Shown: positions 1-64,000 of the stretch, one piece after another
Layout: each line of letters opens with the position of its first letter
How positions within the stretch are numbered: the first letter of the stretch is position 1
Assembly: GCA_977020255.1 (NCBI GenBank)
Contig: CDROCS010004593.1
Coordinates: 62,001-126,000 of the forward strand
Direction of reading: 5' to 3'
Length of the DNA: 64,000 nt
Source: Obrimoposthia wandeli
Taxonomy: Eukaryota
Position numbers and translations under genes: made by a program
The notes under the pieces: model-generated
Database searches by the model: none
What the model saw: only the letters and a program-made list of their open reading frames with translations
What the model was told of the DNA's origin: nothing

Positions 1-3000
1 AATAAAAGTAAAGGTATAAAAACGTCTACTTTTAAATGTTGGAACTGTAATAGTGAAAAACACTCATTGAGAGACTGTACGAAATCGTTATATTGTAATA
101 GTTGTAAAAGAAATGGTCATATTGAGAAGTTTTGTAGAAAAACCCATTATATGGAAATGGAGAGTCACGCTGACTTAGAAGAAAGTAGTTTCAATAGGAG
201 TAAACAAAGTGTTTATGAAGTGAAAACTCTTAATAATATGAATAATAATGTTTAAAAAATATATAAAAGTAGTAAAAATAAACCTGTATCTACTACAAAA
301 AATAAAAATTAAGAAAATAAACCAATATGTTTCGGTAGAATTAATGGGCATAGAGAAACACTTCTTTTTGACACGGGCGTAGAAATAAATACAGTTAGCA
401 AAGAAATAGTCGATAAACTTAAAGTGAGCAATCGATCAGAAATTAAATTAAGAAAGTCGAATAAAAAGATAAAATGTGCTGATGGGTTCGTTATACCTAT
501 AAAGTCAGAAGTGTAATGGCTTGTTGATGTGGATGCAATACAAAAAAAGAGTAAATTTATCATAGTAAAGGATCTAAACCCCGGTATCATATTGGGAATA
601 AGAGCTCTAAAATGGTTAGACATTAATTTTACTTTAAATAAAAATGGAATTTATAGTGGATCTACTTTCGTGTTTCTAGAATCAATGCAGAAACAGTGCT
701 TCAGTCTAATAATTTAAACTGTTAGGGCGCTGTTTAGAGAGTCAAAAACAGCAAGAGCCCTGTACTCCTCAAACACTACCGAAACTAGAACAAAATAATA
801 ATGAAAATGTTGTTTATAATGTTCTTAAAACACTGCGTAGTGTAGATGAGCAGAATAAGAGTATTGTTGTAAAGCTGATTGAAGAATTTAGTGATATATT
901 TAGCCTTTCAGAATATGATATTGGTATGACATCAGAAATTGGACATAAAATTGAACTGAAAGACTCGAACCCGATAAGTGAAAGTATTAGACGAATACCA
1001 TTGAGGTTCAGGAAAATGTAGATGAGCTTATTTCAGAAATGCTTAGAAAATATATTATTCAGCCAAGTGTATCGGAATGGAATGCTCCAATTGTAGTAGT
1101 GCCGAAGAAAAACGGAGAAATTCGATTAACGATGGATTTTAGAAGATTAAATAATAAAACAAAGGTACCTACTTTTCCTATACCAGAATCTCAGCAGTTG
1201 TTTGATGCACTTCACGGATCCAAATATTTTAGCGCCATTGATCTTGCCGCAAGATATTATAACATTCCTTTATCTGAAGATGATTTTGAGAAAACAGCTT
1301 TCAGCACTAGAAAAGGGCATTGGGAATTTGTAAGAATGCCCATGGGTCTTGCAATGACTCCAGTAACGTTTCAAAGAGCGATGAAGTTAATTCTCAAGGA
1401 GGAAGATTGGAAAGAATGCCTAATTTAATTTTATGACATTCTTGTGTTTGGAAAAACACAAGAAGAGCATTTGGAAAAACTTAAAAATATTTTGGGTAAG
1501 ATAAGAAAAGCAGGTTTAAAACTTTGCCCAGAAAAAGATTATTTTTTCAGAGAAAATGTAAAATATTTAGGCCATACAGTATCCAAAGAAGGAGTAGCTA
1601 CTGACGAAGAAAAAATTCAGTGTGTTAAAAATTGGCCAAATCCTAGAACACAGGAAGATATGAGAAAATTATTAGGCCTCTGCGGGTACTTTCGAAACTA
1701 TATAAAAGATTATGCTAAAGTAGTGTTAGCACTGGAAACATCATGCATTGATATTTGGAACAAACACAAATCTAAAAAGAAACATGAATTAACTTGGTCT
1801 CATGATATCAAAAAAGCATTTAGTCATTTAAAAAGACTTTTAACAACTGTACCCATTCTAGTTATACCTAATAATAAAGATACATTTATTTTGGACACAG
1901 ATGCTTGTGATGACACGATAGGAGCAGTGCTGTCACAATGTCAAGATGGAAATGAAAAGGTTATCGCATACGCGTCTCATAAATTAACAAAAGATGAACA
2001 TCATTACTGTGTAACAAAAAAATAATTGTTGAGAGTTTATAAATATTCAAAAATGTTTCGGCATTTTCTGTTTGGAAGACGATTTATTATTAGAACTGAC
2101 CATAAATATCTTCTATGGATGATAAATGGAAATACACCGAGTACAAGTCAATTTCATGCATGGTTAAACGAATTAAGCGCTTTTGATATGGATATTAAAT
2201 ATAGAAAAGGAGAGGACCATCTAAATGCGGACTCATTATCTAGAATCCCGGAAGAATGTCATCAATGCACCATGAAACATGTAAACCCAAAAAAGAAACG
2301 AAACGTCAAAGTTATAATGAAAATGAAAATGAAAAGAGAATCAGAGTTTATTGTCGAAATATAGTAGCAGTTAATGAAAATAGCGAGCAAGAAAATAACA
2401 AAAAACATCTCATTAATACTAAAATTAATGAAAGAAAATAAGGCAAATGATCCATATCCAAAAGAATTACAAAATGGAAATAAAGAAGCAAAAACTATAT
2501 GGAAAAATAGTGAAAATTTAAGAATCAGAGGTGACTTACTACACATCATAAAAGAAGATGAGTACAAATTAATTCTACCTGAATCTAGACGATTAGAAGC
2601 CATAAGACAAGCCCATATGATGTATATAGACATATCAAAAACATAAGAGGTCATAGCTCAAATTATTACTGGCCGAACATGAATTTTGAAATTAGACTGG
2701 CTGTGACAAATTGCAAAGAATGTTTAAGACGTAAAGTAGGTAGAACTCATATCAATCAAGAAAAAGGGTCATTGTGTACTGGATACCCATTTGAACAATA
2801 TAGATAGATATTACAGGACCATACCTAGAATCAAGCAAAGATAATATATACATTTTAGGTATCTTTGACAATTTCTCTAAATATCCTATGATGATTCCGA
2901 TGAAAAATGCAACTGCAAAAACTATGTGCAAATATATATTCGAAAGATGGATGAGTTGTTTCGATATCCCTGATAAATCGAAGGAAATCATTTGAAAATG

Positions 3001-3577
3001 AATTAATGTATGAATTGTGTCACATGTTTGAAATAAGAAAAACACGAAGCACACCCTACTATCCGCAAGGTGATGGAATAATCAAAAAGCTATTTGGTAC
3101 AGCTAAGGACATAATATTTGCTACGTCACAATCCAGAAGATGTGATTGGGAAGAAGCTATACCAACAGTCGATTGGGTTTAAGAATGACAGTTAACAGAG
3201 TTACGGGTTTTTCTCCATTTGAAATAATATTTGGATGCAAAATGAAATCTATAATCCAAACAAAAAATGAGCAACTTAGGAAAATAAACAACACCAATGA
3301 GTATATAAATGAACTTAGGAAGATATTAAGTGAAATTCATAAAATGATTCGAGAAGAGACAAAGTTATTTCTACCAAAGAAAATGAAATGTGCAAACGAA
3401 TTAAAGAAAGGAGAAATGGTAATGATAAGAATACTTCCTGGTATTAAAGGAATTGATCAATCCAGATATGAAGGGCCGTATAAAGTATTAAAAATGTTAG
3501 AGAAACTATCTTATCAGTTAGAAAGAATTGCAAATAAAAAGGTAGTGGAAAGAAATATGGTACATATTAAAAAATGA
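1..3577 (+). mobile_element. Degenerate Ty3/Gypsy LTR retrotransposon internal region (gag knuckles-protease-RT-RNase H-integrase), cut by window start
   Basis: Domains in gypsy order: CCHC knuckles (CWNCNSEKHSLRDC, CNSCKRNGHIEKFC, 1-200); LLFDTG protease (361-378); RT WNAPIVVVPKK, YFSAIDL, RMPMGL (1039-1428); RNase H LDTDACDDTIGAVLSQ and IIRTDHK; integrase YWPNM..C..C, YPQGDG, TGFSPF, YEGPYKV. The YxDD motif is destroyed (CLI*FYDILVFG) and there are several stops and frameshifts. Confidence 0.95.
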
Positions 3578-3727
3578 AGGGAGAAAATACACCAGAATCA
3601 GAAACACCCACTTCTATAATATCCCAATCCATGGAACTTCCTGATCTGATAACAGAAGACGAGATGGGACAATCGCAAAAGAAACATCCTAGAATACAGA
3701 GACAGAAACCAATCCAATTCAAACAGT

Positions 3728-3747
3728 AAAGAAGAAAAGGGGGAAAA
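3728..3747 (+). promoter_or_regulatory. Polypurine tract of the Gypsy element
   Basis: All-purine run aaagaagaaaagggggaaaa after the integrase, immediately followed by TGT. Confidence 0.75.
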
Positions 3748-4009
3748 TGTCGTTAAATAATCCTTGTTTGTATATGTATTTTTGTTTTAATATTAATATT
3801 GTTAGTTGCGTAATTCAAACTTTTGTACTATCTTCTTAATTTTACAACATATAACTTAATAATTTCCATTTAGAAATGATTTGAGTGAATATATATAATT
3901 TCTTCCTGTAATTTTGTACTTGAGTATAAAAATTATTTAATTACAAAGGCTTCTTCATTTTCGTGTTCATATCTCTCCCACCCACAATAGTTTCTATGTA
4001 CCTGTGACA
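3748..4009 (+). repeat. Probable 3' LTR (~260 bp, TG...CA)
   Basis: Begins TGTCG directly after the PPT; candidate end TGTGACA at 4003-4009. The 5' LTR is outside the window, so the end cannot be confirmed. Confidence 0.55.
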
Positions 4010-7000
4010 CAGTTTTAAAAAAATAACACTTTAAAGATACATTTTTTAAAACTATATATAAAAAGGTTTTATAAAATAAAGCATGTGAAGTGAGTTTTTT
4101 AAATTTGCAATAATTTTGCGAAAATTTCTTTTATGTTTGCCAAACGCTTTTTAACAAGATATTGAAACTAAAATTTCCCTCCTTCCAAAACTTAAATTAC
4201 TTATAGGATAAACAGTGTCGAGGTTATATCACAAAATCATGCGTACTTTTGTGTTTTGAAACGAAATTATTCCTTAATACCAAGTAAAACAGTCAAATTG
4301 TCTATGAGAAAAACATTTGTTGCTAATTGATAGTAGCTTTTCAAAGCATTAAAGATTCATACGCCACATTACATGTTCTACTTTAAATGTATGTGAAAAT
4401 ACAAACATTTGTCCTGATTAAGTTTTATTGCTTTATAAATCGTAAATGACGGACGCTTAGTTTCAAAGAAGCATAATTCACAAACATATTCAGCAAAATA
4501 AGTAAGCTGCCTTTATGTCTGAATTTTGTACCAACAAGTTGGAAAATTCTGAAAAACTTAAATCTTTGAGTGTACTCACAAGTCATTGACCAAGTGCTGA
4601 GCTCTGTCTCACTATATCTACCTCAGTTCACCATCAATTCCAGATACAAAACCCTTTATTCTCATTTTCATTCATTCCAGAGATGTAGCCACGATTTCAT
4701 CAGTGTATTTTAGTCTTTATGACAATTATTGTAAATTGAATGTCGTAAATTGTGAAATAACAGTAGATAAAGAAGCTTTTGGACTTGAAATGGAGCCTTA
4801 AAGTTACGATATCGTTTTCAATATTTCCACATTTTTCATCTTTGATTGTCTTGGTAATAACCAAAGAATGTGTGGTTTCCGACTAATCTAAAGAACGTAT
4901 AGAATTAAATAAAATTGGCTACATATATTACTTTGGGCCGTTTGCAGATTGACCCCAGTCACACACATTCCCACATATGTACAGCAGTCACTGGAATCGC
5001 CTCTTTTTAATTTGAGCGATCTCGTCACAGCAAATAATCATTTATTCATTTGAACCTGACACCATGTGTCCAACCGAGGCCAGTTAAATCATGTTCAGTC
5101 ACTACACTGCAGCTAGACTAATCAATCCCAAATGAAACAAACAAAACATTTGATCAAAATGAGGCCTAAACGACCCACAAACTAGGCTTTATACTTTTAA
5201 ACGCACTTTCCGGTACTAGTAAATACATCCCACCATATCTTCCTCCGCATTATCAACGCTGGTGAGACATGGAAGAAACTGAATACACAAATTCAATGGA
5301 AACATCAGCAAAGGTTCCAAAAATAAAACCCGTCATATGAAAAGAGTCGCAAAGCAAAAGTTATAATATAACTTGGACTACAAATAATTGTTATTGTCTC
5401 GACGTATTTAGCTGTTCCACGATGTAAAGACTATGCAAGTAGGACTAAATAATTAAGAAGCTAAATAATAAGAGTCCCTGAGAAAGACAAAATAAAACAT
5501 CTGTCTAATCAAATACGCTGTCCAAAATGTACATATATTTGACCCTTCTGCTGAAACGTTCATAACAAGCAAAGTTTATGACATGGCTCTCTAACTTTCA
5601 ATAAATAACTCAACCAATACGACATAGATGTTTCGTCGTCCTCTTCAACTCATTCTCATTGGTTAAAACTGAAGCAACTCATCCAACTCTATATGTTCCT
5701 TGAATTATATTGACTATCCCTACCAAAACCCAGGCTTTCAAATAAACACCACATCTCCTTTGACTAACGGACATTTTTGACGAACCACTTTTGTCACCTT
5801 TCCCACATTGGAACAACGTTTGCCATCCACCGTGACCATACGTAACTTGTCGGTTCTTCAGTTTTCTAGTTGATCACTTGAACATCACAAGTCATCTCCC
5901 TTGCAACCAAGGCGTCCCATCTTGGTGTCTGCGCTAAACATCGGGCTTGTATTATCTTTGTTTGACTCCTGATCCCTCTGACTGGAAATCAAGTAGATCC
6001 GCTATTATTTGAAGAACTTTTCCTATGACTTCTAATATAATCGGTATTGTTCGAAAATTCATCACACCTAGTCGTATCTTGTCACTTCCTTCTGTTTAAG
6101 TCATAAATGTTACGTCGTAATGACTGCTGCTTTGGTTGACATGCATGTTCTCTTTGACTTGGTGCTATAACCAATTATGTTTATTTTTACAATTCTTCTG
6201 TCTTCATCTGAGATGTTTACCGTTCTTTCTCAAATAACATTTTCGTTAGAAATTATTACAAAATTTCATCTCTCGAACTGACTTTCATTTTTTTATTGAG
6301 ATATAATGCTTTAAAGATGAAACATTGGTATAAATAATAATTTTTCCACACTTGAGGCATGACTTTAACCCTTCATTTCTCTTTCACTTCTTTATTAAAG
6401 ATATACTTTTTTAATCCATTCAAATTACTATATATTTTATGCATCCTCACATATGTCGCTTTTCTTAGGTATTAAGTTTATTCACTGTGTTTTGTGAGTG
6501 TATAAAAATCTATACATGTCCTGAGACGTGTATATACACCTTTCAACTGCAGAAGTGTAGTTTACTGGTGGTGGATGGTACGGTGGTCAAGGTGAAAAAA
6601 TTAAATTGGAAAATTAGGCGCATGGGATACTTGGATTCCGTCAAGTGTGAATTCGAGCAGGTCCCTACGATTCCTGGCTTACTATTTAACTTCTGAAATT
6701 CAACAATTTGTCCGCACGTGTGCCGTCCGTGCCATACCACTGCCCCTAAATCCCTATATATTACATTATGAATTATATAAAGAAACGTATACGTGTTTTT
6801 TTCTATCTCGCCCCCTCCACCCCCAACACCCAAAAAAAAACTAATTAACCCCATTTAACACCCCTTAAAATTTAAAATCTCATAGTGCTCCCACAGAGGG
6901 AGGAAGGGCCTGAGAGGCCATCTAAGGCCAACGTGTGCCATTCTGGCCCGCGGTGGCTCGACGAGCAATATAAATACAGGGTTGTTGGCAAATATTTTGT

Positions 7001-8089
7001 TCTTCAACCACAATCTTTTAAATTTACCATATCTTTCATTATTCCGAAAAATCCAAACTATTTCAACTGTGATTAGTTATCTCAAAAAAATGCTTTTCTC
7101 ATACATTTTTAGTAGTTATGGGCCTACCATAACTATATTTTGGTTTTGTTTTGTCAATGTATGGGAAATTTGACGGATAAATAGATGTATCCTTGTCGTA
7201 AATTTTCCTTTCATTATAATGTTTCGGACATTCTTGACAAGTACGATACATACCACTTTTTCTCCCCAAAGTGAAAATCCTTATAAATTTTGGAGGATAG
7301 CATTTATTTTATCAAAAAGAGTAGGGGAATTTTCATGTTATTCATGCTATACTCCATCAATAAACTACAAATGATTATTTATTAGGTTGTTGCATAATCA
7401 TTGTCATTTTTAATGAATAAAAATACACATATATTAAAACATTAATTAATCAAAATCAGACTTTCTGATTCTATACATTTTTCCATAGTTTTGTAAGTCT
7501 CATAACCTGTTTGAAAAAGATCTAGTCTTGATTTCTAGTCTTGAATTACTACACACCTCCGAATTTATACATTTTATATTATCAAATGTCTGTTAATGTT
7601 GCACTTTATTCATTTTTCATCACACGTAACGTATCAATTTTTCAGTTTATTCAAAATTTTATATTTCACGTTTTATATTTCACTGAAAAATTGCAAATTC
7701 AAAAAAATAAAAAATTAAGGGAATGGCTGACGAATTCAACTGTTTCGTTTATGACAATATTTAGACACTGTTGCCCAAAATTAAAGCACTTACTCGTCAA
7801 CTATTCAATGTTTACAAAAGCGTAATGGCCTTAGGGTTGCAAATTGTCTGTTGTTTAATATGATATTAACCGCCTACAAATTATTTGAGCAGACTAAAAC
7901 AGAATTGTGCTCAATAAATGAAATATTTGAATAAAATAGATTCACTGTTGAATCGATATTTCCATATTTCGGACAGAATAGCATAAGTGGACTGAAAACT
8001 TCTGTAAACAAAATTCAAATGTGATGAAAAATTCAAATAAAAATATGAACATGGTGTGTAGAACAATTTTATCATCTTTTCAATTTTAT

Positions 8090-9060
8090 ATTAAAATTGT
8101 GACTCAGAATAGGGAAGAAATCAGAACCAAGAACGAATTAATTCTATACGAATATAAATTAGGTCATACTGCAGTGAAAGCATTCAAAAATATAAATATA
8201 GCATTTGGAAAATGTTTTGCTAATGAAAGAACCACTCAAAGATGGTTAGATACATTGGAGTGGTATCTTTGACTTAGAAGACTAACTAGGTCGTGGGGCT
8301 TTTATTAGCATACACAAAGACGACCTGCATCAGGCTGATAAAACAAAAACTTTTACTAAACATCGGGAATTATGTCTTAACCATTTACAGGCATTGTCTA
8401 CAAGGCATATAGTGAAAGCATTAGAAAAATGGTACCTCATGAATTAACAGAAATTTTTAAATAGAAATATTTACGATTTGTTCGAAACTTTAACTGAGAC
8501 AAATTGAATGCAGTATTTAGAAACTTTTGATTACTTGTGGTGAAAATTGGATAAAGTTCAACAATAGGAGACGTTCATATCAATGTGTGAAATAGATGAA
8601 GCATCACATGTGATACATATACCAACATTCCGTCAAAAAGTATATGAAAACTGTTTGGTAGTCTGGTTAGTATTATATACTGCAGCATTTTTAATGTAGG
8701 TGAAACAATTAATTCAGACTAATATTGCAACAAAATTTATATATGTCATCAAAGGTTATTATTAAAATAAACCCAGTTTAGCTAATCAGAATTGGCTTAT
8801 TTCGCTCGATGATTATTACAGATCACATATTTTGATTCAAACGCATTAGAAATTAAAGTACTTAAGTCCCTCCTATTCACCAGTCTTGACTCCAACCGAT
8901 TTTAATATTTTTAAACATTTATCTTCATTTCTAAATTGGAAGAAATTGGAAAATATAGAAAGTATAAAGTTGGAGGTGTGCGACTTCTTTGAGTCTAGAC
9001 ATCAAATGTTTTTTCAAACAGGTTTTGAATATTTTACAAAACATTGGAAAAATATATAGA
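8090..9060 (+). mobile_element. Degenerate mariner (Mos1/SETMAR-like) transposase
   Basis: ILYEYKLGHTAVKAFKNINIAFG...ERTTQRW HTH; frameshifted KW-VPHEL; LITCGENWI (TGDEKW-like); PYSPVLTPTDFNIFKHL (YSPDL motif). Many stops. Confidence 0.9.
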
Positions 9061-9288
9061 ATCAGGGGTTTTGCTTTGCTTAATTATTATTTTAATATTT
9101 TCAAACATTTATCTTCATTTCTAAATTGGAAGAAATTGGAAAATATAGAAAGTATAAAGTTGGAGGTGTGCGACTTCTTTGAGTCTAGACATCAAATGTT
9201 TTTTCAAACAGGTTTTGAATATTTTACAAAACATTGGAAAAATATATAGAATCAGGGGTTTTGCTTTGCTTAATTATTATTTTAATAT
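8899..9288. repeat. Direct tandem duplication, 190-bp unit x2
   Basis: 8899-9088 is repeated almost exactly at 9089-9278; track ORFs 8989 and 9179 begin with the same 37 residues and are offset by 190. Confidence 0.95.
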
Positions 9289-10049
9289 ATATGTATTTAT
9301 CTTATATTTGTATTTATTAAAAACTGACATTAATTATGCAACAATATTTTATATTATTTTATATCTTGAATTCAAAAATGTAAATAATTTCTTAATCACC
9401 TCAAGTTTTTATTCTATATTTATTTTAAATGTGTAAAATATTTGTTCTGGCCTGTGGTTGTAGGCCTAAACAAAGTGTAATATGAATGTTGATGCTGCAA
9501 GTTTGATCCTCATAGTGTAATCTGTCTTCGACATAGTCTTAATAGTTTAAAGATAAGTATCGATTTGGGAGAAAAGTTTAAAATGTCACGAATGCACTTT
9601 TTTTTAAACATTTTCCTATGCTATTAATAATTAAGAAATTTACGGCAAACATGTTTCAAACTATGTAGATGACTTAATGACAATGATTTATTTATAGTCT
9701 ATTGACTCTTTATTATGAAGTGGACCCAATTAATTTTGATTTTCTTCATTAAAAAATATTGTGACTCTAAGTAAAATATCCGATACCATTTTCATAATCA
9801 GGACCATAAAATTATATAAATATAAATATACATTATAAAATTTTTATTAATACACAAAAATGAAATTTTATTACTGTGACTTCTCTTTCAAATGAATTGC
9901 ACTTGTAATTTCAATATATGGATTTCTATACAAATGGACTTTGAATTAGCACTTTACTAATATTTTAAAAAGTGTTTTCTGTAGACTCTAAATCCCCACA
10001 TTTATTTTATCGGAATTTCAAAATTTAGGATGTAATCATTCAATTATTG

Positions 10050-11155
10050 TTTAAGAAATCGTAATTAATGTCCCCATATTTATGCTGAAAAGAAACTGAT
10101 TTTACTGACACATTCAGAAACATCAATAAGTATAACAATTTTGCATTCTGTAATTTGGTGTGGATGATTTTAGAAAAACACTACCAAAGCACAGAAAATA
10201 TTGGATTGAGCTGATCGCTGATTGGGTATTTCTTGCGATCAACGATCAAATCTAGATCAAGCCTGCTCTTAAAATACTGGTTTTTTTTACATTTTTCATT
10301 GATTCCAGAGTAGCAGCCACAATTTGGTGAGTGTCTTTTTACTTTCCGACATTTGCTGTAAATGTTATTTCGGAATAATTTACGTTCAAATCATAACACA
10401 AATTATTTCACTTTAAAGTTATTTTCCACAGTCTTGGGCAAACAAAACGAATAAAAGGTATGTAATATTTTCCATAGTGAATTATAAATAATGTATATCA
10501 ATGTATTGGTTCCTAAATGATTTACAGTATTACAAACATTAAGGTTTTCTACAGTATGAACTAAAGACAACTTATTTGTATATTGTAATTATAATATGAA
10601 TAAAAATGGATAGTTATTTACGAGGAAGAAAGTGCACCTTCAATGATTTTCTTATATGAATGATATTTGGAACTTCTATACACTAACATTAATCAGCAAG
10701 CATGTTGACATTCTAGCGGCCCTGATATCTGTACTCGAATTTCTTAATGGATACGCTCATTAACATTCTCACTAACTGCTTCATTTTTTGAACAGGAAAT
10801 TCTTATTTTATATTGTCCATTTTATTAACACAACTGCGGTTATCAATTAGGAATTTATTGTCAAAATCCCTGTGCATTTTACAAAAGTGCTTGTCCAACT
10901 GTCTGTTTTATCCTCATTGAAACATTTTTTGCACAAAAGGCACACTGGCTTCTCATTTACTTACATTACTACAAAATTTAGCTCCCAGCATTCTTGAAAA
11001 TTATGTGTAACGTTCTTCCAATCCCTTGTTTTAGTTATTTTAACAGTAGGTTCCGAATCCATATGCCCATCTGTATCAATAATCCCAGGATATTCGTCGG
11101 CTGCTGATTCACTTCGTTTCCGAATAATCCACTTATCCATATCTATGGAAGAAAA
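10050..11155 (-). mobile_element. Degenerate hAT (Charlie/SPIN, GTF2IRD2-like) transposase, N-terminal half
   Basis: Minus strand reads MDKWIIRKRSES...HNFQECWELNFVVM*VNEKPVCLLCKKMF...KHFCKMHRDFDNKF, a BED-type zinc finger start. Heavily interrupted downstream. Confidence 0.6.
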
Positions 11156-11799
11156 TGAATTTCAAAAATAATAAGTTAGAATATTGATTAGCCTATAAAC
11201 TATTAAGAGAGAAAATTATAATATTTTTCAATCAAAATTTCAGATCACAAAAATTAAGGAAAATTTTAAAACCATATTTTTAAAAAAACATAAATGTAGA
11301 AGTAATTAATAGATACGTACCTCAGAAAAAAAATTTAACCAGACAACTTTCTACTTATGTTTTTGAACTTAGCTTCACAAGTAAATAACTTATAAATAAA
11401 TGTATTAATAATTAATATAACTATTGGATTTCAAAGATATTGTTAAAAGAATTTTATTAAAATAGGATATATTGTAAAAATAAGGGTTTTGTGTCAATAA
11501 ACAATTTTTAACCAACCGATTCGTATGAAATCTTTTAACTTTGTGGTAAAGAATCAAATTCCCAATTTTTAAATTGTTTTCTCCACCCGGCTTATTTCGA
11601 TAGCGTGATTTGAAAAGTTTTAAACTTTTTCTGTTATTTCGCAACTTTAGAAAATTTAAAAAATTTGTTAAATATTTTCAGTTTAATAAATTTCTTTGGA
11701 AATAATATTCACCACATTTCTTGCTCAATTCGCCACCTGTGGCGATTGGCAACTGTGTTGGACCACCAGTGTCGGTTCTCACTAAAACGAATATTTTTC

Positions 11800-12290
11800 A
11801 TGATCTGCATAATTTGAGGACTATCAAAAATATTTTACACAATCCAGATATTCAAATATATCTAGCTGCATAATGTTTTCAGAAACATTTCGAATTTTGA
11901 CATTCAAGGCGGCAATGGAACTCTCCCAACATATTCGCTAGGGGACTGGAAAGGACTGGACTCATGTCACTACTCATTTCATATATTGTAACCTATCCAA
12001 CATTCGTTTAAACTTATGGCATTTTCTCCCGTTAGTACTTTTATAGCTTGTGAAAAGGTACACCTGGGAAAATATGCCTTAAAGGTAACAATGACCTCCA
12101 GGTTCACCGGTTGTATTAATGATATTCTGTTCGGTTGCAGGAAAAGTATCCTGAAATTTTCAATAAAGCGATTTTTATTATTTTTGCAATAACTTTCAAC
12201 TGCTTGGCAAAATTAATTCGCAATCCAATCTTCAAACAATTGTATTGTTAACCATCCTTTGGCTCTACATTTTCAATATGATGATTTCGG
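11800..12290 (-). mobile_element. Degenerate pogo/Tigger DDE_1 transposase
   Basis: Minus strand: PKGWLTIQLFEDWIAN*FCQAVESYCKK and FLQPNRISLIQPVNLEVIVTFKAYFPRCTFSQAI...ECWIGYNI, matching the Tigger FLPPNTTSLIQPMDQGVIxxFKAYY pattern. Confidence 0.8.
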
Positions 12291-12419
12291 TTTTCAATCA
12301 TCTTTGACATATAACATACTGTAGCCATTCCATGTTCTTTTATTTGATCCTTATTTATTATAATAGCACAAAATGTTGATTCATTCATTTTCTTATCAAG
12401 TGCTATTTTAGCATATGAT

Positions 12420-12472
12420 GTTCCATTTCCATGTATTTCCATGTATTTCCATGTATTTCAATGTATTTCAAT
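12420..12472. repeat. 10-bp tandem repeat (ccatgtattt)n
   Basis: Directly visible: tttccatgtatttccatgtatttccatgtatttcaatgtatttcaata. Confidence 0.85.
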
Positions 12473-14379
12473 AATTCCTTCATATTTCCTTCAAAGTTAG
12501 CCATTTGCACATCAAGATTTTCTTCGTGATTTATCTTTTTGTGCCACAATTTAAAAATAAACTAACTAAACAAATCCGTACTATTCAAGGACTTACAGTA
12601 CTTTTTTATCAAAAAGTACCTGAAATTAGATATTATCATTACATTTAAAATGATTACCTATTCATTATTTCACCTATGAATTTGCTTATTACAGTTAATC
12701 ATCTCTTTTTCTCTAGGTCACATCCACGCAATGAGTTCCTGTTTATCTCCATGTATCGCTGTCTGGATACTGATCTTTGTTTATTTCAGCACATGTAAGT
12801 AATTTGAATGAATATACCGATGATTAAATTTTTGTAACATTTTCTTCATTAAAGTCAAAATTATCATCGTTAAATTCATTTTTATATTTATTTTAAACAA
12901 GAAAAAATTAATCACGAAGCACTGCACAGATGTTTAATAAAAAATATGGCTACTGTGTATATTTCAATTTCTTATCCCAATGTTTTATCTGGTTAAGAGA
13001 TAAATTTCAGTAGCATTACTTCTTATTTTTTGGATTCTTAGTTAAAATCCATTTTTCACCATGGTCTTTTCAGAAGGACCACTGTTGAAATAAGTTTTAA
13101 ACTCATTTAACCCTGTTTTCTTTTGGCAGGTGTGCTTTAGTAATCATTATTTCTCGATTTAAAAATACAACAAAGAAAGAAAAGTGAGCTCCAAAATTCC
13201 ATTAGTTTATCTTTTAGACAACTGCAAAATAAATAAATATTGTTGTATTAAAATGTATTTTCATAATTTAAATTATGAGGCTGCATATATGATTTTTTTT
13301 GTTCTGTAGAGGTGACTAAATTTTTGTAACACTGTCAAAACTACATTTGTGTTAGGAAAGAGAGAAATGCACTTTCCTTATTTAATAGTAATTAATTTCT
13401 TCCAATACAAGCGAGAATTCATTTCAAAATACTATCACTGGATCCAAAATGTATTGTTTAGAAAAACCAACATATTAAAAAACTGATGCATTTAGAATAT
13501 TAAAATATCTTGAAAGTTCTCAAATCATCAGATGTTCAAGAAAATCGGCTTTCAATATAAACAGTGCAAAGTTAAACGGCGAATAGCACAAGAGACTCCA
13601 GAAATATCGACAGATTCCAACAGATTTTAAGGAAATATCTTTTACAAAATGCATAAATAAAGAGATAACTATTATATTTTGCTATTTGCCACCCATTTCA
13701 TTGCATGTTTATTTTGGTTTTCACAAAATAAACTGTGAACGTATTATTTTGTAAATTAGCAATAGCTGAAAAAATTTGACAGCCACATTAACATAACCAA
13801 ATTATGAATAGATTTATTAGCAAGACCACACGTGAGCGTCTGAACTTATAGTCGTAATAATAAATCACAATTGGCACCAGAACCTATTGATCTTTGTATT
13901 GTTCTCCACGTTGGTCCTTATCGGCATTATCTAATAAATGTACCTTAATATTTTTAAATGACAAAATATTTACACATTGTACACCACCAATCTTAATCCA
14001 ATGTTTGATATATTGATATTCAAATAGCACATCTGAAGTTGTAGCGAAGGTTATAGAGTTGCTTTTGGATTATCATAAGATTTCTTGATGAGTGTACAAT
14101 TTATTTTACTTTGATAAGAAATTATTGGAAACCTTCACTAAAACAATTAAGACACACAATTAAAAGCAAAACCTCATTTTCTCTAATGAATATTAACTGA
14201 TTAACAATATTTAGTCTGTCACTCCATTTAAAATAGATCAAGTAAACTCGACTGTTGTAAAGACTACTGCATGTCAGATGAAATCTACGAGAGGCAAAAA
14301 TATTCCTAAACCAATTTTTCTGAAGAAATTCTTGAAATAATATAATTACCGATTGTTATTATGATAGTAAACTTGTCAA

Positions 14380-15700
14380 TAAAAACAGATGAATTCCCAA
14401 AAATTTAAAAATGTCCATTAATAAAGCCATTATTCAAAAGCAAAATATAGAGAAAACAAATCTTTCAGTATTTGGACCGATTATAAACCTCTCGTTTATA
14501 TTTAAAGTTCTTGGAAAATTGATTTTGACAAATTTATAGTTATTTAGAAATCAATTAATTATTCACTATTTACCAATCAGCTTATATAAGTTATCATTCA
14601 ATTGAAACGACATTGCTCGGTGTTAAATATTGTTTAAATGATACTGTTAAATACATATTCAGCATTGGATTCGAGATATTATAAAAAGTTTTAAAAAATA
14701 TAGTAGACAATGAAAAACAAGTGAATTGGATTAAAAGTTATAAACCTAAAAGATATAAACCTATAATTGATTACATAGTTATGTAATTAGAAACTGGAAA
14801 TATCCTGCCGGCAATATAAATATAAATTGTGTTTGTGGAATGTAACTATGTTAAATTTTGTCTACAGTAGTAAAATTTAGAAATTTAAGTCAAAAATGTT
14901 TTGAATAAAATTTCTTAGAAAAGAAATCCGTAGTTGATAAGTTTATAATAAAGAAGATATCATTCAAAACGTAAAGAAGAACCAACAAATATAACTGTAT
15001 CAGATCTGAAATAATTTTTATGTGGTGTGTCTTACAGGTTTATTCTTGTTCCAAACCTATTTTTGTTTAATCAGCAATTAATTATCAGCAGGCTGCATTA
15101 TTTCGATCTAACAATAATAAAAGCTGTATTAAAGAAAACAATATGTTCATACATATCGGTAAAATATTATTCATTTAAAAAGTTAAATAAAGAACATTGA
15201 TTGCTTCCTCAATTAAAATTGAACAATCAATTGTCAAATTAATAAAACGATAAGAACATGCAACAGCCATATCAAAAATATGTATGTACTTACAAAATTC
15301 CTTACTACTGAGATGACTACAATGCGATTATTACACCAAGATTTGATTTTCAAAATTTTTCATATTTTTATATTCCAGCTTATCAATTAAATAACTTGCC
15401 AAAAAATTAATCAAACCCATCAGAATTATATTAAAATTAAAGAAAGGTGTTAGAACAAGTGAACATTTAAGAAAGCTTCATTGGTACCGATCAATGTCAG
15501 AATTGAATTCAAAATCCACTTATTGACAACAAAAATTCTCAAAAAAAAACAAATATTAGAATTAATCTTTCCAGCCTGATGCAGTGAAAATTTATATGTA
15601 TCTTAGAGCAACAATAGTTACTGCAGATTTATTAAGATGTTTTCAAATACAAACAGAGTGCTGGAATATTTGAAATTTTTGCTTTGAATCCTTACCACTA
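14380..15700 (+). mobile_element. Degenerate L2/CR1-group LINE reverse transcriptase ORF2 remnant
   Basis: FGPIINLSFIFKVLGK (NYRPISNLxFxSKxLEK-like, ~14470); YQSAYISYHSIETTLL (~14570); GVSYRFILVPNLF (GVPQGSxLGPxLF-like, ~15025); EHLRKLHW..INVRIEFKI (~15460), a typical L2 C-terminal motif. Confidence 0.75.
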
Positions 15701-16892
15701 TCTATCGATGGATGTAAAAATTGTAACAATGTTGAAAAATACAAGAAACTGATGAAGACTTTAATACTCAGAAAATATTATGAAGAATAATGGAAAACAG
15801 GAAGCGCTTTAGAATAATAAATAATAAATTTATTGGATATCAGCTATATATAAATATTTTATAAATTTAGGTTGTTTTTTAGGTTATTTCAGAAGTAATC
15901 CTTTATTTTATATTATTAAAATGCTCTCATTTCGTTTTAAATTATTGGACAATAACTTTTTTAAATGACCGTTTATTATTATTTTCTCATTTTATCAGAA
16001 AACTGTGAAAAATTGGATATAATTGGGATTATGTCATTATTGGAACTCGACTAAAATTAAACTTTTATATGCAATTTTTTTTTAATTAACTTATTATGCA
16101 AAAAATATAATTAAAATGTAATTTTTCAGTACTTATTTATGTTCATCTAATTAATTTTTTCAATCAGTAAAATGGCTGTTTCTGAGAAAATTAAATTTAG
16201 CACCAAATTCAATTTAACCTCTTATTTTACACTGATTTCAAATAAATCAATTACATTAATTACAAGGTTCTATTTTGGTACCGATACTCTTTATAATTTT
16301 TATAAATGATCTTCCGTAAATATTAAATATTCTGAAAAAATATTGAAAAGAGGTCTCCTTATATACACAAACATCAGACTAACCGTCTTTTATCGTCCAA
16401 TGAGAGCGTCATATATAAATAATTTATTTGAAAATCCATAAGCTTTTCTCAAGCTTTGACTACGTTTGAATGCGAGAATGTCATTGGATAAAAAATTATT
16501 CGAAAATTTTACTTCGAATATTTTGTTGGCTGAGTTCAATGTGCAATGAGCAAATGTGCAAAAATCCAAACAAATTTGATCTCATATCCACATACTAATT
16601 AATTTCACTTATGTATCTCTTTGAAAAAGTTACCTTTCTCCTAGTATTTTGGTATTTTATACTGTTTTTTTAGTTAATTATATACTGTTCTCCTTGAAAC
16701 TATTAAGCCGAAATTCCTGATTAATTTCGGTGCGTTTACTTTTTCACTATTATTAAATAATCGCCTAAATTCACGTTTTATCTTCAGTTGCTGAAATTTC
16801 TTTATTTTTGGTTTTGGACAGTAGGTACTTTGATGGAGTCTAGACCACTGGGGGGGGGGTCCCCCCCCCTTGTGTGCGCACACCAAGTTAAA

Positions 16893-17000
16893 GGGTGTCA
16901 CACCATAAGGGTGTCACACCATAGAAATGTCACACCATAGCGTGTCACACCATAAGGGTATATGTTGCCTCACCATAGGGGTGTCTTGCCACACCATAAG
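16893..17000. repeat. Subterminal ~16-bp repeats with near-palindromic core GGTGTCACACC
   Basis: aagggtgtcacaccat x2, agaaatgtcacaccat, agcgtgtcacaccat and two degenerate copies; mirrored at ~28650-28760. Confidence 0.85.
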
Positions 17001-17020
17001 GGTCTGGCTCAGAAAGGTTA

Positions 17021-17600
17021 TGAAGGTTTGAAGGTATGGTCGTGACGGTCTATGGTCGGCCAACATACCCAAGGGGTTGTGGTCGTCCATAGGTCAAAGG
17101 GTCGGGGTCAGTTTTGACTTGAAGGTTTGAAGGTATGGTCGTGACCGTCTATGGTCGGCCAACATACCCAAGGGGTTGTGGTCGTCCATTGATCAAAGGG
17201 TCGGGGTCAGTTTTGACTTGAAGGTTTGAAGGTATGGTCGTGACCGTCTATGGTCGGCCAACATATCCAAGGGGTTGTGGTCGTCCATAGGTCAAAGGGT
17301 CGGACTCAGTTTTGACTTGAAACTTTGAAGGTATAATTAAGGTCAACTATGGTTGGCCGTCACATCTAAAGGGTCATGGACGTCCATAAATCAAAGGGTC
17401 AAGGTCAGTTTTGACTTGAAACTTTGAAGGTATAATTAAGGTCAACTATGGTTGGCCATCACATCTAAAGGGTCATGGACGTCCATAAATCAAAGGGTCA
17501 AGGTCAGTTTTGACTTGAAACTTTGAAGGTATAATTAAGGTCAACTATGGTTGGCCATCACATCTAAAGGGTTGTGGTCGTCCATAGGTGAAAGGGTCGG
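17021..17600. repeat. 99-bp tandem array, 6 units (3 type A + 3 type B)
   Basis: Unit starts at 17021, 17120, 17219 (tgaaggtttg) and 17318, 17417, 17516 (tgaaactttg). Confidence 0.9.
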
Positions 17601-19514
17601 GCTAAAAAAAACAAAGTCAAGTTTAAAATATCAAGGTTTTTAGTACATGGTTGGAATCATCTTTAGAAGACAAATTCAGTCATAAAGTATGGTCGGTCAT
17701 ATATGAAGGGTTCGGGATATAGACCAAATCAAGTTTTAAATGTCAAAGTTTGAATACATGGTTGGAATCATCTTTAGAAGACGAATTCATCCATATATGT
17801 ATGGTCGTCCATAGATGAAGGGTTAAAGAAAAGTTGGAATTTCATAGTTTCAAGTACATGGTTGTATTCGTCAACATATTACGAGTTTAATCATGTAAAA
17901 TTTTTATGGTCGTTCACAAGTTAAGGGTCAGATTTGGAACAAACATGATAATTTTATTACATGGTTGTATTTGCATATGAAAATTGACTTCAAAGATACC
18001 CTTAAGGTCATGCATACTTTAAGAGGTCCTTGTGAAAAAAAAAATAAATAAAAATAAATAAATAAATAAATAAATAAAAATACTTGTAATTTTCTAAAAT
18101 AAAAATATTTTTAAATTTAAATTTGTGCCAAATTATTTTGTTAGATTTTGGTAAAGATAAACAAATTTTTAATTTAACAAGTTTTTAAGATATTAAAGTA
18201 ACATTATTTAAAATAAATATTAAGGAAAAAGTTAATAAACTCAAATTACTTTACTAATAGTATTATTATTATTATAATTTGATAAATATTTAAATTTATG
18301 CAAATTTTTATCCATTTTATTAATGTAATTAAACAATTCTTTGCGGAAAAATTACTTGTAATTTTATTTTTCTTGAAAATAATAATAATTTAAATTTGCG
18401 CCAATTTAATTTGTTAGATATTAATAAAGTTAAACAAATTTTAATTTAACAAGTTTTTAAATATTAAAGTACCAACACATTTATCAATCAATTACGGTAT
18501 GTGAAAGTTCACTCTTATCAGTTAAGGAATGTATTACGTAATAATACACACACTATTCTATGTGAAAATTTAGTACAAAGTTTTTCCCAGGCTTAGGCAT
18601 CTAAAGAATTATGGTAAAAAAAAATTTTAAATAACTTAAATTTCATGTCATAAGGGTCTTGGAGAAAAATACTTGTAATTTTCTAAAATAAAAATATTTT
18701 TAAAATTTAAATTTGTGCCAAATTTTTTATCGTTTCTTTGATTTAATTAAACAAATTTGATTTTAAACATAATGTTAATTATAAAATAATTAATAATTTG
18801 ATAAAAATTCATCTTACCACAAGTTATTCATTGAATCCATTGATGTATGTCCGTCAGCCTAATAGCATTATTCTATAATCTTACTGTAACTTTAGAAAAA
18901 ATAACAAATTTATTACATTAAAATTTAAAAATTGCGCGTTTTTTTTATTGTTTACAATTAATGTATTTAAACAATGACGAAAATAGTTTCAAACGTAAAA
19001 CAATTCATATTAATTATAACTAATTTATTAAAATAAACAAATTTACAAGTACTATTTGATATTTTTTAAAATATAAATAATTTATTTAAAAAATAATACT
19101 TCAAGTTCAAGTTAAATTTTGATAAAAGTCTGTAAAATGATAAATTCTAACATCTTTTTTAAATTACCGCCATTTTTATATTATCCCTTTTGATGTATTT
19201 AAACAAATGTATATACAAACCTAATTATTATAACTATAAGTTAAATATCTTAAATATTTATTAATTTTAAAATTGCATTATTTTATGATTGTAATTTATT
19301 CCTAAAATAATTTGTAATTTTCAAATTAATACTAGCAACCAATGAATAACATTAATAATATGTTTACATTATATTAATTAATATGTAAATTTTCATGTAT
19401 GTGTTTTCTCTCACATAACTTTCACATGTTATAATGATCAATTAACACTCACATAAATAATTAAAACATCCGTATAACATTCCTTAATTGATTTTTATTT
19501 AAACTGATAAAATT

Positions 19515-19750
19515 AACTTCATGTTATTCAAAGCTTACTGGTTAAAGAAATGTTTATTTATATAATTTGAGTATTAACTTTATTCGATTTTCACTATAAA
19601 TATTCGAAAATATCTTTAACACATTCAAAATAATCATAACTTCATGTTATTCAAAGCTTACTGGTTAAAGAAATGTTTATTTATATAATTTGAGTATTAA
19701 CTTTATTCGATTTACACTATAAATATTCGAAAATATCTTTAACACATTAA
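19515..19750. repeat. ~123-bp tandem duplication inside left arm (mirrored at ~25810-26045)
   Basis: aacttcatgttattcaaagcttactgg starts at 19515 and 19638. Confidence 0.85.
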
Positions 19751-20019
19751 AAAAAAAAAAAAAAATAACTTCAATTTTTTTTAAATTTGTATCGAATATT
19801 GAAAATTCATTTGAAAACACATGTTAATCAAAGCTACTGAAAGCCTTGTCTATAAATTCGAATATCAAATCTTTAATAATATTGTTTTTTATGTAAATAA
19901 ATCAAATTATGTATATATTCGATTATCAACTTAGTATTTATATTTATTATTCGACTTTCTAAAATAATTAAAATGTCTTGTAAAAACACATAAAATTAAT
20001 TATCGATTGTATGAATTAG

Positions 20020-20960
20020 TACAAGTATGAATGCAAATATGAAGGCAAATACTAGTAAGAGCCTTAGCAAGTGAATGTAATTGAAAAAATAAGAGTGTCG
20101 AGAGTTTGATTGAATGCAAGTGTAATTTAGACTATAAGTAAATTAAAATAGAGTTTTCGTTGAATAAATTATAGTTAGATTGAATGCAAGTATGAATGTA
20201 AGTGAATGCTAGTATGAATTTCAATACAAGTAAGTGTCAAGTGCAAGTGAATGTAATTTAAAAATAAGAGTGTCAATAGTTTGATTGAATTCGAGTGTAA
20301 GTTAGACTATAAGTAAATTAAAATAGAGTTTTCGTTGAATAAATTATAGTTAGATTGAATGTAAATGAATGCAAGTATGAATTCAAGTGAATGCAAATAC
20401 AAGCAAGAGTCTTAGCAAGTGAATGTAATTGAAAAAATAAAAATAAGAGTGTCGATAGTTTGATTGAATGCGAGTGTAATTTAGACTATAAGTAAATTAA
20501 AATAGAGTTTTCGTATGAATAAAGTTATGTTAAGTTACAGTAAATTAATAACAAGTAAGCAACTATAAGAAGCAGTGATATTGAAGTATGTAAAAAATTA
20601 GAACGACTAAGTTATGGCAAGATTAATAGAAAACAACACTAAGTTTGACAGTATGAATGAAAATTAGTAAAATATTAATGTATTTGAATGTATTTGAATG
20701 ATAGTTTGAATAAATTACAGTTAGATTGAATGTAAATGAATGCAAGTATGATTGAATGCAGGGTCAAGTACAAGTAAGAAAGAATACGCAATATGCAAGT
20801 ACAAATGTAAATTATGAATGAAAATTAGTAAATATATTAATGAATTTGAATGCTAGTTTAAATATATGAGAGTTAGAATGAATGTAAGTGAATGCAAGTA
20901 TGAATGTAAGTGAATGCAAATATGAATGCAAATACAAGTAAGAATCTTTGCAAGTGAATC
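20020..20960. repeat. Nested minisatellite (gaatgcaagt/gaatgtaagt micro-units within ~180-bp blocks), mirrored at ~24590-25540
   Basis: Repeated gaatgcaagtatgaatg and ttagactataagtaaattaaaatagagttttcg blocks; strongly purine-biased strand. Confidence 0.8.
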
Positions 20961-21599
20961 TTAAACTGCAAGTGAGTACTAGCTAATTATTAAATTAATA
21001 CTATCAATCAATGAAGATGATGTAACAACCTGATGAAGTTATAATAATTAAGATGCGAACTTTCATATTTTCACATAGTTTACCTCCATGTTAAAGTTAA
21101 TCTTTCATACATATTCATGCAATTAAATAATTAAAATGTCTTATCTCGTTTGATAAAATTTCTTAATTGAAATATTTTAAAATAATTAGTTTAATTTAAA
21201 TTCTTTATTTTTAAATAACTTGATTATACAATTATATTCGTAAATATAATTGAAATTATCATTATTCGTTTCTCTTTTTAACTATTCGAAAATATATTTA
21301 AATACAAATTTAGTAAATTAACTCAACAAACAATTTTATTTTTTAATTACTTGATATTTTTGCCATTGTCCGTTTAATATAATATGAATATTCAATTTAT
21401 TTCTTCAAAAATTCATTTTTATATGTTAAATAATATTCTTTATCACATTATTGTGATTTTTATCAAGTGATTTTAACATTAAACTATAAAAATATTTTAA
21501 TTATAAAGTTAGTAGCTGTACCGCGCGTACTGCATATAATATAAATTTCAAATATAAAGTATTATTAAATGTATTCTTTCAAATAGTAAAAGTTCTTTA

Positions 21600-23500
21600 G
21601 ATTTATTTAGTTTTGTTTACTAGACATTCGAAAATTGACTTGTAAACTAAATATATTTTCGCATATATTCACTTTAATATGCTGTAAGTTATTACTTTAA
21701 TATAATTTACAACCTAAACTTCAAGTAATTTACTTAATAATCATAATATTAATGATTTGTACGATAAATTGACTTGTAAACATAAAATATTTACAACAAA
21801 CCTCAAGTAGTTTACTTATTAATGATAATTTAAGGATTTGTACAATAAATTGACTTGTAAACATAATTTATTTTGCATATTCATTTAATATATTGTAAGT
21901 TAATACTGTAATATTTCATTACATAAAAAGTAATTCATAGTTTACTGTCGTTTACAATAAATTGACTTGTAAACATAATTTATTTTGCATATATTTAGTT
22001 TAATACGTTGTAAATTATTACTGTAATATTCCATTACATAAAAAGTAATTGATATTTTACTGTCGTTTACTATAAATTTACTTGTAAACATAATATATTT
22101 ATACATATATTAACTTTAATATGTTGTAACTTATTACTTTAATATAATTTTCAACAAAAACTTCAAGTAGTTTACTTATTAATCATAAGTTTAATGTTTT
22201 GTCAATAAATTGACTTGTAAACATAATATATTTATGCACATATTCACTTTAATATGTTGTAAGTTATTACTTTAATATAATTTTCAACAAAACCTTCAAG
22301 TAGTTTACTTATTAATCATAAGTTTAATGTTTTGTACCATAAACTGACTTGTAAACATAATTTATTTTGGTATATATATTCAGTTTAATATGTTGTAAGT
22401 TATTACTTTAATATTCCATTACATAAAAATTAATTGATATTTTACTGTCGTTTACTATAAATTTACTTGTAAACATAATATATTTATGCATATATTAACT
22501 TTAATATGTTGTAACTTATTACTTTAATATAATTTTCAACAAAAACTTCAAGTAGTTTACTTATTAATCATAAGTTTAATGTTTTGTCAATAAATTGACT
22601 TGTAAACATAATATATTTATGTACATATTCACTTTAATATGTTGTAAGTTATTACTTTAATATAATTTTCAACAAAACCTTCAAGTAGTTTACTTATTAA
22701 TCATAAGTTTAATGTTTTGTACCATAAACTGACTTGTAAACATAATTTATTTTGGTATATATATTCAGTTTAATATGTTGTAAGTTATTACTTTAATATT
22801 CCATTACATAAAAATTAATTGATATTTTACTGTCGTTTACTATAAATTTACTTGTAAACATAATTTATTTTGGCATATTTTCAATTTAATATGTTGTAAG
22901 TTATTACTTTAATATAATTTACAACAAAAACTTCAAGTAATTTACTTGTAAACTACAATATTTATTTGTTGTTGCATATATACAGTTTAAAATGTTGTAA
23001 GTTATTACTGTAATATAATTTACAACAAAAACTTCAAGTAGTTTACTTATTAATCATAAGTTTAATGTTTTGTCAATAAATTGACTTGTAAACCTAATTT
23101 ATTTTTGCATATTTTCAATTTAATATGTGTAAGTTATTACTGTAAAATAATTTACAACAAACATCTTCAAGAACTTTACTTAATAATCATAATTTTAATG
23201 ATTTGATCAATAAATTAACTTGTAAACATAATTTATTTTGTATATATTCATTTAATATATTGTAAGTTAATACTGTAATATTTCATTACATAAAAAAGTA
23301 ATTCATAGTTTACTTTCGTTTACAATAAATTGACTTGTAAACATAATTTATTTTGGCATATTTTCAATTTAATATGTGTAAGTTATTACTTTAATATAAT
23401 TTACAACAAAAACTTCAAGTAATTTACTTGTAAACTACAATATTTTTTTGTTGTTGTTGTTGTTGTTGCATAAGTACAGTTTAAAATGTTGTAAGTTATA
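21600..23500. repeat. Central spacer array of ~85-135-bp subunits with a ~385-bp higher-order repeat
   Basis: Recurrent aaattgacttgtaaacataat and aagttattactttaatat; block at 22081 recurs at 22466. Not part of the inverted arms. Confidence 0.8.
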
Positions 23501-23965
23501 AGAATTTGTGTACTTGTATTCAATGATTAACTTTTATTAAACTTTTATATAACATTTAATGTTTAAAATACTTGAGCAAAGTAAATTAATATCATAAAAG
23601 GATATTAAAATGTATTTTAGTTTAAGATAAAAAATGAGGTTATACGAAGTTAATCTAGTTTAAAACAATTAATATCAAAATTACTTACCAGAATGTCTAA
23701 ACAACAGTAAACTATTATAACCTACAATAAAGAAACTATTGAATTATAATATAACCAATCGTATTCAGTAAGTGATAAATGTACAAATCATTAAAATTAT
23801 GATTAATAGGTAAACTATTCGAAATGTTGTAAAATCAAGAAATAAGTTAAAAATATTCATAGTTGAACAACTCATAACTGAAATTTACATTAGTTTAGTA
23901 TTGTATTATATCAAACATATACCTATACGTTTTAAATAAAGTTACTTTAAAAAAAAAAAAAAAAA

Positions 23966-26900
23966 TTACTATTTGAAAGAATACATTTAATAATACTTTA
24001 TATTTGAAATTTATATTATATGCAGTACGCGCGGTACAGCTACTAACTTTATTATTAAAATATTTTTATAGTTTAATGTTAAAATCACTTGATAAAAATC
24101 ACAATAATGTGATAAAGAATATTATTTAACATATAAAAATGAATTTTTGAAGAAATAAATTGAATATTCATATTATATTAAACGGACAATGGCAAAAATA
24201 TCAAGTAATTAAAAAATAAAATTGTTTGTTGAGTTAATTTACTAAATTTGTATTTAAATATATTTTCGAATAGTTAAAAAGAGAAACGAATAATGATAAT
24301 TTCAATTATATTTACGAATATAATTGTATAATCAAGTTATTTAAAAATAAAGAATTTAAATTAAACTAATTATTTTAAAATATTTCAATTAAGAAATTTT
24401 ATCAAACGAGATAAGACATTTTAATTATTTAATTGCATGAATATGTATGAAAGATTAACTTTAACATGGAGGTAAACTATGTGAAAATATGAAAGTTCGC
24501 ATCTTAATTATTATAACTTCATCAGGTTGTTACATCATCTTCATTGATTGATAGTATTAATTTAATAATTAGCTAGTACTCACTTGCAGTTTAAGATTCA
24601 CTTGCAAAGATTCTTACTTGTATTTGCATTCATATTTGCATTCACTTACATTCATACTTGCATTCACTTACATTCATTCTAACTCTCATATATTTAAACT
24701 AGCATTCAAATTCATTAATATATTTACTAATTTTCATTCATAATTTACATTTGTACTTGCATATTGCGTATTCTTTCTTACTTGTACTTGACCCTGCATT
24801 CAATCATACTTGCATTCATTTACATTCAATCTAACTGTAATTTATTCAAACTATCATTCAAATACATTCAAATACATTAATATTTTACTAATTTTCATTC
24901 ATACTGTCAAACTTAGTGTTGTTTTCTATTAATCTTGCCATAACTTAGTCGTTCTAATTTTTAACATACTTCAATATCACTGCTTCTTATAGTTGCTTAC
25001 TTGTTATTAATTTACTGTAACTTAACATAACTTTATTCATACGAAAACTCTATTTTAATTTACTTATAGTCTAAATTACACTCGCATTCAATCAAACTAT
25101 CGACACTCTTATTTTTATTTTTTCAATTACATTCACTTGCTAAGACTCTTGCTTGTATTTGCATTCACTTGAATTCATACTTGCATTCATTTACATTCAA
25201 TCTAACTATAATTTATTCAACGAAAACTCTATTTTAATTTACTTATAGTCTAACTTACACTCGAATTCAATCAAACTATTGACACTCTTATTTTTAAATT
25301 ACATTCACTTGCACTTGACACTTACTTGTATTGAAATTCATACTAGCATTCACTTACATTCATACTTGCATTCAATCTAACTATAATTTATTCAACGAAA
25401 ACTCTATTTTAATTTACTTATAGTCTAAATTACACTTGCATTCAATCAAACTCTCGACACTCTTATTTTTTCAATTACATTCACTTGCTAAGGCTCTTAC
25501 TAGTATTTGCCTTCATATTTACATTCATACTTGTACTAATTCATACAATCGATAATTAATTTTATGTGTTTTTACAAGACATTTTAATTATTTTAGAAAG
25601 TCGAATAATAAATATAAATACTAAGTTGATAATCGAATATATACATAATTTGATTTATTTACATAAAAAACAATATTATTAAAGATTTGATATTCGAATT
25701 TATAGACAAGGCTTTCAGTAGCTTTGATTAACATGTGTTTTCAAATGAATTTTCAATATTCGATACAAATTTTAAAAAAAAAATTGAAGTTATTTTTTTT
25801 TTTTTTTTAATGTGTTAAAGATATTTTCGAATATTTATAGTGTAAATCGAATAAAGTTAATACTCAAATTATATAAATAAACATTTCTTTAACCAGTAAG
25901 CTTTGAATAACATGAAGTTATGATTATTTTGAATGTGTTAAAGATATTTTCGAATATTTATAGTGAAAATCGAATAAAGTTAATACTCAAATTATATAAA
26001 TAAACATTTCTTTAACCAGTAAGCTTTGAATAACATGAAGTTAATTTTATCAGTTTAAATAAAAATCAATTAAGGAATGTTATACGGATGTTTTAATTAT
26101 TTATGTGAGTGTTAATTGATCATTATAACATGTGAAAGTTATGTGAGAGAAAACACATACATGAAAATTTACATATTAATTAATATAATGTAAACATATT
26201 ATTAATGTTATTCATTGGTTGCTAGTATTAATTTGAAAATTACAAATTATTTTAGGAATAAATTACAATCATAAAATAATGCAATTTTAAAATTAATAAA
26301 TATTTAAGATATTTAACTTATAGTTATAATAATTAGGTTTGTATATACATTTGTTTAAATACATCAAAAGGGATAATATAAAAATGGCGGTAATTTAAAA
26401 AAGATGTTAGAATTTATCATTTTACAGACTTTTATCAAAATTTAACTTGAACTTGAAGTATTATTTTTAAATAAATTATTTATATTTTAAAAATATCAAA
26501 TAGTACTTGTAAATTTGTTTATTTTAATAAATTAGTTATAATTAATATGAATTGTTTTACGTTTGAAACTATTTTCGTCATTGTTTAAATACATTAATTG
26601 TAAACAATAAAAAAAACGCGCAATTTTTAAATTTTAATGTAATAAATTTGTTATTTTTTCTAAAGTTACAGTAAGATTATAGAATAATGCTATTAGGCTG
26701 ACGGACATACATCAATGGATTCAATGAATAACTTGTGGTAAGATGAATTTTTATCAAATTATTAATTATTTTATAATTAACATTATGTTTAAAATCAAAT
26801 TTGTTTAATTAAATCAAAGAAACGATAAAAAATTTGGCACAAATTTAAATTTTAAAATATTTTTATTTTAGAAAATTACAAGTATTTTTCTCCAAGACCC

Positions 26901-28828
26901 TTATGACATGAAATTTAAGTTATTTAAAAAAAATTTTACCATAATTCTTTAGATGCCTAAGCCTGGGAAAAACTTTGTACTAAATTTTCACATAGAATAG
27001 TGTGTGTATTATTACGTAATACATTCCTTAACTGATAAGAGTGAACTTTCACATACCGTAATTGATTGATAAATGTGTTGGTACTTTAATATTTAAAAAC
27101 TTGTTAAATTAAAATTTGTTTAACTTTATTAATATCTAACAAATTAAATTGGCGCAAATTTAAATTATTATTATTTTCAAGAAAAATAAAATTACAAGTA
27201 ATTTTTCCGCAAAGAATTGTTTAATTACATTAATAAAATGGATAAAAATTTGCATAAATTTAAATATTTATCAAATTATAATAATAATAATACTATTAGT
27301 AAAGTAATTTGAGTTTATTAACTTTTTCCTTAATATTTATTTTAAATAATGTTACTTTAATATCTTAAAAACTTGTTAAATTAAAAATTTGTTTATCTTT
27401 ACCAAAATCTAACAAAATAATTTGGCACAAATTTAAATTTAAAAATATTTTTATTTTAGAAAATTACAAGTATTTTTATTTATTTATTTATTTATTTATT
27501 TTTATTTATTTTTTTTTTTTTTCACAAGGACCTCTTAAAGTATGCATGACCTTAAGGGTATCTTTGAAGTCAATTTTCATATGCAAATACAACCATGTAA
27601 TAAAATTATCATGTTTGTTCCAAATCTGACCCTTAACTTGTGAACGACCATAAAAAATTTTACATGATTAAACTCGTAATATGTTGACGAATACAACCAT
27701 GTACTTGAAACTATGAAATTCCAACTTTTCTTTAACCCTTCATCTATGGACGACCATACATATATGGATGAATTCGTCTTCTAAAGATGATTCCAACCAT
27801 GTATTCAAACTTTGACATTTAAAACTTGATTTGGTCTATATCCCGAACCCTTCATATATGACCGACCATACTTTATGACTGAATTTGTCTTCTAAAGATG
27901 ATTCCAACCATGTACTAAAAACCTTGATATTTTAAACTTGACTTTGTTTTTTTTTTTAGCCCGACCCTTTCACCTATGGACGACCACAACCCTTTAGATG
28001 TGATGGCCAACCATAGTTGACCTTAATTATACCTTCAAAGTTTCAAGTCAAAACTGACCTTGACCCTTTGATTTATGGACGTCCATGACCCTTTAGATGT
28101 GATGGCCAACCATAGTTGACCTTAATTATACCTTCAAAGTTTCAAGTCAAAACTGACCTTGACTCTTTGATTTATGGACGTCCATGACCCTTTAGATGTG
28201 ACGGCCAACCATAGTTGACCTTAATTATACCTTCAAAGTTTCAAGTCAAAACTGACCTTGACCCTTTGAATTATGGACGTCCATGACCCTTTAGATGTGA
28301 TGGCCAACCATAGTTGACCTTAATTATACCTTCAAAGTTTCAAGTCAAAACTGAGTCCGACCCTTTGACCTATGGACGACCACAACCCCTTGGATATGTT
28401 GGCCGACCATAGACGGTCACGACCATACCTTCAAACCTTCAAGTCAAAACTGACCCCGACCCTTTGATCAATGGACGACCACAACCCCTTGGGTATGTTG
28501 GCCGACCATAGACGGTCACGACCATACCTTCAAACCTTCAAGTCAAAACTGACCCCGACCCTTTGACCTATGGACGACCACAACCCCTTGGGTATGTTGG
28601 CCGACCATAGACCGTCACGACCATACCTTCAAACCTTCATAACCTTTCTGAGCCAGACCCTTATGGTGTGGCAAGACACCCCTATGGTGAGGCAACATAT
28701 ACCCTTATGGTGTGACACGCTATGGTGTGACATTTCTATGGTGTGACACCCTTATGGTGTGACACCCTTTAACTTGGTGTGCGCACACAAGGGGGGGGGA
28801 CCCCCCCCCCAGTGGTCTAGACTCTACT
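23966..28828 (-). repeat. Right inverted arm (~4.86 kb)
   Basis: Mirror of the left arm with one extra 99-bp unit, a 12-bp deletion 4 nt from the terminus (GGTACTTTGATG absent) and homopolymer length differences. Confidence 0.95.
27950..28640. repeat. Mirror 99-bp tandem array, 7 units (4 type B + 3 type A)
   Basis: ccttcaaagtttca near 28032, 28131, 28230, 28329; ccttcaaaccttca near 28428, 28527, 28626. Confidence 0.9.
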
Positions 28829-30749
28829 TTGGACCAGGTTTCTTTTACATAATTTTTATTTGATACTGAAAAATATTCCTTACTGCATAATTAGACCAAC
28901 CAGATAATATGTAAATCCAATTTTTTTTTTAAATTAGATCTTTGAATGCATACTATATTACTTTGTATTACCTATTATAATTGTAAAATCTTAATAATTA
29001 AATTTACTTGTAATAAAATATAAAGGGTATGGTAAAACTTTTGGCCATTAAAATTTTGAAATATTTACAAAATATATATAATTTAAACAAAATAAATTTT
29101 ATTTATTAAGTAAAATGTTAAATACTTTAACTATTGCAATAATATTTTGTAAAATATTATAATAAAAAAACTACTTTTAATATTATTTGAATGAGTGATT
29201 AAAAATTTTGCCTCGAAGGATAGTTTATATTTATCCTTTATCTTCCATATTCGTTTCATGCTTCCATCATGTTTTGTCTAGTACCCTTGAATCATGATGA
29301 AGATGTTCCATTTTTCAGTTTTCACGTCATTGCCAACTTTCAAATAATCCACAAAAATACTTTCATCAGATCGAATCAATATTGAATTATTATGAATCCT
29401 ATATCCAATGTATATATGATGAAAGATATCATTCAGTTGTTTGATATCTTGTTCATGTATATCTTTGATGATGTAATCAAACTTGATTTTATTCAATTTT
29501 ACATTATTAGTAAAGAGATATGTGATAGGACTCTTGAATAAATACATATCCCATGTGAAATATTGATAACGAGATTGAAATTGAGGCTTCTTTATTTTAT
29601 TGATATGCCTTTCATTGATATCAGAGATATCTTCAATTAGAAGTTAAAGAAAATTCTTAGACTCATTCTTGCTTTTTTCTTTAATGAAATTGTGTTAGCA
29701 AATGATTTGATCTTCTTCATCTTCCTCTGGTGTATTCCTTGGCGTCAACTTCTCGATTTTTTTTGTCAGCATTGTTAGCAGTAATAATAACTGGAATGAA
29801 TAGTTAGTTGTTTTTACTCTACCCAACCTCACCTGATTGGTTAATGATTTAGATTGGTTGTTTACTTTAGTTGTATTTTGGACCAAATTTAATTTTAAAT
29901 CCCATATCACGAAAAGATGTCAAATTATTTAAAAATACTTATTGAACATAATAAAAATTAATTAAATTAAAAAACTGAGTATCAAATTGAAAATAACATT
30001 TTAAATATATTTGTTTAAATTTTTTTTTCTCATTTGTGGCTCATATATATGGCTCATTAATGAAGGTCTTGAATTTATCTAAAATTTTTTAAAATCTCTA
30101 TATTTATTTTTATCAATAAAAATATTGATTATAATAAAACAGCTACGCATAGAAACGGGAAAATTATTACACGAATCATTGGTTTAAAGGGAATAATAGA
30201 TTAAACTATATAATTAATTTTATAATCAAATGTTCAGTATATATTCAAAACAACGAAAGAAAGGCTTTAAATATTTTACAGGATTACGATAATACAATGA
30301 AATCAATAAAATAATAAAAGTCCATGAAGTTTATGGACAAATAAAATAAAATTGTATTTTAAAAAATTTAATGCATAAGAATCATATCAAAGATGAAGAG
30401 TGCTATAGAAGACAAATCAAAAGTGATAAAGGTTTTGTTTCAAATAAATTAGATAAAATAATAAAAACCTTTTAAAATTCTAAGAAAATCAAGTCTAAAT
30501 AACCACATGTATGGTGTTTATAAAGATACATCCAATAATAAATCATTATGTGTGTATGATGGGAGTTTTAGTTGTCAAAACCTAAAATCTTCTACAACAA
30601 CTTCACATTTCCAGAATATATTTGGCTTCTCCTCAAATCATACAAAGAATAACAAAATAATTAGAAGCCATCATAATCAGGAATTTTAAAAACTAAAAGA
30701 CGTTTAAGAGAAAGTTATATTACAAAATTGAAGATATTTTTATCAATTA

Positions 30750-31200
30750 AAATGTTAAGTTTTCACTTCATCGGAAAAAAAGAAAATAATATATTAAGGT
30801 AAAGCTGAAGAAATATTAGTGGTATGTGTACAATGTGACGAAATAAGCATAGGAATATCAATAGATGTTCATTTTCTTGAAGAAGGAAAAGCCAACACTA
30901 TTTCAAAATCTATCATGGAAACAATAATCACGCTTAATATCTCAAACTATATTAAAATGATAATATATGATACTTGCAATATTAACACAGATATTAAAAA
31001 TGAGCTATGCAAACGAATAAGCAAAATACTTATTTTGGATAGATTATTAAAATTATATATGAATCTAAAATTAGAAGGAACTTCTACATCACCATATATT
31101 AACTAAGATTTTACTAGTGAATTAACGTCGGATTATGAGAAACTGATTAAAAATTATAACAGTATTGATAATATATCTTAAAACTGACACGAATGGATAT
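30750..31200 (+). pseudogene. Degenerate hAT-like transposase fragment
   Basis: HFLEEGKANTISKSIMETI...MIIYDTCNINTDIKNE...LEGTSTSPYIN resembles the DTxNxNTG catalytic-region pattern of invertebrate hAT-like transposases; many stops around it. Confidence 0.45.
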
Positions 31201-31485
31201 AGGATAATTATAAGGAACTTGGAGCTTTGAGTATTTATTACACTTATAAGAGAAAATACATGAAACGTATAATGTAATTTCTGAAGATAAGAAGTAGTTA
31301 TGAAGCAAAATGGAATTTAAAAGCGATTTTAGCTTTAAAGCCGTCTTTACTTGGACTCTGTATGAATTATTGCATTAATTATATTATAAATATATTTTTA
31401 ATTTTTTAATACAAGGGTCAATAATAAATTATTTGAATAAGAGGCTCTCATTAGACAATAAAAGAGGGTTAGTAAGATGTTTGTG

Positions 31486-31493
31486 TATATAAA
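31486..31493 (+). promoter_or_regulatory. Candidate TATA box
   Basis: TATATAAA 35 nt upstream of ATG 31528, where AT-rich flank switches to GC-richer coding sequence. Confidence 0.5.
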
Positions 31494-31527
31494 GACACCT
31501 CCGTTCATTATTTTTCATAAATCAACA

Positions 31528-33345
31528 ATGCCATTCTACAACAACGTTGACCTAGACGAAGAGACGGAGGTTCAACTCTATGGGGATCTCTCTCCAGTGC
31601 AGCAGCAAACGCCACCACTGTCATAATACATTGACTTAGATAGTCAAGAGTCATCGGTGGTGAGCGAAGGAGAAGCAGCAGCAAGAGCGAACCTGTTACA
31701 AGAAGAAGCCTCATTGGCCAGCTCAACTCCAAGAGAAGAACCAATGGACGTGAGAGGTGGGGTACAGAGATCCCAATATATCGATCTGACTAGTCAGGAT
31801 TCGATAGAGAATTGGGAAGACTGTACTCCCAGACAAAACACAAAACCCAATCGTCCGGCAACTTCATTAGTAGCAGCAGGGAGATCCAATCTCTTCGACA
31901 ATTTTGAGGCGGCAATCAAATGCCCCTGGAAATTGATCCCGCTGTCTCAGCCGGAGAAAGTCCTCGCACCAGACTCAGACGAGGAGCTGTTCACCGATGA
32001 TGTACCTTCGGATTGGGAGGAGGACTTGACTCCATTCATCGACGAATGGATACAGCCAAGTATCGGAGCCCCAGGAGCCAACGAGTCAATGGTAGCAGAA
32101 TAGGACGAGGACGAGTGGCACCTGTTCACCGACGATTGGGATGGTCTCACTCCCTCTGCTACTCCGAAAGCAGATAATACAATGCCTGAACCATTCAAAG
32201 GGTCGAAATCTCCTGTTAGGAGAATAAAAGCAACGAATGAGGTTAGACATCATTTATTTTAAATGTTTTTTAATTTCATTTTCAGAAACTTCAACTGGAT
32301 TTGGCACCGTCAGTGACCATGACGGAGAGGCTAATTGAACCGCAATACTTAGCGAGTCAATGCAGCCAGGAGCTGCCAAGGAGTCAGCTCCGATACCTAG
32401 CGTCTCCAGATAATTTTAAGGTAAATTATTTAGATATTAAATTTAATAATTCATATAGATGGAGAACATTCGCGAAGAGGCAACGTCTATTCAACCGGTG
32501 GATAGGAAGAAAGCAGCAGTTAAGAAACCGAAACGCCATCGGGTCAAAACCCTCACGCGGAAGAAGACCAAGTTGGTGAAACAGGCTAACCTGCCCATCA
32601 TTGAGGTAAATTATTTATATGTTTAAATTTTATTAATATTTTGCAGGAACCCGTCCAGATATTTGAGGAGACTTGGGGAGAAGTTACTCCTTTCTCGCGG
32701 AAACGGACGAAGAGGGCAGAGGTGAAGAAGACAAGACGCTCGAGAAAATGTAAAACCTCAATTGGTCATTATTCTGAGACGGTGATTGGTCAGCAGGAGA
32801 TTCTCCAATCTCCAGTGGACGACGGACCAATCCTATATGAGAGGATCCCAGTCTCGCCGATCGAGATAAGTCCGTCCTCAAGTCAACGACGCCTGCAGGA
32901 GACTGCTTCTTCTCGTCCAACAACCAGCCAGAACTTGAAGAGGGCCTGGGATGACGCTGGTTTGGATGAATTCCTGGCGGAACTGGATTCACCGGCAATG
33001 CTTCCAGATTCGCGTTGGCAACAGGATGCCGTCTCACGCCAGCTTCAGCTTGAGAAGGAGGAGAAACAGAAGAAAGCTCCGCGGAAGAGGAAGAGGACTT
33101 CTACGTCGGGACCATCAACATCGGCTGCACCTCCTCCCAAAACGTTGCGGCAACTATTTCCAAAACCTGAGGGAAGGACAATTGCTACAAAGCAACCGGT
33201 GAAGCCGAAAAAGAAACCGGGCCGACCAAAGAAGAAGGAACCAGTACCGCTTTCTCCTATAATACTTAGTCGGAGGGATTACGACCCGAATGATCCCAAT
33301 GATGACTTCGTAAAGATGTTTAAAAATATAATTTATAAACATTAG
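31528..33345 (+). pseudogene. Four-exon gene for a ~565-aa disordered protein with SIM-like, acidic-aromatic and AT-hook-like motifs; two in-frame stops
   Basis: Exons 31528-32241, 32286-32420, 32459-32605, 32647-33345 join in frame through three phase-0 GT-AG AT-rich introns (44, 38, 41 nt). Stops at 31624 and 32101. Confidence 0.75.
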
Positions 33346-33539
33346 TTTCATATGTTTTCTTCTTAATATTTATTTTTTTAAATGTAGAAATACTATCTTT
33401 AAGTTTATTTGCAATGATAAGTTATAGATTTATTAAACACTCATTTGATAAATAAAAATATATCATTTAATTGGATTAAAAAATATCTTTAATTTATATA
33501 TATAGGTTTAAATTTATTAACCTTTTCATAATTAAAAAA

Positions 33540-33860
33540 ATGGAATTCATTAAAATGAAGAGTCTGGTGACGAAGATTGAAGCAAACATCAGAATAAATG
33601 AGAAGAAAGGGGACTTAAAAAAGAGGGTCCTCAATCAAAATTTGTATACTGCTGTCGCGACAGAGTGGAATCATCGGGTGGAGATACAGGATAGGAGGCT
33701 AGCAGAACGCCGTCGATTCGTGGAGTGGAATAAGAATATCGAATTGGAAAAAAGGAAGGTGGATGAAAAAAGAAGAGAAGAGATGGAGGATGTTCGGCGA
33801 GCAGCAAGAAAGAGAATCCTCCAGATTAAACCGGAAGAGGGTCCTTCTACAAAAAAATAA
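33540..33860 (+). CDS. 106-aa charged, coiled-coil-like hypothetical protein
   Basis: Intact ATG-to-stop ORF with coding-like composition in AT-rich flanks; E/K/R-rich C-terminal half. Confidence 0.65.
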   Translation: MEFIKMKSLVTKIEANIRINEKKGDLKKRVLNQNLYTAVATEWNHRVEIQDRRLAERRRFVEWNKNIELEKRKVDEKRREEMEDVRRAARKRILQIKPEEGPSTKK

Positions 33861-33982
33861 ATTTTTGATTATTATTTTGTCTTTTTTGATTATGTTACAT
33901 AGGAGAATTGACAAAATATTCCAATCTTAACATGAAAGTACTTCGTTATAAACAACGGGATTTGCTACAAATTTAGATAATT

Positions 33983-34183
33983 ATGCAGGAATATATCATA
34001 GATTTTGAGGCTTTCATTAACAAAAATGGGGATTATATTATAAAATAATTATGTATTATGGATGTATGCGACTTTTTTCATCCTTTGCATTTCATATTTC
34101 AAATAGATATCCCATTTAAAAGTTTAGATTATAAGAAAAAATTTACTAATTTATATCTAACTAAATATTTCTCAATTTTTTAA
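33983..34183 (+). pseudogene. DnaQ/DEDD-like exonuclease-fold ORF remnant
   Basis: MQEYIIDFEAFINKNGDYIIK*LCIMDV..HPLHFIF: ExoI-like IDFE motif followed by IKEL-like strand (stop at 34046 where E is expected). Downstream part frameshifted. Confidence 0.5.
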
Positions 34184-34366
34184 TCCAATAGGAAAAGAGC
34201 ATGTGTGCATAAATTTTAGTATATAAGCAAACACTTTCTTCATTTAAATCCCCGACAATTTGAAATAATGCCTATGGTAAGAATGTATTTTTATTATTTC
34301 CTTATTAATATTTATTATTTCAGATTACTTGTAACCTATTCCCTGCGTATTGTGGTGCTTCGTACA

Positions 34367-35621
34367 ATGTCTGCATACTACCGGACAAAGTCTCGCGGGC
34401 TTCACTTCTTTGTCTGCCCCTTCGGCAGAACAATGGAGGAGAAGGAGTTTCGAGACTTCTTCAGTGAACATCGAGCTCATCTATCGTGTTTCACGGCCAA
34501 CAAGAAGAGGGATATCATGCAATTGGTGCGCGATTCACAGGTCGCTCCACATCCAATTCCAGTTGCAGTCGATCAACCCTTTTACGGTCCTGCGATTGGT
34601 CTCCCGGCTCCTGATTCTGACCCATCCACTCAAATGTCTAACAATGAGTGGATGAATGACATATCCCAGTCAGATTTTGAGATAGAGCAGTGGAGCGATA
34701 ACTCGTGGTTGGAGACCATTGAGGAATCCGATTTCATCGAGATGTCGGACGACAGCTGGATGGATTTCGTCAATGAAGAGGACTTCATTCCAGCTCAACT
34801 TGGATTGCCTTCATTAGGTATTTTTTATTATTATTTTTAAATCATATATTTTATTTTTTAATATATATATTTTATTTATATTTTTTATTCAGGAAATACC
34901 GTTCTACAATCGTCATCTGCTACAACAGATATGCCTCCACCATCGCGAGTGCCTACATTGATGTTAGCACGCCTTAGAGGTAATAACTTTTAAAAATATA
35001 TTTATTTTTTAATATATTTCAGCAGCACTAACCTCTACAACAACCGCTTCTTCATCGGCAAGGTCAGCGGTCCCTTCAACATCAGCTACAGTTGCCTCAA
35101 CATCGGCAGCATCAACAATAGCAGCAGCTTCCACATCAGCTTCAATTGTCTCAACATCGACAGCATGTCCAATAGCAGCACCTTCAACCTCAGCTGCAAT
35201 TGTCTCAACTATTAATATAAATAGTTGTCTTCCCATTCAATTAGGGGGAGGTTTGTCAGCGACAAACGGAAGAAAGAGGCGAGGCCAATTTTTTAATAAG
35301 GTCCCACCCAAAAAACGTAGAGAAAACGGTGCTACTATAGAGTATCACCTAAATAATAAATATGTTATAGTTAAGGTGCCATTAGGAAATGAAATTTTAT
35401 TAAACGTAGGTGTAGATTCAAATATTGAAAATCTTTTAAAATCAGAGGTGACTAAATTAGGACAGGCTAAGGTTCAATTTTGCGCAACAGTGCAGTTTAA
35501 AAATGTCAATGAGGAAACTAAAACTGGGGTAATTTCACATAAAGCAACTGTTTTTTATGATAATTTTGTAACTGAAATTGGAAGAAACCTTGATGAAAAA
35601 TTGCTAATTATAGCGAGTTAA
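34367..35621 (+). CDS. Spliced N-terminal extension of the pPolB reading frame (acidic Trp repeats, Ser/Thr/Ala linker, QLGGG, basic motif)
   Basis: Exons 34367-34817, 34893-34979, 35023-35621 join in frame through phase-1 GT-AG introns of 75 and 43 nt and run without a stop into track ORF 35253. Confidence 0.7.
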
Positions 35622-38610
35622 GTAGTGGATGGACTCTAGTTAGAATTCACGATGTTAGCTTTGTTCTAACAAAGTTCACTGACATGATATATCTTTCGGG
35701 GAGTTCATACATTCCTTCGCCTAGATCTCTTCAACTTTCACGTTCCATTGTTAACGTACAAAACAGTGATAACCTTTGCTTTCTGTATAGCGTGTTGGCC
35801 ATCCTCAAAGGGATGTAATTACTGAGCATAGAGAGCGTGTCAGTAAATATACCCTTTTTTAAATGAATTGCAGTATCATGGAATAGATTTTCCTGTTAAA
35901 TTAACTGCGATATCAAGATTTGAACATCTTAATAACTTGAGTATTAATGTATTCAAATATAATACTGATATCCCAGTTAATGTAACAGATGAAGAAATTT
36001 TTAAAAATCCTTTTGTAGATGTAATTTATAGGAGCAAAAATGAGGGGACTCAGGTCAACTTAATTTTGCTCGAACATAATAAAAAATTCCATTATGCTGC
36101 AATTCCCAATTTAGATCGTCTTCTAAATTTAGATAATGGAGCCTTACCGGTTAGGATAAGGTGTAAGTGGTGTCATAGATGTTTGCATGGGTTCCGATCC
36201 GAGCTCTCTTACAGCAAACATCTGACATTATGTTCACTGAATCCTGATGACAATACACTATATAGCATGCCTAAGGATAAGGATTTAAAATTCAGGGATT
36301 GAGCAAAATGCATACCCATGGAATTCAGGGTGTATGCAGATTTTGAGTCAATTTTAGCATTGCACGACCAGTATGAGAGTATTCACCTACCGGCTTCGGC
36401 AGGACTACTATTCTTAGGCCCCAATATTACCCAGTATCATAAATTTTCCGGTCCAAATTGTATTTTAGATTTTATGTTAAAATTAGAGGAATTAGGAACA
36501 ACAATTGTCAAACCGTGGTATCATCTCAATGCTCATCAAGCAATGATCATGCAGGCATAGACTGGGTTAATTTTAATTCTTGTAGATTATGTTATTTGTG
36601 TGGAACCCAGTCTAAGTTAGTCAGAGATCACGATCATGTTACGGGCCGATACTTGGGAGCGGCGTGCAACCTTTGTAACCTTGGCCGTCGTCTCCCTAAA
36701 AAACCACGCATTCCCATCGTGTTTCATAACCTCAAAGGATATGATTTGCATCATATACTTAAATACGCGTTGGGTACATTAAGCTCTTGGGAAATTTCAT
36801 GTATACCTCAAACTTCAGAGAAATATTTATCTTTAACTGCATATACTGAATTCTGCAGTTTAAGATTCATAGATTCTCTGCAGTTTTTGAGCGGGTCTTT
36901 AAAAAATTTAACGGCATCTTTAAATGCATGGCCAATTACACAGTCAGTGTTCCCAGCTTCGGTTAACGATAAGGGGATTTTTCCGTATAAATTTGCGAAA
37001 ACTTTCGCAGATTTAGAAAATACAACTGAAATCCCACCCATAACTGAATTTGAGGGTGTAAGTCTTCAAGACTATAATGAGACCCGTACATTTTGGGTGA
37101 ATAATTGTCAAAATCTTCTCGAATATATGCTTTATTATATGAAGTTAGACATTTATCTTTTAACTGATGTGTTTGAGTCCTTTAGTGTAAAGTCTTTAGC
37201 AGAAGATGGGCTAGATCCCATGCATTTCTTTAGTTTACCTGGTCTTTCATGGGCAACAGCAATAAAAACTCTTAAAATTAATATCGAGTTACTGCAAGAT
37301 CCCGCGATGTATCAAATGTATGATTATGGTATACGCGGTGGAATGACTTTTGTCAACAAACATCATGTTGTCAAAAATCAATCCACGGAGATTCTGTACA
37401 TCGATATTAATAATTTGTATGGGTGGGCGCTTACTCAACCTCTACCTCATGCCAACTTTAAGTCGGTTTATGATGTGGATCAGTTGAATAAGTTGATGAC
37501 AGATTTGGCTACTGTTGATACAGTTTCATCCGACGTCGGCTATTTGGTTGAGGTGGACATAAAAATCCCTCCCAATGTGCATGATAAATTAGATGATCTT
37601 CCAGTAGCGCCTGTTCATCAATGCCCACCTAATTCAAAGGTTAAGAAATTATTGTTAACCCATGAAGACAAGTTGAATTATGTTGTGCATTGGCGGCTTC
37701 TTCAATTCTACTTAAAGTTGGGAGCAAAAGTTACTCGAATTCATCGTGCTATAAGCTTCAGTCAAAACTTTGTGTTTAAAGACTATATTGAGAAGAATTC
37801 AAGAAAACGTAATTTGGCCACTAGCAAATTCGATCGAGATTTTTACAAGTTAAAAAGTAATAGTCTCTTTGGAAAAACTGTAGAGGACTTGCGGAAACGT
37901 ATTTGTCTACGGTTTAGCAATGATGAGCGTAAACTAATAACATATACTAGAAAGTACAACTTCAAGGGTAGTTTTACAATTGCAGATGACTTGGTAGCAG
38001 TGTTATTAGGAAAACAGAGTATTTGTCTCGATCGACCGAGTTATATAGGTCAAACGGTTTTAGACATTTCTAAACTCAGAATGTATGAGCTTCAATACAT
38101 AGAATTGGAGAAATACCGACAAGAATTTAATTGTGAGATTAAAATCGCAGCTGGGGACACTGACTCTTTCTTTTTAGAATGTAGGAATGTTAGTTTAAAT
38201 AATCAATTATTACCAGCAATGTTTAGGGACAACTTACTAGATACCCATAAATATCCCGCTAACCATCCTCTACACTCTATGAGTTTAAAGGACATTATCG
38301 GGAAATTTAAGGATGAAAGCGAGGGACAGGTTTTTCTATGATGATTGTATTTTCCTACGCCCTAAATGCTACAGTTTACATGCATCTAATAATACATGTT
38401 CAATGAGAGCAAAGGGTGTGTACACATGAGGCCTACCGGAAAGTTTATGATACTGGGTGTATTGAAAGCGTTGAGCAAACTAGATTTATTTCAAGAGCCC
38501 ATCAACTGTATTCCCATAAATCAACCAAAATCGCGTTGAGTAGTAATGACGACAAGCGCTTTTGGGTAGAAAAGAACGCTAGCCTGGCTTATGGACACTT
38601 CAGAATTTAA
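35253..38610 (+). pseudogene. polB: Protein-primed family B DNA polymerase (Polinton pPolB), disrupted
   Basis: N-terminal GSSYIPSP..IVNVQNSDNLCFLYSVLA and GIDFPV; ExoI RVYADFES; ExoII FHNLKGYD; motif A YIDINNLYG; motif B KLKSNSLFGK; motif C GDTDS; C-terminal ALSSNDDKR..LAYGH. At least six stops or frameshifts (~35620, 35810, 36300, 36560, 38340, 38420). Confidence 0.95.
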
Positions 38611-38883
38611 ACGGTTTTTATTTTATTTTAGTTTTTTTAGTTTTTTAAAATTTTAGATCCCTATGGCACCTAGACTCTAACTTATTTGTTATTTCAATAC
38701 TTTTTTAGGATGGACCTTATTTATTATGCCTTATCTTTGCTGACATATCTCATTGTGATGTTGTGATTAATAAATGTATTAAAAAAAATTGTCTTATGTC
38801 TTTTTTTATTTTACCCTTAAATTTTTAGAGATTTAAAAAATAATTCAAAATAAAACATTTGAAATTTTTATTTTTATAACACA

Positions 38884-39264
38884 CTAATCGTTTTGCAACG
38901 ATAACCATAAAATACATAAATGTCCACAGTTTCTCGTCGCAGGATCCTGATATTGTATCTTGTTGTAAAATACTCTTCTTCGTCCTTTTTGAATAGTTGA
39001 AACAAGTTTGTGTGGATAATACATTGCAAGTGGATCAAATACATGTATTGTCCACTCTCTAACATAAATAGCTATCCAATGTTCTCCTGGTAAATTCAAA
39101 GTATGAGTATTGATAATGTAACCTCCAGATTGAAAAAATGGAATCATATCAATAGGATAAACTCCATTGAATTTATCACCCAGGACCTTCTCTGCTGATT
39201 CTTTTACTTGTTTTGAACTAAATAAAAATTAATAAATATAAATTTAAAATATGTCTTACTCCAT
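38884..39264 (-). CDS. Adenain-like (Ulp1/C5-type) cysteine maturation protease, two exons
   Basis: GEHWIAIY, VFDP and QYQDPATRNCGHLC give the His/Asp/Gln/Cys catalytic set. ATG 39264, a 42-nt GT-AG intron (39259-39218) and MDSKQVKE..FNGVYPIDMIP restore the N-terminus. Confidence 0.9.
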
Positions 39265-39265
39265 T

Positions 39266-40495
39266 CTATAATATGACAGTTCTGTTTTTATTGATTTGTA
39301 TTTCCGAATCAAATACTCCGTAAATAAGCACCGTAGTAGGATTTGTTAAAGCTGCATTGAACTTAATTTCTAGTCGTAAATTTCCATCCTTTGGTAGTTG
39401 GCATTGGTTTATATCAAAGTCTGGTGCCAAAACAAATGTGAAGAACGGGCAGCTGTTTTTAAAGTCAGTGAAAGAAATACCATTGTTTATATTTTTATCT
39501 AGTTGACCCAAATTTCGAATAATAGATTGGGTATAAGCAAAAGCATAAGCGTTACCTTCGAAATCTGTTTTATATGTTTCACGATAATCAGTATTTCTTG
39601 AAAGTGTCACCGAACCTACACTAAGATTGTCAAATTGAGTTGCATCTGTCGTATAATTTCCTAGAAACTTTGCAGTTTTTTGAAAAGAAATTAAAATGAA
39701 TTTCGGTAATCTTACATCACCAAAAATTTGATCTTTATTAAAAGCTTGTGTACCCGTACCTAAAGAATAAGATATAAGTTTAGTTTCTCTAATAGGATAA
39801 CAAGCATTGTTTTTTTCCATTCCTATATTATGTGCCATTAAAACTGATTGCTCGGTTTTAACTCTTCGAGCATACAATTTTGCATCCAAAATATCAAGTC
39901 TAGGTTTTAGAATGTCCGTGCTTATCAAAGAAAAATTCCATTTATTACGTTTCAAACGAAGATGTACATTAACACCGGGAATTAAATATTTCGGTTGTTC
40001 AAAGAAATTCAATCTCAAAGACCCACACATTTCGTAAGCTTTAGAACCTGCAATCCATTCTTTGCGAGTTGCATCAGTTTTATCATAACCAATGGTTGCC
40101 AAAATAGTATTTTGAGTATCAGTACTATAATTCAAAAGACTTTCAATCAAAGCTTTATGAGCATAGGAAGAATTTCCACCTTCAATTTTGACATTATTAA
40201 GAGTAACAATGGCATCATTAAATAAAGAATTAAATAGATAATTTACAGGTGTTACATCGGCATTTTCATCTAAATTAGTACCATCCCGATTTAATACTTT
40301 TATTTGAACATAAAGCAAAGTATCATTCAAATCTAAATACTTGCTATTGGAACCATTAATATTAAATTCTAAATCGGTTAAAGTGGTTCCTGAAACTGAG
40401 TTAACAAGGAATATTTCTTCAAAGGAAGCATTATCTACAACTACTTGTGGAAGCGGTTTATCAAAAATACATAATTCAGTTTTGGCGCAACTCAT
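39266..40495 (-). CDS. Major capsid protein (double jelly roll, Polinton PY/hexon-like), intact 409 aa
   Basis: N-terminus CAKTELCIFDKPLPQ, NYLFNSLF, YLIPGVNVHLRLKRN and C-terminal GNLRLEIKFNAAL match the Polinton capsid pattern; position between protease and PX-like gene. Confidence 0.9.
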   Translation of the reverse strand: MSCAKTELCIFDKPLPQVVVDNASFEEIFLVNSVSGTTLTDLEFNINGSNSKYLDLNDTLLYVQIKVLNRDGTNLDENADVTPVNYLFNSLFNDAIVTLNNVKIEGGNSSYAHKALIESLLNYSTDTQNTILATIGYDKTDATRKEWIAGSKAYEMCGSLRLNFFEQPKYLIPGVNVHLRLKRNKWNFSLISTDILKPRLDILDAKLYARRVKTEQSVLMAHNIGMEKNNACYPIRETKLISYSLGTGTQAFNKDQIFGDVRLPKFILISFQKTAKFLGNYTTDATQFDNLSVGSVTLSRNTDYRETYKTDFEGNAYAFAYTQSIIRNLGQLDKNINNGISFTDFKNSCPFFTFVLAPDFDINQCQLPKDGNLRLEIKFNAALTNPTTVLIYGVFDSEIQINKNRTVIL

Positions 40496-40869
40496 TTTGC
40501 AAATATTGTTCCTTCAACATTTTTACGTTTGTTTATATTAATTTTTAGCTTCTTTTTACTTTTAAATCCACTACCTCCTTGGCTTTTATTTGATTTACGT
40601 TTTCTAATCAAATTAGCAACTTCAGGTAAAACATTATCAAGTTCATCAAGTGCATGCTTCTTAAAAGTTGGTATTAGTTTATTGTCATTAGATGAAAGGT
40701 AATCCTTTCCTAATTTTGATATAAATCGCCCGAGTCTCTTTAAAAGAGGATAGGCAAATCTACCTAATGTTCTAAGCCAGCCAGATCCGTATTGTTTACC
40801 AATAAAATATGGTAATTCTCCACCGTGTTGGCTTTGACTATAAGCTTCAACTATTGCTGGATTCGCCCT
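40492..40869 (-). pseudogene. Polinton PX-like small basic core/virion protein; start codon apparently mutated (AGG)
   Basis: Open 125-codon frame missed by the track: ANPAIVEAYSQSQHGGELPYFIGKQYGSGWLRTLGRFAYPLLKRLGRFISKLGK...QGGSGFKSKKK. Its TGA overlaps the capsid ATG (ATGA). Confidence 0.7.
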
Positions 40870-41906
40870 TTTGTTTTCTTAAATGTATTGTTAAACTTGT
40901 CTTGGACCCATACGTGAAATCTATTAGTTGTGCGGAATCATCTCTAATATTTACTTCAATATTGTTTATAGAAAAGAGAGAAACTGGAAGATACATTGGT
41001 TGATCTATACACATACCGACAGCATCCTCATCTCTAGTTTCATTTTTAGATATCCATATTGTTCTCAAAAGTGGAACTCGCTGTCCTCCTACAAGCGTTG
41101 ATTCTATTAAATTAGTATAAATATATAAATGCTTAACAACATTTAAAGGTTTTGCCTTATTTTTTAGCTTTTATGGTTTTTATTGTATGGGTTTCAAGGG
41201 TATTTCTGTTTAAACCAAGGTTTTTAGTGAGTTTATCATCAAATGAAACCCGTTTTATGCTGCTCTTTACTGTAAACGTTAATTTACCATTTAATGTTAC
41301 ACATTTATCCAAATATTCACTACATTCCTTCTGTATTAATTTACATAAATACACTTCACTATCTATTTTATTATCTTTTGAAAACCTTTTCAGTTCCACT
41401 ACAGTCTTTGGTCTCGTTTCAAGTAACAACACTTTTGCTACTCTACCAGGAACATTTTTAACCGATTTAGATGAGACAATATCCCGTTTATTACGAGCTA
41501 CTGTTTGTTCACTATCAAAACTGAATTGAAGAGCTTCTTTTTTAGATTCAAAATTAATTTTAATAACTTGAAGAAATTTTAATCGATTTTTAAATCTGAC
41601 TTTGTTATTTTCAAATATTACTTTCACTTCTTTATCTATACAATTGTAATAGAATTGTCCTTTACTATGAAACCCGATCACAATTTCAGTTGTTTTTTCA
41701 TGATCAACTTCTTTTGTAAACGAAATATGTGAGTTTTTTTTGATAGTAATTGGAGAATAATAAAAAGAAAATTCTGTTAAAGCCGCTTCCCATTCTCCTT
41801 GGAGATTTATAGAATTTTCCCAATCGATAATAAAGCTACTAGCGTCATTATCTGGTTGAGTCTTCGGACATCCGTTACTTGGTAAAACCATATACATAGA
41901 ATTCAT
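40847..41906 (-). pseudogene. Minor capsid/penton (single jelly roll, Polinton PZ-like), one frameshift at ~41165
   Basis: MYMVLPSN..PDN..GEWEAALTEFSF N-terminus; after a shift in an A-run, LYIYTNLIESTLVGGQRVPLLR..PMYLPV..IEVNIRDD..LTIHLRK C-terminus. Confidence 0.9.
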
Positions 41907-42930
41907 ATTATATTAGATGCTGATATCCAAGTTGGATCTGAATAACCATGCCATTTAACATAGTATTGTTTATGTTTACCGACACCCTTAGATTTTAATA
42001 TTTTTTGAATACGGAAAACGCTAGGTTTATTTGATATTACTTGTAGTTCTTGCTCGTAAAATTTACCGTGAACGATATTATTGTCAGCATCTTTAATAGT
42101 ATACATTATTGGATTACTCTTTTGATCAATTTTACTTATACAAAATATTTCATCGCTCCAATTCTAATCAAAGTTTTTAATAAATGGAGTAGAGCTAATT
42201 TTCGAAATTCGAACAGATTCGTTTTTCTTATATTTAGCTCTTTTAATTTTTTCTTTTTTATTCCTGTTCATCCAAATGTCCATAGAGTTTTTATTAGTAA
42301 CATCAACAGGTCTCATTCCCTTGAGACCTCTATGTTCAGAGTGATTATATGCATGTATTATTTTAGGTAAAACTTGGATCCATTTTTTATTTCCTTCTTT
42401 TGTGAAATACTTTTTATTCGACCTCTTAGAGTACGATTAAATCTTTCTACTACTGCTGCTTTGTATTGTGAAAACACAGAGTAATGATTTATATTATTTT
42501 GTTTAAATAAGGATTGAACTTGCTTATTATAAAATTCATTCCCTAAATCAGTTTGTACATTTTGTGGAATGTCCTCTTTCAATATTTCTTTAATGGCTTC
42601 AAGCATAGCTATTGAAGACTTTGCTTTAACTGGAATTGCACGAGCAAACCTGCTAAATACATCAATACATGTTAAAATATATCGATATCCCTTATTAATG
42701 GAAGAATATGGGATCATCTCCATCAAATCCATTTGCAATAAATTATTAGAACCGCTGGTTTTGTAAGCTCTAGTTGGAAACCTTCTTCTCATCGGCTTGT
42801 TCAGACTGTAGGCTAACTGGTCGCTCAGCCATTTCTGCGTTTTCTTGTAATTTTGTTTTGTTCTTTTTGCTAATTTTGAAACTCCTGTGTAGCCAATTGG
42901 ATCTTTTGGATTGAACCATATCTTCTCCAT
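41903..42930 (-). pseudogene. Retroviral-like (rve) integrase with C-terminal chromodomain
   Basis: QMDL, IDVFSRFA, QTDLGNEF, VERFNRTL give D-D-E; after a frameshift (~42410) YNHSEHRGLKGMRP and FYEQELQ; chromodomain FRIQKILK..YYVKWHGY. One stop near 42160. Confidence 0.95.
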
Positions 42931-43016
42931 TACAACAATTTGAATAGAAAGAAAATTTAAGTTTAGGTAAAGAAGGGCTAGCACCCATATCTTTAGCTGA
43001 TTTTAGAAATAATTGT

Positions 43017-43344
43017 TTATGAACGTGTCGCAGCTATAATACTACTGATAATTGAAGCAACAACTGGAATAACAGCCCCTATGAAACCATCATTCTGTTT
43101 AAGAATAATATTTCGTTTCCTTTTTTTTTTTTACATTAGCAATATCTAGAAGAGTTTTTCTATATTTCTTTAATATATTTTTCCGATTTCCAACTTTTAC
43201 TCGACCCAAAACTATATTATACAAAACTTCCAATAAATCATCTACAACAAAGGATGGAAATGCTTTAAGAATAATCATTCTCTTATTAGAAGAGGCTTTG
43301 ACTAAAGCTTTAAAATAGGGTATGCTTCTTTGTATTTTCTTCAT
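43017..43344 (-). pseudogene. Polinton PW-like small protein, frameshift in A-run at ~43125
   Basis: LVKASSNKRMIILK..DDLLEVLYNIVLGRV, then RKRNIILKQNDGFIGAVIPVVASIISSII: basic stretch, QxGG-like site and amphipathic tail typical of this Polinton ORF. Confidence 0.7.
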
Positions 43345-43359
43345 TTTAATAAAAAAGGT

Positions 43360-43513
43360 TCAATTTAAATATTGTTTATATTCGAAGCCATTTAAGTTTT
43401 TTTTATTTTTAACTACAGATTTGATTAATTTTTTCACTTCTTTTTCTTAATGATTCTTTTTTTGATTTCTTAGATTTTACTTTACGTTTTACTATCAACT
43501 TTGTAAAAGGCAT
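43360..43513 (-). pseudogene. ~50-aa lysine-rich peptide (one frameshift)
   Basis: MPFTKLIVKRKVKSKKSKKRIIKK then EVKKLIKSVVKNKKNLNGFEYKQYLN*, filling the gap between ATPase stop and PW start. Confidence 0.4.
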
Positions 43514-43520
43514 TGCGAAT

Positions 43521-44168
43521 TTATTTTTTATAATTGTTCTCTATTTGTTTATAAACAGTTACTCCCTTAGAATTAAATATGTCTGTTAAAACACGTAAAT
43601 CATCTGGGCAAGCTTGTGTAAAGTCAATAAATATATACCCATGTGCTTGTTTAGCAGCATCGTGGAATGAATCAACTAGAAAGTTCTTATTTTGAGGAAA
43701 TGCCTGTCTGGCCACAAAATCAACAACTGTTTGATCTCTAGGATTTTTAAATAAAACTAAGTAATGTACATTAAGATTTCTTGTTCTATGGTGACCTCCT
43801 TGGTGAAACAGATTTTGAGTGATAAATATAACTGTAACTTCACGATGTCTTGCAATCTTTGTAAATAAATTATTAAAGTTCGATTCCTTGTTAGCTTCCT
43901 CATACAAATCATCAATTATTATTACATCTTCTTTTTTCAATCTTTCACACCAATTTGCATCAAATCCTTCAATAAATTTTATACCCTTCAACTTGCAAAC
44001 TTCTGTTTTGGTTAACCCGCTTTCCCCTCCTCCACCATGATGCCAATAAATATTTTTGAAACTAGATTTGAAAAGAGATTCATTTTGCAACAATTTACAG
44101 ACGAAATGTGTCTTTCCACTTCCACTTGGGCCAACTATTTGAAATACAGCATTATTATTTAGCTCCAT
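43521..44168 (-). CDS. A32/FtsK-like genome-packaging ATPase, intact 215 aa
   Basis: Walker A GPSGSGKT, Walker B IIIDD, RH motif (KIARHRE), FITQNLF, YLVLFKNPRD, GYIFIDF. Confidence 0.95.
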   Translation of the reverse strand: MELNNNAVFQIVGPSGSGKTHFVCKLLQNESLFKSSFKNIYWHHGGGGESGLTKTEVCKLKGIKFIEGFDANWCERLKKEDVIIIDDLYEEANKESNFNNLFTKIARHREVTVIFITQNLFHQGGHHRTRNLNVHYLVLFKNPRDQTVVDFVARQAFPQNKNFLVDSFHDAAKQAHGYIFIDFTQACPDDLRVLTDIFNSKGVTVYKQIENNYKK

Positions 44169-44205
44169 TGCTTATACTCTTTCATTTTTAATATTGTTTA
44201 TATTA

Positions 44206-44478
44206 TCATAGAAGTTTCCTTATTGAAATGTACAATGTTAGAGCTATTGTAGATGAAATACAAAAATTAATTAATGAATATTTGGCTATAATTTTATTTA
44301 TTTGTGTACGATTTCTAAATTCTCGAATAACGTGTGATCTAACCAATATTTCAATGTTATCTCTTGTTATATCATTATTTTTTAATTCTGATAAAATTTA
44401 TTTACCCCTAATTTTTCCAGAAAATATTTCATCGGCAAGCCGATCCACTTCATTGTCTCTATTTATAGTATTATTCAT
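44206..44478 (-). pseudogene. 90-codon ORF with C-terminal hydrophobic helix, one in-frame stop
   Basis: MNNTINRDNEVDRLADEIFSGKIRGK*ILSELK...KYSLINFCISSTIALTLYISIRKLL; same orientation as neighbours and fills the ATPase-TBP gap. Confidence 0.45.
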
Positions 44479-44562
44479 TTGAAACAATAAGTTTAAACGG
44501 GGTTTGTTTATAGAAAAAAGATAACAAGATGTAATAAGATATATTTTCTAAAATCAAATCAA

Positions 44563-45003
44563 TTAGACTGGATAATCAAAATTTTTCAGTCCCAATATCA
44601 TAACTTTACCACTGGAAAATATATTTACACATAGCGGTTTAAACTTCAAATAACTGAGAGCAGGAAAAATTTCTGGTTTAAACATGCATTCTTCTTTCAT
44701 TTTCTCTGCAGTTTTAAAAAGATTTATCTGTTTCCCGAGATTAGCCGAAATCGTGATTGATTGTATTGCAGTGATTTGAATACCAAATGGTAAATTGAAC
44801 CCAAGCATTGGTATTTTGCATCCCATAACACGACAATTTCCTAAAGAATTCAATATAAAAATAAAATAAAAAACTAACCTGTAGGAAAAATAACAACTGT
44901 GAAATTGTCAAACTTTCCTACATATTTTCTCGGCATCCATTCATTGAATGGTAAGTACGAAACATCATCTTCTACCTTTATAATTTATATTTACGAGTTT
45001 CAT
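44563..45003 (-). pseudogene. Compact TATA-binding-protein-like (two TBP repeats), 38-nt intron and one frameshift
   Basis: Repeat 2: IQSITISANLGKQINL..FKPEIFPALSY..VNIFSSGKVMILGLK (TBP: IQNIVGS..YEPELFPGLIY..LIFVSGKVVLTGAK). Repeat 1: MKLVNINYKG..TVVIFPTG/NCRVMGCK joined across GT-AG intron 44878-44841. Confidence 0.85.
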
Positions 45004-45181
45004 TAGACTGAAATTGTATTCTGTAAAATCTTCTTTATATATGTCTGAACCTGCTTTTTTATTGCACGTTTCTTGTAATTATCTTGCAAACCTATTATAA
45101 TTGGATGATATATTTAGTCCAATCAAATTCAATGCTTTTGTTATATTAACCAATGAGATTCATGTTTTTGTTAGAAATTAG

Positions 45182-45188
45182 TATAAAA
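45182..45188 (+). promoter_or_regulatory. Candidate TATA box in the divergent intergenic region
   Basis: TATAAAA with initiator-like TCACAGT ~30 nt downstream (45211) and ATG at 45220. Confidence 0.5.
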
Positions 45189-45219
45189 GAATGCGCCATT
45201 GGAGGACAAATCACAGTAA

Positions 45220-45696
45220 ATGCATTCATATCAAAGACAATTATCAACGATGGACGATAGCCAACGGGTATTAAGCGATGACGAAGAAATGTTTGAAGAA
45301 TCGGATAAGGATATGTATGAAGAAGTGAAACAATATTTCAAATACAAAGTCAGATTCTTGAAGAAGGCTCAGCTGATTGCTTTAGTAAATCCTGTGACAA
45401 TTGAAAGAAGAAAGTTCAGCTACTATCTATCAGGTATTCAAAAACCTGATTTTCAATATCTTAAACAGAAAATAGAAAAGGCAGTTCCAAATTTTACTTT
45501 CAATAAGAACGAATTTTATATCCGAGGAGCCGATGAAGCATTTCTAGATGACTATGGAAGATATGTTGATATTGATGCGTTTCCGAAAAAGAAGCAATGG
45601 ACTGTAACAATTCGACTTTATGGTTACAAGAAAGATGAAATGGGAACAAAGTTGCCTATGTGGAAAATTGAACGTGCTCATATTTATATGTTTTAA
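45220..45696 (+). CDS. Unknown protein, paralogue A (148-158 aa, acidic N-terminus)
   Basis: Intact ORF; start at 45220 or 45250; aligns by eye to the next ORF. Confidence 0.8.
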   Translation: MHSYQRQLSTMDDSQRVLSDDEEMFEESDKDMYEEVKQYFKYKVRFLKKAQLIALVNPVTIERRKFSYYLSGIQKPDFQYLKQKIEKAVPNFTFNKNEFYIRGADEAFLDDYGRYVDIDAFPKKKQWTVTIRLYGYKKDEMGTKLPMWKIERAHIYMF

Positions 45697-45829
45697 CTTT
45701 TGTGTGTAATAAATTGTAATCGGTTTTACTATGTTTCTTTCATTTAATAATCAGTTTTATTTGTATCTTATTTGTATATTATGTATATTTTTTATAAACA
45801 TTGTTTTTAATCAGTTTCCTTATTTTAGA

Positions 45830-46217
45830 ATGGATAAAAGATGTGTAGCAAATTTTTATTATCCAGAAAGAATTTCAAAAGGAAAACTGTGTAATATATT
45901 AAAGAGGCATCAAATTATACGAGTTATAAATCCTGTGAAAATATCAAAAGTGGAGAAAAAATATCTCATCGAAATTTTAACAACAACTGATTTTGATCAA
46001 CTGAAAAATATTTTGGGATTTTACATTCCTGATTATGTATATGAAGGAAATTGTTTCGAGCTTGAAACTGATCCCAGTCTGGATTTTAAAGATTGCTCCA
46101 ATTCTAGATGAAGAACTATGGAATATCTCAATACGTCTGAATGGATATTTTGCTGATGACGGGACAATGCAGCCTCTCTGGACTTTGAGTGAAGCCAATA
46201 TGTTGTTTTATGTTTAA
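45830..46217 (+). pseudogene. Unknown protein, paralogue B, one frameshift at ~46085
   Basis: MDKRCVANFYYPE..LKRHQIIRVINPVKI..TDFDQLK..IPDYVY, then (shifted) WNISIRLNGY..GTMQPLWTLSEA. Confidence 0.7.
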
Positions 46218-46342
46218 TAAATATTTTGAAAAATAATTTTGTCTCGTATTTTGTTTTTGCTCCTCTAAATTATATAGATCTGACCGATGTTTTTCGTGCC
46301 TGTAGATCAAGAATGAAGCCCGCCCCAAAGGGGCGGGCGGAG

Positions 46343-46599
46343 NNNNNNNNNNNNNNNNNNNNNNNNNNNNNNNNNNNNNNNNNNNNNNNNNNNNNNNNNN
46401 NNNNNNNNNNNNNNNNNNNNNNNNNNNNNNNNNNNNNNNNNNNNNNNNNNNNNNNNNNNNNNNNNNNNNNNNNNNNNNNNNNNNNNNNNNNNNNNNNNNN
46501 NNNNNNNNNNNNNNNNNNNNNNNNNNNNNNNNNNNNNNNNNNNNNNNNNNNNNNNNNNNNNNNNNNNNNNNNNNNNNNNNNNNNNNNNNNNNNNNNNNN
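46343..46599. other. Assembly gap (257 N)
   Basis: Run of N; flanked by a GC hairpin on the left and a tandem array on the right. Confidence 1.
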
Positions 46600-46603
46600 G
46601 TGT

Positions 46604-46737
46604 GAGAGCGAGACATCCTTACATCGCCAAGCTAGTCTGTGACCTATATGAGAGCGAGATATCCGTACATCGCCAAGCTAGTCTGTGACCTATATGAGAG
46701 CGAGATATCCGTACATCGCAGGACTAGTCTGTGACCA
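46604..46737. repeat. 46-bp tandem repeat, at least 3 units, abutting the gap
   Basis: gagagcgagatatccgtacatcgccaagctagtctgtgacctatat starts at 46604, 46650, 46696. Confidence 0.9.
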
Positions 46738-46760
46738 ATGTCGGTCCCGAGCCCTTCGCC

Positions 46761-46867
46761 CCCCCTTGTCTTTTAAAACCGTGCATGTGTGTGGAGTAAA
46801 ATTTCACTCCACACACCTACACGAAATTTCACTCCACACACATGCACGGATTTAAAGGACAAGGGGG
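46761..46867. repeat. Subterminal palindrome (~45-bp arms)
   Basis: cccccttgtcttttaaaaccgtgcatgtgtgtggagtaaaatttc pairs with gaaatttcactccacacacatgcacggatttaaaggacaaggggg with ~3 mismatches; 17-nt loop repeats part of the arm. Confidence 0.9.
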
Positions 46868-46874
46868 AGGGGGG

Positions 46875-46904
46875 TGTGGATTAGACCGGACACATCCACC
46901 TACT
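46875..46904 (-). repeat. Polinton right terminus (AGTAGGT... read inward)
   Basis: Reverse complement AGTAGGTGGATGTGTCCGGTCTAATCCAC; followed by ATCGGT and a return to AT-rich DNA. Confidence 0.8.
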
Positions 46905-47964
46905 ATCGGTAAATTTAAAATATTCCATAACTCTGTTTGTTATTTGTGAATATTTTGACCAAACTGCAATCATCATCGTTATTTTTAGTTGCATTTATAT
47001 GGTCAATGCACGTGGCTCAAGAGACTTATATAAATGTTTTTGTTTTTTGTGGGAATATATATTTTTTGAAAATAATTCAGATATAGAATTCAAATCTGGC
47101 ATTGATCGGCAGCCAATGGAGCTTCATTAAATGTTTATTTGTACTAACACATTTTCTTTAATTTTAATATAATCCTTAATTTGTTTAATCCATTTTACAA
47201 GCGATTTAATTGATAATCTGGAATATAAAACAATAAAGAGTTGTAAAAATAAATGTGTAATGTGATAATGTCGTGCGCTAGCATTGTATTTATCTCAGTA
47301 GTACGGTATTTTAATAATAGATTAATCTTTTTGATATGACTGTTGTTTGTTCTTATTACTTGATTAATTTGACGATCGATTGTAATGTTTTCATTGAGAA
47401 TGCAATCAATGTTCTTTATTTTACTTTTTATATTAATAATTTTATGAATTAAACTTATTTTTTCTTTAAAACAGTTTATATTATTCTTATATCCAAATAA
47501 TATAGCCCCATCTTCCATTGTTTTGATATCATCCATATAGCTATTTTGTTAATAAAATATTCCATTTCAGAAAATGGGATTTCAGGCATTAGAATAAAGA
47601 TCAAAATAAAATTTATGAGTCATCAGCACAAAGGTGGAAATAAATATTTAATTTCTTAATAATGGCTACGATTGACGAAGTATAGATGGAAAATAGGATT
47701 GGATCGAGATCCAAACCCTGAACACTGCACTTTAAATATACAGAATCTGCGATAGTGTCATCAATTAAGATAGATTATTCAGCAAATGTAAATAAAATTT
47801 AAACAAATTCAGCTCCTTTTCAAATCTTTAAATAATATTTAATTATTAACAGTATCGATATACGACTCAAGATGCTAAATTTTAAGCCTAATGTTAACAA
47901 TTCAAAAAACTTTGGTATCTGAAGTTGATTATTAACGCCACGGATTACCTCAGTGAGTAGTATA

Positions 47965-49516
47965 AGTAGGTGGAAGGATAGAGTCTAGCCCACTTGATCT
48001 CCTCGAGTGTGCACACCAACCAGAAGTGAATGTGTGTACACACCAGCACGTATGTGTGTGCGCACACCATTGAGTGCTTACATCATAAACAGAACTGTCT
48101 CTGTAATCGACCAAGGTTGGCTTGCCACGCCATAAGGGTCTGACTGAGAAAGCTTATGAATGTTTGAAGGTATGGTTGTGACCATCAATAGTTGACCAAC
48201 ACATCTAAAGGGTTGTGGTCGTCCATAGATGAAAGGTTCGGGCTAAAGATAAAATCAAATTTCAAATATCAAGATTTGAGTACATGGTTGAGATCATCTT
48301 TAGAAGACGAATTCAACCATAAGGGTATGGTCGACCATAGATGAAAGGGTCCAAATAAAATGGAATTTCAAAGTTTTAATGATATGGTTGTGATTGTCAT
48401 AATATTGTGTTTAACCATGTATAAATTTTTTATGGTCGTCCACAACTTAAGAGTTATTTTTGGAACAAACTTCATCATTTTATTACATGGTTGTATTTGT
48501 CTATCAAAATTGAGTTCAACCATACCCTTATGTATAAGGGAAGGGTCCTAGTGAAAAATTAAAATCCTTGTTATTTCCAAAAGAATGATATTTATAATTT
48601 AAATTTGTGCCAAACAAATTTTAATTTAACAGGGTTTTAAAATAAAATATTAAATTGTCATTATTTAAAATAAAAATTCAGCGAAATTTTTATAAAAAAT
48701 CAAAATACTTTACTTCTTTTTTTCTCACAAATATTTAAATTTACGCAAAATTTTCATAATTTTTGTGATGTATTTAAAAAAATTAGTATAAAAATTAAAC
48801 GTCAAGCAAACTTTTATTTTTACAACAAAACTATTAAATATGACATTGAAGTGCAATTTTTTAATATAAAAATTAAGCAAAAATGTTTAATAAATTAAAA
48901 TATTTTACTATTGATGATAAATATTTAATGTACATAAAGTTTTCATTGTTTCAATTGATAAAATTAAACAATTTTTTTAATTTTTAAAACATAAATATTA
49001 AACAGATATACAATTAATTTAAATATACAATATACAATTAATTTAAATTTTAAAAAAACTGTAATAATTAACATTTTTAATAAATAATCAATATACTGTA
49101 AGTATTTTCATAAGATGTATTGACGTATATCTGAAAGACTAAGATAAAAACTTTAAAAAAATACTTAAAAATATGCATGCTCTTTTTATTTACAAATAAT
49201 GTATTAAAACAATGCAAAGACTTTTATAATTTAAATGCAACGCCATTTAAATTAATTTTAAATAATTTATTAAAATAAAAACAATATACAAGTATTAATT
49301 AATATTTTTAATTTGTAAATAAAAAGAATATATATAAAAAAATAATACTTCAATTACAACAAACAACTAATAAAATACAATTTTGGGAAAAAATTATAAA
49401 ATATTTCGTGTTTTATTAAAATTTTGCTGAATTTTTATTTTAAATAATAACACTTTAATATTTTATTTTAAAAACCTGTTACTCCTGTTGGCCAATACTC
49501 CATCCTTCCACCTACT
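47965..49516. mobile_element. 1,552-bp non-autonomous relative of the 12-kb foldback element
   Basis: 20-bp TIRs AGTAGGTGGAAGGAT(A/G)GAGT; flanks AGTATA (47959-64) and AGTACA (49517-22), 5/6 TSD; ~48130-48700 is homologous to the left arm of the 12-kb element with a single 99-bp unit; internal inverted repeat ~48620-48700 vs ~49400-49480. Confidence 0.85.
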
Positions 49517-49527
49517 AGTACATTCGA

Positions 49528-49975
49528 ATGTCGGAAGTTGCAATTTTCCGTAGTACATCACAGCCGTACTCAATCTCAGATGGTGGAGACGGTGCTGAGA
49601 TCGTGTCTATTGAGCTAGAGACGCGTACGTTCCTTACGTCTGCGGCTGCGTTCCTCTACAACGGCAAACTCACAGACGCGCGCTTCATCAATGAGTCAGG
49701 CAACCTAGTCAATCCGACACCGGATCTGACCGTCTTATTCCGCGTTGACTTTACAACCAATTTCCAAATGAACTCTGTGCTTCTGACCTACTTGTCAACT
49801 AGTGTCTTGAATTTGACCGTTCTCACCGGTCCCAGCTGCAGCAAACTTCTCCCTAAAGTATCCACACTGACGACCATATCCATAGACTGCCCACTCAATG
49901 TCGCCAATTACGTCGTCTTCGCTATAATGAATGCAAATAACGTTCGAATTGGTATCTCTGAAGTTTCAATCCCAG
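49528..49975 (+). CDS. Exon-like ORF encoding a beta-rich, discoidin/galactose-binding-like extracellular domain (probable host gene or pseudogene)
   Basis: Stop-free 149 codons, GC-richer than flanks, ends at CAG|GTAAT; terminal CPLNVANYVVF..IGISEVSI resembles the C..A.YV....SEV end of this fold. Fold call is pattern-based only. Confidence 0.55.
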
Positions 49976-51069
49976 GTAATTTCATACAAATTATTAAATA
50001 AGCTTTAAGTTTATAAATTTTAGGGAGCTGCAAATTGTCAAATATTTATCTTAATATATTAATGAATAATTCACATTGACAAGCCATATTCCACAGTCCA
50101 TATACAGTCATTATATTAAGGTTCAATGAGAAGCTTATAAGTTGTTTCAGACGATCTACGATTCACAATGTATTGCACTAGATAAAAACCACCCAACTCA
50201 CAGCTTTCCAAATACATACTAAAACTGATAAATGCAACATTAGGGTAGTGACTGATAAAACGAACCGGGGTAGTTTTAGGCAGAGGACTTCTTCCTGAAC
50301 AACATAAATCAGATACTAAATGTTCCAAAACCTCTTGAACAGTGATATGCAAGCTATGTATCGCACACATTATTGTGCTGTAAGATAATGTTCGAGAGCT
50401 GCAAAAAATATTTGTAAAAAAATTACAGTAATAGTTATTTGCAGCCAAGTCAATCAAAACACAGACAAAGAATACGTAGTTTTCAAGTTAAGAATGAAAA
50501 ATCTTTTCAATGTAAAAATCACGAAGGAAATTAATTTACTCACATGACTATGCATTTCAAAATTCTAAAAAAATAAGGCAATACTAATATTATTTGAAAC
50601 AAACTTACCCATTTATATCGACTTACTGCTACTTAGTATCCCAAACCATATGAGTTTTATCAAGTTGACATTATTTTCATCGAGATTTACTTTTCATTTT
50701 ATGATGAATAACTTAACATTTAGTTCAGTTGTAAAGTTATAGTTATGAATGACCATGATAACTAATTTTATGAGTAAATTATTTATATTTTTTTCATAGT
50801 TTTGAGAATCTTTTTATTTGTCATTTTTAATCTCATGTAGCGGGAGCCCACTACCATTTCAGAAAATAGGACAAGAAAATGTCTCAAAATTAATTTACAA
50901 AATTTGATAGTGGTGGGAAGTACTTCTTCTAATCAATACATTTGAAAAATTGAATTTATTAAATTTGAAATGTGAGAAGGAGCAAATATCAAAATTACAG
51001 AAAAGTTCCTCATGTGAAATGTTGCACCTTTTGAACTACGCAAACAAACAAGAAAATCGTTGAAAACAA

Positions 51070-51420
51070 GTGTACTCAAATCTAGGAGACATTGGAAAGT
51101 CTTACATCGTGATTCTCCAAATATTTCTTTCGCTTGAACCGTCAAAAGATCTGGGGGTAAGTCCATTTACATGCAGCATTAATACATATTTTGGTGTAGC
51201 AGAGGATGAAAACTTAATAGAATTAAGAAATGATTGGATTTACAAAGCTTTGTTTCCTGAAAAAGAGATGTCAAAATTTTTGGTTTCGATACAAAAGCAA
51301 TATCCTGATTTGAGGAAGGGAGCCATCACATCCTTGATCTCGCTTGGATCCTCTTACCTTTGCAAATTTGGATTTTCGGTTCTCACAGAAATTAAATCTA
51401 AAAAGTGAGAACATTTGTTT
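51070..51420 (+). mobile_element. hAT (Charlie/Buster) transposase C-terminal dimerisation fragment
   Basis: ENLIELRND..LF..KQYPDL..A...GSSYLCKFGFSVLTEIKSKK*EHL matches E.LIEL..D..YP.L..STYLCE.GFS.L..IKTK.RNRL. Confidence 0.85.
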
Positions 51421-51749
51421 ATTCGAACCATAATTCAATTTTATTTTTAACCAAAAATAAACCCTCTCATATCATAAAAGTAAAAAATAGTAAATTTCTA
51501 CTATCTATTAATATTAACAAATAAAATTTCTCAATATTTATACCAAATTATTTTTCTTACAGTTTGTCATTTGCTCTAGAATGTTTCTTAATCTAATACA
51601 AAAATATCTGAAAGTATTAATATTACATTTACAGTATTATTTTGAAAAGGTCGAAAAAGAAGTGTTGATTAAAGAGTCAAAACCAAAGTGTATTTGTTTA
51701 AAGAACTAAATTTCAAATGTCATTGTTTACAATTTTATTTTAATAACAT

Positions 51750-52300
51750 TTCCCTTGAGTGGCCATTATAAATGAGAAGGACATGTATACCATCTCAAAT
51801 TCTAATTGTGTTCTAAAACCTTTGACTTGACGTATTTTCAGAAAGAAAATCCAAAGAATTGATAAAACTTTGCTTTTTTAATCTGTAGTGGGGCATCGTC
51901 TTGTTGGAACAGTGTCTTCCTTAGAGCCCATTTCCACCTCAAAACGTAACTATATGTTTCTGTAACTTCTGAAGGTAAAAGTTTCCATTCAGTTTTTTAA
52001 AAGGTAGAACAATGAAATATTTCGTGAAACCAAATCACTCTTACATCTTCTAAAGGCTTCATCTGACCATACAACACAATCAAAGACCAGTTTTGAAGTG
52101 CCTGTTCTGAAAATTTAACACTTTTTCTGATTATATCCATTCTGAATGTATGTTCCTTGTTAGGCTTGCAAGATTTAAACTATACATTCTGGAGCCAATA
52201 ATGATCAGTTGTTTTGTTGTCATGATATTCCTGTATGTTTAAGAAAGATATGTGAGACCTGAGGCATTTCTATTGGAGCTACTTGTACTTATAATTGAAT
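51750..52300 (-). mobile_element. Degenerate Tc1-like transposase
   Basis: Minus strand VVWSDEAF (~52080-52055) and TLFQQDDAP (~51915-51890) correspond to the first two acidic motifs (WSDE, FQQDNAP). Confidence 0.75.
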
Positions 52301-52530
52301 TTGTCATCATCCTCTAGTGAATGTGCCATGTCAAAGCTTCCAGTTTGGCGATACGGTTTGAATTGACTATTTTCTAACTTTTCGCACCTGATATTCAGTA
52401 AAACGTGCATAGCTCACCATAAGCCCAAATAGTTAAAAGCGAAGATTTATTGTTGGCCTATAAAAATAAAATGATTATTTGCTCAAATTAAAATGATCTG
52501 TATGACTGATATGCTAAAAATTGTTTTGAC

Positions 52531-52743
52531 AGTAGTATAAAAAGTCGTTTCTAACTCATTGCCTGAGCAGACTCCATTGAGTCATTAGTTATGAGCTGTG
52601 TCGAACCCTTATCAGCTAGAACTAAAGGTCAAGTCACTTTGACTGTTGCTGATAAGGGTTCAACTTATAGCTCATGGACTCATGGCTCAGAGGGATCAAG
52701 GGTGGGGTCTGCTCAGTCAATGAATTGGAAACGACATTTTACT
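52531..52743. repeat. ~213-bp imperfect palindrome, MITE-like
   Basis: Outer arms aaaagtcgtttctaactcattgcctgagcagactcc vs ggggtctgctcagtcaatgaattggaaacgacatttt; inner arms gaacccttatcagc vs gctgataagggttc; centre ~52635. No clean TSD. Confidence 0.7.
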
Positions 52744-55129
52744 ATTTGATGATAATTGCTCATGATATACTCTGGATAAACCTACTATTTGATTATGATA
52801 TTATTAACTTGAGACAATGAGCCTTAACTTTTAAAGGTGTTATTAACTTGAGATATTGAACCTGAAATTGTTTTGTTTAATACTCGTGATTTAATTGAAC
52901 AAAATAGAATCTACTTTTTTTTAGCTTGAACATTTTTTACCCCAATTTTTGTTTCCTATTAAAGTTATTTTCAAAAAAACAGTTTGCTAAATCGTTGAGT
53001 AAAAAAAATTACAAATTGTTTTTATTTAATCATGTAACTTACTTAGTTATAAAATGTACTTTTGTTTTACTGAACTGATTCGTGTGCGATAACTCAAAGT
53101 TTTAATTCAAAAATATTTTCGCGGGCAATTTAATTCAAAGGATTAAAAACGTCTTATATATTTCGATGTCAGCCATAACCTCGCTCAAGTTAAATTGTTC
53201 TACATTACTGAAGTTTATAGGTTAACAAAGTCTAAGTTATTCAATTCAATTTTTAAAATAAGTTATATTAATAGCCATATATTGGTCGTTCTTCGTAAAT
53301 TTCATTTGCTCAATCATCCTTTCGTGTCTCGTTGCTTGTCGGTTAATGTCCTATTCCGGCCACTGTTGTCTATTCGTCTTCGTCCGAGTTTCCATTGATG
53401 AGTTCTTCCAATTATGGACCTCAACAATTAGATTCAAATGTCTAAATACTATAAGAAATTCATTTAAACGAAGTCAATACACTCAAATAGTTGCAACAAG
53501 ATTTAAATAGTCAAGACAACACAGGCTACTACCTTACACTTATTATTTTTAACTGATACCCAACCTTCTTCAATAGTTCAAATCAAGTATTTGAAGTTTT
53601 TAATTATATACATAAACTATCACAAAAAATATTTCTTTTAATTTCATCATATAGCAAACATGGTCCGCTGAATTTACCTATTTTTTCAACCATCAAACAT
53701 GATACTTACACATTCATTTTGTAAAATTTTTTAACATGCTTCTTATTTCCGTAGCATTGTATATGTCCTATCACATATTTTACCTATTGGGACACATGCT
53801 GGATTGTAAGCACATTGGAATATTTCGTATTCTATCATATTAAATGACAAAGGGTGACTGCATCGGCATGCAGCTATAACTCGTCTATCGAGATATGGTA
53901 AGTTTGTAAATTTATTATCTGCTTTTTTACATGTGCTTTAAAATACTGCCTTTACGACATATATACGATCCTTTATATTATTAGTTGCATGCAATTTAAG
54001 ATAATTCCTGACTTATGACTGCTTTGCATGCGTAAATATTTTAATCGCTTATTGCAAAATTTACGTTTCATTAAATCTACATCGCATTTCTCAATATATT
54101 TTTAAATATTAATATTCGAGTTTTCACTGTCCAAAGTTTATGTTAAATCGGTCAAACAAAAAAATTTAATAATAAATTTACATTAGTCATATATTGTTTT
54201 TTATAATTATTATATATTTTTCAATCAATTAGTTTTATTAAAAATATATTGTTAAGCAAACGTTTTCCTCTATTTGACTTACATTTTTTAATAAATATTA
54301 AAACAAATAATATTAAAACAAATACTTTGAAAATAAAATTTATTATATATCAGAATGCTTTTTAATACATATTTTTAACTTCCTTTAAGAATTTTATTTA
54401 AAATTTGGATATCTAAATAATTGTATATTAAGTTTTTTCTTAAACTATTTTCAACCTCTTTTTAAATATCACCATTTTTTTATGCATAATTATTTATTGT
54501 TGTTCCTTTATTATATGTTTTTATTGTGAAATATCAATTTAAATCATATTGAGTATATCAAATAAAATTATCAAGAAAATTACAAATCAGAATTATTCTA
54601 AACTTTTTTGTATATTTTAAATCTCACAAAAAGTTTAATTTAATGTCAGATTTCTTTATTCACTTAATATACAAATTTTTCGATATTTGAGGTATTTATT
54701 TTGAAAATTACTTTATTTATTTTTCCAATTCTTGTGTTGAGGTCCAGAAACTGGCAGTTGTTGAGATAAAACAAACAATAAATTGAAATATTGAATAAAA
54801 AGCGTCTAAATTTTTAATCCTGGTCAAGGACATATTACAAGACATTAGATAAAACCCGAAAACGTGATGAAAAATGGTTAATTAACTCTAAAGTTTAGTT
54901 TATTAACCTCAGGTGACCTGTGTTGACTATTTTATTTATAGTTATCAGTTATGTTTTCTATTGTAGACATAATTCAAAAGTTAGATTACACAACACAATT
55001 TATATTATACAGGAATCCATACGAATTCATGAAAAATATTTGCCAGAAAGATATTTCTGATTAAATAACTTTCCTCGTCACTATTAAAATTTGCACTTCT
55101 TCAGCCATTCGTTTCTTCTGGGAAGGATT

Positions 55130-55620
55130 CATCTTGAAAACTAAATTGATACCTGTTGTGGACTCAAAAATTATATTATTCTATATGGGCCTTCATACTG
55201 GTCACTATTCTTGCTTCTTTTAATTGAGTCATATTTAATAACCACATTTTTATTTACTTTAAATATATTTTCCTCTCTTCTTTCATTATATAACTTCTTT
55301 AACTTTTCAGCTGCGATTTATTGGTTCTTATTTACGTCTTGAATGATATTTTCTTTATTGTTTGTTGTTGCACTTGATGCTTGAATTGTTATTTTTCTTC
55401 CATTATTTTCCTCAAACGGTGAATGTTTTAAAGAACTATTTACTGTTGCATTAATAGAAAATTCAATTTGTGGCAATAAATCGTGCCAACATTTTCCTAT
55501 TTTAGTAGACGCTATTGTCATAACAATCATATATCTTACCGTCCGTATTACTCTTTCTGCCAGACCGTCAGCTTGATGTTAATAAGATGCTGTAAGCTCC
55601 TGTCCAATACCGAAATTTGA
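55130..55620 (-). mobile_element. Gypsy-type integrase C-terminal remnant
   Basis: ASY*HQADGLAERVIRTVR, WHDLLPQIEFSINAT..KHSPFE and GPYRII. Confidence 0.8.
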
Positions 55621-57049
55621 GAAGGGATTGAGAAAAATTATAAAAGGTAGATGAGAATAGTGAAAGCAATTTCAATACAAGAAACTATAGCAAGCGAAGA
55701 TCACACCAGAACATTTCAGAATAATGAAATTGCTACAAGCGAAGCTTTCATCAGAAGATTCAGCTTACAACAAAATCTAAGACTCAAACGATAAAGAACG
55801 ATTCGTCAGAACAGGAACTAATTTTGTTTTTTGAATTTCAAATAGAAATATTGGTTCAAATTTTGTTCCTCTGAACTCCAACTCAAATACTAGTTTACTA
55901 GATTAAGCAGATCTTTAAAAAAATGAAAGGAAATGAGACCGGTTCTGAGCTTTCGCTGTCGTACGGGTAGTCAGCAATCTTTTCGTCGTCGTTTTGAGGG
56001 CGGGTACAAGTATTCGCAAAAGTGATTATGCACGTATTGATTTTTGCTGGCAAGGCCAGTTTTGAAGAACCGAGACTATTTATTGAAAACGTACTATTCT
56101 ATTTCTTTATAATTTTGTGTTAATTATTTTTGCGAAAATATATACAACAAAAAAAAAAAAATTATTTGACACAATTTCAAAATTTTATCCTATTAACACA
56201 ATATCAAAATTGATCCTATTAACACAATTTAGTTATGCAGAAAACTACGAAAAGAATTTACTGGTTCAATTTTTATCAAATAACAATTTTATTTTAATAC
56301 TATTTGATCATTTTGATTACAATATAACAAAAAGCATTTACTTTTCATTTATAACACAAACCCAAAATAGGCCACATCAAATAGTTTCAAAACATAGAAT
56401 CCCCAACATACTTAATAATTGTTGAAATTGTGTTATTTTGGTAACATAAATATGTATATAACACATGTATATTTTATTTAAATACAAGATAAATACATAC
56501 ACATCACGACATATAACCGTCAGAATTTGGGATCTAACAAAATAGGCCTTCCACACAAGTCCTAAACCATTAAAAACTATTGAAATAGAGTCTTCCTTTC
56601 AAATAATCTTTAAATCTAGTATTTTTTTAATGTTAATTGTATTTTTAAATGAGGAATAGTCAGAATAGTCACTGCACATTTTGATACCACCACAATGAGG
56701 GACTGGTTGCACCATCAGTGCATTTTTCGTGACTCCACAAAACACTTGAACTGGTCAAGAATCGCATAACCACAGCAAAATGGAGAGACAGCTGTACTGG
56801 CCGCTGTCAGGAGAGGCAAAAATCACCAAACCGGTCCACAATTTCTGAGCGGTACTTTGTGGAATTAATGTTTGACAAGTCCTTCCTACTTCAATTACAG
56901 ATCAAACTGGCTGTACAAAATACATAAATCAATTATGTTGTTGTATAATTAATATAAGTTTTCAATGTCAGAATTTAAATGTGTTTTAATAAATACTAAT
57001 TTTTATGAATCCAATTTCATTTACACATTATTCATTGATTGCATTGATA

Positions 57050-57480
57050 GTTTATGTATATAATTACAAACTTCAAATACTTGATATATGTATGTGGATA
57101 ATGTATTATGGTGAAAATATAATCCTAACTCATATTGCAACGGAATTGATATATTTCATCTAAAATTATTTTTAAAACACACCGTTTAGCTAATTGCAAA
57201 GGATCCCTTTTTACAATATTTTTTAATACCACAATAATACCAAACATGTTTCATTTTGAACACATAAAACTTTATCCATTCTCCTTTCTCAACGAGCCGG
57301 GCTTCACCGATTTTCATATTTTCAAGCTTTAATCGTTATTTCTTGGAATGGAAGATATTTAATAATATAGAAAGTTAAAATCGGAAGCTTCTTTGTGTCT
57401 ACAATCAGTATTTTGCAAAACGTTGAAAATTGTAAGAATCAGAAGCGTCTTATTTTGAGTAATGGTTGCTTCAATGTACG
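57050..57480 (+). mobile_element. Second degenerate mariner fragment (C-terminal), related to 8090-9060
   Basis: accgattttcatattttcaagcttt vs accgattttaatatttttaaacattt; FLEWKIFNNIES vs FLNWKKLENIES. Confidence 0.55.
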
Positions 57481-58118
57481 CATTTATTTTGTATTTTTAG
57501 TTATTAAAAACCGATATTAATTTAACAACAATCTAATTTTAAAATTGTCTCAATTTTGATAGCTAGATTGCTTAACATAACCACAAAGAAACATAATATA
57601 ACTCGAAACATAAAAAAACTTGTTAGACATCAATTTTTGAGATAATATGCCATTAAGCAGAATTTTTAAAATATATTTTAGAATTAAAATGTATATTTAG
57701 AAGTTTAAAAATGATAGAGATAGAATATGCTTAAAAATTCATATTGAAACGCTTTCTAATTTTTTATGATAAAATTAATCATAAAAATGAAGGCATAGTG
57801 CTAGGTACAGTAGAAATATTCTGAATTACAATAGAACCGTAAATAAACAAAACATATCTATCATTTCAATACTATTATTTTTTGCATTTCCTGATTTAAA
57901 AAGTGACTAAAAATTAAAAATTATAAAAACTACAATGAATAATTTTTTAAGATTCTAGCAAGCATGCATATTTTGGTTTTTTGAAGATCTTTTTAATTGA
58001 CTTATTTAATTGTTTTTCGTTACAAAAATAGAATTTAGAAAAATTGTTGGACGCAATTGCTTGTATTGTATTTTGACATTGAAAAACTTCTGGCATATAA
58101 ATAGATCTTAACAAGTTC

Positions 58119-58700
58119 TTAAGACCAAATATTTTTTATTATTAAATCAAATGAATGTGTAGCATCCCACAATGTTAGAATAAAATCGCTATTTTCAATA
58201 TTTAGTTTACTAGTTAAAATTTTATAAAAATAATTTTTATACATACCATCTGCTACTACATTCGTGATAGAAATGTCATGGGTACCAAATTGTTTAACAA
58301 ATGAATTCCGTATTATTAATGCTAAATCTTTATAATTTCCAGTCAAATTTTCGGACAACTTATTTACTTCAGGAAATGCAATTGGAAAGCTCAAACGCTT
58401 ACCATCAATAGTGAGTACTAAAACAATTGCTTGATTTGTAACTCTTCCAAAAGTTCCTTTATCAATGGTTAACGATACTGAAGGTTTTACGCCAGTTAAA
58501 GAATTAGGTGAATTAATTATATTTTTCAGATTTTTAAAAAGATATATTTCACATATAGTTAGAAGTTTGTAAAAACTTTTGTCTAGAAAAAAACTTATTG
58601 CCTATCATCATGCCAGAATTTTTACAAAATATTGAAAGCGATGAAAAGTGTTTTGTAGCACTTTTCATTTTTAATGATGATATACATAATGAAATTTCAT
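58119..58700 (-). pseudogene. Degenerate hAT-like transposase fragment
   Basis: GVKPSVSLTIDKGTFGRVTNQAIVLVL followed by VVADGMY and LWDATHSFDL, the expected D...D...xxxH order. Confidence 0.5.
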
Positions 58701-60513
58701 TTGTAAGCATCTCTATTTTAAGTTTATCATACGCATAACGTCTGTGTCGGTTTAAACTAATTTTTAATTTAAAACGTCTGATGTGATTAAATGGTATGCC
58801 AGAAAAAAAATTTACTGTTGGTAATATTATACTTAAGGCACTTTTTACATACTATTTTTTCCTTTTTAATTTTATAATAATAATTGTTCAAAAATGGTTT
58901 TATTTTAAAATTCCTGCTTAATGAAATACAACTGTCAAATTGATTTGCTTTTGTTCTTCATGAAAAAAACTCAAATAATAATTTACAAATGAAATAAATA
59001 TGAATGATACACATAAAATTTAGTTCAAGAAAAAAAGACCTTGATTTATTCAAGAATAACTAATGCCACTTATACTGCTTTTTTAATATTTAAAAATGAT
59101 TCAAAATTTATTCTAAATATGATTGTAAAATACTAATTTTAAAAGTATATGAGTAAAGTTGTATTAATTTTATTTAAAATAATAAATGAAATACATGCAA
59201 AGCAACCTAATTTGAGTCTGGTAGTGGGGAAGCTGGAACCTGCTTGCTGAGGAAGGGGAGCCACTTGAAGACTGGTGGTGGGGCAGCTGGACTTGGCAGG
59301 TTTACTGTCTAGAAATGAAAGATTAATGAAAATAAAAAGTAGATAAATAAAAACTTTCGTCTAAAGAATGTATAAATTGTGTTCCTGTTATGCAAACTGT
59401 TGACATAACCTAAAATCTTTGCAGTTTGCCCCCAAACAGTATAAGGGTCTCGGAATCCTTCCAATACATCTTCTTCGGAAAAAATTGAAAAATCGAACTT
59501 TTCTATTCTTGAACAGATAAGTTTGTTAGGCATTTCTAACTGTATATTTTTTTTAAAACTTTGAAAATTTTAAATATATGAATTTTATCAAAATATTAAG
59601 CAAATTTAGAAAAAATCTCTTATTTTAGGTAAAATTAAGGGTTATGACCTCTTTGGAAAGGAATATCTCCTTAAGGTTTCTGTTATATCAAATGCAAATG
59701 GTTTTATTAGAACGGGCTAGTATGAGACAAGTGTTTCTGAGTATTATATGTTTAAATGTGTTCATTTGTAAAGAGATTTTAAGATCTATATATTAATTTT
59801 GTATTTAATCATGTGATTATATTTTTAATGAAAATTTGGACACTGAAAACTCGAGTCCTGTTCGAAATTTAACTTTATTTAATTTGTATTATTAAAACAA
59901 CATTTTGTTTCTTTAGAAAATTATAAATTTTAATTGTGAATTAGCAATGGTTTTACATAATTTTTTGAACTTGCTGGTGCGGCAAATTGGAAACTATATT
60001 ATATTTGGAAATAATTTTTTTACATGAATACAAAGTTTTTGTCTGTTTAATCAACATGTATATTTTTACAAGTTCAATGGAACCCGCTGTATATACAACA
60101 AAACTAAGTCGGTTAGTAGTGAAGTAAAGTATTTAATAAACTTTAATTTTACTTCGGTTTCTAAATTAATATTATTTAGATTTTTTAAATTCTATTAATT
60201 ATTATTGGTATTACGTTTCATTTTGATAAATGTGAAACTGTATTTCAAATCATCAATGTAAATAGATACCAAATAACTATTTTTGATATCAGTACTATGA
60301 CAAACTATTTACATTTTTAAATAAGCTACGATTGTTTACTTTTATTATAAACTGGTAATTAAAATGTGGAATATATTAGTTTAACACAAACCTTTTCTAT
60401 GCAGTCAATAAAATGTAACCTAGAGACTGTCAGCAGCTTAATTCAGTAAAAAGTCCATCTCCTTAAGTTATTAGAAAACAGATTTATTGATATTGTTTTA
60501 TAAATTTTGACAG

Positions 60514-61160
60514 ATGTCGTAACAAGCACCAATACGCCACCAGTGACCCCCACACTAGCAGTAACAAGTACCAATACGCCACCAGTGACCTCCACACGAG
60601 CTATAACAAATACCAATACGCCACCAGTGACCTCCACACGAGATATAACAAGTACCAATACGCCACCAGTGACCTCCACACGAGCTATAACAAATACCAA
60701 TACGCCACCAGTGACCTCCACACGAGCTATAACAAATACCAATACGCCACCAGTGACCCCCACACGAGCTATAACCAGCATAAATACACCACCAGTGACC
60801 TCCACACGAGCTATAACAAGTACCAATACGCCACCAGTGACCTCCACACGAGATATAACAAGTACCAATACGCCACCAGTGACCTCCACACGAGCTATAA
60901 CAAATACCAATACGCCACCAGTGACCCCCACACGAGCTATAACCAGCATAAATACACCACCAGTGACCTCCACACGAGCTATAACAAGTACCAATACACC
61001 ACCAGTGACCCCCACACGAGCTATAACCAGCATAAATACACCACCAGTGACCTACACACGAGCTATAACAAGTACCAATACGCCACCAGTGACCTCCACA
61101 AATTTTAGAACGGTCACTAAAGAAGCACTCGCAACAGTCAATAAAAGTAAAAAATTGAAG
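60514..61160 (+). CDS. Mucin-like Thr/Pro-rich exon with ~14 x 42-bp repeats (TSTNTPPVTSTRAI)
   Basis: Acceptor ttttgacAG at 60513; 13 full and one partial 14-aa unit in a stop-free frame. Exon end uncertain. Confidence 0.7.
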
Positions 61161-62132
61161 TAAAATCCACTCAAGTTCCAAAAAACCAGGAAATAATTGT
61201 CACCGCTTATCCATATTGAATCTGAATCTATCGGTATTATTGCCATTGCTTCATATTTTATTGCAGATTGATGCAGTCTTTTTATTAATACACCATTGAC
61301 AATTCCCAGTGAAGCAATTCTTTGTAGGCCAAACTAGAATACATATATTTTAACAATTTTTAATGAAATGATTTTCTTTTGCATTTTTTAAAAGAATTGA
61401 ACAATTAAGTTTGTACAATATAGTTATTTTAGAAACCTGAAACTCAGATTGTGTATTTGAACAAAACACATAAATCCTCTACAATGTAATGATGTGTTGG
61501 ATTAGATGCACATGGAGATTTCAGAGATATATCCGATACAATATTGGGCTGTTAGTATTTTTGGATTAATTTCGGAAGACTGAGTGACTGAGACTATATT
61601 TAAAGTTGGTCAAAAATAGTTAAATGAGTGACAGTGAAATCAGTCATCAATAAAAAATTTCCTGATAACAGACTTCCTTACCAAATCATATCACTCAGTT
61701 CAAAGTTTACCAGTCGTGGTTCATTCCCATCACCAATTCTGCTTATCAAAATTAATCCACTAGGCATTCGTATTTAATCGTGTGACTTCAATCAAGAAAT
61801 CTACATCGTACCCATTTAAAGTTTGAGAATACGTTGAGGACATTGCATCCCCGGTACTTCTAATCATTGGCTTTACCAGATACAACAACACTTCATCACT
61901 TTAGAAATATATAGGTATATGATGAAATTGACTTTGTATTGCTATTAATTGCTTTGATAAAATTTCATAGTTTGTGCCATTAACCATTCAAAAACAAACG
62001 AAAATATATTCGTGTATCATCTGCATTTAGTATACACATTCAAAGAGCACTATTTTATCAGCAGTAAAATATCTTAAAGCCTCTTTGAGGCAAACTGCAC
62101 AATTTATTTTCATTCATTTATAATACTTGCAG

Positions 62133-62285
62133 ATGTCATAACAATGGTCGCAACAAACACAACAACTACGAAGTGGTCACTGGCGACTTCCACAAATGCC
62201 AACACTACCGCCAAAGAAGTATGGACAACAACTGATCAAAAGACAACATCGACCATCCCGCTACATTCAAGTTCCACAAAGTCAG
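62133..62285 (+). CDS. Second Thr/Ser-rich exon, probably the same mucin-like gene
   Basis: Acceptor tacttgcAG at 62132; starts in the same phase with a similar DVIT/DVVT; T-rich frame. Donor uncertain. Confidence 0.45.
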
Positions 62286-64000
62286 GCAATGATGTACAAT
62301 GTCTCTCCATTTTGTATCTGAACCTTTCTATAACTTGTCTCATCACAATTGCGAATTTTCTTCGTATATGAATCTTCATTCAATGTGATTTGATACATCA
62401 CTGACATAACTCAAAACTGATTATTGTCATTATGCACCAATTCAACATGGACAATTCACTGTAGGAAAATTCGTCATTTCAAATTCAGATAAATATTTTG
62501 GTATTATTTTTTTTAATATCTTATATTTACCAAAAAATGCCTATTTTTGAAGACAAATTATCATATGAAGAATTGTCCATGGTGAATTTACTTTGCTACT
62601 TATAATTGTTTGTTGAAAATACGGACAGTGTTATCCAGAAAAAACTTATAATTGATAATTACTCATTTTTATACAATTTCAAAATTCTGATATTTCTGTT
62701 ATCAAAAGATAATTCTTAATTAAATGTTACAAATACTATTGAAAATAATAAATATTGTCACTAAATTTCGCAATGAATGATAAAACCTTATTTCAAGAAT
62801 TTTATTTTGTACAAGTTACTTTTCTTTTTGGACTTAAATTACAATATATGTAAAACATTAAAAAAAATTCTTTATTCCTTTTAAATTTTGTTTAAATTTA
62901 ATTTTTACATTGCAAGAATATTTTTATCATAATTATTTTATATTTATATATATATATATAACAATTATAATATATTCTAAATTATTATTTGGGTACACTT
63001 TAATCATCATGAGAAACAATCAACTCATTAGTCTTCCATCAAGCAATAAAATTTATTTTAAAACAACTCCAATTCTTTTTTTTTTTAATGAGTGAGCAAA
63101 ATTGGCCCTCATTTGTTACATTAAAACTGATAAAAATGTGATTAATCAAGTATCATTAAAAACATTTGAAACATATTAGATATAGAACAGTTCAGGTTAA
63201 TGATAAATACTTATTACAAGTTCAGATTAAAGTTTTTGAGGCCTGAATACGACCACAAAGAATAAATTAATATAATTTACAACCGTAAAAAGAATTTAAA
63301 AATAAAATAAATAAAGAATATCAAGAAAATATAGTAAAGGTAATAAATGTCTTAGATCACAATTATTTTCACATGTCTCGTGTTTTTAAAGAAAATTATC
63401 TCCTTTATTATTATGAAAATTGTTTATGTGAAATAGTGGAAGAGATGTTTTGGTGTTATCCTAAATAATTTTATAAAAATTCTAACAATTATTTTCTTAA
63501 TAATAATAAATATTATATACCCGTTTATAAAGTTAACGAATTTGAAGGATATAAATACGAAACATTAAAATGAATATGAGAATACTCTTGACTAATATCA
63601 TAGAACTTAAGATAATGAATATTAACCGTATGTATTTAATGAATATGAATCTTATAAAGTAAATAAGCAAACCGACAAAGGCAGCAATGGCTATGTATAT
63701 GAAGTAGAGTTAATATGTCATAAGGATACATCTGAAGATGGTAACATGATCCATCTTGTCCCGAAGAAGTTAAACCCATTGAAAATGAATTCACAGATTA
63801 TCAATATAAAAATAAAGGTTTGAATTAAAACCACAAAAATAGAAAGTTAAACAAATATAAAAAATAAAATTATATAATTGAAGGAAGAATGTTAGATTGG
63901 TATTTAGAACGGAATGATATTTTAAAGACTCGAAGAAAATTAGATAGCAAAAATCTAAATGGTAAAACACGAGTACGAATTTTAATATTTTTGAAAGAAC

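Follow-up and report, generated by a model that had tools for sequence, protein, structure and literature searches.

A gene-less element of 12,009 bp (positions 16820-28828 of the window, the whole 64,000-nucleotide stretch of Obrimoposthia wandeli DNA analysed here) is probably a member of a high-copy family in which the capsid-side end of a Polinton from the same genome is present twice, in inverted orientation; the enzymes of that Polinton would have copied and inserted the element. The element consists of two inverted arms and a central spacer (Table 1). An earlier note on this DNA had described a 12-kb foldback with arms of about 4.8 kb covering some 80% of it, and the measured arms, which together make up 80% of the element, bear this out. 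Up to position 21589 the two arms differ by 4 substitutions and small homopolymer indels, an identity read from assembled contigs that assembly could inflate; in addition, the right arm has an extra 99-bp repeat unit and lacks 12 nt immediately inside its outer end. Tandem repeats with units of 16, 99, 111, 123 and 175 bp occupy the arms. Because the shortened right end occurs once in the genome, we take the left end (16820) as the family terminus; the 12-nt shortened end is thus ruled out as a recurrent end type.

Table 1. Features of the foldback element and its insertion site (window coordinates)
Feature	Position	Strand	Remarks
Left target-site duplication	16814..16819	+	TTGGAC, 6 bp
Left arm	16820..21589	+	4,770 bp
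Outer arm part	16820..17943	+	homology (83-95%) with the terminal inverted repeat in coding copies of family A; 16-, 99- and 111-bp tandem repeats
Helper one-end-only segment, left-arm copy	18484..18642	+	
Inner arm	18643..21589	+	AT-rich, 123-bp and 175-bp repeats; unmatched in the coding copies tested
Central spacer	21590..23965	.	2,376 bp; mostly a tandem array of 115/133-bp units (about 21632-23499), plus a short tail without repeats
Right arm	23966..28828	-	4,863 bp, one additional 99-bp unit
Helper one-end-only segment, right-arm copy	26912..27069	-	
Right terminus	28809..28828	-	12 nt missing behind the outermost 4-5 bases; found in this copy alone
Right target-site duplication	28829..28834	+	TTGGAC, 6 bp

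The element was rightly called non-coding: its longest stop-to-stop frame has 86 aa, within the 83-188 aa range of 30 block shuffles, which leaves it without the pPolB and retroviral-type integrase of an autonomous Polinton. A tblastn comparison of the element with 11 helper ORFs gave no match at E<=0.01, nor did an Rfam search give any. Frame lengths, tblastn and Rfam together rule out hidden genes or RNAs inside it.

The element has been amplified as a family, with several hundred relatives in the genome. The family terminus has 1,791 exact matches genome-wide (control, 0) and an inner-arm marker 1,176. The genome-wide search for copies with 6-bp duplications, proposed earlier, returned a perfect duplication at 39 of 42 complete elements and one with a single mismatch at 2 of 42, while none of the 42 matched at 3, 5 or 7-10 bp. 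Long foldback copies measure 9.8-13.0 kb, of which the arms make up 76-92%; a terminus-anchored census of complete gene-less copies placed 13 of 22 in the range 0.6-7.0 kb. Among 16 shorter copies (120 pairs) we detected no clear shared deletion junction, the best colinear cover being 83% with offset breakpoints; hence no amplified, MITE-like short subfamily was seen in these copies, and the element itself, at 12 kb, far exceeds the MITE range (under about 600-800 bp). The terminal 21-mer had no match in viral and metagenome contigs, a weak result, since near records may be left out.

The likely helper, judged by sequence, is a group of coding Polintons in the same genome (family A, 12.2-13.7 kb). 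These have the same terminus, beginning AGTAGG, about 1.1 kb of repeat in common with the element and 6-bp duplications, which directly supports the earlier reading of the element as a non-autonomous Polinton derivative. Both ends, with the family terminus and a 6-bp duplication, were present at 8 of the 10 polymerase loci sampled first and at 3 of 5 sampled later. Family A ORFs match the Pfam families DNA_pol_B_2, rve and Pox_A32, and Peptidase_C5 weakly, below the curated cut-off. Pfam and PDB sequence searches for a capsid gave nothing; it was found by fold, a 406-aa ORF with a predicted structure (pLDDT 90.7) like the major capsid proteins of PBCV-1, iridovirus and virophage (E 1e-15), and through Atlas features, with PF21738 carried by 15-22% of cluster members (for the ORF of the Polinton lying in the window). 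By its predicted gene set (pPolB, integrase, packaging ATPase, protease and double jelly-roll capsid), family A is an autonomous Polinton; many of its coding copies contain breaks. Private polymerase changes amount to 0.08-0.9% per coding copy and 21 of 31 shared changes fall at third codon positions, indicating that the helper lineage replicated within the same recent time span. Given the common ends and similar ages, polymerase and integrase are very probably supplied in trans by this helper.

One arm segment tells which helper end was used. It lies at the capsid-gene-side end in 12/12 coding family A copies and at the polymerase-side end in 0/12, and it occurs in both arms of 12/12 long foldback copies. 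Since both arms hold a segment specific to the capsid-side end, the element reads, on its sequence, as a copy-back of that end together with non-helper DNA; the snap-back genome suggested in the earlier note is thus supported as an account of origin. The companion proposal, that a near-genome length was kept while all genes were discarded, survives in part: the element is gene-less and 12 kb long, but most of this length is AT-rich non-helper sequence and many copies are short. The one-end-only segment was also considered as a conserved packaging signal, which is unsupported, as no other stretch of the arm varies as much (4.4%).

We then compared the arms of different copies. The arms of young foldback copies are each other's closest relatives. 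In two segments, a copy's own second arm was the closest of all sampled arms in 7/11 and 6/11 copies, and pairing was absent in 4/11 and 5/11. In the window element, 5 variants are found in both arms but not in any other sampled copy, and 1 variant is confined to one arm; the comparison took in about 15 of several hundred copies, so that such private variants may occur in unsampled ones. In decayed copies the balance is reversed (for example, 2 shared versus 122 single-arm variants), which speaks against conversion going on steadily once a copy is inserted. The helper behaves differently: the two ends of family A show 52 differences over 1,211 bases of non-tandem repeat (about 4%), and identical ends occur in 0/12 of its copies, even at 0.1% decay, versus 8/11 foldbacks. 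Because helper ends differ even in young copies, panhandle repair is no general part of the family A cycle, and the idea that all Polintons here undergo it finds no support from that family. For the foldbacks we propose that the helper's protein-primed polymerase would copy the element, that the displaced single strand would fold into a 4.8-kb panhandle, that one arm would be rewritten on the other at or near transposition, as in a copy-back defective genome, and that the helper's integrase would insert the product, leaving the 6-bp duplication. We lean slightly towards panhandle rewriting at this stage as what makes the arms alike.

In the main alternative, which we consider improbable, the foldback moves by cut-and-paste: the Polinton integrase acts alone, host gap repair raises copy number without any polymerase or capsid stage, and host gene conversion evens the arms. 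Short complete copies are indeed numerous, but the 16 compared have no common deletion junction. Homogenised long arms beside unhomogenised helper ends would suit host conversion, and so would Galileo, whose non-autonomous copies can bear the longest, internally repetitive inverted repeats (PMC3573991); the changes that build up in older copies are, however, single-arm and not shared. Moreover, the element retains the polymerase-linked terminus of family A, not that of family B, another Polinton with the same capsid and ATPase genes.

Copying by family A also has to be weighed against a different helper, either family B or the Polinton that occupies about 31.5-46.9 kb of the window, and this we hold to be very improbable. 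The window's Polinton is ruled out, having no DNA match to the element and proteins only 26-73% identical. With 986 terminal matches, family B is abundant, and it is also young; its capsid, protease and ATPase are 95-100% like those of family A, and it could provide capsid or integrase (90-94% identical); one foldback copy, L174, even combines B-like ends with the same inner arm and spacer. Its terminus nevertheless diverges beyond the first 7 bases, and the similarity of its repeat to the arm is confined to short stretches. In three family B copies, the two ends are 0.4-1.8% apart.

The element is a young family member, recently inserted. The exact duplication TTGGAC reported earlier is present on both sides, and the empty-site comparison, run on a near-identical duplicate of the region in the same genome (492 substitutions over 41,361 aligned bases), revealed a vacant site with a single TTGGAC. 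The two flanks of the element are unlike each other and are joined directly at this site; the element was therefore inserted into a formerly empty site and is neither a chance arrangement nor a foldback read chimera. An assembly artefact (foldback chimera or collapsed inverted repeat) is barely credible, for although homopolymer indels between the arms point to error-prone reads, distinct flanks meet at the empty site, the arms are resolved apart by the 12-nt deletion, the extra 99-bp unit and the 4 substitutions, and 12 long foldback copies lie at other sites, each with its own duplication.

A third class of elements lacks the polymerase and keeps capsid and integrase genes with one arm; these hybrids (10.9-12.2 kb, 30 junction matches) have one common junction, joining the arm near 20744. 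Their sizes overlap those of the helper and the long foldbacks. Length evidence for packaging is mixed, since more than half of the complete gene-less copies (13 of 22) do not exceed 7 kb. AT-rich filler might keep the element near helper length, so as to fit the helper's capsid, a suggestion we make tentatively. It is rather unlikely, though conceivable from these sequences, that the element is a natural, inherited 'gutless' Polinton satellite virus, that is, a copy-back genome, held at capsid length by its AT-rich filler, that replicates through its 4.8-kb panhandle, is packed into virions by the helper and integrates anew in the germ line. This reading puts gene-less copies at about ten to one relative to the helper, with a hybrid of equal size, lacking the polymerase, alongside.

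With autonomous Polintons, or Mavericks, the element has in common AG...CT ends, a 6-bp duplication and a terminal repeat; its terminus does not match the exact vertebrate Maverick motif, (AGT)2 or (AG)3. Copy-back, or snap-back, defective viral genomes carry two inverted copies of one helper end, have no genes and need helper enzymes. The element resembles them in deriving both ends from one helper end without genes and, probably, in relying on the helper for its enzymes, and differs in being integrated and inherited, with arms that are mostly non-helper DNA. Like Drosophila Foldback/Galileo, its family includes non-autonomous copies with long, internally repetitive inverted arms; Galileo, however, has a P-superfamily transposase, duplicates 7 bp and has arms of at most about 1.3 kb, whereas here the arms are 4.8 kb with Polinton ends, 0/42 elements show 7 bp and the partner is a Polinton. 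The N in names such as Polinton-1N1_DR presumably denotes non-autonomous families. Long ones (zebrafish, 10-15 kb) are already catalogued: Repbase lists Polinton-1N1_DR, -2N1_DR and -4N1_DR as Maverick class, with consensus lengths of 15,469, 11,092 and 10,436 bp and 1,874-5,744 annotated copies, beside Polinton-1 to -4_DR of 16,276-20,287 bp (PMC9341512), a likeness in length and class drawn from catalogue entries. Vertebrate Mavericks span 12.7-24.6 kb, interpreted as a constrained genome size (PMC8097293), and have terminal repeats of 46-1,447 bp, versus 4.8-kb arms in this gene-less element; in butterflies these repeats reach about 2 kb and carry genes (10.1101/2025.02.07.637071). Helper-dependent 'gutless' adenoviral vectors are described as terminal repeats, a short end region and stuffer to packageable size (PMC7279171); the element is alike in plan, but those are engineered, whereas it is natural, palindromic and at most a candidate for packaging.

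A literature search outside which lay the founding paper, one main review and part of the supplements returned no gene-less giant foldback Polinton, so that such an element may still have been published. Polinton virions and replication have so far not been directly observed, according to two sources (PMC8097293; PMC4028283). Here, three classes of element occur together in one genome: the helper, a hybrid lacking the polymerase, and the foldback without genes. All three have been active recently, and their sizes overlap; because the three classes carry the same ends, what is needed in cis (the ends) can be separated from what is needed in trans (the enzymes). Two open questions, whether elements pass through a size-limited capsid and whether they fold back during replication, thereby become observational tests, and the satellite-virus reading, if true, would amount to genetic evidence for a spread of Polintons within a genome by way of virions. 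Arms that start out alike and diverge later may serve, as LTR pairs do, to date insertions, and several hundred palindromes of 10-12 kb bear on the stability and assembly of this genome.

The 12,009-bp element is a foldback whose inverted arms of 4,770 bp (left) and 4,863 bp (right) are separated by a 2,376-bp spacer, with the hexamer TTGGAC on either side. The earlier description of a gene-less foldback with arms of about 4.8 kb and a 6-bp target-site duplication is thus real and well supported. The arms are distinguished by 4 substitutions, a single 99-bp unit and homopolymer indels, and 12 nt are missing inside the right end; the right end with this deletion occurs only once in the genome. 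Tandem repeats run throughout the arms and the spacer, and the longest open frame (86 aa) lies at the low end of 30 shuffled controls. An empty-site comparison revealed a second copy of the left flank on the same contig; there it continues through one TTGGAC into the right flank, uninterrupted by the element. Over 41,361 bases, 492 substitutions separate the two segments, and the empty-site segment is either a second haplotype or a segmental duplicate, which cannot be told apart. The element is a real, recent insertion that postdates the split of the two segments.

Exact genome matches numbered 1,791 for the terminal 29-mer, 1,176 for an outer inner-arm marker and 250 for a deep inner-arm marker. 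A census of 49 was drawn from the first 100 matches listed: the 19 paired termini plus the 30 unpaired ones, out of 47, that came first. A further 15 termini, outside the census, form one tandem array. Twenty-eight entries are complete with a duplication: 2 polymerase-coding elements, 3 hybrids (described below), 1 other chimera and 22 gene-less copies, 9 of them of 9.8–13.0 kb and 13 of 0.6–7.0 kb. Of the other 21, 17 lacked a far end within the sequence fetched, the far end was truncated in 3, and a single pair lacked a duplication. The genome-wide search bore out the 6-bp duplications: they are perfect in 39 of 42 complete elements, a sample that took in selected elements too, and no other length fits. 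The median spacing of marker pairs is 10.8 kb and the widest 12.3 kb (25 pairs, biased to copies with both markers). Several copies (loci L037, L038, L052 and L047) adjoin or sit within other Polinton sequence.

Genes are present in some elements bearing the foldback's terminus; they are the likely helper, hereafter the helper or family A. A polymerase search of the genome scored at least 133 places, of which at least 56 reach 88% identity (family A) and at least 77 lie at 80–82% (family B, with a different terminus). Both ends and a 6-bp duplication were found in 11 of 15 fetched family-A loci, complete copies measuring 12.2–13.7 kb. Their ORFs match Pfam polymerase B, rve integrase, A32 ATPase, TBP and, weakly, adenoviral protease, and the structure predicted for a 406-aa ORF matches those of double jelly-roll capsids. 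Many of the copies contain breaks. Private changes in the polymerase amount to 0.08–0.9% per copy, evenly spread over codon positions, while shared changes favour third positions (21 of 31). Since private change is this low and foldback arms from different copies are ~1.2–2% apart (segment A), helper and foldback were spreading in the same period. Between family-A copies and family B (loci L183–L192), capsid, protease and ATPase are 95–100% alike and integrase 90–94%, whereas polymerase (61–81%) and TBP (65%) diverge and the terminal repeats differ; from these sequences, polymerase and ends appear to move together.

Counting from its first base, positions 1–1124 of the element match the helper's terminal repeat. 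On the capsid-gene side, 12 of 12 helper copies have a stretch next to that repeat which matches positions 1665–1823; on the polymerase side, 0 of 12 do. Among long foldbacks, 12 of 12 carry this stretch in both arms. For the remaining arm and the spacer, a comparison with two family-A copies, one family-B copy and the window's own Polinton found no match. Judged by sequence, the element consists of one helper end, lengthened by AT-rich foreign DNA and doubled, which supports the snap-back reading of the earlier note. A foldback with family-B-like ends (L174) shares this inner arm and spacer; the filler cassette is therefore found with both types of end. The three hybrids, 10.9–12.2 kb long, kept the capsid, protease, integrase and ATPase genes, lost the polymerase and are joined to one foldback arm at a common junction, which has 30 exact matches in the genome; they are probably helper–foldback recombinants.

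Among the arms sampled, the closest to a given arm is the opposite one of the same copy in 7 of 11 copies for one segment and 6 of 11 for another. In young copies, variants occur in the two arms alike and hardly ever in a single arm; decayed copies have many single-arm changes. In this small sample of assembled contigs, the pattern is consistent with arms that are reset at or close to the time of insertion and drift afterwards. The helper's two ends, in contrast, differ by 4.3% in non-tandem sequence and are identical in 0 of 12 copies, against 8 of 11 foldbacks; hence resetting belongs to the long arms, or the helper copies are mosaics. The differing helper ends count against resetting as a general rule.

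Given the shared ends, duplications and ages, the element would most likely be copied by the family-A polymerase, starting at both terminal origins, and inserted by the helper integrase, enzymology that PMC6431247 and PMC8097293 treat as established for Polintons. The displaced strand could fold as a 4.8-kb panhandle, whereby an origin would be restored and one arm rewritten. The overlap of the three classes at 10–13.7 kb, together with the lack of a common junction among 16 shorter copies, suggests packaging; the large number of short copies and the absence of a conserved signal in the helper-derived one-end segment make this less likely.

Features of the window and of related loci in the same genome
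Feature	Location	Description
Gypsy-like retrotransposon	window 713-3577	broken pol (RT, RNase H)
Foldback element	window 16820-28828	
ORF beside the insertion	window 29278-29643	resembles the helper's 145-aa ORF by eye, suggesting a candidate old Polinton remnant
Third Polinton family	window ~31500-46904	ORFs for polymerase B, integrase and A32 ATPase, plus capsid-like and TBP-like ones, of which several are broken; right terminus at 46904, its left counterpart not found within the window
TBP-like protein	window 44563-44907; L038:1248-1745	encoded near the polymerase module or head to head with it (Pfam E about 1e-11)
1.55-kb gene-less element	window 47965-49516	family-B-like termini; 6-bp duplication with one mismatch; 67-84% similar to the foldback's outer arm; left 24-mer has 17 genome matches
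42-bp tandem repeat	window 60520-61100	several frames open; + strand reads as Thr-rich mucin-like repeat
Second copy of most of the window	G000:C4593 ~176-226 kb	same contig; ~1.2% divergence; several presence/absence differences
Tandem array (L069-L070)	G000:C52 ~645-692 kb	15 units of ~3.3 kb, each with ~1 kb of the element's end; two neighbouring units 99.6% alike
L174 foldback	G000:C1036:89037-99036	9.3 kb; 6-bp duplication
Family-B Polinton (L187-L188)	G000:C777	11.8 kb; own 6-bp duplication; nested in a foldback copy's spacer

For zebrafish, PMC9341512 and PMC9341505 list non-autonomous Polinton families of 10–15 kb with thousands of annotated copies. Vertebrate Maverick repeats reach at most 1,447 bp, far short of the element's arms. 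The literature searched, which took in parts of PMC3014272, PMC6431247, PMC4028283, PMC11296320, PMC5499653, PMC7279171, PMC3573991 and two preprints, yielded no description of a foldback Polinton form. This genome contributes a matched helper, an empty site, an origin from one end, a class of polymerase-less hybrids and the contrast in arm pairing.

What the first reader, a model, noticed from the sequence alone, without database searches (positions are those of the whole stretch)
16820..49516. One terminal motif shared by the coding Polinton and two non-coding elements
Read inward, the ends are AGTAGGT-ACTTTGATGG-AGTCTA-GA-CCAC (16820), AGTAGGT-GGATGTGTCC-GGTCTA-AT-CCAC (46904, reverse) and AGTAGGT-GGAAGGATAG-AGTCTA-GC-CCAC (47965). 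Two conserved boxes at fixed 10-nt spacing around a variable core look like a bipartite origin or integrase-recognition site. Inference: a helper/parasite system in which non-coding elements are mobilised in trans by this Polinton family.
Basis: partly seen in the sequence, partly recalled or inferred. Interest (0 to 1): 0.85.

Follow-up and report, generated by a model that had tools for sequence, protein, structure and literature searches.

The report
Gene-free passengers of Polinton viruses
The shared motif is the tip of three related Polinton (virus-like transposon) lineages that have left about 34,000 such ends in this animal genome, many on elements with no genes at all, and its ten variable letters follow the lineage's DNA polymerase, so they are likely the address that tells each polymerase which passengers to copy.

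Summary
The motif is real: three exact hits, and 28,847 genome-wide against 0 for the reversed control. It marks true element ends: 90 fetched elements have 6-bp target duplications (82 perfect). The "variable core" is not free. It has three fixed versions, each belonging to a coding Polinton lineage (P1, P2, P3).

The window's coding copy is a broken P1 and shares only about 30 nt with the two non-coding elements. Element A (12.0 kb foldback) belongs to P3. Element B is an older P2/P3 relic from a single insertion. The helper/parasite idea holds, but the likely helper is a sister lineage.

New points:
(1) In 6 of 6 recombinants that swap polymerase and integrase alleles, both ends carry the version of their polymerase, which points to a replication origin.
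(2) 13 gene-depleted copies refill to 10.9-12.8 kb against 11.7-13.5 kb for full copies, and 11 of 32 gene-free copies are 9.8-13.0 kb, hinting at capsid-length selection.
(3) 161-201 bp mini-elements fold back at one 8-bp palindrome.

Linkage and shared ancestry weaken (1) and (2). Non-autonomous Polintons as such are known. Verdict: new variant of a known kind.

The parts
16814..16819 (+). left target-site duplication of element A (TTGGAC)
   Evidence: identical 6-mer at 28829-28834
16820..28828 (.). Element A: 12,009-bp gene-free foldback element of lineage P3; longest ATG frame 58 codons; GC 24%
16820..16848 (+). A left terminal motif, P3 version of nt 8-17; identical to the tips of coding P3 copies
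16836..21611 (+). A left arm (~4.75 kb) built of 16-, 99-, 111-, 123- and 175-bp repeat arrays; 98.6-98.8% complementary to the right arm
21632..23499 (.). A central AT-rich tandem array (115-133-bp units)
23944..28824 (-). A right arm
28812..28828 (-). A right terminus lacking nt 6-17 of the motif (private variant)
28829..28834 (+). right target-site duplication of A (TTGGAC)
31423..46904 (.). Coding Polinton of lineage P1, left end (~0.9 kb) missing, no duplication partner; 95-97% identical to full 16-17.6-kb copies over the core
35013..38341 (+). protein-primed polymerase B, broken into several frames
   Evidence: Pfam PF03175 E=1.5e-30
38884..39228 (-). likely adenain-like protease
   Evidence: weak Pfam PF00770 hit, E=0.039, below cut-off; conserved position in relatives
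39266..40495 (-). [quoted passage not shown]
   Evidence: iridovirus, PBCV-1, Sputnik and mavirus capsids, E about 1e-12 to 1e-15
41903..43002 (-). rve integrase with chromodomain, broken into three frames
43521..44171 (-). A32-like packaging ATPase
   Evidence: Pfam PF04665 E=9e-7
44563..44907 (-). TBP-like gene
   Evidence: Pfam PF00352 E=1.3e-11
46755..46870 (-). copy-back hairpin inside the P1 right end, turning at the GAAATTTC palindrome; same junction as the 175-183-bp mini-elements
   Evidence: z=-11
46876..46904 (-). P1 terminal motif, P1 version of nt 8-17
47965..49516 (.). Element B: 1,552-bp gene-free relic; P2-type tips with only ~20 matching nt, body 70-80% like P3-type arms; flanks AGTATA/AGTACA (5 of 6); one insertion, later duplicated with its flanks

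Best explanation
The motif is the outermost ~29 nt of the inverted repeats of three co-resident Polinton lineages, and A and B are gene-free derivatives that were likely copied and inserted by proteins supplied in trans, A most likely by lineage P3 and not by the neighbouring P1 copy. SHOWN: three lineage-fixed versions of nt 8-17; 6-bp duplications; a graded series in P3 from full copies, to copies whose polymerase is replaced by non-coding filler, to wholly non-coding foldbacks made of that same filler; in recombinants the nt 8-17 version follows the polymerase. INFERRED: nt 1-7 serve protein-primed initiation and integrase joining and are common to all lineages. Nt 8-17 (with GTCTA) are likely the site read by the terminal-protein/polymerase, so each lineage would replicate mainly its own passengers, while integrase and capsid are exchangeable between P2 and P3. 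Foldbacks and mini-elements likely arise by template switching during strand-displacement synthesis (copy-back), and panhandle replication would keep the arms alike. MORE SPECULATIVE (about 0.35): filler restores genome length because passage through capsids favours ~12-kb DNA.
For: Ends and duplications: 90 elements have 6-bp duplications (82 perfect, 8 at 5/6; chance 3.5e-4 and 6e-3). 89 of 89 have the same class at both ends. About 13 other inward-facing pairs failed the test.

Class counts: P1 21,141, P2 10,771, P3 2,059 ends, all controls 0.

P2 vs P3: capsid and ATPase genes are 97-99% identical, but polymerase 75%, TBP-like 77% and integrase C-half 88%.

Spacer follows polymerase: all 15 duplication-flanked coding copies with P2-class ends carry P2 polymerase. 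27 of 28 ends beside a P3 polymerase are P3 class (2 of 30 loci showed no end). 3 of 18 P3-polymerase copies carry the P2 integrase half and have P3 ends on both sides with perfect duplications. 3 of 17 P3-integrase copies carry P2 polymerase and have P2 ends on both sides with perfect duplications. The P2 and P3 polymerases differ most in the N-terminal part (39% and 52% in the first two bins, 80-85% in much of the core), where PMC11161782 (passages) places the terminal protein.

A's ancestry: A is 69% covered by the filler of polymerase-less P3 copies, 22% by a full P3, 0% by P1. Arm identity is higher within than between foldbacks in 5 of 6.

Mini-elements: 6 of 7 duplication-flanked P1 mini-elements turn at GAAATTTC.

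Length: 13 gene-depleted copies are 10.9-12.8 kb with 4.4-7.3 kb of non-core DNA; 19 full copies are 11.7-13.5 kb with a median of 2.1 kb.
Against: The polymerase gene lies next to one inverted repeat, so linkage plus biased end homogenisation could give the same pattern. The six recombinants may descend from only 3-4 events.

One P3-polymerase copy has a P2-class end on the polymerase side; it has no duplication, so it may be a later rearrangement. A itself has one end without nt 6-17 and B one end with a broken box 2; whether they inserted that way is unknown.

Length: 19 of 32 gene-free P2/P3 elements are under 9 kb, and all 11 gene-free P1 elements are under 2.6 kb, so full length is not needed. 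One duplication-flanked P2 copy is 24.2 kb with repeat arrays and one is 14.4 kb. Kept-versus-filler correlation among depleted copies is not significant (rho -0.41, p 0.17). One depleted copy is simply old, so its gene content is under-scored.

Samples came from the first 100 listed hits or best-scoring hits, and pairs over 30 kb were not examined. No binding, replication or particle data exist.
Confidence: 0.68

Rival explanations
1. One pooled helper system: any of the three lineages can copy and insert any end. Nt 8-17 are a neutral lineage tag that stays with the polymerase only because the gene sits beside the inverted repeat.
For: Nt 1-7 and GTCTA are common to all classes. P2 and P3 swap integrase halves freely. 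The polymerase is 1.1-1.5 kb from one end. One P3-polymerase copy has a P2 end.
Against: The far end also matches the polymerase in 6 of 6 duplication-flanked recombinants. There are no mixed ends in 89 elements. No P1-end element carries P2/P3 filler, and A and B have no P1 body.
Confidence: 0.17
2. The class-specific reader is not the polymerase. It is the integrase N-half or catalytic core, the TBP-like protein, or a host factor binding the sub-terminal repeats that differ between classes.
For: Sub-terminal repeats differ between classes along with nt 8-17. The TBP-like gene differs between P2 and P3 (77%).
Against: The integrase N-half is 99% identical in P2 and P3, and the C-half is swapped in 6 copies without changing the ends. 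Two P3-end copies carry the P2 TBP-like allele and one has none.
Confidence: 0.08
3. The gene-free elements are not mobile units. They are full Polintons that lost genes and grew repeats after insertion.
For: Large in-place changes occur: nested retroelements, a 24-kb copy with arrays, a 15-unit tandem of one end, and three cases with inverted flanks. B is a single insertion.
Against: Foldbacks at different sites with different perfect duplications share 86-95% identical non-coding arms. Mini-elements at different sites share one junction type. Polymerase-less copies with a truncated TBP-like gene and filler recur (C49, C116, C285 and six more).
Confidence: 0.05
4. A and B are foldback elements of another DNA transposon class (Galileo/P-like, Ginger or Mutator-like) with a chance likeness of ends.
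For: Long, internally repetitive inverted repeats resemble Drosophila Foldback/Galileo (search listing of PMC3573991 only).
Against: A's tip is identical to, and its first kilobase 87-92% like, coding P3 Polinton ends; the duplication is 6 bp.
Confidence: 0.02

Closest known systems
Polintons/Mavericks (PMC8097293, passages read; Kapitonov & Jurka 2006 not held, recalled)
   Same: pPolB, rve integrase, packaging ATPase, double jelly-roll capsid, terminal inverted repeats starting AGT, 6-bp duplications, many degraded copies.
   Different: The tip is not the (AGT)2 or (AG)3 motif listed for vertebrates, and conservation runs to about nt 29 across lineages only 55-73% identical in protein. Copy number is far higher (about 34,000 ends). 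A TBP-like gene is present.
Non-autonomous Polintons: polB-less polinton-related insertions with TE cargo in butterflies (bioRxiv 10.1101/2025.02.07.637071, passages); zebrafish non-autonomous Polinton families (recalled from Kapitonov & Jurka 2006 and Repbase, not seen)
   Same: Elements that lost polB but kept their ends and kept moving.
   Different: Here the replacement is the element's own non-coding repeat filler. The series goes on to wholly gene-free 10-13-kb palindromes and 100-200-bp mini-elements, and the ends sort by polymerase allele.
Adenovirus ITR origin and genome-size limits (PMC9863843, passages; the nt 9-18 pTP-polymerase site is recalled, searches gave no passage)
   Same: Protein-primed, strand-displacing replication from inverted ends; a core just inside the tip at nearly the same position; genome length affects virion stability.
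   Different: These elements are integrated, and no particles or binding have been shown here.
Copy-back/snap-back defective genomes; hairpin deletion derivative of the kalilo linear plasmid (title only, in the reference list of PMC11161782; the rest recalled)
   Same: Palindromic, gene-poor derivatives that keep both ends and depend on a helper.
   Different: These are integrated in a germ line with target duplications. Interference with the helper is untested.
MITEs and Foldback/Galileo elements (search listings; otherwise recalled)
   Same: Short or long non-coding elements with inverted repeats, moved in trans.
   Different: The partner is a self-synthesising, capsid-encoding element, not a cut-and-paste transposase.

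Membership tests
Polinton/Maverick (coding lineages P1-P3) | protein-primed family B polymerase | tested here: met
   PF03175 E=1.5e-30; broken in the window copy, long open frames in other copies
Polinton/Maverick (coding lineages P1-P3) | retroviral-like rve integrase | tested here: met
   PF00665 in P1 and P2
Polinton/Maverick (coding lineages P1-P3) | double jelly-roll capsid, packaging ATPase, protease | tested here: met
   fold match to DJR capsids; PF04665; protease only a weak hit, E=0.039; minor capsid assigned by position only
Polinton/Maverick (coding lineages P1-P3) | [quoted passage not shown] | tested here: met
   TIRs about 100 bp (P1) and about 400-900 bp (P2/P3); duplications; not met in the window's own P1 copy, which has one end
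Polinton/Maverick (coding lineages P1-P3) | virions or free terminal-protein-capped DNA | not testable with these tools
   only DNA-like contig runs of one sample are held
non-autonomous Polinton (element A family) | ends of a coding Polinton, no own mobility genes | tested here: met
   tip identical to P3, first kb 87-92%; longest ATG frame 58 codons; no hits from Polinton proteins
non-autonomous Polinton (element A family) | dispersed copies at independent sites with their own duplications | tested here: met
   related gene-free P3 elements with different perfect duplications
non-autonomous Polinton (element B) | dispersed copies at independent sites with their own duplications | tested here: inconclusive
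   the 3 close copies share flanks, so one insertion; duplication 5 of 6
non-autonomous Polinton | mobilisation in trans shown directly | not testable with these tools
   inferred from gene absence plus duplications
defective interfering / copy-back genome | copy-back junction retaining both ends | tested here: met
   6 of 7 mini-elements turn at GAAATTTC; near-perfect 9.8-kb palindrome, 98.5%
defective interfering / copy-back genome | packaged by, and interferes with, the helper | not testable with these tools
   only the length distribution bears on it
cut-and-paste foldback transposon (Galileo/P, Ginger, Mutator) | ends and duplication of a transposase-bearing partner | tested here: not met
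   every coding element with these ends that was examined carries Polinton genes

The most novel reading that the evidence does not exclude
This genome holds a layered satellite system of Polinton viruses. Full helpers, polymerase-less elements that donate capsid and integrase, and gene-free palindromes all fill out to one capsid's worth of DNA (~12 kb), and each is addressed to its helper by a 10-nt polymerase-specific origin. The length match would be genomic evidence that Polintons travel in virions, and the recombinants would be the first map of a Polinton replication origin.
Probability: 0.33. Interest if true: 0.86.

Novelty: new variant of a known kind. Interest (0 to 1): 0.64.

Why it matters
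How Polintons replicate, and whether they pass through virus particles, is argued mostly from gene content. In the papers I could read, end motifs are described only as 6-bp repeats. Here natural recombinants between two co-resident lineages separate what follows the polymerase (nt 8-17) from what does not (integrase C-half, TBP-like gene, capsid). That gives a precise prediction testable on short oligonucleotides. The refilling of gene-depleted copies to helper length gives a second test, for encapsidation, that needs only a genome census. For annotation: 43 of the 90 bounded elements I examined (a selected sample) have no Polinton gene DNA, so protein-based scans would miss much of this family's footprint.

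Tried and rejected
- A conserved hairpin at the tip: 6 of 6 terminal 32-mers fold no better than shuffles (z -1.05 to +1.06). Rejected.
- RNA families in 16000-50000: none at gathering score.
- An alternative genetic code for the coding element: not needed; the breaks are stops and frameshifts.
- Motif in IMG/VR: 5 hits, none beside Polinton genes by tblastn. Treated as chance.
- Relatives elsewhere: 31 metagenome loci with 42-72% capsid identity, none with a recognisable terminus. None in viral contigs. Conservation of the motif outside this genome is therefore untested.
- A's deleted right end as a subfamily: only 2 hits, and the other arose differently.
- A strict 13-kb ceiling: not held. 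Of five duplication-flanked pairs over 14 kb, one holds a gypsy-type retroelement (Pfam RT/RNaseH/rve), two hold long retro-like frames (not Pfam-tested), one has ~14 kb of arrays and duplications, and one has a ~2-kb insertion.
- A genome-wide count of mini-elements was not obtained. 6 pairs of at most 201 bp are among the first 100 listed hits.
- Sequence search of PDB with the capsid profile: no hit; the fold search did hit.
- No RNA holder listed.
- Reads laid on A's right flank: two contigs leave the stretch exactly at 28828 with 23 and 63 letters that were not printed. This fits an empty allele, but it is one sample and unverified.
- Earlier scan notes: none.
- Kapitonov & Jurka 2006 and Krupovic & Koonin 2015 are not held.
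Full report
OBSERVATION. The three ends read as quoted at 16820, 46904 and 47965. A fourth at 49516 has three mismatches, and chance expectation is 0.09. In the window's genome (G000, 1.35 Gb, host not determined) the pattern has 28,847 exact hits and the reversed control none. Spacers of 5-9 or 11-14 nt give 329 and 73 hits.

WINDOW ANATOMY. Element A spans 16820-28828, between two TTGGAC duplications. It has ~4.75-kb arms that are 98.6% complementary, a central tandem array, and no ATG frame over 58 codons. Its right tip lacks nt 6-17, a private variant. The coding element spans about 31423-46904. It has polymerase B, integrase, ATPase, a TBP-like gene (Pfam) and a double jelly-roll capsid. 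Polymerase and integrase are broken into several frames, and the left ~0.9 kb with its end is missing, so this copy cannot now be a helper. Element B spans 47965-49516, with only ~20 matching nt at its tips and a 5-of-6 duplication. Its two close relatives share its flanks, so it is one insertion.

THREE LINEAGES. Fetching inward-facing pairs showed that the ten 'variable' letters come in three versions, each on a coding lineage. P1 (full copies 16.0-17.6 kb; the version at 46904) has 21,141 ends and at least 102 near-identical capsid genes. P2 (11.7-12.8 kb; different gene order; 55-73% protein identity to P1 in the core genes; the version like that at 47965) has 10,771 ends. P3 (12.7-13.5 kb; the version at 16820) has 2,059 ends. 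P2 and P3 share capsid and ATPase genes at 97-99% but differ in polymerase (75%), TBP-like gene (77%) and integrase C-half (88%). Across classes nt 1-7, nt 15 and GTCTA are constant or nearly so, while the last letters of box 2 vary in intact copies. These counts are biased by the patterns used to find the ends.

TRUE ENDS. After removing duplicates and B's two flank-sharing copies, 90 elements have 6-bp duplications: 82 perfect and 8 with one mismatch. Chance is 3.5e-4 per pair for a perfect match. About 13 further pairs failed, three of them with inverted flanks. All 89 elements with two scorable ends have one class at both ends. 43 of the 90 have no detectable Polinton gene DNA (11 P1, 32 P2/P3). 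The sample comes from the first 100 listed hits of four patterns and from best-scoring protein hits, so it is not random.

WHO HELPS A AND B. A shares nothing with P1 beyond the tip. It is 22% covered by a full P3 copy, 69% by the non-coding filler that replaces the polymerase in polymerase-less P3 copies, and 69-99% by other gene-free P3 elements. Its first kilobase is 87-92% like coding P3 ends. B has P2-type tips and an older P3-like body, with 0% P1.

WHAT READS NT 8-17. All 15 bounded coding copies with P2 ends have P2 polymerase. Of 30 loci around a P3 polymerase, 28 showed the near end: 27 are P3 and one is P2, and that copy has no duplication. Three of 18 P3-polymerase copies carry the P2 integrase half; two of them also have the P2 TBP-like allele and one has none. 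All three have P3 ends on both sides and perfect duplications. Conversely, 3 of 17 P3-integrase copies carry P2 polymerase, and all three have P2 ends on both sides and perfect duplications. Of the other 14, one has P3 polymerase, eleven lack polymerase (ten with P3 ends, one with P2 ends) and two showed no end. The two polymerases differ most at the N-terminus, where terminal-protein domains lie (PMC11161782, passages). The adenovirus polymerase/terminal-protein site at nt 9-18 is a recalled parallel; two searches returned no passage for it. Inference: nt 8-17 are likely the polymerase-specific part of the origin. Limits: the gene is next to one end, and the six copies may be only 3-4 events (about 1 in 8 to 1 in 16 by chance, my estimate).

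HOW THE PASSENGERS FORM. Six of seven bounded P1 mini-elements (161-201 bp) turn back at the self-complementary GAAATTTC of the P1 repeat; the 100-bp one does not. The window's P1 end has the same junction. In 5 of 6 long foldbacks the two arms are more alike (96-99%) than arms of different elements (86-95%). Both fit template switching and panhandle copying during protein-primed synthesis, which is inferred.

LENGTH. Nineteen full P2/P3 copies are 11.7-13.5 kb. Thirteen copies that lost 3-5 kb of genes are still 10.9-12.8 kb. Eleven of 32 gene-free copies are 9.8-13.0 kb, 19 are shorter, and the two longer ones hold nested retroelement sequence. A post-hoc test on P3 (7 of 18 in the top 15% of the range) gives p about 0.01, but copies share ancestry. 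Against: short elements insert well, gene-free P1 elements are all under 2.6 kb, and a 24-kb and a 14.4-kb bounded P2 copy exist. Capsid-length selection is possible, not shown. PMC8097293 (passages) makes the same argument for intact vertebrate Mavericks, and PMC9863843 (passages) notes size effects on adenovirus virions.

LITERATURE. Ten searches and keyword passages of twelve papers were used. No whole text and no supplement was read. I found polB-less mobile polintons with TE cargo, the known 6-bp end motifs, an apparent absence of non-autonomous copies in a lizard, and Maverick expansion in Dugesia without structural detail. I found no description of gene-free genome-length Polinton palindromes, copy-back mini-elements, or an origin segment tracking the polymerase. 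The founding paper and Repbase were not available; I recall that they list non-autonomous Polintons, so the basic helper/dependent relation is known.

VERDICT. A real feature and a new variant of a known kind. Approximate odds: helper-dependent Polinton derivatives 0.9; A served by P3 rather than P1 0.85; nt 8-17 read by the polymerase 0.55-0.6; capsid-length selection 0.35. Interest 0.64.

Noticed in passing
window 44563-44907 (-); L036:5031-5582; L158, L161, L175: A TBP-like gene sits beside the ATPase in all three lineages and in three metagenome relatives (47-51% identity), so it looks like a core gene of this Polinton clade. PMC8502044 mentions TBP only in a figure legend.
   Followed up: partly
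window 31528-35390 (+): P1's accessory region has acidic, low-complexity frames interrupted by short AT-rich segments that look like spliceosomal introns; no Pfam hits.
   Followed up: no
G000 C21:203922-213858, C237:249587-254473, C8:150867-151042: Three elements have flanks that are inverted copies of each other (1.25 kb, 1.26 kb, 55 bp) instead of a direct duplication. This could be element-centred inverted duplication or an assembly artefact.
   Followed up: partly
G000 C52:645211-691771: 15 tandem units of ~3.3 kb, each containing one P3 end: a Polinton end turned into a satellite.
   Followed up: partly
L219-L221 and L222-L224: Giant (~19-22 kb) LTR retroelements nested in P2-end elements; the first has gypsy-type domains and a RING finger by Pfam.
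   Followed up: partly
L011-L013 (G000 C3:34966, 68637, 102318): Three P1 ends with identical flanks at ~33.7-kb spacing: a large tandem segmental duplication.
   Followed up: no
window ~47040-51000: The ~4-kb segment holding B, including an unexplained 157-codon frame at 49528-50001, occurs three times at ~97% identity.
   Followed up: partly
window 16320-16550 and 29236-29643: Older Polinton remnants flank A: a P1-like sub-terminal piece on the left and a frame 23% like a P1 accessory gene on the right.
   Followed up: partly
target duplications of 75 elements: Mild symmetric target preference, with A at position 2 and T at position 5 (77 of 150).
   Followed up: no
window 60520-61100: 42-bp tandem array (13.8 copies) within open frames on both strands; no Pfam hit for the frame tested.
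   Followed up: no

Follow-up and report, generated by a model that had tools for sequence, protein, structure and literature searches.

The window, a 64,000-nucleotide stretch of an Obrimoposthia wandeli contig, harbors a copy of a Maverick/Polinton element that is highly repeated in this 1.35-Gb animal genome (Table 1); expansion of Mavericks has been reported from Dugesia. The window copy lacks the left terminal inverted repeat (TIR), while its right end reads CCACCTACT at position 46904, beyond which the flanking DNA varies among copies. The AGT-type TIR ends recur in anchored copies, the end motif being present on the right in 22 of 27 and on the left in 17 of 20. A 6-bp target duplication was recovered in one of six sister copies tried, the sole copy for which both true ends were found; four of the other five left-end stretches in this check carried no terminus and the fifth carried a different one. 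The initial annotation had called the element a Polinton-like virus. In the narrow sense, that term designates elements without the pair formed by a protein-primed DNA polymerase B (pPolB) and an integrase. Both a pPolB and an rve integrase are present here, and the label is rejected: the element is a Maverick/Polinton proper.

Table 1. Genes, predicted introns and terminal features of the Maverick/Polinton copy in the window
Feature	Position	Strand	Remarks
Maverick/Polinton element	31426..46904	.	Sister copies align from ~31420-31426; copy decayed, left-end truncated
Accessory gene	31528..33345	+	Four exons; ~562 aa in sister copies
Intron i1	32242..32285	+	44 nt, accessory gene
Intron i2	32421..32458	+	38 nt, accessory gene
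Intron i3	32606..32646	+	41 nt, accessory gene
pPolB gene	34268..38607	+	PF03175, E 1.5e-30
Intron x1	34277..34323	+	47 nt, phase 0 after pPolB codon 3
Intron i4	34818..34892	+	75 nt, pPolB 5' part; contains in-frame stop
Intron i5	34980..35022	+	43 nt, pPolB 5' part; 29-47 nt among copies
Adenain-type cysteine protease	38884..39264	-	PF00770, weak, E 0.039; 1165 relatives
Protease intron i6	39218..39259	-	42 nt, phase 2 in codon 2; same position across clade
Major capsid protein	39266..40495	-	Probable double jelly roll, intronless; atlas match
Probable minor capsid (penton) gene	40850..41912	-	Collinear with single ORFs in relatives; frameshifted in window copy
rve integrase	41906..43002	-	C-terminal chromodomain; PF00665, E 7.2e-11; PF00385; frameshifted in window copy
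Packaging ATPase (A32-like)	43521..44171	-	Intronless; PF04665, E 9e-7
TBP-like gene	44563..45003	-	Two exons; PF00352, E 1.3e-11; exon 1 frameshifted in window copy
TBP-like intron i7	44841..44878	-	38 nt, phase 1 in Gly of F-x-T-G|x-C-R-x-M-G
Right terminal inverted repeat	46280..46904	.	Internal tandem repeats; partly N in window; inner edge approximate

The accessory gene adjoins the left end and is GC-richer (GC content 0.46); Pfam searches with its two largest pieces returned zero matches. The pPolB gene is collinear with ORFs of 1089-1298 aa in relatives and carries three introns in its 5' part, followed by an intronless catalytic body; stops and frameshifts break the window copy. The protease alignment displays the His-Asp-Gln-Cys positions, and its coding sequence divides into a first exon of merely 5 nt (39264-39260) and a second exon at 39217-38884. 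For the capsid protein, Pfam and PDB sequence searches gave zero matches; its top atlas match is 'double jelly roll-like' at 0.97, with PF21738 on 65% of members, at a recognition value of 2149 that lies below the 2300 mark. The neighboring gene is presumed from its position to encode the penton, and an intronless relative of the TBP-like gene matches solved TBPs (E 2e-12). Introns were also sought in the polymerase body and in the integrase, penton, ATPase and capsid genes; none was found, and breaks relative to related genes spanned only -20 to +25 nt. The earlier proposal that introns interrupt core genes thus stands for the protease and for the 5' part of pPolB (i4 and i5) and falls for these other genes and the polymerase body. 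Intronless core ORFs, a trait that the vertebrate Maverick survey (PMC8097293) gives descriptively rather than as a formal criterion, are not what this element has, its protease and pPolB 5' part being interrupted.

All seven GT-AG segments reported initially were recovered with the same coordinates and lengths, and the phrase 'at least seven' proved apt, an eighth (x1) having been missed. Introns i1-i7 all begin with GT, finish with AG, and are 82-95% AT. The GT..AG ends, with an extended donor and a T-rich 3' end, resemble those of host introns, in keeping with the U2 type. The supposition that the narrow size mirrors the host is also borne out: the short viral introns have a median of 40.5 nt, and short host introns (22 of 51 validated ones) measure 36-55 nt with a median of 44.5, in a set from which 50 of 101 predictions, including all in TBP, were discarded for want of gap-free paralogue support. 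A filtered search of the sequence yielded seven matches against shuffle means of 0.5-1.2, and in each of two runs 0 of 100 shuffles scored as high, a contrast that carries little weight since the filter was chosen post hoc. With a looser filter, 15 further candidate intervals appear, some of them nested variants, and AT-rich DNA is rich in chance GT..AG pairs.

Much firmer evidence comes from the sister copies of the window's family (family A), for which the best-matching copies were taken, each set containing the window's own copy. Both GT and AG are kept in 30/30 copies at i1, 29/30 at i2, 29/30 at i3, 21 of the 22 copies in which i5 could be located, 20/20 copies and 27/30 in a second set at the protease intron, and 29/30 at the TBP-like intron; at i4 the donor GT is present in 25/25 and the acceptor AG in 22/25 aligned copies. 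Frame tests on these natural copies, with the junction codon masked, were equally consistent. The accessory gene reaches at least 500 aa in 21 of 31 copies once i1, i2 and i3 are all removed, and in 0 of 31 with any subset. With x1, i4 and i5 removed, 20 of 25 copies have a pPolB 5' part that is in frame and free of stops, as against at most one of 25 for any subset, and the TBP-like gene attains 120 aa in 23 of 30 copies when spliced and in 0 of 30 unspliced. The expectation that intron removal restores frames thus holds for sister copies (21/31, 20/25, 23/30) and breaks down for the window's own copy, in which further stops and small indels prevent whole products. Among pPolB 5' indels common to at least two copies, five of the six intronic ones have lengths that are not multiples of 3, whereas the length of the sole exonic one is.

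The support for i1-i5 comes from within family A, whose copies are about 90-97% identical, and, as for x1, from frame tests rather than intronless homologues; for x1, an ATG|GT..AG segment was also read by eye at the matching place in family D. The substitution rate in i1-i3 (0.011) is not above that of the exons (0.015), which is uninformative, and expected of young copies that decay neutrally. As the window copy is decayed, one could suppose that the segments are random AT-rich insertions acquired by a dead copy after its integration; their presence in essentially all sister copies, in other families and in other genomes refutes this, and the likelihood we leave to it is negligible.

The protease intron extends well beyond family A. 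In the same genome, four Maverick families (A, B, D and E), with exon-2 proteins that are 52-56% identical, have it at exactly one and the same site, its interior having diverged between them; the protease 5' end of family C is disrupted in the sole copy seen and was left unscored. The divergent families came from the TBP search, a distant protease query having recovered only family A. Among metagenome loci, 15 of the 33 with a protease 5' end carry the intron, at 37-47 nt. In a comparison of 15 lineages, every donor reads GT(A/G)A, with GTAAGT in 10, and every intron closes with AG; the interiors are of low complexity, and only 6 of 105 pairs resemble each other more than shuffles do (p<0.05). 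Two loci without the intron (L218 and L263) read ATG GAT TCG, precisely the junction predicted for the window, and database proteases P0009, P0010 and P0013 begin in the register of that spliced junction. Other database entries start with an apparent translated intron tail (P0002, P0004, P0005 and P0015) or at an internal Met (P0001, P0003, P0006 and P0014), in line with the earlier warning that ORF-based calling would miss these products. The capsid alignment, run against IMG/VR, recovered zero relatives.

In a capsid tree, all 16 intron-bearing rows fall with two near-identical intronless rows into a clade with an SH-aLRT value of 100, and the 15 rows outside it lack the protease intron. The distribution requires two changes, the intron being acquired once and precisely lost once, whereas shuffling gives a mean of 11.4; the tree is a midpoint-rooted quick search without bootstrap, and near-copies inflate the shuffle contrast. 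A quick protease tree of 65 rows, poorly resolved and used as a hint, places nine database proteases whose N-termini are short or tail-like in a 16-row group with this genome's families (support only 80).

These distributions bear on two further explanations. The segments might be unspliced AT-rich spacers or regulatory islands, such as promoters or terminators, with internal starts or separate ORFs downstream, a notion that draws on the abundance of chance GT..AG pairs and on the internal Met of some protease lineages. This appears extremely improbable, as the phase matches intronless relatives exactly at the protease and TBP-like junctions, GTAAGT donors recur in 10 of 15 lineages around random interiors, and removal of three introns restores the frame in two genes, accessory and pPolB. 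Alternatively, they might be introners recently inserted into integrated copies, since Gozashti et al. found that about 25% of dinoflagellate viral elements carry introners (PMC11957031), and 4 of 28 pairs of window introns, mostly neighbors (i1/i3, i2/i3, i2/x1 and i4/i5), beat shuffles at an uncorrected p<0.05. We regard this as very unlikely: the introns are common to all copies examined and to distant lineages and so predate the expansion, and their low-complexity interiors show no relation between lineages, with no strong similarity among the eight. This argument concerns recent insertion; an introner origin in the distant past is possible.

The TBP-like intron is patchier, being present in families A, C, D and E and in L213, and absent from family B, L216, L229, L237, L240, L244, L255 and P0164. 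Genes of such elements are exchangeable, and the capsid tree need not equal that of the TBP-like gene. Host TBP introns lie at other positions, a finding pertinent to the idea that the introns arrived with captured host genes, as in nematode Mavericks. For i1-i3 such an origin is plausible, given a GC-richer gene with three introns beside the left end and the GC-rich, intron-bearing cargo genes that Widen et al. report near the left TIR (bioRxiv 10.1101/2022.07.12.499685). As a general account it is a doubtful one, failing for the protease and pPolB introns, which interrupt viral core genes with intronless outgroups, and for the TBP-like gene, which is likewise intronless in outgroups. Comparison with other copies and with intronless relatives, as initially proposed, thus finds the positions kept in sisters and the relatives contiguous at the predicted protease and TBP-like junctions.

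Judged from these comparisons of sequence, it is highly probable that the eight GT-AG segments in four genes are genuine U2-type spliceosomal introns, gained within the lineage of the element itself, inherited, and dependent on the host spliceosome. They behave as such because frames depend on their removal, indels of free length occur inside them as against the exonic indel of 3n, their ends are conserved, and intronless relatives are contiguous. The element would be transcribed in the nucleus by host RNA polymerase II. The protease intron may have been gained once at the stem of the clade and exactly lost once; that of the TBP-like gene would have arisen within the clade, at an AG|G-type site, and is missing from several lineages; and those of the accessory gene and pPolB 5' part would be younger, family-level gains in fast-evolving sequence. 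The length of about 40 nt may be held by a host that recognizes short introns across the intron and by limits on element size. Since the unspliced frames end at codon 2-3 in the protease and before the catalytic domains in pPolB, neither particle maturation nor replication would proceed without splicing, except that in L231 and P0001 a Met lying in frame a few codons past the start of exon 2 would allow an almost whole protease from unspliced RNA.

Why the introns persist is a separate matter. Most likely they are kept by a ratchet, being hard to lose once fixed; a benefit to expression, suggested by the location of the core-gene introns at the 5' end of each ORF, is possible but tentative. 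It is enticing to speculate further that what defines an animal Maverick clade is a protease intron close to the start that acts as a splicing-dependent switch, with 5' introns escaping silencing and aiding expansion, a combined reading that we consider unlikely. In this reading the protease intron follows the stop codon of the capsid gene by 1-35 nt, such that unspliced RNA would yield capsid and only a Met-x-stop peptide, and spliced RNA the maturation protease. Introns in the protease, the pPolB 5' part and the TBP-like gene would mark each transcription unit as host-like, and this mark might permit escape from the silencing of intronless transcripts and, in turn, the very large copy number.

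A clade with a conserved protease intron and lineage-specific pPolB and TBP-like introns implies that Mavericks can depend on nuclear splicing and that their database proteins are mis-called. Sister lineages without introns also provide controls with which to trace the entry of introns into viral genes that first had none, and their exact loss. Well-defined gains are seldom available for studying how introns originate and how the host sets their size, and tests by RT-PCR and RNA-seq are eased by the large number of copies. Adenoviruses, whose protease and pPolB are related to those of Mavericks, are likewise expressed in the nucleus by host polymerase II with splicing, and a very small exon further upstream supplies the first codons of their polymerase and terminal-protein ORFs. 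Adenoviral splicing is long-range and alternative from shared leaders, whereas the introns described here are short, local and host-like, in an element that integrates.

In two surveys, Maverick/Polinton core genes are taken to lack introns, hence the use of bacterial-style gene callers (PMC8097293 and PMC10120064). Our literature search found no description of conserved introns in Maverick core genes, although Repbase may annotate multi-exon Polinton genes. Vertebrate Mavericks (PMC8097293) and animal adintoviruses (Starrett 2021, PMC8502044) resemble the window element in their pPolB, rve integrase, packaging ATPase, adenain protease and capsid genes, TIRs ending AGT.., 6-bp target duplication and size of about 15-16 kb. 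Barreat and Katzourakis (2021) observed no introns in the genes of intact vertebrate elements and note that this agrees with Kapitonov and Jurka (2006) (PMC8097293); the window element differs in its protease and pPolB introns and its TBP-like gene. Nematode Mavericks share an intron-containing, GC-richer gene beside the left TIR, but their core genes are described as intronless (Widen et al.), whereas here introns occur in core genes and are inherited across divergent families. Finally, introner-bearing Maverick-like elements of dinoflagellates also contain intervening sequences of spliceosomal type; those introners are young, repeated transposon copies acquired mostly after integration (PMC11957031), in contrast to the introns of the window element, which are old, conserved in position, diverged in sequence, host-sized and found in an animal lineage.

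Pfam assigns to the element at window positions 31426-46904 a protein-primed DNA polymerase B (pPolB; E 1.5e-30), an rve integrase carrying a chromodomain, an A32-like ATPase and a TBP domain (E 1.3e-11); its match to adenain is weak. A 410-aa ORF before the protease gene has 199 relatives and is double jelly-roll capsid-like in Atlas, with a recognition value below the tool's mark. The element ends on the right at 46904; its left TIR, absent from the window copy, is present in 17 of the 20 sister copies displayed, and a 6-bp target duplication was found in the sole copy with both ends recovered (six tried). From this gene set, the termini and the target duplication, the element is therefore a Maverick/Polinton: the label 'Polinton-like virus' in the initial annotation gives way to a Maverick/Polinton bearing pPolB and rve integrase. 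The window copy is decayed: its accessory gene, pPolB, integrase, penton and TBP-like exon 1 are interrupted by stops or small frameshifts.

Several gene-level observations accompany this assignment. Two tandem penton-like genes occur in metagenome loci L229, L230 and L233 (listed: L216:5906-6925, L229:5616-7684, L233). A small gene with a D-x-E motif, partly deleted in the window copy, is 43% like L229:9591-10052, a relative for which a Pfam search was empty. The small TBP-like gene (two-repeat, ~135-150 aa) recurs regularly in this Maverick group, with further examples at L171, L174, L177, L179, L213, L216, L229, L237, L240, L244, L255 and L272, and occurs in distant intronless relatives too; its product may direct how the element's genes are transcribed.

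Features of the window (i, introns of the initial annotation; x1, additional intron)
Feature	Position	Strand	Remarks
Decayed gypsy-like retrotransposon pol	713-3577	+	RT and RNase H
Near-perfect inverted repeat, 12 kb	16836-28824		Arms 97-100% alike, flanking ~2.3 kb tandem repeats; long ORF absent; resembles a foldback element or a non-autonomous one
ORF	29233-29643	-	Resembles the Maverick gene at 45220-45696 and its relatives (22-30%); by this likeness, probably a fragment of another Maverick
i1, i2, i3 (accessory gene)	32242-32285, 32421-32458, 32606-32646
Loose-scan candidates	33345-33387, 45754-45814	+	AT-rich GT..AG, untranslated/intergenic sequence
D-x-E gene	33903-34180	+
x1, i4, i5 (pPolB 5' part)	34277-34323, 34818-34892, 34980-35022
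i6 (protease)	39218-39259	-
TBP-like gene	44563-45003
i7 (TBP-like)	44841-44878	-

All seven segments proposed as introns in the initial annotation begin with GT, end with AG and are 82-95% AT, those of the left arm forming sharp AT islands in surroundings of up to 46% GC; x1, an eighth, was absent from that list. Both ends are intact in nearly all best-matching sister copies, and frame tests on these copies, with junction codons masked, bore out the proposed restoration of reading frames. The accessory gene reached at least 500 aa in 21/31 copies with i1, i2 and i3 all out and in 0/31 for every subset, and the TBP-like gene reached 120 aa in 23/30 copies when spliced versus 0/30 unspliced. 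With x1, i4 and i5 all out, 20 of 25 copies had an open pPolB 5' part in frame with the polymerase; removing any other subset gave this in at most one of 25 (the 6 of 31 loci that failed to anchor were excluded). The length of i5 ranges from 29 to 47 nt among copies; for indels common to at least two copies in the pPolB 5' region, the length is a multiple of three in the sole exonic one and in just one of the six intronic ones. Intron and exon substitution rates did not separate in the sister-copy comparison. The polymerase body, integrase, penton, ATPase and capsid genes have no intron-sized excess and are collinear with relatives' single ORFs. From the sequence comparisons, we consider the segments very likely to be real introns.

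The main advance on the initial annotation is the protease intron, which is clade-wide, has intronless outgroups and shows a predicted exact loss. The TBP search revealed further Maverick families (B-E) in the same host genome, with 52-56% identity to the window element (family A) in protease and 51-58% in capsid. The protease intron follows ATG plus two bases in families A (42 nt), B (40), D (39) and E (48). Metagenome contigs retrieved with a capsid alignment comprised 70 loci, 33 extending to the protease 5' end; of these, 15 have a 37-47-nt intron in this position and 18, as judged by eye, lack it. Two intronless relatives (L218, L263) have ATG GAT TCG directly after the capsid stop, matching the junction predicted for the window. 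Across a set of 15 compared lineages, donors are GTAAGT (10), GTAAGA (2), GTAATT (2) and GTGAGT (1), all 15 acceptors are AG, and the interiors exceed shuffles at p<0.05 in 6/105 pairs, approximately the chance rate. A quick 34-row capsid tree, which excluded near-duplicates L215, L223 and L230, the split L245 and protease-less loci except L213, contains a clade (SH-aLRT 100) with all 16 intron rows, two near-identical intronless rows and the unscored L213; the intron is absent from 15/15 rows outside it. As read from this midpoint-rooted tree, the intron would have been gained once and exactly lost once.

In families A, C, D, E and L213, the first F-x-T-G|x-C-R-x-M-G motif is interrupted by the TBP-like intron, 37-40 nt long (~70 in E, where an ATT microsatellite lengthens it); this intron is lacking in family B, L216, L229, L237, L240, L244, L255 and the database protein P0164. 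Several intronless forms have CAG|G, a proto-splice context, at the intron site, and host TBP genes have introns elsewhere. By eye, family D carries an ATG|GT..AG segment where pPolB begins, and family C and L216 have further candidate introns in pPolB 5' regions, where none were seen in B, L220 and L229.

The host is an animal with a 1.35-Gb genome and intron-bearing myosin, chaperonin and TBP/TRF genes. A purpose-made small gene finder run on 28 myosin, chaperonin and TBP loci predicted 101 host introns, 51 passing a gap-free paralogue check; of these, 22 are 36-55 nt (median 44.5) and 29 are longer. The suggestion that the viral introns mirror host intron size held: the short viral introns of this genome (n=12, median 40.5; 75- and 71-nt introns left out) fall within the host short class, slightly shorter (Mann-Whitney p 0.02) and more AT-rich. 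First-look Maverick candidates number 2403 (DNA), 19768 (TBP family) and 25324 (protease), which are not copy numbers; the analysis points to thousands of copies. Mavericks fill the genome densely; they belong to five or more divergent families and often lie inside or beside one another. In addition to the intron-bearing CCT subunits expected, it contains ~20 intronless full-length chaperonin-like genes, which represent a large expansion of retro or tandem type, as well as two TBP paralogues head to head ~1.2 kb apart (C238:871798-874002) and more TRF-like genes (C968, C60, C1092).

Element genes would be transcribed by host polymerase II and their introns removed by U2 splicing. Splicing would be required because unspliced RNA would give a protease of Met-x-stop only and a truncated pPolB; Met-x-stop arises from the phase-2 GT(A/G)A donor and hence is no independent evidence. 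In lineages examined by eye, the protease donor lies ~1-35 nt behind the capsid stop. Exon-junction-dependent decay usually obeys a 50-nt rule, so for the capsid message this donor would be too near the stop to trigger it. Retention of the introns is most simply a ratchet. A benefit in expression or anti-silencing is possible by analogy with HUSH, which silences intronless elements in human cells (PMC8770142), although this human-cell system may not exist in the element's host.

In a search outside subscription papers, Repbase, supplements and Kapitonov and Jurka 2006, inherited spliceosomal introns were nowhere described for Maverick core genes, and we tentatively regard them as absent from print. 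Among published accounts, intact vertebrate Mavericks lack introns, agreeing with Kapitonov and Jurka (PMC8097293), nematode Mavericks have intronless core genes and intron-bearing cargo genes (10.1101/2022.07.12.499685), a prokaryotic gene caller was justified by endogenous viruses lacking introns (PMC10120064), and the text on Maverick expansion in Dugesia leaves introns unmentioned (10.64898/2025.12.11.693146). Other papers describe introners in dinoflagellate Maverick-like elements (PMC11957031), group I introns in cryptophyte PLVs (PMC12220804) and introns in some PLV-region transcripts of Cymbomonas, interpreted as host genes or domestication (PMC10675990); a figure showing adintovirus-like elements has labels for TBP-like genes (PMC8502044).

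Follow-up and report, generated by a model that had tools for sequence, protein, structure and literature searches.

A conserved, predicted-spliced first gene with SIM-like motifs in a high-copy Polinton family of Obrimoposthia wandeli: a candidate regulator

The stretch of DNA considered here (the window, 64,000 nucleotides of a contig of Obrimoposthia wandeli) carries an interrupted coding sequence at 31528-33345 which raises three questions: whether it is a real gene, to which element it belongs, and what its product might do. A sequence-only reading had described it as a spliced gene for a disordered regulatory protein that combines SIM-like (resembling SUMO-interacting motifs), acidic activator-like and AT-hook-like motifs. 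This observation is mostly confirmed by sequence comparison: the locus appears to hold a real, predicted-spliced orphan gene (Table 1).

Table 1. Positions in the window of the first gene, the motifs of its predicted product and the surrounding element
Feature	Position	Strand	Remarks
TATA-like box TATATAA	31486-31492	+	just 5' of the ATG; from sequence
Gene	31528-33345	+	four exons, 564 codons, three introns
Exon 1	31528-32241	+	714 nt, 238 codons; carries the three SIM-like cores and the acidic-aromatic patches
SIM-like 1, NVDLDEE	31543-31563	+	core identity 0.94 in the old lineage
SIM-like 2, YIDL.SQ	31627-31650	+	core identity 0.89 in the old lineage
SIM-like 3, YIDLTSQDS	31777-31803	+	core identity 0.82 in the old lineage, T not kept
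Acidic-aromatic region: ELFTDD, DLTPF, LFTDDWDGLTP	31984-32154	+	old-lineage identity 0.37, 0.72, 0.60
Intron 1	32242-32285	+	44 nt, GT..AG, phase 0; same position in the old lineage
Exon 2	32286-32420	+	135 nt, 45 codons; mean old-lineage identity 0.64, highest of the three exons scored
Intron 2	32421-32458	+	38 nt, GT..AG, phase 0
Exon 3	32459-32605	+	147 nt, 49 codons; basic; kin to the start of exon 4
Intron 3	32606-32646	+	41 nt, GT..AG, phase 0
Exon 4	32647-33345	+	699 nt, 232 codons and stop; basic tract
GLDEFLAEL	32959-32985	+	exon 4
RKRKR	33082-33096	+	exon 4
KKKPGRPKKK	33208-33237	+	exon 4
C-terminal DDFVKMFKNII	33301-33333	+	exon 4
Small charged ORF	33540-33860	+	106 aa; coiled-coil-like by eye; found 3' of the gene in each of the lineages examined
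Protein-primed family B DNA polymerase	34370-38341	+	PF03175, E=1.5e-30; broken by stops; two predicted short introns near the 5' end
Adenain-like protease	38884-39228	-	PF00770, E=0.039, weak and below cut-off; position and homologs fit
Double jelly-roll major capsid protein	39266-40513	-	model pLDDT 84; Foldseek matches to iridovirus and PBCV-1 capsids, E about 1e-16
rve integrase, frameshifted	42358-43002	-	PF00665, E=7e-11
A32-like packaging ATPase	43521-44171	-	PF04665, E=9e-7
TBP-like protein	44563-44907	-	PF00352, E=1.3e-11
Right terminal inverted repeat	46600-46905		ends near 46905

Judging from the sequence around it, the gene belongs to a high-copy Polinton/Maverick family, called family A here. 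The element shows the features by which Polintons are recognized, namely a protein-primed PolB, an rve integrase, a packaging ATPase, a double jelly-roll capsid and terminal inverted repeats. The left terminal repeat is missing from the window copy, in which homology to other copies begins near 31420; the stretch before this point (28830-31420) is not common to other copies and was rejected as a part of the element. A check for a 6-bp target site duplication was made on two copies, and in both the probe found one end only. Exact degenerate probes, which count probe matches and not whole elements, matched the genome 7,047 times with the codons of YIDLTSQD, 4,364 times with a probe for the next gene and 9,145 times with one for a capsid motif; the reversed controls gave 0. 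Family A is the commonest Polinton type in the capsid-probe sample, accounting for 80 of the first 100 matches. The closest named relatives of the host SUMO gene come from Macrostomum and Trichobilharzia, which makes a flatworm host likely; Maverick expansions in that group are mentioned in the accessible part of a planarian genome preprint (10.64898/2025.12.11.693146).

In 59 of 76 copies, a terminal-repeat probe (the reverse complement of the right repeat) matches at a distance of 249-1357 nt upstream of the gene. Frames of at least 100 aa lie between the repeat and the gene in 10 of 58 copies and were rejected as genes, as all six that were inspected read through CACAC repeats. Since the terminal repeat is just upstream and the inspected intervening frames consist of such repeats, the gene is the first gene of the element. 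The TATATAA box is present no more than 110 nt upstream of its start in 72 of 75 copies.

Two other Polinton families of this genome, B and C, share the core and the TBP-like gene with family A; in the copies sampled (for family B 19 upstream of the polymerase and three across both ends, for family C five) neither the first gene nor its downstream neighbor is found. The first gene thus counts as an accessory gene in family A, and its earlier placement outside the canonical Polinton core stands. As families B and C are also abundant, Polintons do not need the gene to spread here.

Several other features of the element and of its surroundings were observed. The 5' region of the polymerase gene (34268-35621, forward strand) has its own TATA-like box and predicted short introns at 34818-34892 and 34980-35022, with probably one more near 34277; it also contains an acidic-Trp repeat stretch and a Ser/Thr/Ala tract, neither of which is seen in the polymerases of families B and C, which occupy a single frame. 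TATA boxes thus stand 5' of at least two genes of an element which itself encodes a TBP-like ORF. That ORF has homologs in both families B and C, and also in 8 related loci from metagenomes, which makes it a clade-wide gene. A decayed ORF at 33980-34180 (forward strand) resembles by eye a family B ORF (L040:352-678) and is possibly a nuclease-like accessory gene. Elsewhere in the window there are a broken LTR-retrotransposon reverse transcriptase with RNase H (713-3577, forward strand), a 12-kb foldback-like element that has inverted repeats of several kb (96-100%) as well as tandem arrays in its interior (16836-28824), and a 42-bp tandem array in which both strands have long open frames (60394-61226). 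Tandem arrays of ubiquitin-like domains with a spacing of ~270 bp, distinct from polyubiquitin, occur in the genome (G000:C2592, C2050, C1456 and C4682).

The window copy is damaged by premature in-frame stops at 31624 and 32101, both in exon 1. The stop at 31624 is private to this copy (1 of 58 aligned exon 1 copies), and that at 32101 recurs in a single other copy, almost identical and located on the same contig (2 of 58). The 76 copies that span the gene fall into two main subfamilies about 20% apart, A1 (34 copies) and A2 (42 copies); as about 50 of the loci were top-scoring matches, the rest coming from a position-ordered list, this sample leans towards young copies. The intact copies whose recovery had been proposed earlier do exist, 9 of the 34 A1 and 4 of the 42 A2 copies having no break at all. 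Upstream of the gene (seen at loci L069 and L074), A2 copies contain a 137-bp tandem duplication with a CCAAT-like promoter element, and the terminal repeat of A1 copies includes 46-bp repeats as well as long CACAC arrays. Copies and fragments of family A are also nested in or beside other Polintons (L032, L182, L234, L236), and many are internally deleted.

The following observations support, at the level of evolution, the earlier claim of a spliced gene with three junctions. The splice sites are kept across copies: GT donors are found at 102/102 and AG acceptors at 100/102 positions in A1, and at 165/168 and 161/168, respectively, in A2. The introns are AT-rich (GC 0.11-0.18) and the exons have a GC content of about 0.49; when the element was scanned without bias for AT-rich GT..AG segments flanked by GC-richer sequence, all three introns were recovered, along with two others in the 5' region of the polymerase and a cluster near 46200; the same scan gave none in two family B copies. 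Between A1 and A2, 26 of the 27 internal exon indels are multiples of three (in four pairs that share most of these indels), and intron 1 differs in length by 1 nt. That the introns are chance GT-AG pairs inside one decayed ORF was rejected because the lengths of introns 1 and 2 are not divisible by three and the exon indels are in-frame. A host SUMO gene has GT-AG introns of 39 and 40 nt, so the tiny intron size is native to the host. In an old, degraded lineage of the family, intron 1 is at the same place with a length of 33-44 nt and AG in 10 of 11 loci, and GT follows the 135-nt exon 2 in 8 of 11. The transcript would thus be spliced at three host-sized introns. Four sequencing runs, all of one sample, cover the gene across its introns, and none of the 15 joints listed, out of 113, matches an intron; these runs have no bearing on expression.

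The coding sequence has evolved in frame by duplication of whole modules. A2 contains an additional 177-nt phase-0 exon which duplicates the beginning of the last one (z=26). The same module has an older relative in exon 3 (z=7-8 in A2, 2.9 in A1). In a third lineage, the last exon has in-frame duplications of 13-17 residues. Net dN/dS between A1 and A2 is 0.32 (0.23, 0.56, 0.30 and 0.38 for exons 1-4) on a measure whose neutral baseline is below 1, after two outlier copies had been removed, together with any exon that had a frameshift or more than two stops. With three duplicate copies also left out, private changes comprise 433 replacement and 187 silent ones, as against 51 and 38 fixed codons (p=0.02); amino-acid constraint in this comparison is seen for exon 1 (p=0.007), and exons 2-4 show none (p=0.51). 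Divergence increases from codon position 2 through 1 to 3 in all four exons, whether CpG columns are kept or dropped.

All the motifs named by the sequence-only reading are present in the predicted protein at the places it had given. They are independent of splicing, as the SIM-like and acidic motifs are all in exon 1 and both basic ones are in exon 4. In 3,000 local shuffles, YIDLT has P=0.002, and neither three [VI]DL[DT] cores nor two LFTDD were obtained once (0/3,000 each); basic-flanked GRP has P=0.026 and bare GRP P=0.11. These values overstate the independence of the motifs because the patterns were picked post hoc and the two YIDL cores form an internal repeat (z=6.2). One pattern for the SIM is [VILFY][VI]DLT, and the other motifs were likewise sought as regular expressions. 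The standard SIM patterns tried on the protein of the window copy match none of the SIM-like cores. The YIDL cores with their SQ(D/E)S nevertheless fit the general form of a SIM, a hydrophobic core of four residues with acidic or Ser residues after it, and YIDL fits a LIR pattern too. As defined in the accessible text of one source, the SIM is a loose motif, and many viral proteins have putative SIMs, several of which are linked to SUMO-dependent functions (PMC12751080). The earlier description of the protein as disordered is borne out by prediction, FoldIndex being negative in 433 of its 512 windows compared with 40 of 365 for the capsid. A single-sequence fold of exon 1 (pLDDT 49, pTM 0.13) fits disorder and is uninformative beyond that.

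Conservation separates the motifs from each other. Between A1 and A2, motif columns are kept no better than the rest (69/78 vs 405/486, p=0.32), and one DLTPF is deleted in A2, where it occurs in 1 of 31 copies. The old lineage, for which 20 loci were fetched, 12 with a match to exon 1 and 17 with one to exon 4, has a median identity of 41% over 23 long matches. There, with the masks fixed for the A1/A2 test, motif columns average 0.57 vs 0.47 for the others (random-block P=0.048; Mann-Whitney p=0.003 on columns that are not independent). All three cores (VDL, YIDL and YIDL), covered there by 6-7 degraded copies, rank among the 32 best of the 498 four-residue windows. DLTP (0.72), KKKPGRP (0.62), LFTD.WDGLT (0.60) and GLD.FL (0.57) are moderately kept, and RKRKR (0.33), ELFTDD (0.37) and EETWGEVTP (0.35) are not conserved. 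Three other segments are conserved as well as or better than the motifs: FKNII at the C-terminus, RRIKAT where exon 1 ends, and exon 2. For the SIM-like and acidic motifs, therefore, the cores and two acidic-aromatic patches persist at ~41% identity, but the motifs do not stand above the rest of the protein between A1 and A2. The small ORF downstream of the gene is 57-73% identical in most old-lineage matches and thus more conserved than the first gene; a Pfam search with it gave no match.

These features suggest, tentatively and at somewhat less than an even chance, that the product of the first gene is a nuclear motif hub which, by engaging SUMO and coactivators, would drive the element or lift its silencing. 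The disordered protein would act early, in the nucleus. Its three SIM-like cores might bind SUMOylated chromatin or silencing factors, the acidic-aromatic patches might recruit transcription coactivators, and the basic tracts might bring the protein to the nucleus and onto DNA. As a result, the genes of the element would be switched on or de-silenced. The reading as an early regulator is suited by the position of the gene, which is the first after the left terminal repeat and has its own TATA box. Adenovirus E1A is likewise a leftmost, spliced, disordered motif hub, and the IE2-type regulators of herpesviruses can also be compared. The likeness of the first gene to E1A and to ICP0/IE2 is one of analogy: there is no sequence similarity, and no RING, zinc finger or other folded domain was detected. 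ICP0 uses its SIMs against SUMO-dependent silencing, according to the part of the source available (PMC12751080).

It is also possible, although unlikely, that the gene is cargo of the kind found in nematode Mavericks, i.e. a eukaryotic gene captured beside the left repeat with a selfish or host-directed effect unrelated to transcription of the element. In the accessible text of Widen et al., a GC-rich, intron-bearing cargo region adjoins the left terminal repeat (bioRxiv 2022.07.12.499685). The first gene has the same position, host-sized introns and a GC content of 0.49, as opposed to 0.31-0.36 for the core genes. That cargo, however, consists of folded enzymes with host family members (wasp proteases, krma kinases), whereas the first gene encodes a disordered orphan and is kept in all sampled lineages of family A. 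No homolog outside this genome was found in searches of Pfam, PHROGs, ESM Atlas (best scores 0.77 and 0.75) and metagenome loci, by phmmer with exon 1 against 1.84 billion proteins, or by a word search for exon 4 among longer proteins. A capsid-based locus search gave nothing with a single protein and nothing in viral contigs, and 70 metagenome loci from a capsid alignment, most of them too short to reach the position of the gene, gave no match to it. The database searches thus found no cellular homolog; searches of the genome itself are saturated by thousands of copies, which could hide a host paralog. The GC3 of the gene (about 0.5) is unlike that of two of the three host genes measured (0.23, 0.23, 0.48). 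Finally, the 5' part of the polymerase shares the high GC, the acidic-Trp repeats and the short introns, which suggests a coherent left-end module of the element instead of a captured gene. No gene like the first gene of family A appears in the available text of a nematode Polinton preprint.

A DNA-bound structural or tethering protein, whose repeated basic exon module and KKKPGRP would cover the DNA of the element or anchor the integration complex in AT-rich chromatin, with the SIM-like cores serving to localize it, is likewise improbable. The C-terminal half of the protein is basic (three blocks with a net charge of +12, +11 and +7), its basic exon module is tandemly duplicated, and KKKPGRP is conserved at 0.62. 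AT-hook-like motifs aid the tethering of integrase to chromatin by LEDGF, and the central RGR of an AT-hook matters for minor-groove binding, as stated in the accessible text from which the AT-hook definitions are taken (PMC11354804). KKKPGRPKKK is found in 40 of 56 copies and has the AT-hook-like form of GRP flanked by K/R and P. The RGRP core, however, occurs in 0 of 56 aligned last exons, where the core is PGRP, and the protein has no Pfam match at E up to 10, so that a canonical AT-hook was rejected. Of the basic and AT-hook motifs proposed earlier, then, KKKPGRP is conserved, but the RGRP core is absent and RKRKR is not conserved (0.33). Against tethering there are also the strongly acidic N-terminal half (-10, -13) and families B and C, which have the same core genes without the first gene.

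Oncoid genes of adintoviruses are accessory ORFs upstream of PolB in an animal Polinton, recognizable, like the first gene, by short linear motifs only. In the text available they are defined by LxCxE, CR1 and CXXC (Starrett et al., PMC8502044; preprint 10.1101/697771), and the class by short motifs alone (Buck et al., PMC11071296). Oncoids have LxCxE/CK2, CR1 and paired CXXC, whereas the first gene has a SIM-like cluster, introns and an exon duplication; its position fits but the defining motifs are absent, and membership was rejected. An Oncoid- or E1A-like manipulator of the cell cycle, whose motifs would bind partners such as cyclins, pocket proteins or Atg8 rather than SUMO, is quite improbable: the gene lies upstream of PolB as Oncoid genes do (PMC8502044, accessible text), SP/TP sites are enriched (15 vs 7.7 expected, P=0.004) and one CDK-type SPVR site sits in a well-conserved block, but LxCxE, the CR1 pattern and CXXC have 0 matches each in the window copy, and its RxL and LIR counts are at chance level.

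A bolder form of the motif-hub reading would make the protein a poly-SIM anti-silencing factor of Polintons that counters SUMO-dependent silencing of transposons, similar to ICP0 without its catalytic domain, gained by family A, kept in at least four lineages and helping to explain the frequency of the family; its probability is low. In the literature searched, as far as its text was available, no paper describes a SIM-bearing Polinton gene, although the supplementary maps of Starrett et al. or Repbase could already name this ORF.

The element may also be compared with vertebrate Mavericks, which have the same core of pPolB, ATPase, integrase, protease and capsid, with accessory regions flanking it. 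Intact vertebrate Mavericks are reported, in the part of the source available, to be intronless (PMC8097293). Unlike them, the element described here has predicted introns in its first gene and in the 5' end of the polymerase, as well as a TBP-like gene; TBP-like genes of non-animal elements are named in figure legends (10.1101/697771).

Set against the report of intronless intact vertebrate elements, the first gene of family A is a Polinton accessory gene that evolves by in-frame exon duplication. No regulator by which Polintons switch on their genes or escape silencing was found described in the accessible text of the literature searched. A conserved, predicted-spliced, SIM-rich first gene offers a concrete and testable candidate for such a regulator.

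Follow-up and report, generated by a model that had tools for sequence, protein, structure and literature searches.

A cut-down TATA-binding protein gene of Maverick elements in Obrimoposthia wandeli and the TATA-like box that accompanies it

Results

The Maverick copy in the window

The window, that is the whole 64-kb stretch of Obrimoposthia wandeli DNA analysed here, contains a Maverick/Polinton copy at 31420..46904. This copy is left-truncated: its right terminus lies at 46904, where eight further copies, on other contigs or as second copies, share the terminal ...CTACT and differ in their flanks, the left inverted repeat is missing, and similarity to the family begins at 31420, whereas the siblings continue into repeat-like sequence. 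The first-pass annotation called the element Polinton-like, which is borne out by the matches of its core genes to PF03175, PF00665 and PF04665; the core gene set and the layout are shared with Mavericks, Polintons and adintoviruses. A protein-primed polymerase B on the plus strand (35013..38341; PF03175, E 1.5e-30) is faced by the morphogenesis block. The minus strand carries an A32-like packaging ATPase of 215 aa (43521..44168; PF04665, E 9e-7, over the cut-off), an integrase with a chromodomain in three pieces (41903..42930; PF00665, E 7.2e-11, and PF00385, E 3.6e-6), a putative minor capsid protein in two pieces (40847..41906), a putative major capsid protein of 409 aa (39266..40495) and a putative adenain-like protease (38884..39228; PF00770, E 0.039, below the cut-off). 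Both capsid candidates are conserved in relatives and have no Pfam match; the minor one was named by position and the major one by size and position, and both identities also lean on what we take to be the usual Maverick gene layout. Several core genes of this copy are in pieces.

The mini-TBP gene (44563-45003, minus strand) lies upstream of the ATPase and head to head with orf45220 (45220..45696, plus strand; 158 aa), a conserved neighbour whose family occurs in many loci. As a lead, orf45220 may be a viral OB-fold single-strand binding protein, although its Atlas matches are weak and all under 0.9 (Pox_I3 for 12% and DUF2738 for 10-13% of members). The family forms tandem paralogues here (45220-45696 and 45830-46217, the second one broken) and adjoins the TBP gene in many elements.

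Canonical TATA boxes stand 38 nt before the mini-TBP ATG (TATATAAAG, 45033..45041, minus strand), 38 nt before orf45220 (TATAAAAG, 45182..45189, plus strand) and before the first left-arm ORF (TATATAAAG, 31486..31494, plus strand); the latter two had been pointed out at first pass and are indeed found in the sequence. The box at 45033..45041 is likely read by the host TBP, and a canonical TATA box is present in 20/48 upstream windows of mini-TBP family genes. The acidic activator-like proteins that had also been ascribed to the element are not supported: there is no Pfam match, and D+E amounts to 12-14% in two left-arm ORFs measured in frame.

Layout and damage of the mini-TBP gene

The gene consists of two exons with the ATG at 45003. 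Exon 1 (44879..45003, minus strand) covers strands S1, S3 and S4 of a reduced repeat 1, exon 2 (44563..44840, minus strand) supplies S5 of repeat 1 together with the whole of repeat 2, and between them lies a 38-nt GT..AG intron of phase 1 (44841..44878, minus strand), which splits the Gly codon of IFxTG and is predicted to be spliced. Its length is 38 nt in 16/17 copies with both ends matched and 37 nt in the other one; three other families show intron-like breaks at the same position, and two families are without an intron.

Exon 2 alone matches the Pfam TBP family PF00352 with E 7.8e-12 (45.3 bits, cut-off 22.9), and exon 2 of a sibling copy matches 35 TBP-containing PDB sequences at E < 1e-5, the best being 1mp9 (5.9e-13). 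The strand-turn motifs IFPTG|NCRVMG and IFSSGKVMILG, as well as KPEIFPAL, are all found in the window gene; the earlier recognition of both TBP repeats by their diagnostic strand-turns is thus confirmed. The product of ~133 aa proposed with it cannot be kept, because that figure ignored a frameshift: in the window copy a short frame-shifting deletion near 44973 closes the exon 1 frame after 12 codons, and a second deletion near 44565 stops exon 2 after 91 codons, with most of the last helix lost. Judged by its sequence, this copy, broken and part of a left-truncated insertion, probably makes no protein. When the window copy is counted, 15/20 copies have an exon 1 open to the donor and an exon 2 of at least 100 codons, most often 122. 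The product of such open two-exon copies is ~165 aa long, and intronless family members have 144-154 aa. A chance ORF or an artefact is ruled out by the Pfam E-value, the TBP matches in the PDB and the 15 open copies.

Relatives, phylogeny and selection

A DNA search of the same genome with the window gene gave 566 candidates, 40 of which were scored, all being 96-100% identical over the whole query. First-look candidate counts for Mavericks in general run into tens of thousands and are not copy numbers. With PF00352, 150 matches in the genome were scored: host TBP/TRF loci take the first ten places, and the following 20 that were retrieved are Maverick-type genes from several families with 52-94% identity to the window exon 2, one of them intronless with 144 aa. 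Because the element multiplies the TBP gene, PF00352 gene counts for this genome are inflated by Maverick copies. The host TBP/TRF genes themselves (L021-L030) are several, with two standing head to head on C238 and divergent ones on C968; intronless 214-aa TRF-like host genes lie on C60 and C1092.

A profile search of 1.84 billion representatives returned 45 matches at E <= 1e-30, nearly all of them short mini-TBP-type proteins; none of the 20 protein clusters looked up, which come from ENA, JGI, Logan or SRC assemblies, bears more than a generic TBP name. In a metagenome scan 56 mini-TBP loci were found, but a Maverick core gene is present in only 26/56 of them, and in 18/24 of those of at least 3 kb. 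Mini-TBP scans of IMG/VR yielded five loci, all with giant-virus-type TBPs, and then none, and IMG/VR scans with the ATPase and the capsid recovered no Maverick. The Maverick contigs L177-L183 sit inside bacterial MAG records, where they are probably mis-binned.

In a quick tree of 84 hand-chosen rows, some of them single exons and with long branches, 47 Maverick-type TBPs make up one side of a branch with SH-aLRT 96, and the short mini-TBP group has SH-aLRT 99. On the other side stand 5 host, 5 other eukaryote-type, 16 archaeal-type and 4 viral rows; four IMG/VR viral TBPs fall outside the Maverick branch. No donor of the Maverick TBPs can be named from this 84-row tree. Compared with host TBP/TRF genes and viral TBPs, as had been suggested, the Maverick genes group apart, in many copies and families. 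A recent capture of the host TBP is ruled out by this separate branch and by the multiple families.

The dN/dS ratio was 0.10-0.49 in 11 of 16 pairs and 0.75 and 1.01 in two near-identical pairs, and three pairs were saturated; the ratios indicate that the mini-TBP family is under purifying selection. Copies of family 1 carry 11 synonymous and 28 non-synonymous variants, which looks close to neutral decay.

Predicted structure and the DNA face

The AlphaFold2 model of the intronless member L034 (144 aa; pLDDT 97.5) is a nine-strand saddle, in which S1, S3, S4 and S5 are followed by a linker and a complete repeat 2. H1, S2 and H2 of repeat 1 are missing, the only helices are the two of repeat 2, and the canonical form with four helices and two complete repeats is absent. 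All 144 residues of the model align with yeast TBP 66-238 (VIA Z 13.9, rmsd 2.3 A), and likewise with human TBP; in a structure search five TBP chains scored Z 11.5-13.9, followed by another fold at 6.8, the top PDB and viral Foldseek matches are TBPs, and the sequence scores 63.8 bits against PF00352. A TBP fold is thus predicted for the family, and the reduced first repeat claimed at first pass is seen in the model as the loss of both repeat 1 helices.

In an 80-row alignment (L034 numbering) the conserved residues are N4 (94%), N6 (97%), F39 (99%), R45 (97%), M47 (100%), S69 (96%), E94 (94%), P95 (91%), E96 (98%), F98 (100%), R102 (90%), N112 (100%) and F114 (100%). Conservation is concentrated on the concave DNA-facing strands and on the YEPE stirrup. 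The assignment of cellular TBP residues that face DNA or bind regulators is background, except where PMC12529657 gives it. A profile alignment places R45, M47, S69, T71, R102 and N112 opposite V, T, N, V, I and L of cellular TBP. The hydrophobic DNA face with its two Asn is altered: the first Asn is kept (94%), the second is Ser (96%), and the polar swaps are V to R, L to N, I to R and V to N/T. The intercalating Phe positions, which the first-pass annotation had singled out for inspection, gave a divided picture, as three of the four are kept (F39, F98 and F114, 99-100%), whereas the first has no conserved aromatic but Pro in 95% of rows, at a place where the alignment is of low confidence. 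TBP and TFIIB are a textbook pair, and the acidic TFIIB-binding stirrup of repeat 2 appears from the alignment to be retained (E94, P95 and E96).

The longer Maverick group is represented by L118 (169 aa), for which ten strands and four helices, all kept, are predicted. Since this group has the same R, M and N changes on the DNA face, the face was likely altered before the truncation took place.

These observations bear on the idea, also put forward at first pass, that the protein is a decoy for TBP-binding repressors. A decoy or dominant-negative protein that soaks up host TBP partners, with the box described below being unrelated to it, could sequester TFIIB by means of its retained stirrup. 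However, conservation is highest at DNA-facing residues, which are unlike those of the host TBP that a decoy would mimic, and the repeat 1 helices on the regulator side are precisely the part that was deleted; in addition, the co-occurrence of gene and box would be left unexplained. Therefore the decoy is disfavoured, and we regard it as very unlikely.

A conserved box before packaging and capsid genes

The word ATAAACA was first spotted by eye in a 90-nt upstream listing of the core genes. In these windows, whose start codons were picked by a script, some of them wrongly, and whose loci are related to each other, it precedes the ATPase in 17/19 cases, the major capsid gene in 11/12, orf43344 in 10/10 and the minor capsid gene in 9/11, with 0 antisense occurrences upstream of the same genes. 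The exact word is found before the integrase in 5/13, the SSB-like gene in 2/10, PZ in 1/6, the protease in 0/6 and polB in 0/6 cases, and before the mini-TBP gene itself in 1/48 upstream windows. As YATAAACR, the box occurs 87 times in sense and twice in antisense in 12 modules of TBP-bearing elements, and the sense count is above all 200 dinucleotide shuffles in 11/12 modules. The whole 64-kb window has 22 boxes against 22.3 by chance, the enrichment being local to the module. The same box is shared by elements with 38% ATPase identity from different metagenomes. YATAAACR has C at position 7, a base that the cellular consensus TATAWAWR does not allow there even in its degenerate form YWTAWADN (PMC1935006).

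Within the window copy, minus-strand TATAAACA boxes stand 34 nt before the ATPase ATG (44195..44202), 36 nt before the conserved orf43344 (43373..43380) and 42 nt before the putative major capsid ATG (40530..40537). One more, at 44505..44512, lies at the TBP gene's 3' end and precedes a small ORF by 34 nt. Other TATAAACA boxes of this strand lie within genes: the one at 43546..43553 is inside the ATPase 3' end, where it forms YKQ codons, 40 nt before a small basic ORF, and overlaps a plus-strand match; the one at 40963..40970 is inside the 3' part of the putative minor capsid gene, ~100 nt before a PZ-like ORF, which is without a qualifying ATG in the decayed window copy and has a box-ATG distance of 98-99 nt in L096, L101, L115 and L179; the one at 39484..39491 is inside the putative major capsid gene, and its target, perhaps the protease, is uncertain. 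Two minus-strand boxes have the form CATAAACA: the one at 43014..43021 precedes a small conserved MG..CC ORF by 33 nt and the integrase ATG by 91 nt, and the one at 41967..41974 sits inside the integrase chromodomain, 68 nt before the putative minor capsid ATG. On the plus strand, TATAAACA is found at 45793..45800, 37 nt before the second SSB-like paralogue, and at 33947..33954, where the siblings have a DEDD-type ORF ~36 nt downstream that is broken in the window copy. We take this ORF to be the 'MAEL'-like gene of a published adintovirus map.

The MG..CC ORF (52-76 aa; 42988 on the minus strand of the window) starts with MG, has a CC or CxC motif and lies directly before the integrase. It is present in 11/11 stretches (window, L081, L084, L086, L094, L101, L115, L179, L052, L163 and L169), with a box 32-48 nt upstream in 9 of the 11, and is possibly a lipid-anchored virion protein.

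An ATG follows 25-50 nt downstream at 59/122 box sites (12 elements), as against 4.3% of 2300 random positions, and the median box-ATG distance of 36 nt comes near the 38 nt seen for the window's canonical TATA boxes. Where the box falls in coding sequence near 3' ends, 21/22 [YH]K[QH] tripeptides use exactly the box codons, compared with 5/10 of such tripeptides elsewhere (expected about 0.45).

It could be argued that the box is a polyadenylation or termination signal, which precedes the next gene only through tight gene packing, as TATAAA and CATAAA are variants of AATAAA. Many boxes do lie at the 3' end of the upstream gene, 7/122 sites have a nearby same-strand stop and no ATG within 300 nt downstream, and in two elements boxes cluster behind polB. 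However, the spacing follows the downstream ATG (sd 12 nt) and not the upstream stop (sd 85 nt). Moreover, 13 sites stand before a gene and have no same-strand stop within 300 nt, 33 sites are buried in an ORF by more than 45 nt, so that cleavage there would sever the transcript, and AATAAACA (11) is rarer in the modules than TATAAACA (61). A signal for the end of the preceding message is thus hardly to be expected.

Mavericks without a TBP gene

A comparison set of 7 Maverick contigs was picked by the ATPase alone. Two of them have TBP, and both carry the box; one was too short; four contigs without a TBP match, which are partial so that the gene could lie outside them, have 0 sense boxes in ~18 kb of module, where ~1.9 are expected by shuffling. 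A search of the genome with the ATPase and capsid of the TBP-less contigs gave matches of only 25-34%. A second Maverick group in the same host, distant and perhaps served by other machinery, showed no TBP match in six stretches of 8-13 kb (160-246 frames per stretch, best E 0.039), and the box was found in 1/43 of its ORF-start windows. Among 53 ATPase-picked loci, 22 have no TBP within 1.5 kb: most of these belong to a family whose TBP sits ~2 kb upstream in C179 and C3229, and in C1872, which has a nested insertion, 20 kb next to it yielded no TBP; L161 belongs to the second Maverick group. The TBP gene and the box co-occur. Since the comparison contigs are few, incomplete, distant relatives and not phylogenetically independent, the comparison shows co-occurrence and not interaction, and gene and box may be co-inherited without interacting.

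The second Maverick group (L161; G000 C1961:200250-213300, C2121, C1772, C3352, C2862 and C179) has an A-run directly before the ATG at 22/43 ORF starts, with T-rich upstream DNA, which recalls poxvirus-type starts. It also has an Adeno_PX-like match, and it may depend on a helper virus.

The box could also be read by a host factor, be it the host TBP, a paralogue or a Forkhead protein, with mini-TBP doing something else. ATAAACA fits the Forkhead site RYAAAYA, and divergent TBP/TRF genes are present in the host. By its title, the PDB entry 1qn3 shows wild-type TBP on an adenovirus TATA box with the C(-25) change, so that host TBP can bind a C-variant site in vitro. Against these points stand the strict sense orientation and the fixed spacing of the box, the lack of enrichment of GTAAACA-type words (TGTAAACA 2 sense, 2 antisense in the modules), the absence (0) of TATAAAAG from the modules, the recurrence of the same box in elements so diverged in their ATPases and from different metagenomes, and its lack in the TBP-less Maverick group that lives in the same host. 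We consider a host reader unlikely.

Discussion

Like the cellular TBPs and TRFs of eukaryotes and archaea, mini-TBP has the saddle sheet, a complete repeat 2, the YEPE(L/I)FP stirrup, three of the four Phe and the first-repeat Asn. Unlike them, it measures 144-165 aa, lacks H1, S2 and H2 of repeat 1 in its group, has a polar DNA face and belongs to a branch separate from the host genes.

Our data imply that the Maverick-encoded cut-down TBP is, with fair probability, a late-promoter factor that attaches to YATAAACR and thereby brings host TFIIB and Pol II to the morphogenesis genes. The protein likely switches on late genes, because the box precedes most packaging and putative capsid genes and two kinds of Mavericks with no TBP gene detected lack it; 'late' is here inferred from gene type. 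In the proposed course of events, host TBP would transcribe the mini-TBP gene early from its canonical TATA box, and mini-TBP would then bind YATAAACR ~36 nt before most packaging and putative capsid genes. The polar DNA-face residues N6, R45, M47, S69, T71, R102 and N112, together with the lost repeat 1 Phe, may allow C at position 7, which lies in the half of the box faced by repeat 1 in cellular TBP. The kept acidic YEPE stirrup would bind host TFIIB and so recruit host Pol II. TFIIA, TAF1 and Mot1 are host regulators that dock on TBP, and the loss of the repeat 1 helices would remove their docking surfaces. The first-pass idea that the protein redirects host Pol II to element promoters fits this scheme, but the DNA to which it had been tied was not the right one: at 31486 and 45182 there is canonical TATAWAWR, which would suit host TBP, before early-looking genes, whereas YATAAACR stands before the morphogenesis genes. 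More tentatively, and here doubt slightly outweighs trust, it could be that a large Maverick branch runs its own early-to-late switch with a single TBP of 144-165 aa, which reads C7, is free of regulators and remains compatible with TFIIB and Pol II.

Mini-TBP could instead bind the box and repress or time the promoters, or serve another polymerase or an element-encoded partner, so that it would not recruit TFIIB. The loss of two helices and one Phe could change DNA bending, a conserved neighbour gene travels with mini-TBP, and herpesvirus ORF24 (PMC12529657) and poxvirus VITF-3, a TBP variant (PMC12917281), act in non-canonical assemblies. However, the acidic stirrup (E94 and E96) is among the best conserved parts of mini-TBP and is lacking in ORF24, the box is spaced much like the element's own canonical TATA boxes (38 nt), the spliceosomal-type introns seem to point to nuclear Pol II, and Pfam finds neither a TFIIB-like nor a transcribing polymerase gene in the element. 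An action of this kind is improbable.

The factor that recruits TFIIB to the box, as we propose, has a functional parallel in KSHV ORF24, EBV BcRF1 and HCMV UL87, which share with mini-TBP a viral TBP fold, kept Phe, a polar face and a one-base TATA variant before virion genes; ORF24 reads TATT late promoters with such a polar DNA face and kept phenylalanines (PMC12529657). By analogy, mini-TBP may work like these proteins without being a member of their group, its build being unrelated. BcRF1 is a weak fold match of the mini-TBP model (E 3.3e-3). ORF24, a large protein of several domains, contacts Pol II directly, needs five viral partners and lacks the TFIIB-contacting acidic residues (PMC12529657), whereas mini-TBP is a bare 144-aa domain with these residues kept, and its variant base is at position 7, not 4. 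An N-terminal Pol II-binding domain and a C-terminal DNA-binding extension of the ORF24 type are absent, as the 144 aa align end to end with the TBP core; the five herpesvirus partner activators have no Pfam match among the 31 window ORFs, many of which matched nothing. Giant-virus TBPs and poxvirus VITF-3/VETF are virus-encoded TBP folds as well, but they are at least as long as cellular TBP and mostly serve a viral polymerase, unlike mini-TBP. The mini-TBP model has 25 BFVD matches at E <= 0.001 and matches the vaccinia intermediate complex 8p0j at Z 5.5.

The first-pass statement that TBP homologues stand outside the canonical Polinton gene set was slightly too strong, since the legend of Fig. 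5 on MELD virus maps (Starrett et al., 2021, PMC8502044; preprint 10.1101/697771) already explains a 'TBP' label. That legend gives no family, structure or promoter analysis for the label, and the text of Fig. S2 of the same paper, on animal adintovirus maps, has no TBP label. The accessible text of the Maverick and PLV papers that we consulted has no description of the mini-TBP family, its truncation or the box. In the accessible text of PMC10748475, PMC11161782, PMC11296320, 10.64898/2026.10.13.758929, 10.64898/2026.06.19.733378 and 10.1101/2023.10.06.561300 neither TBP nor TATA was found, and the same holds for TATA in that of PMC8097293, as of which Maverick virions had not yet been seen.

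A dedicated TBP and a matching box make a testable switch for the control of Maverick capsid genes, and the box provides a one-line rule for Maverick gene starts, which has already exposed the small ORF before the integrase. If it binds as predicted, this minimal TBP would separate DNA recognition and TFIIB recruitment from control by TFIIA, TAF1 and Mot1, and proteins of 169-179 aa with four predicted helices and of 144-165 aa with two would form a natural series with the same changed DNA face. If the proposed mechanism is true, this would be a natural TBP of altered specificity that has its own orthogonal core promoter and arose independently of the herpesvirus system, and its presence would be a sign of a staged viral life cycle in these 'transposons'.

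Some further features of these elements and of the window may be mentioned. In other families, accessory genes lie beside the TBP gene (L169:3047-3943, L260:399-1196, L118, L123 and L177), which encode an IAP with BIR and RING, a dual-specificity phosphatase, KilA-N proteins and a PLA2-like domain. Mavericks of different families occur nested or side by side (G000 C3352, C1612, C408, C90 and C179). Finally, positions 16836-28824 of the window form a near-palindrome of 12 kb, which has internal tandem repeats and arms that extend over several kb and resembles a foldback-type element.
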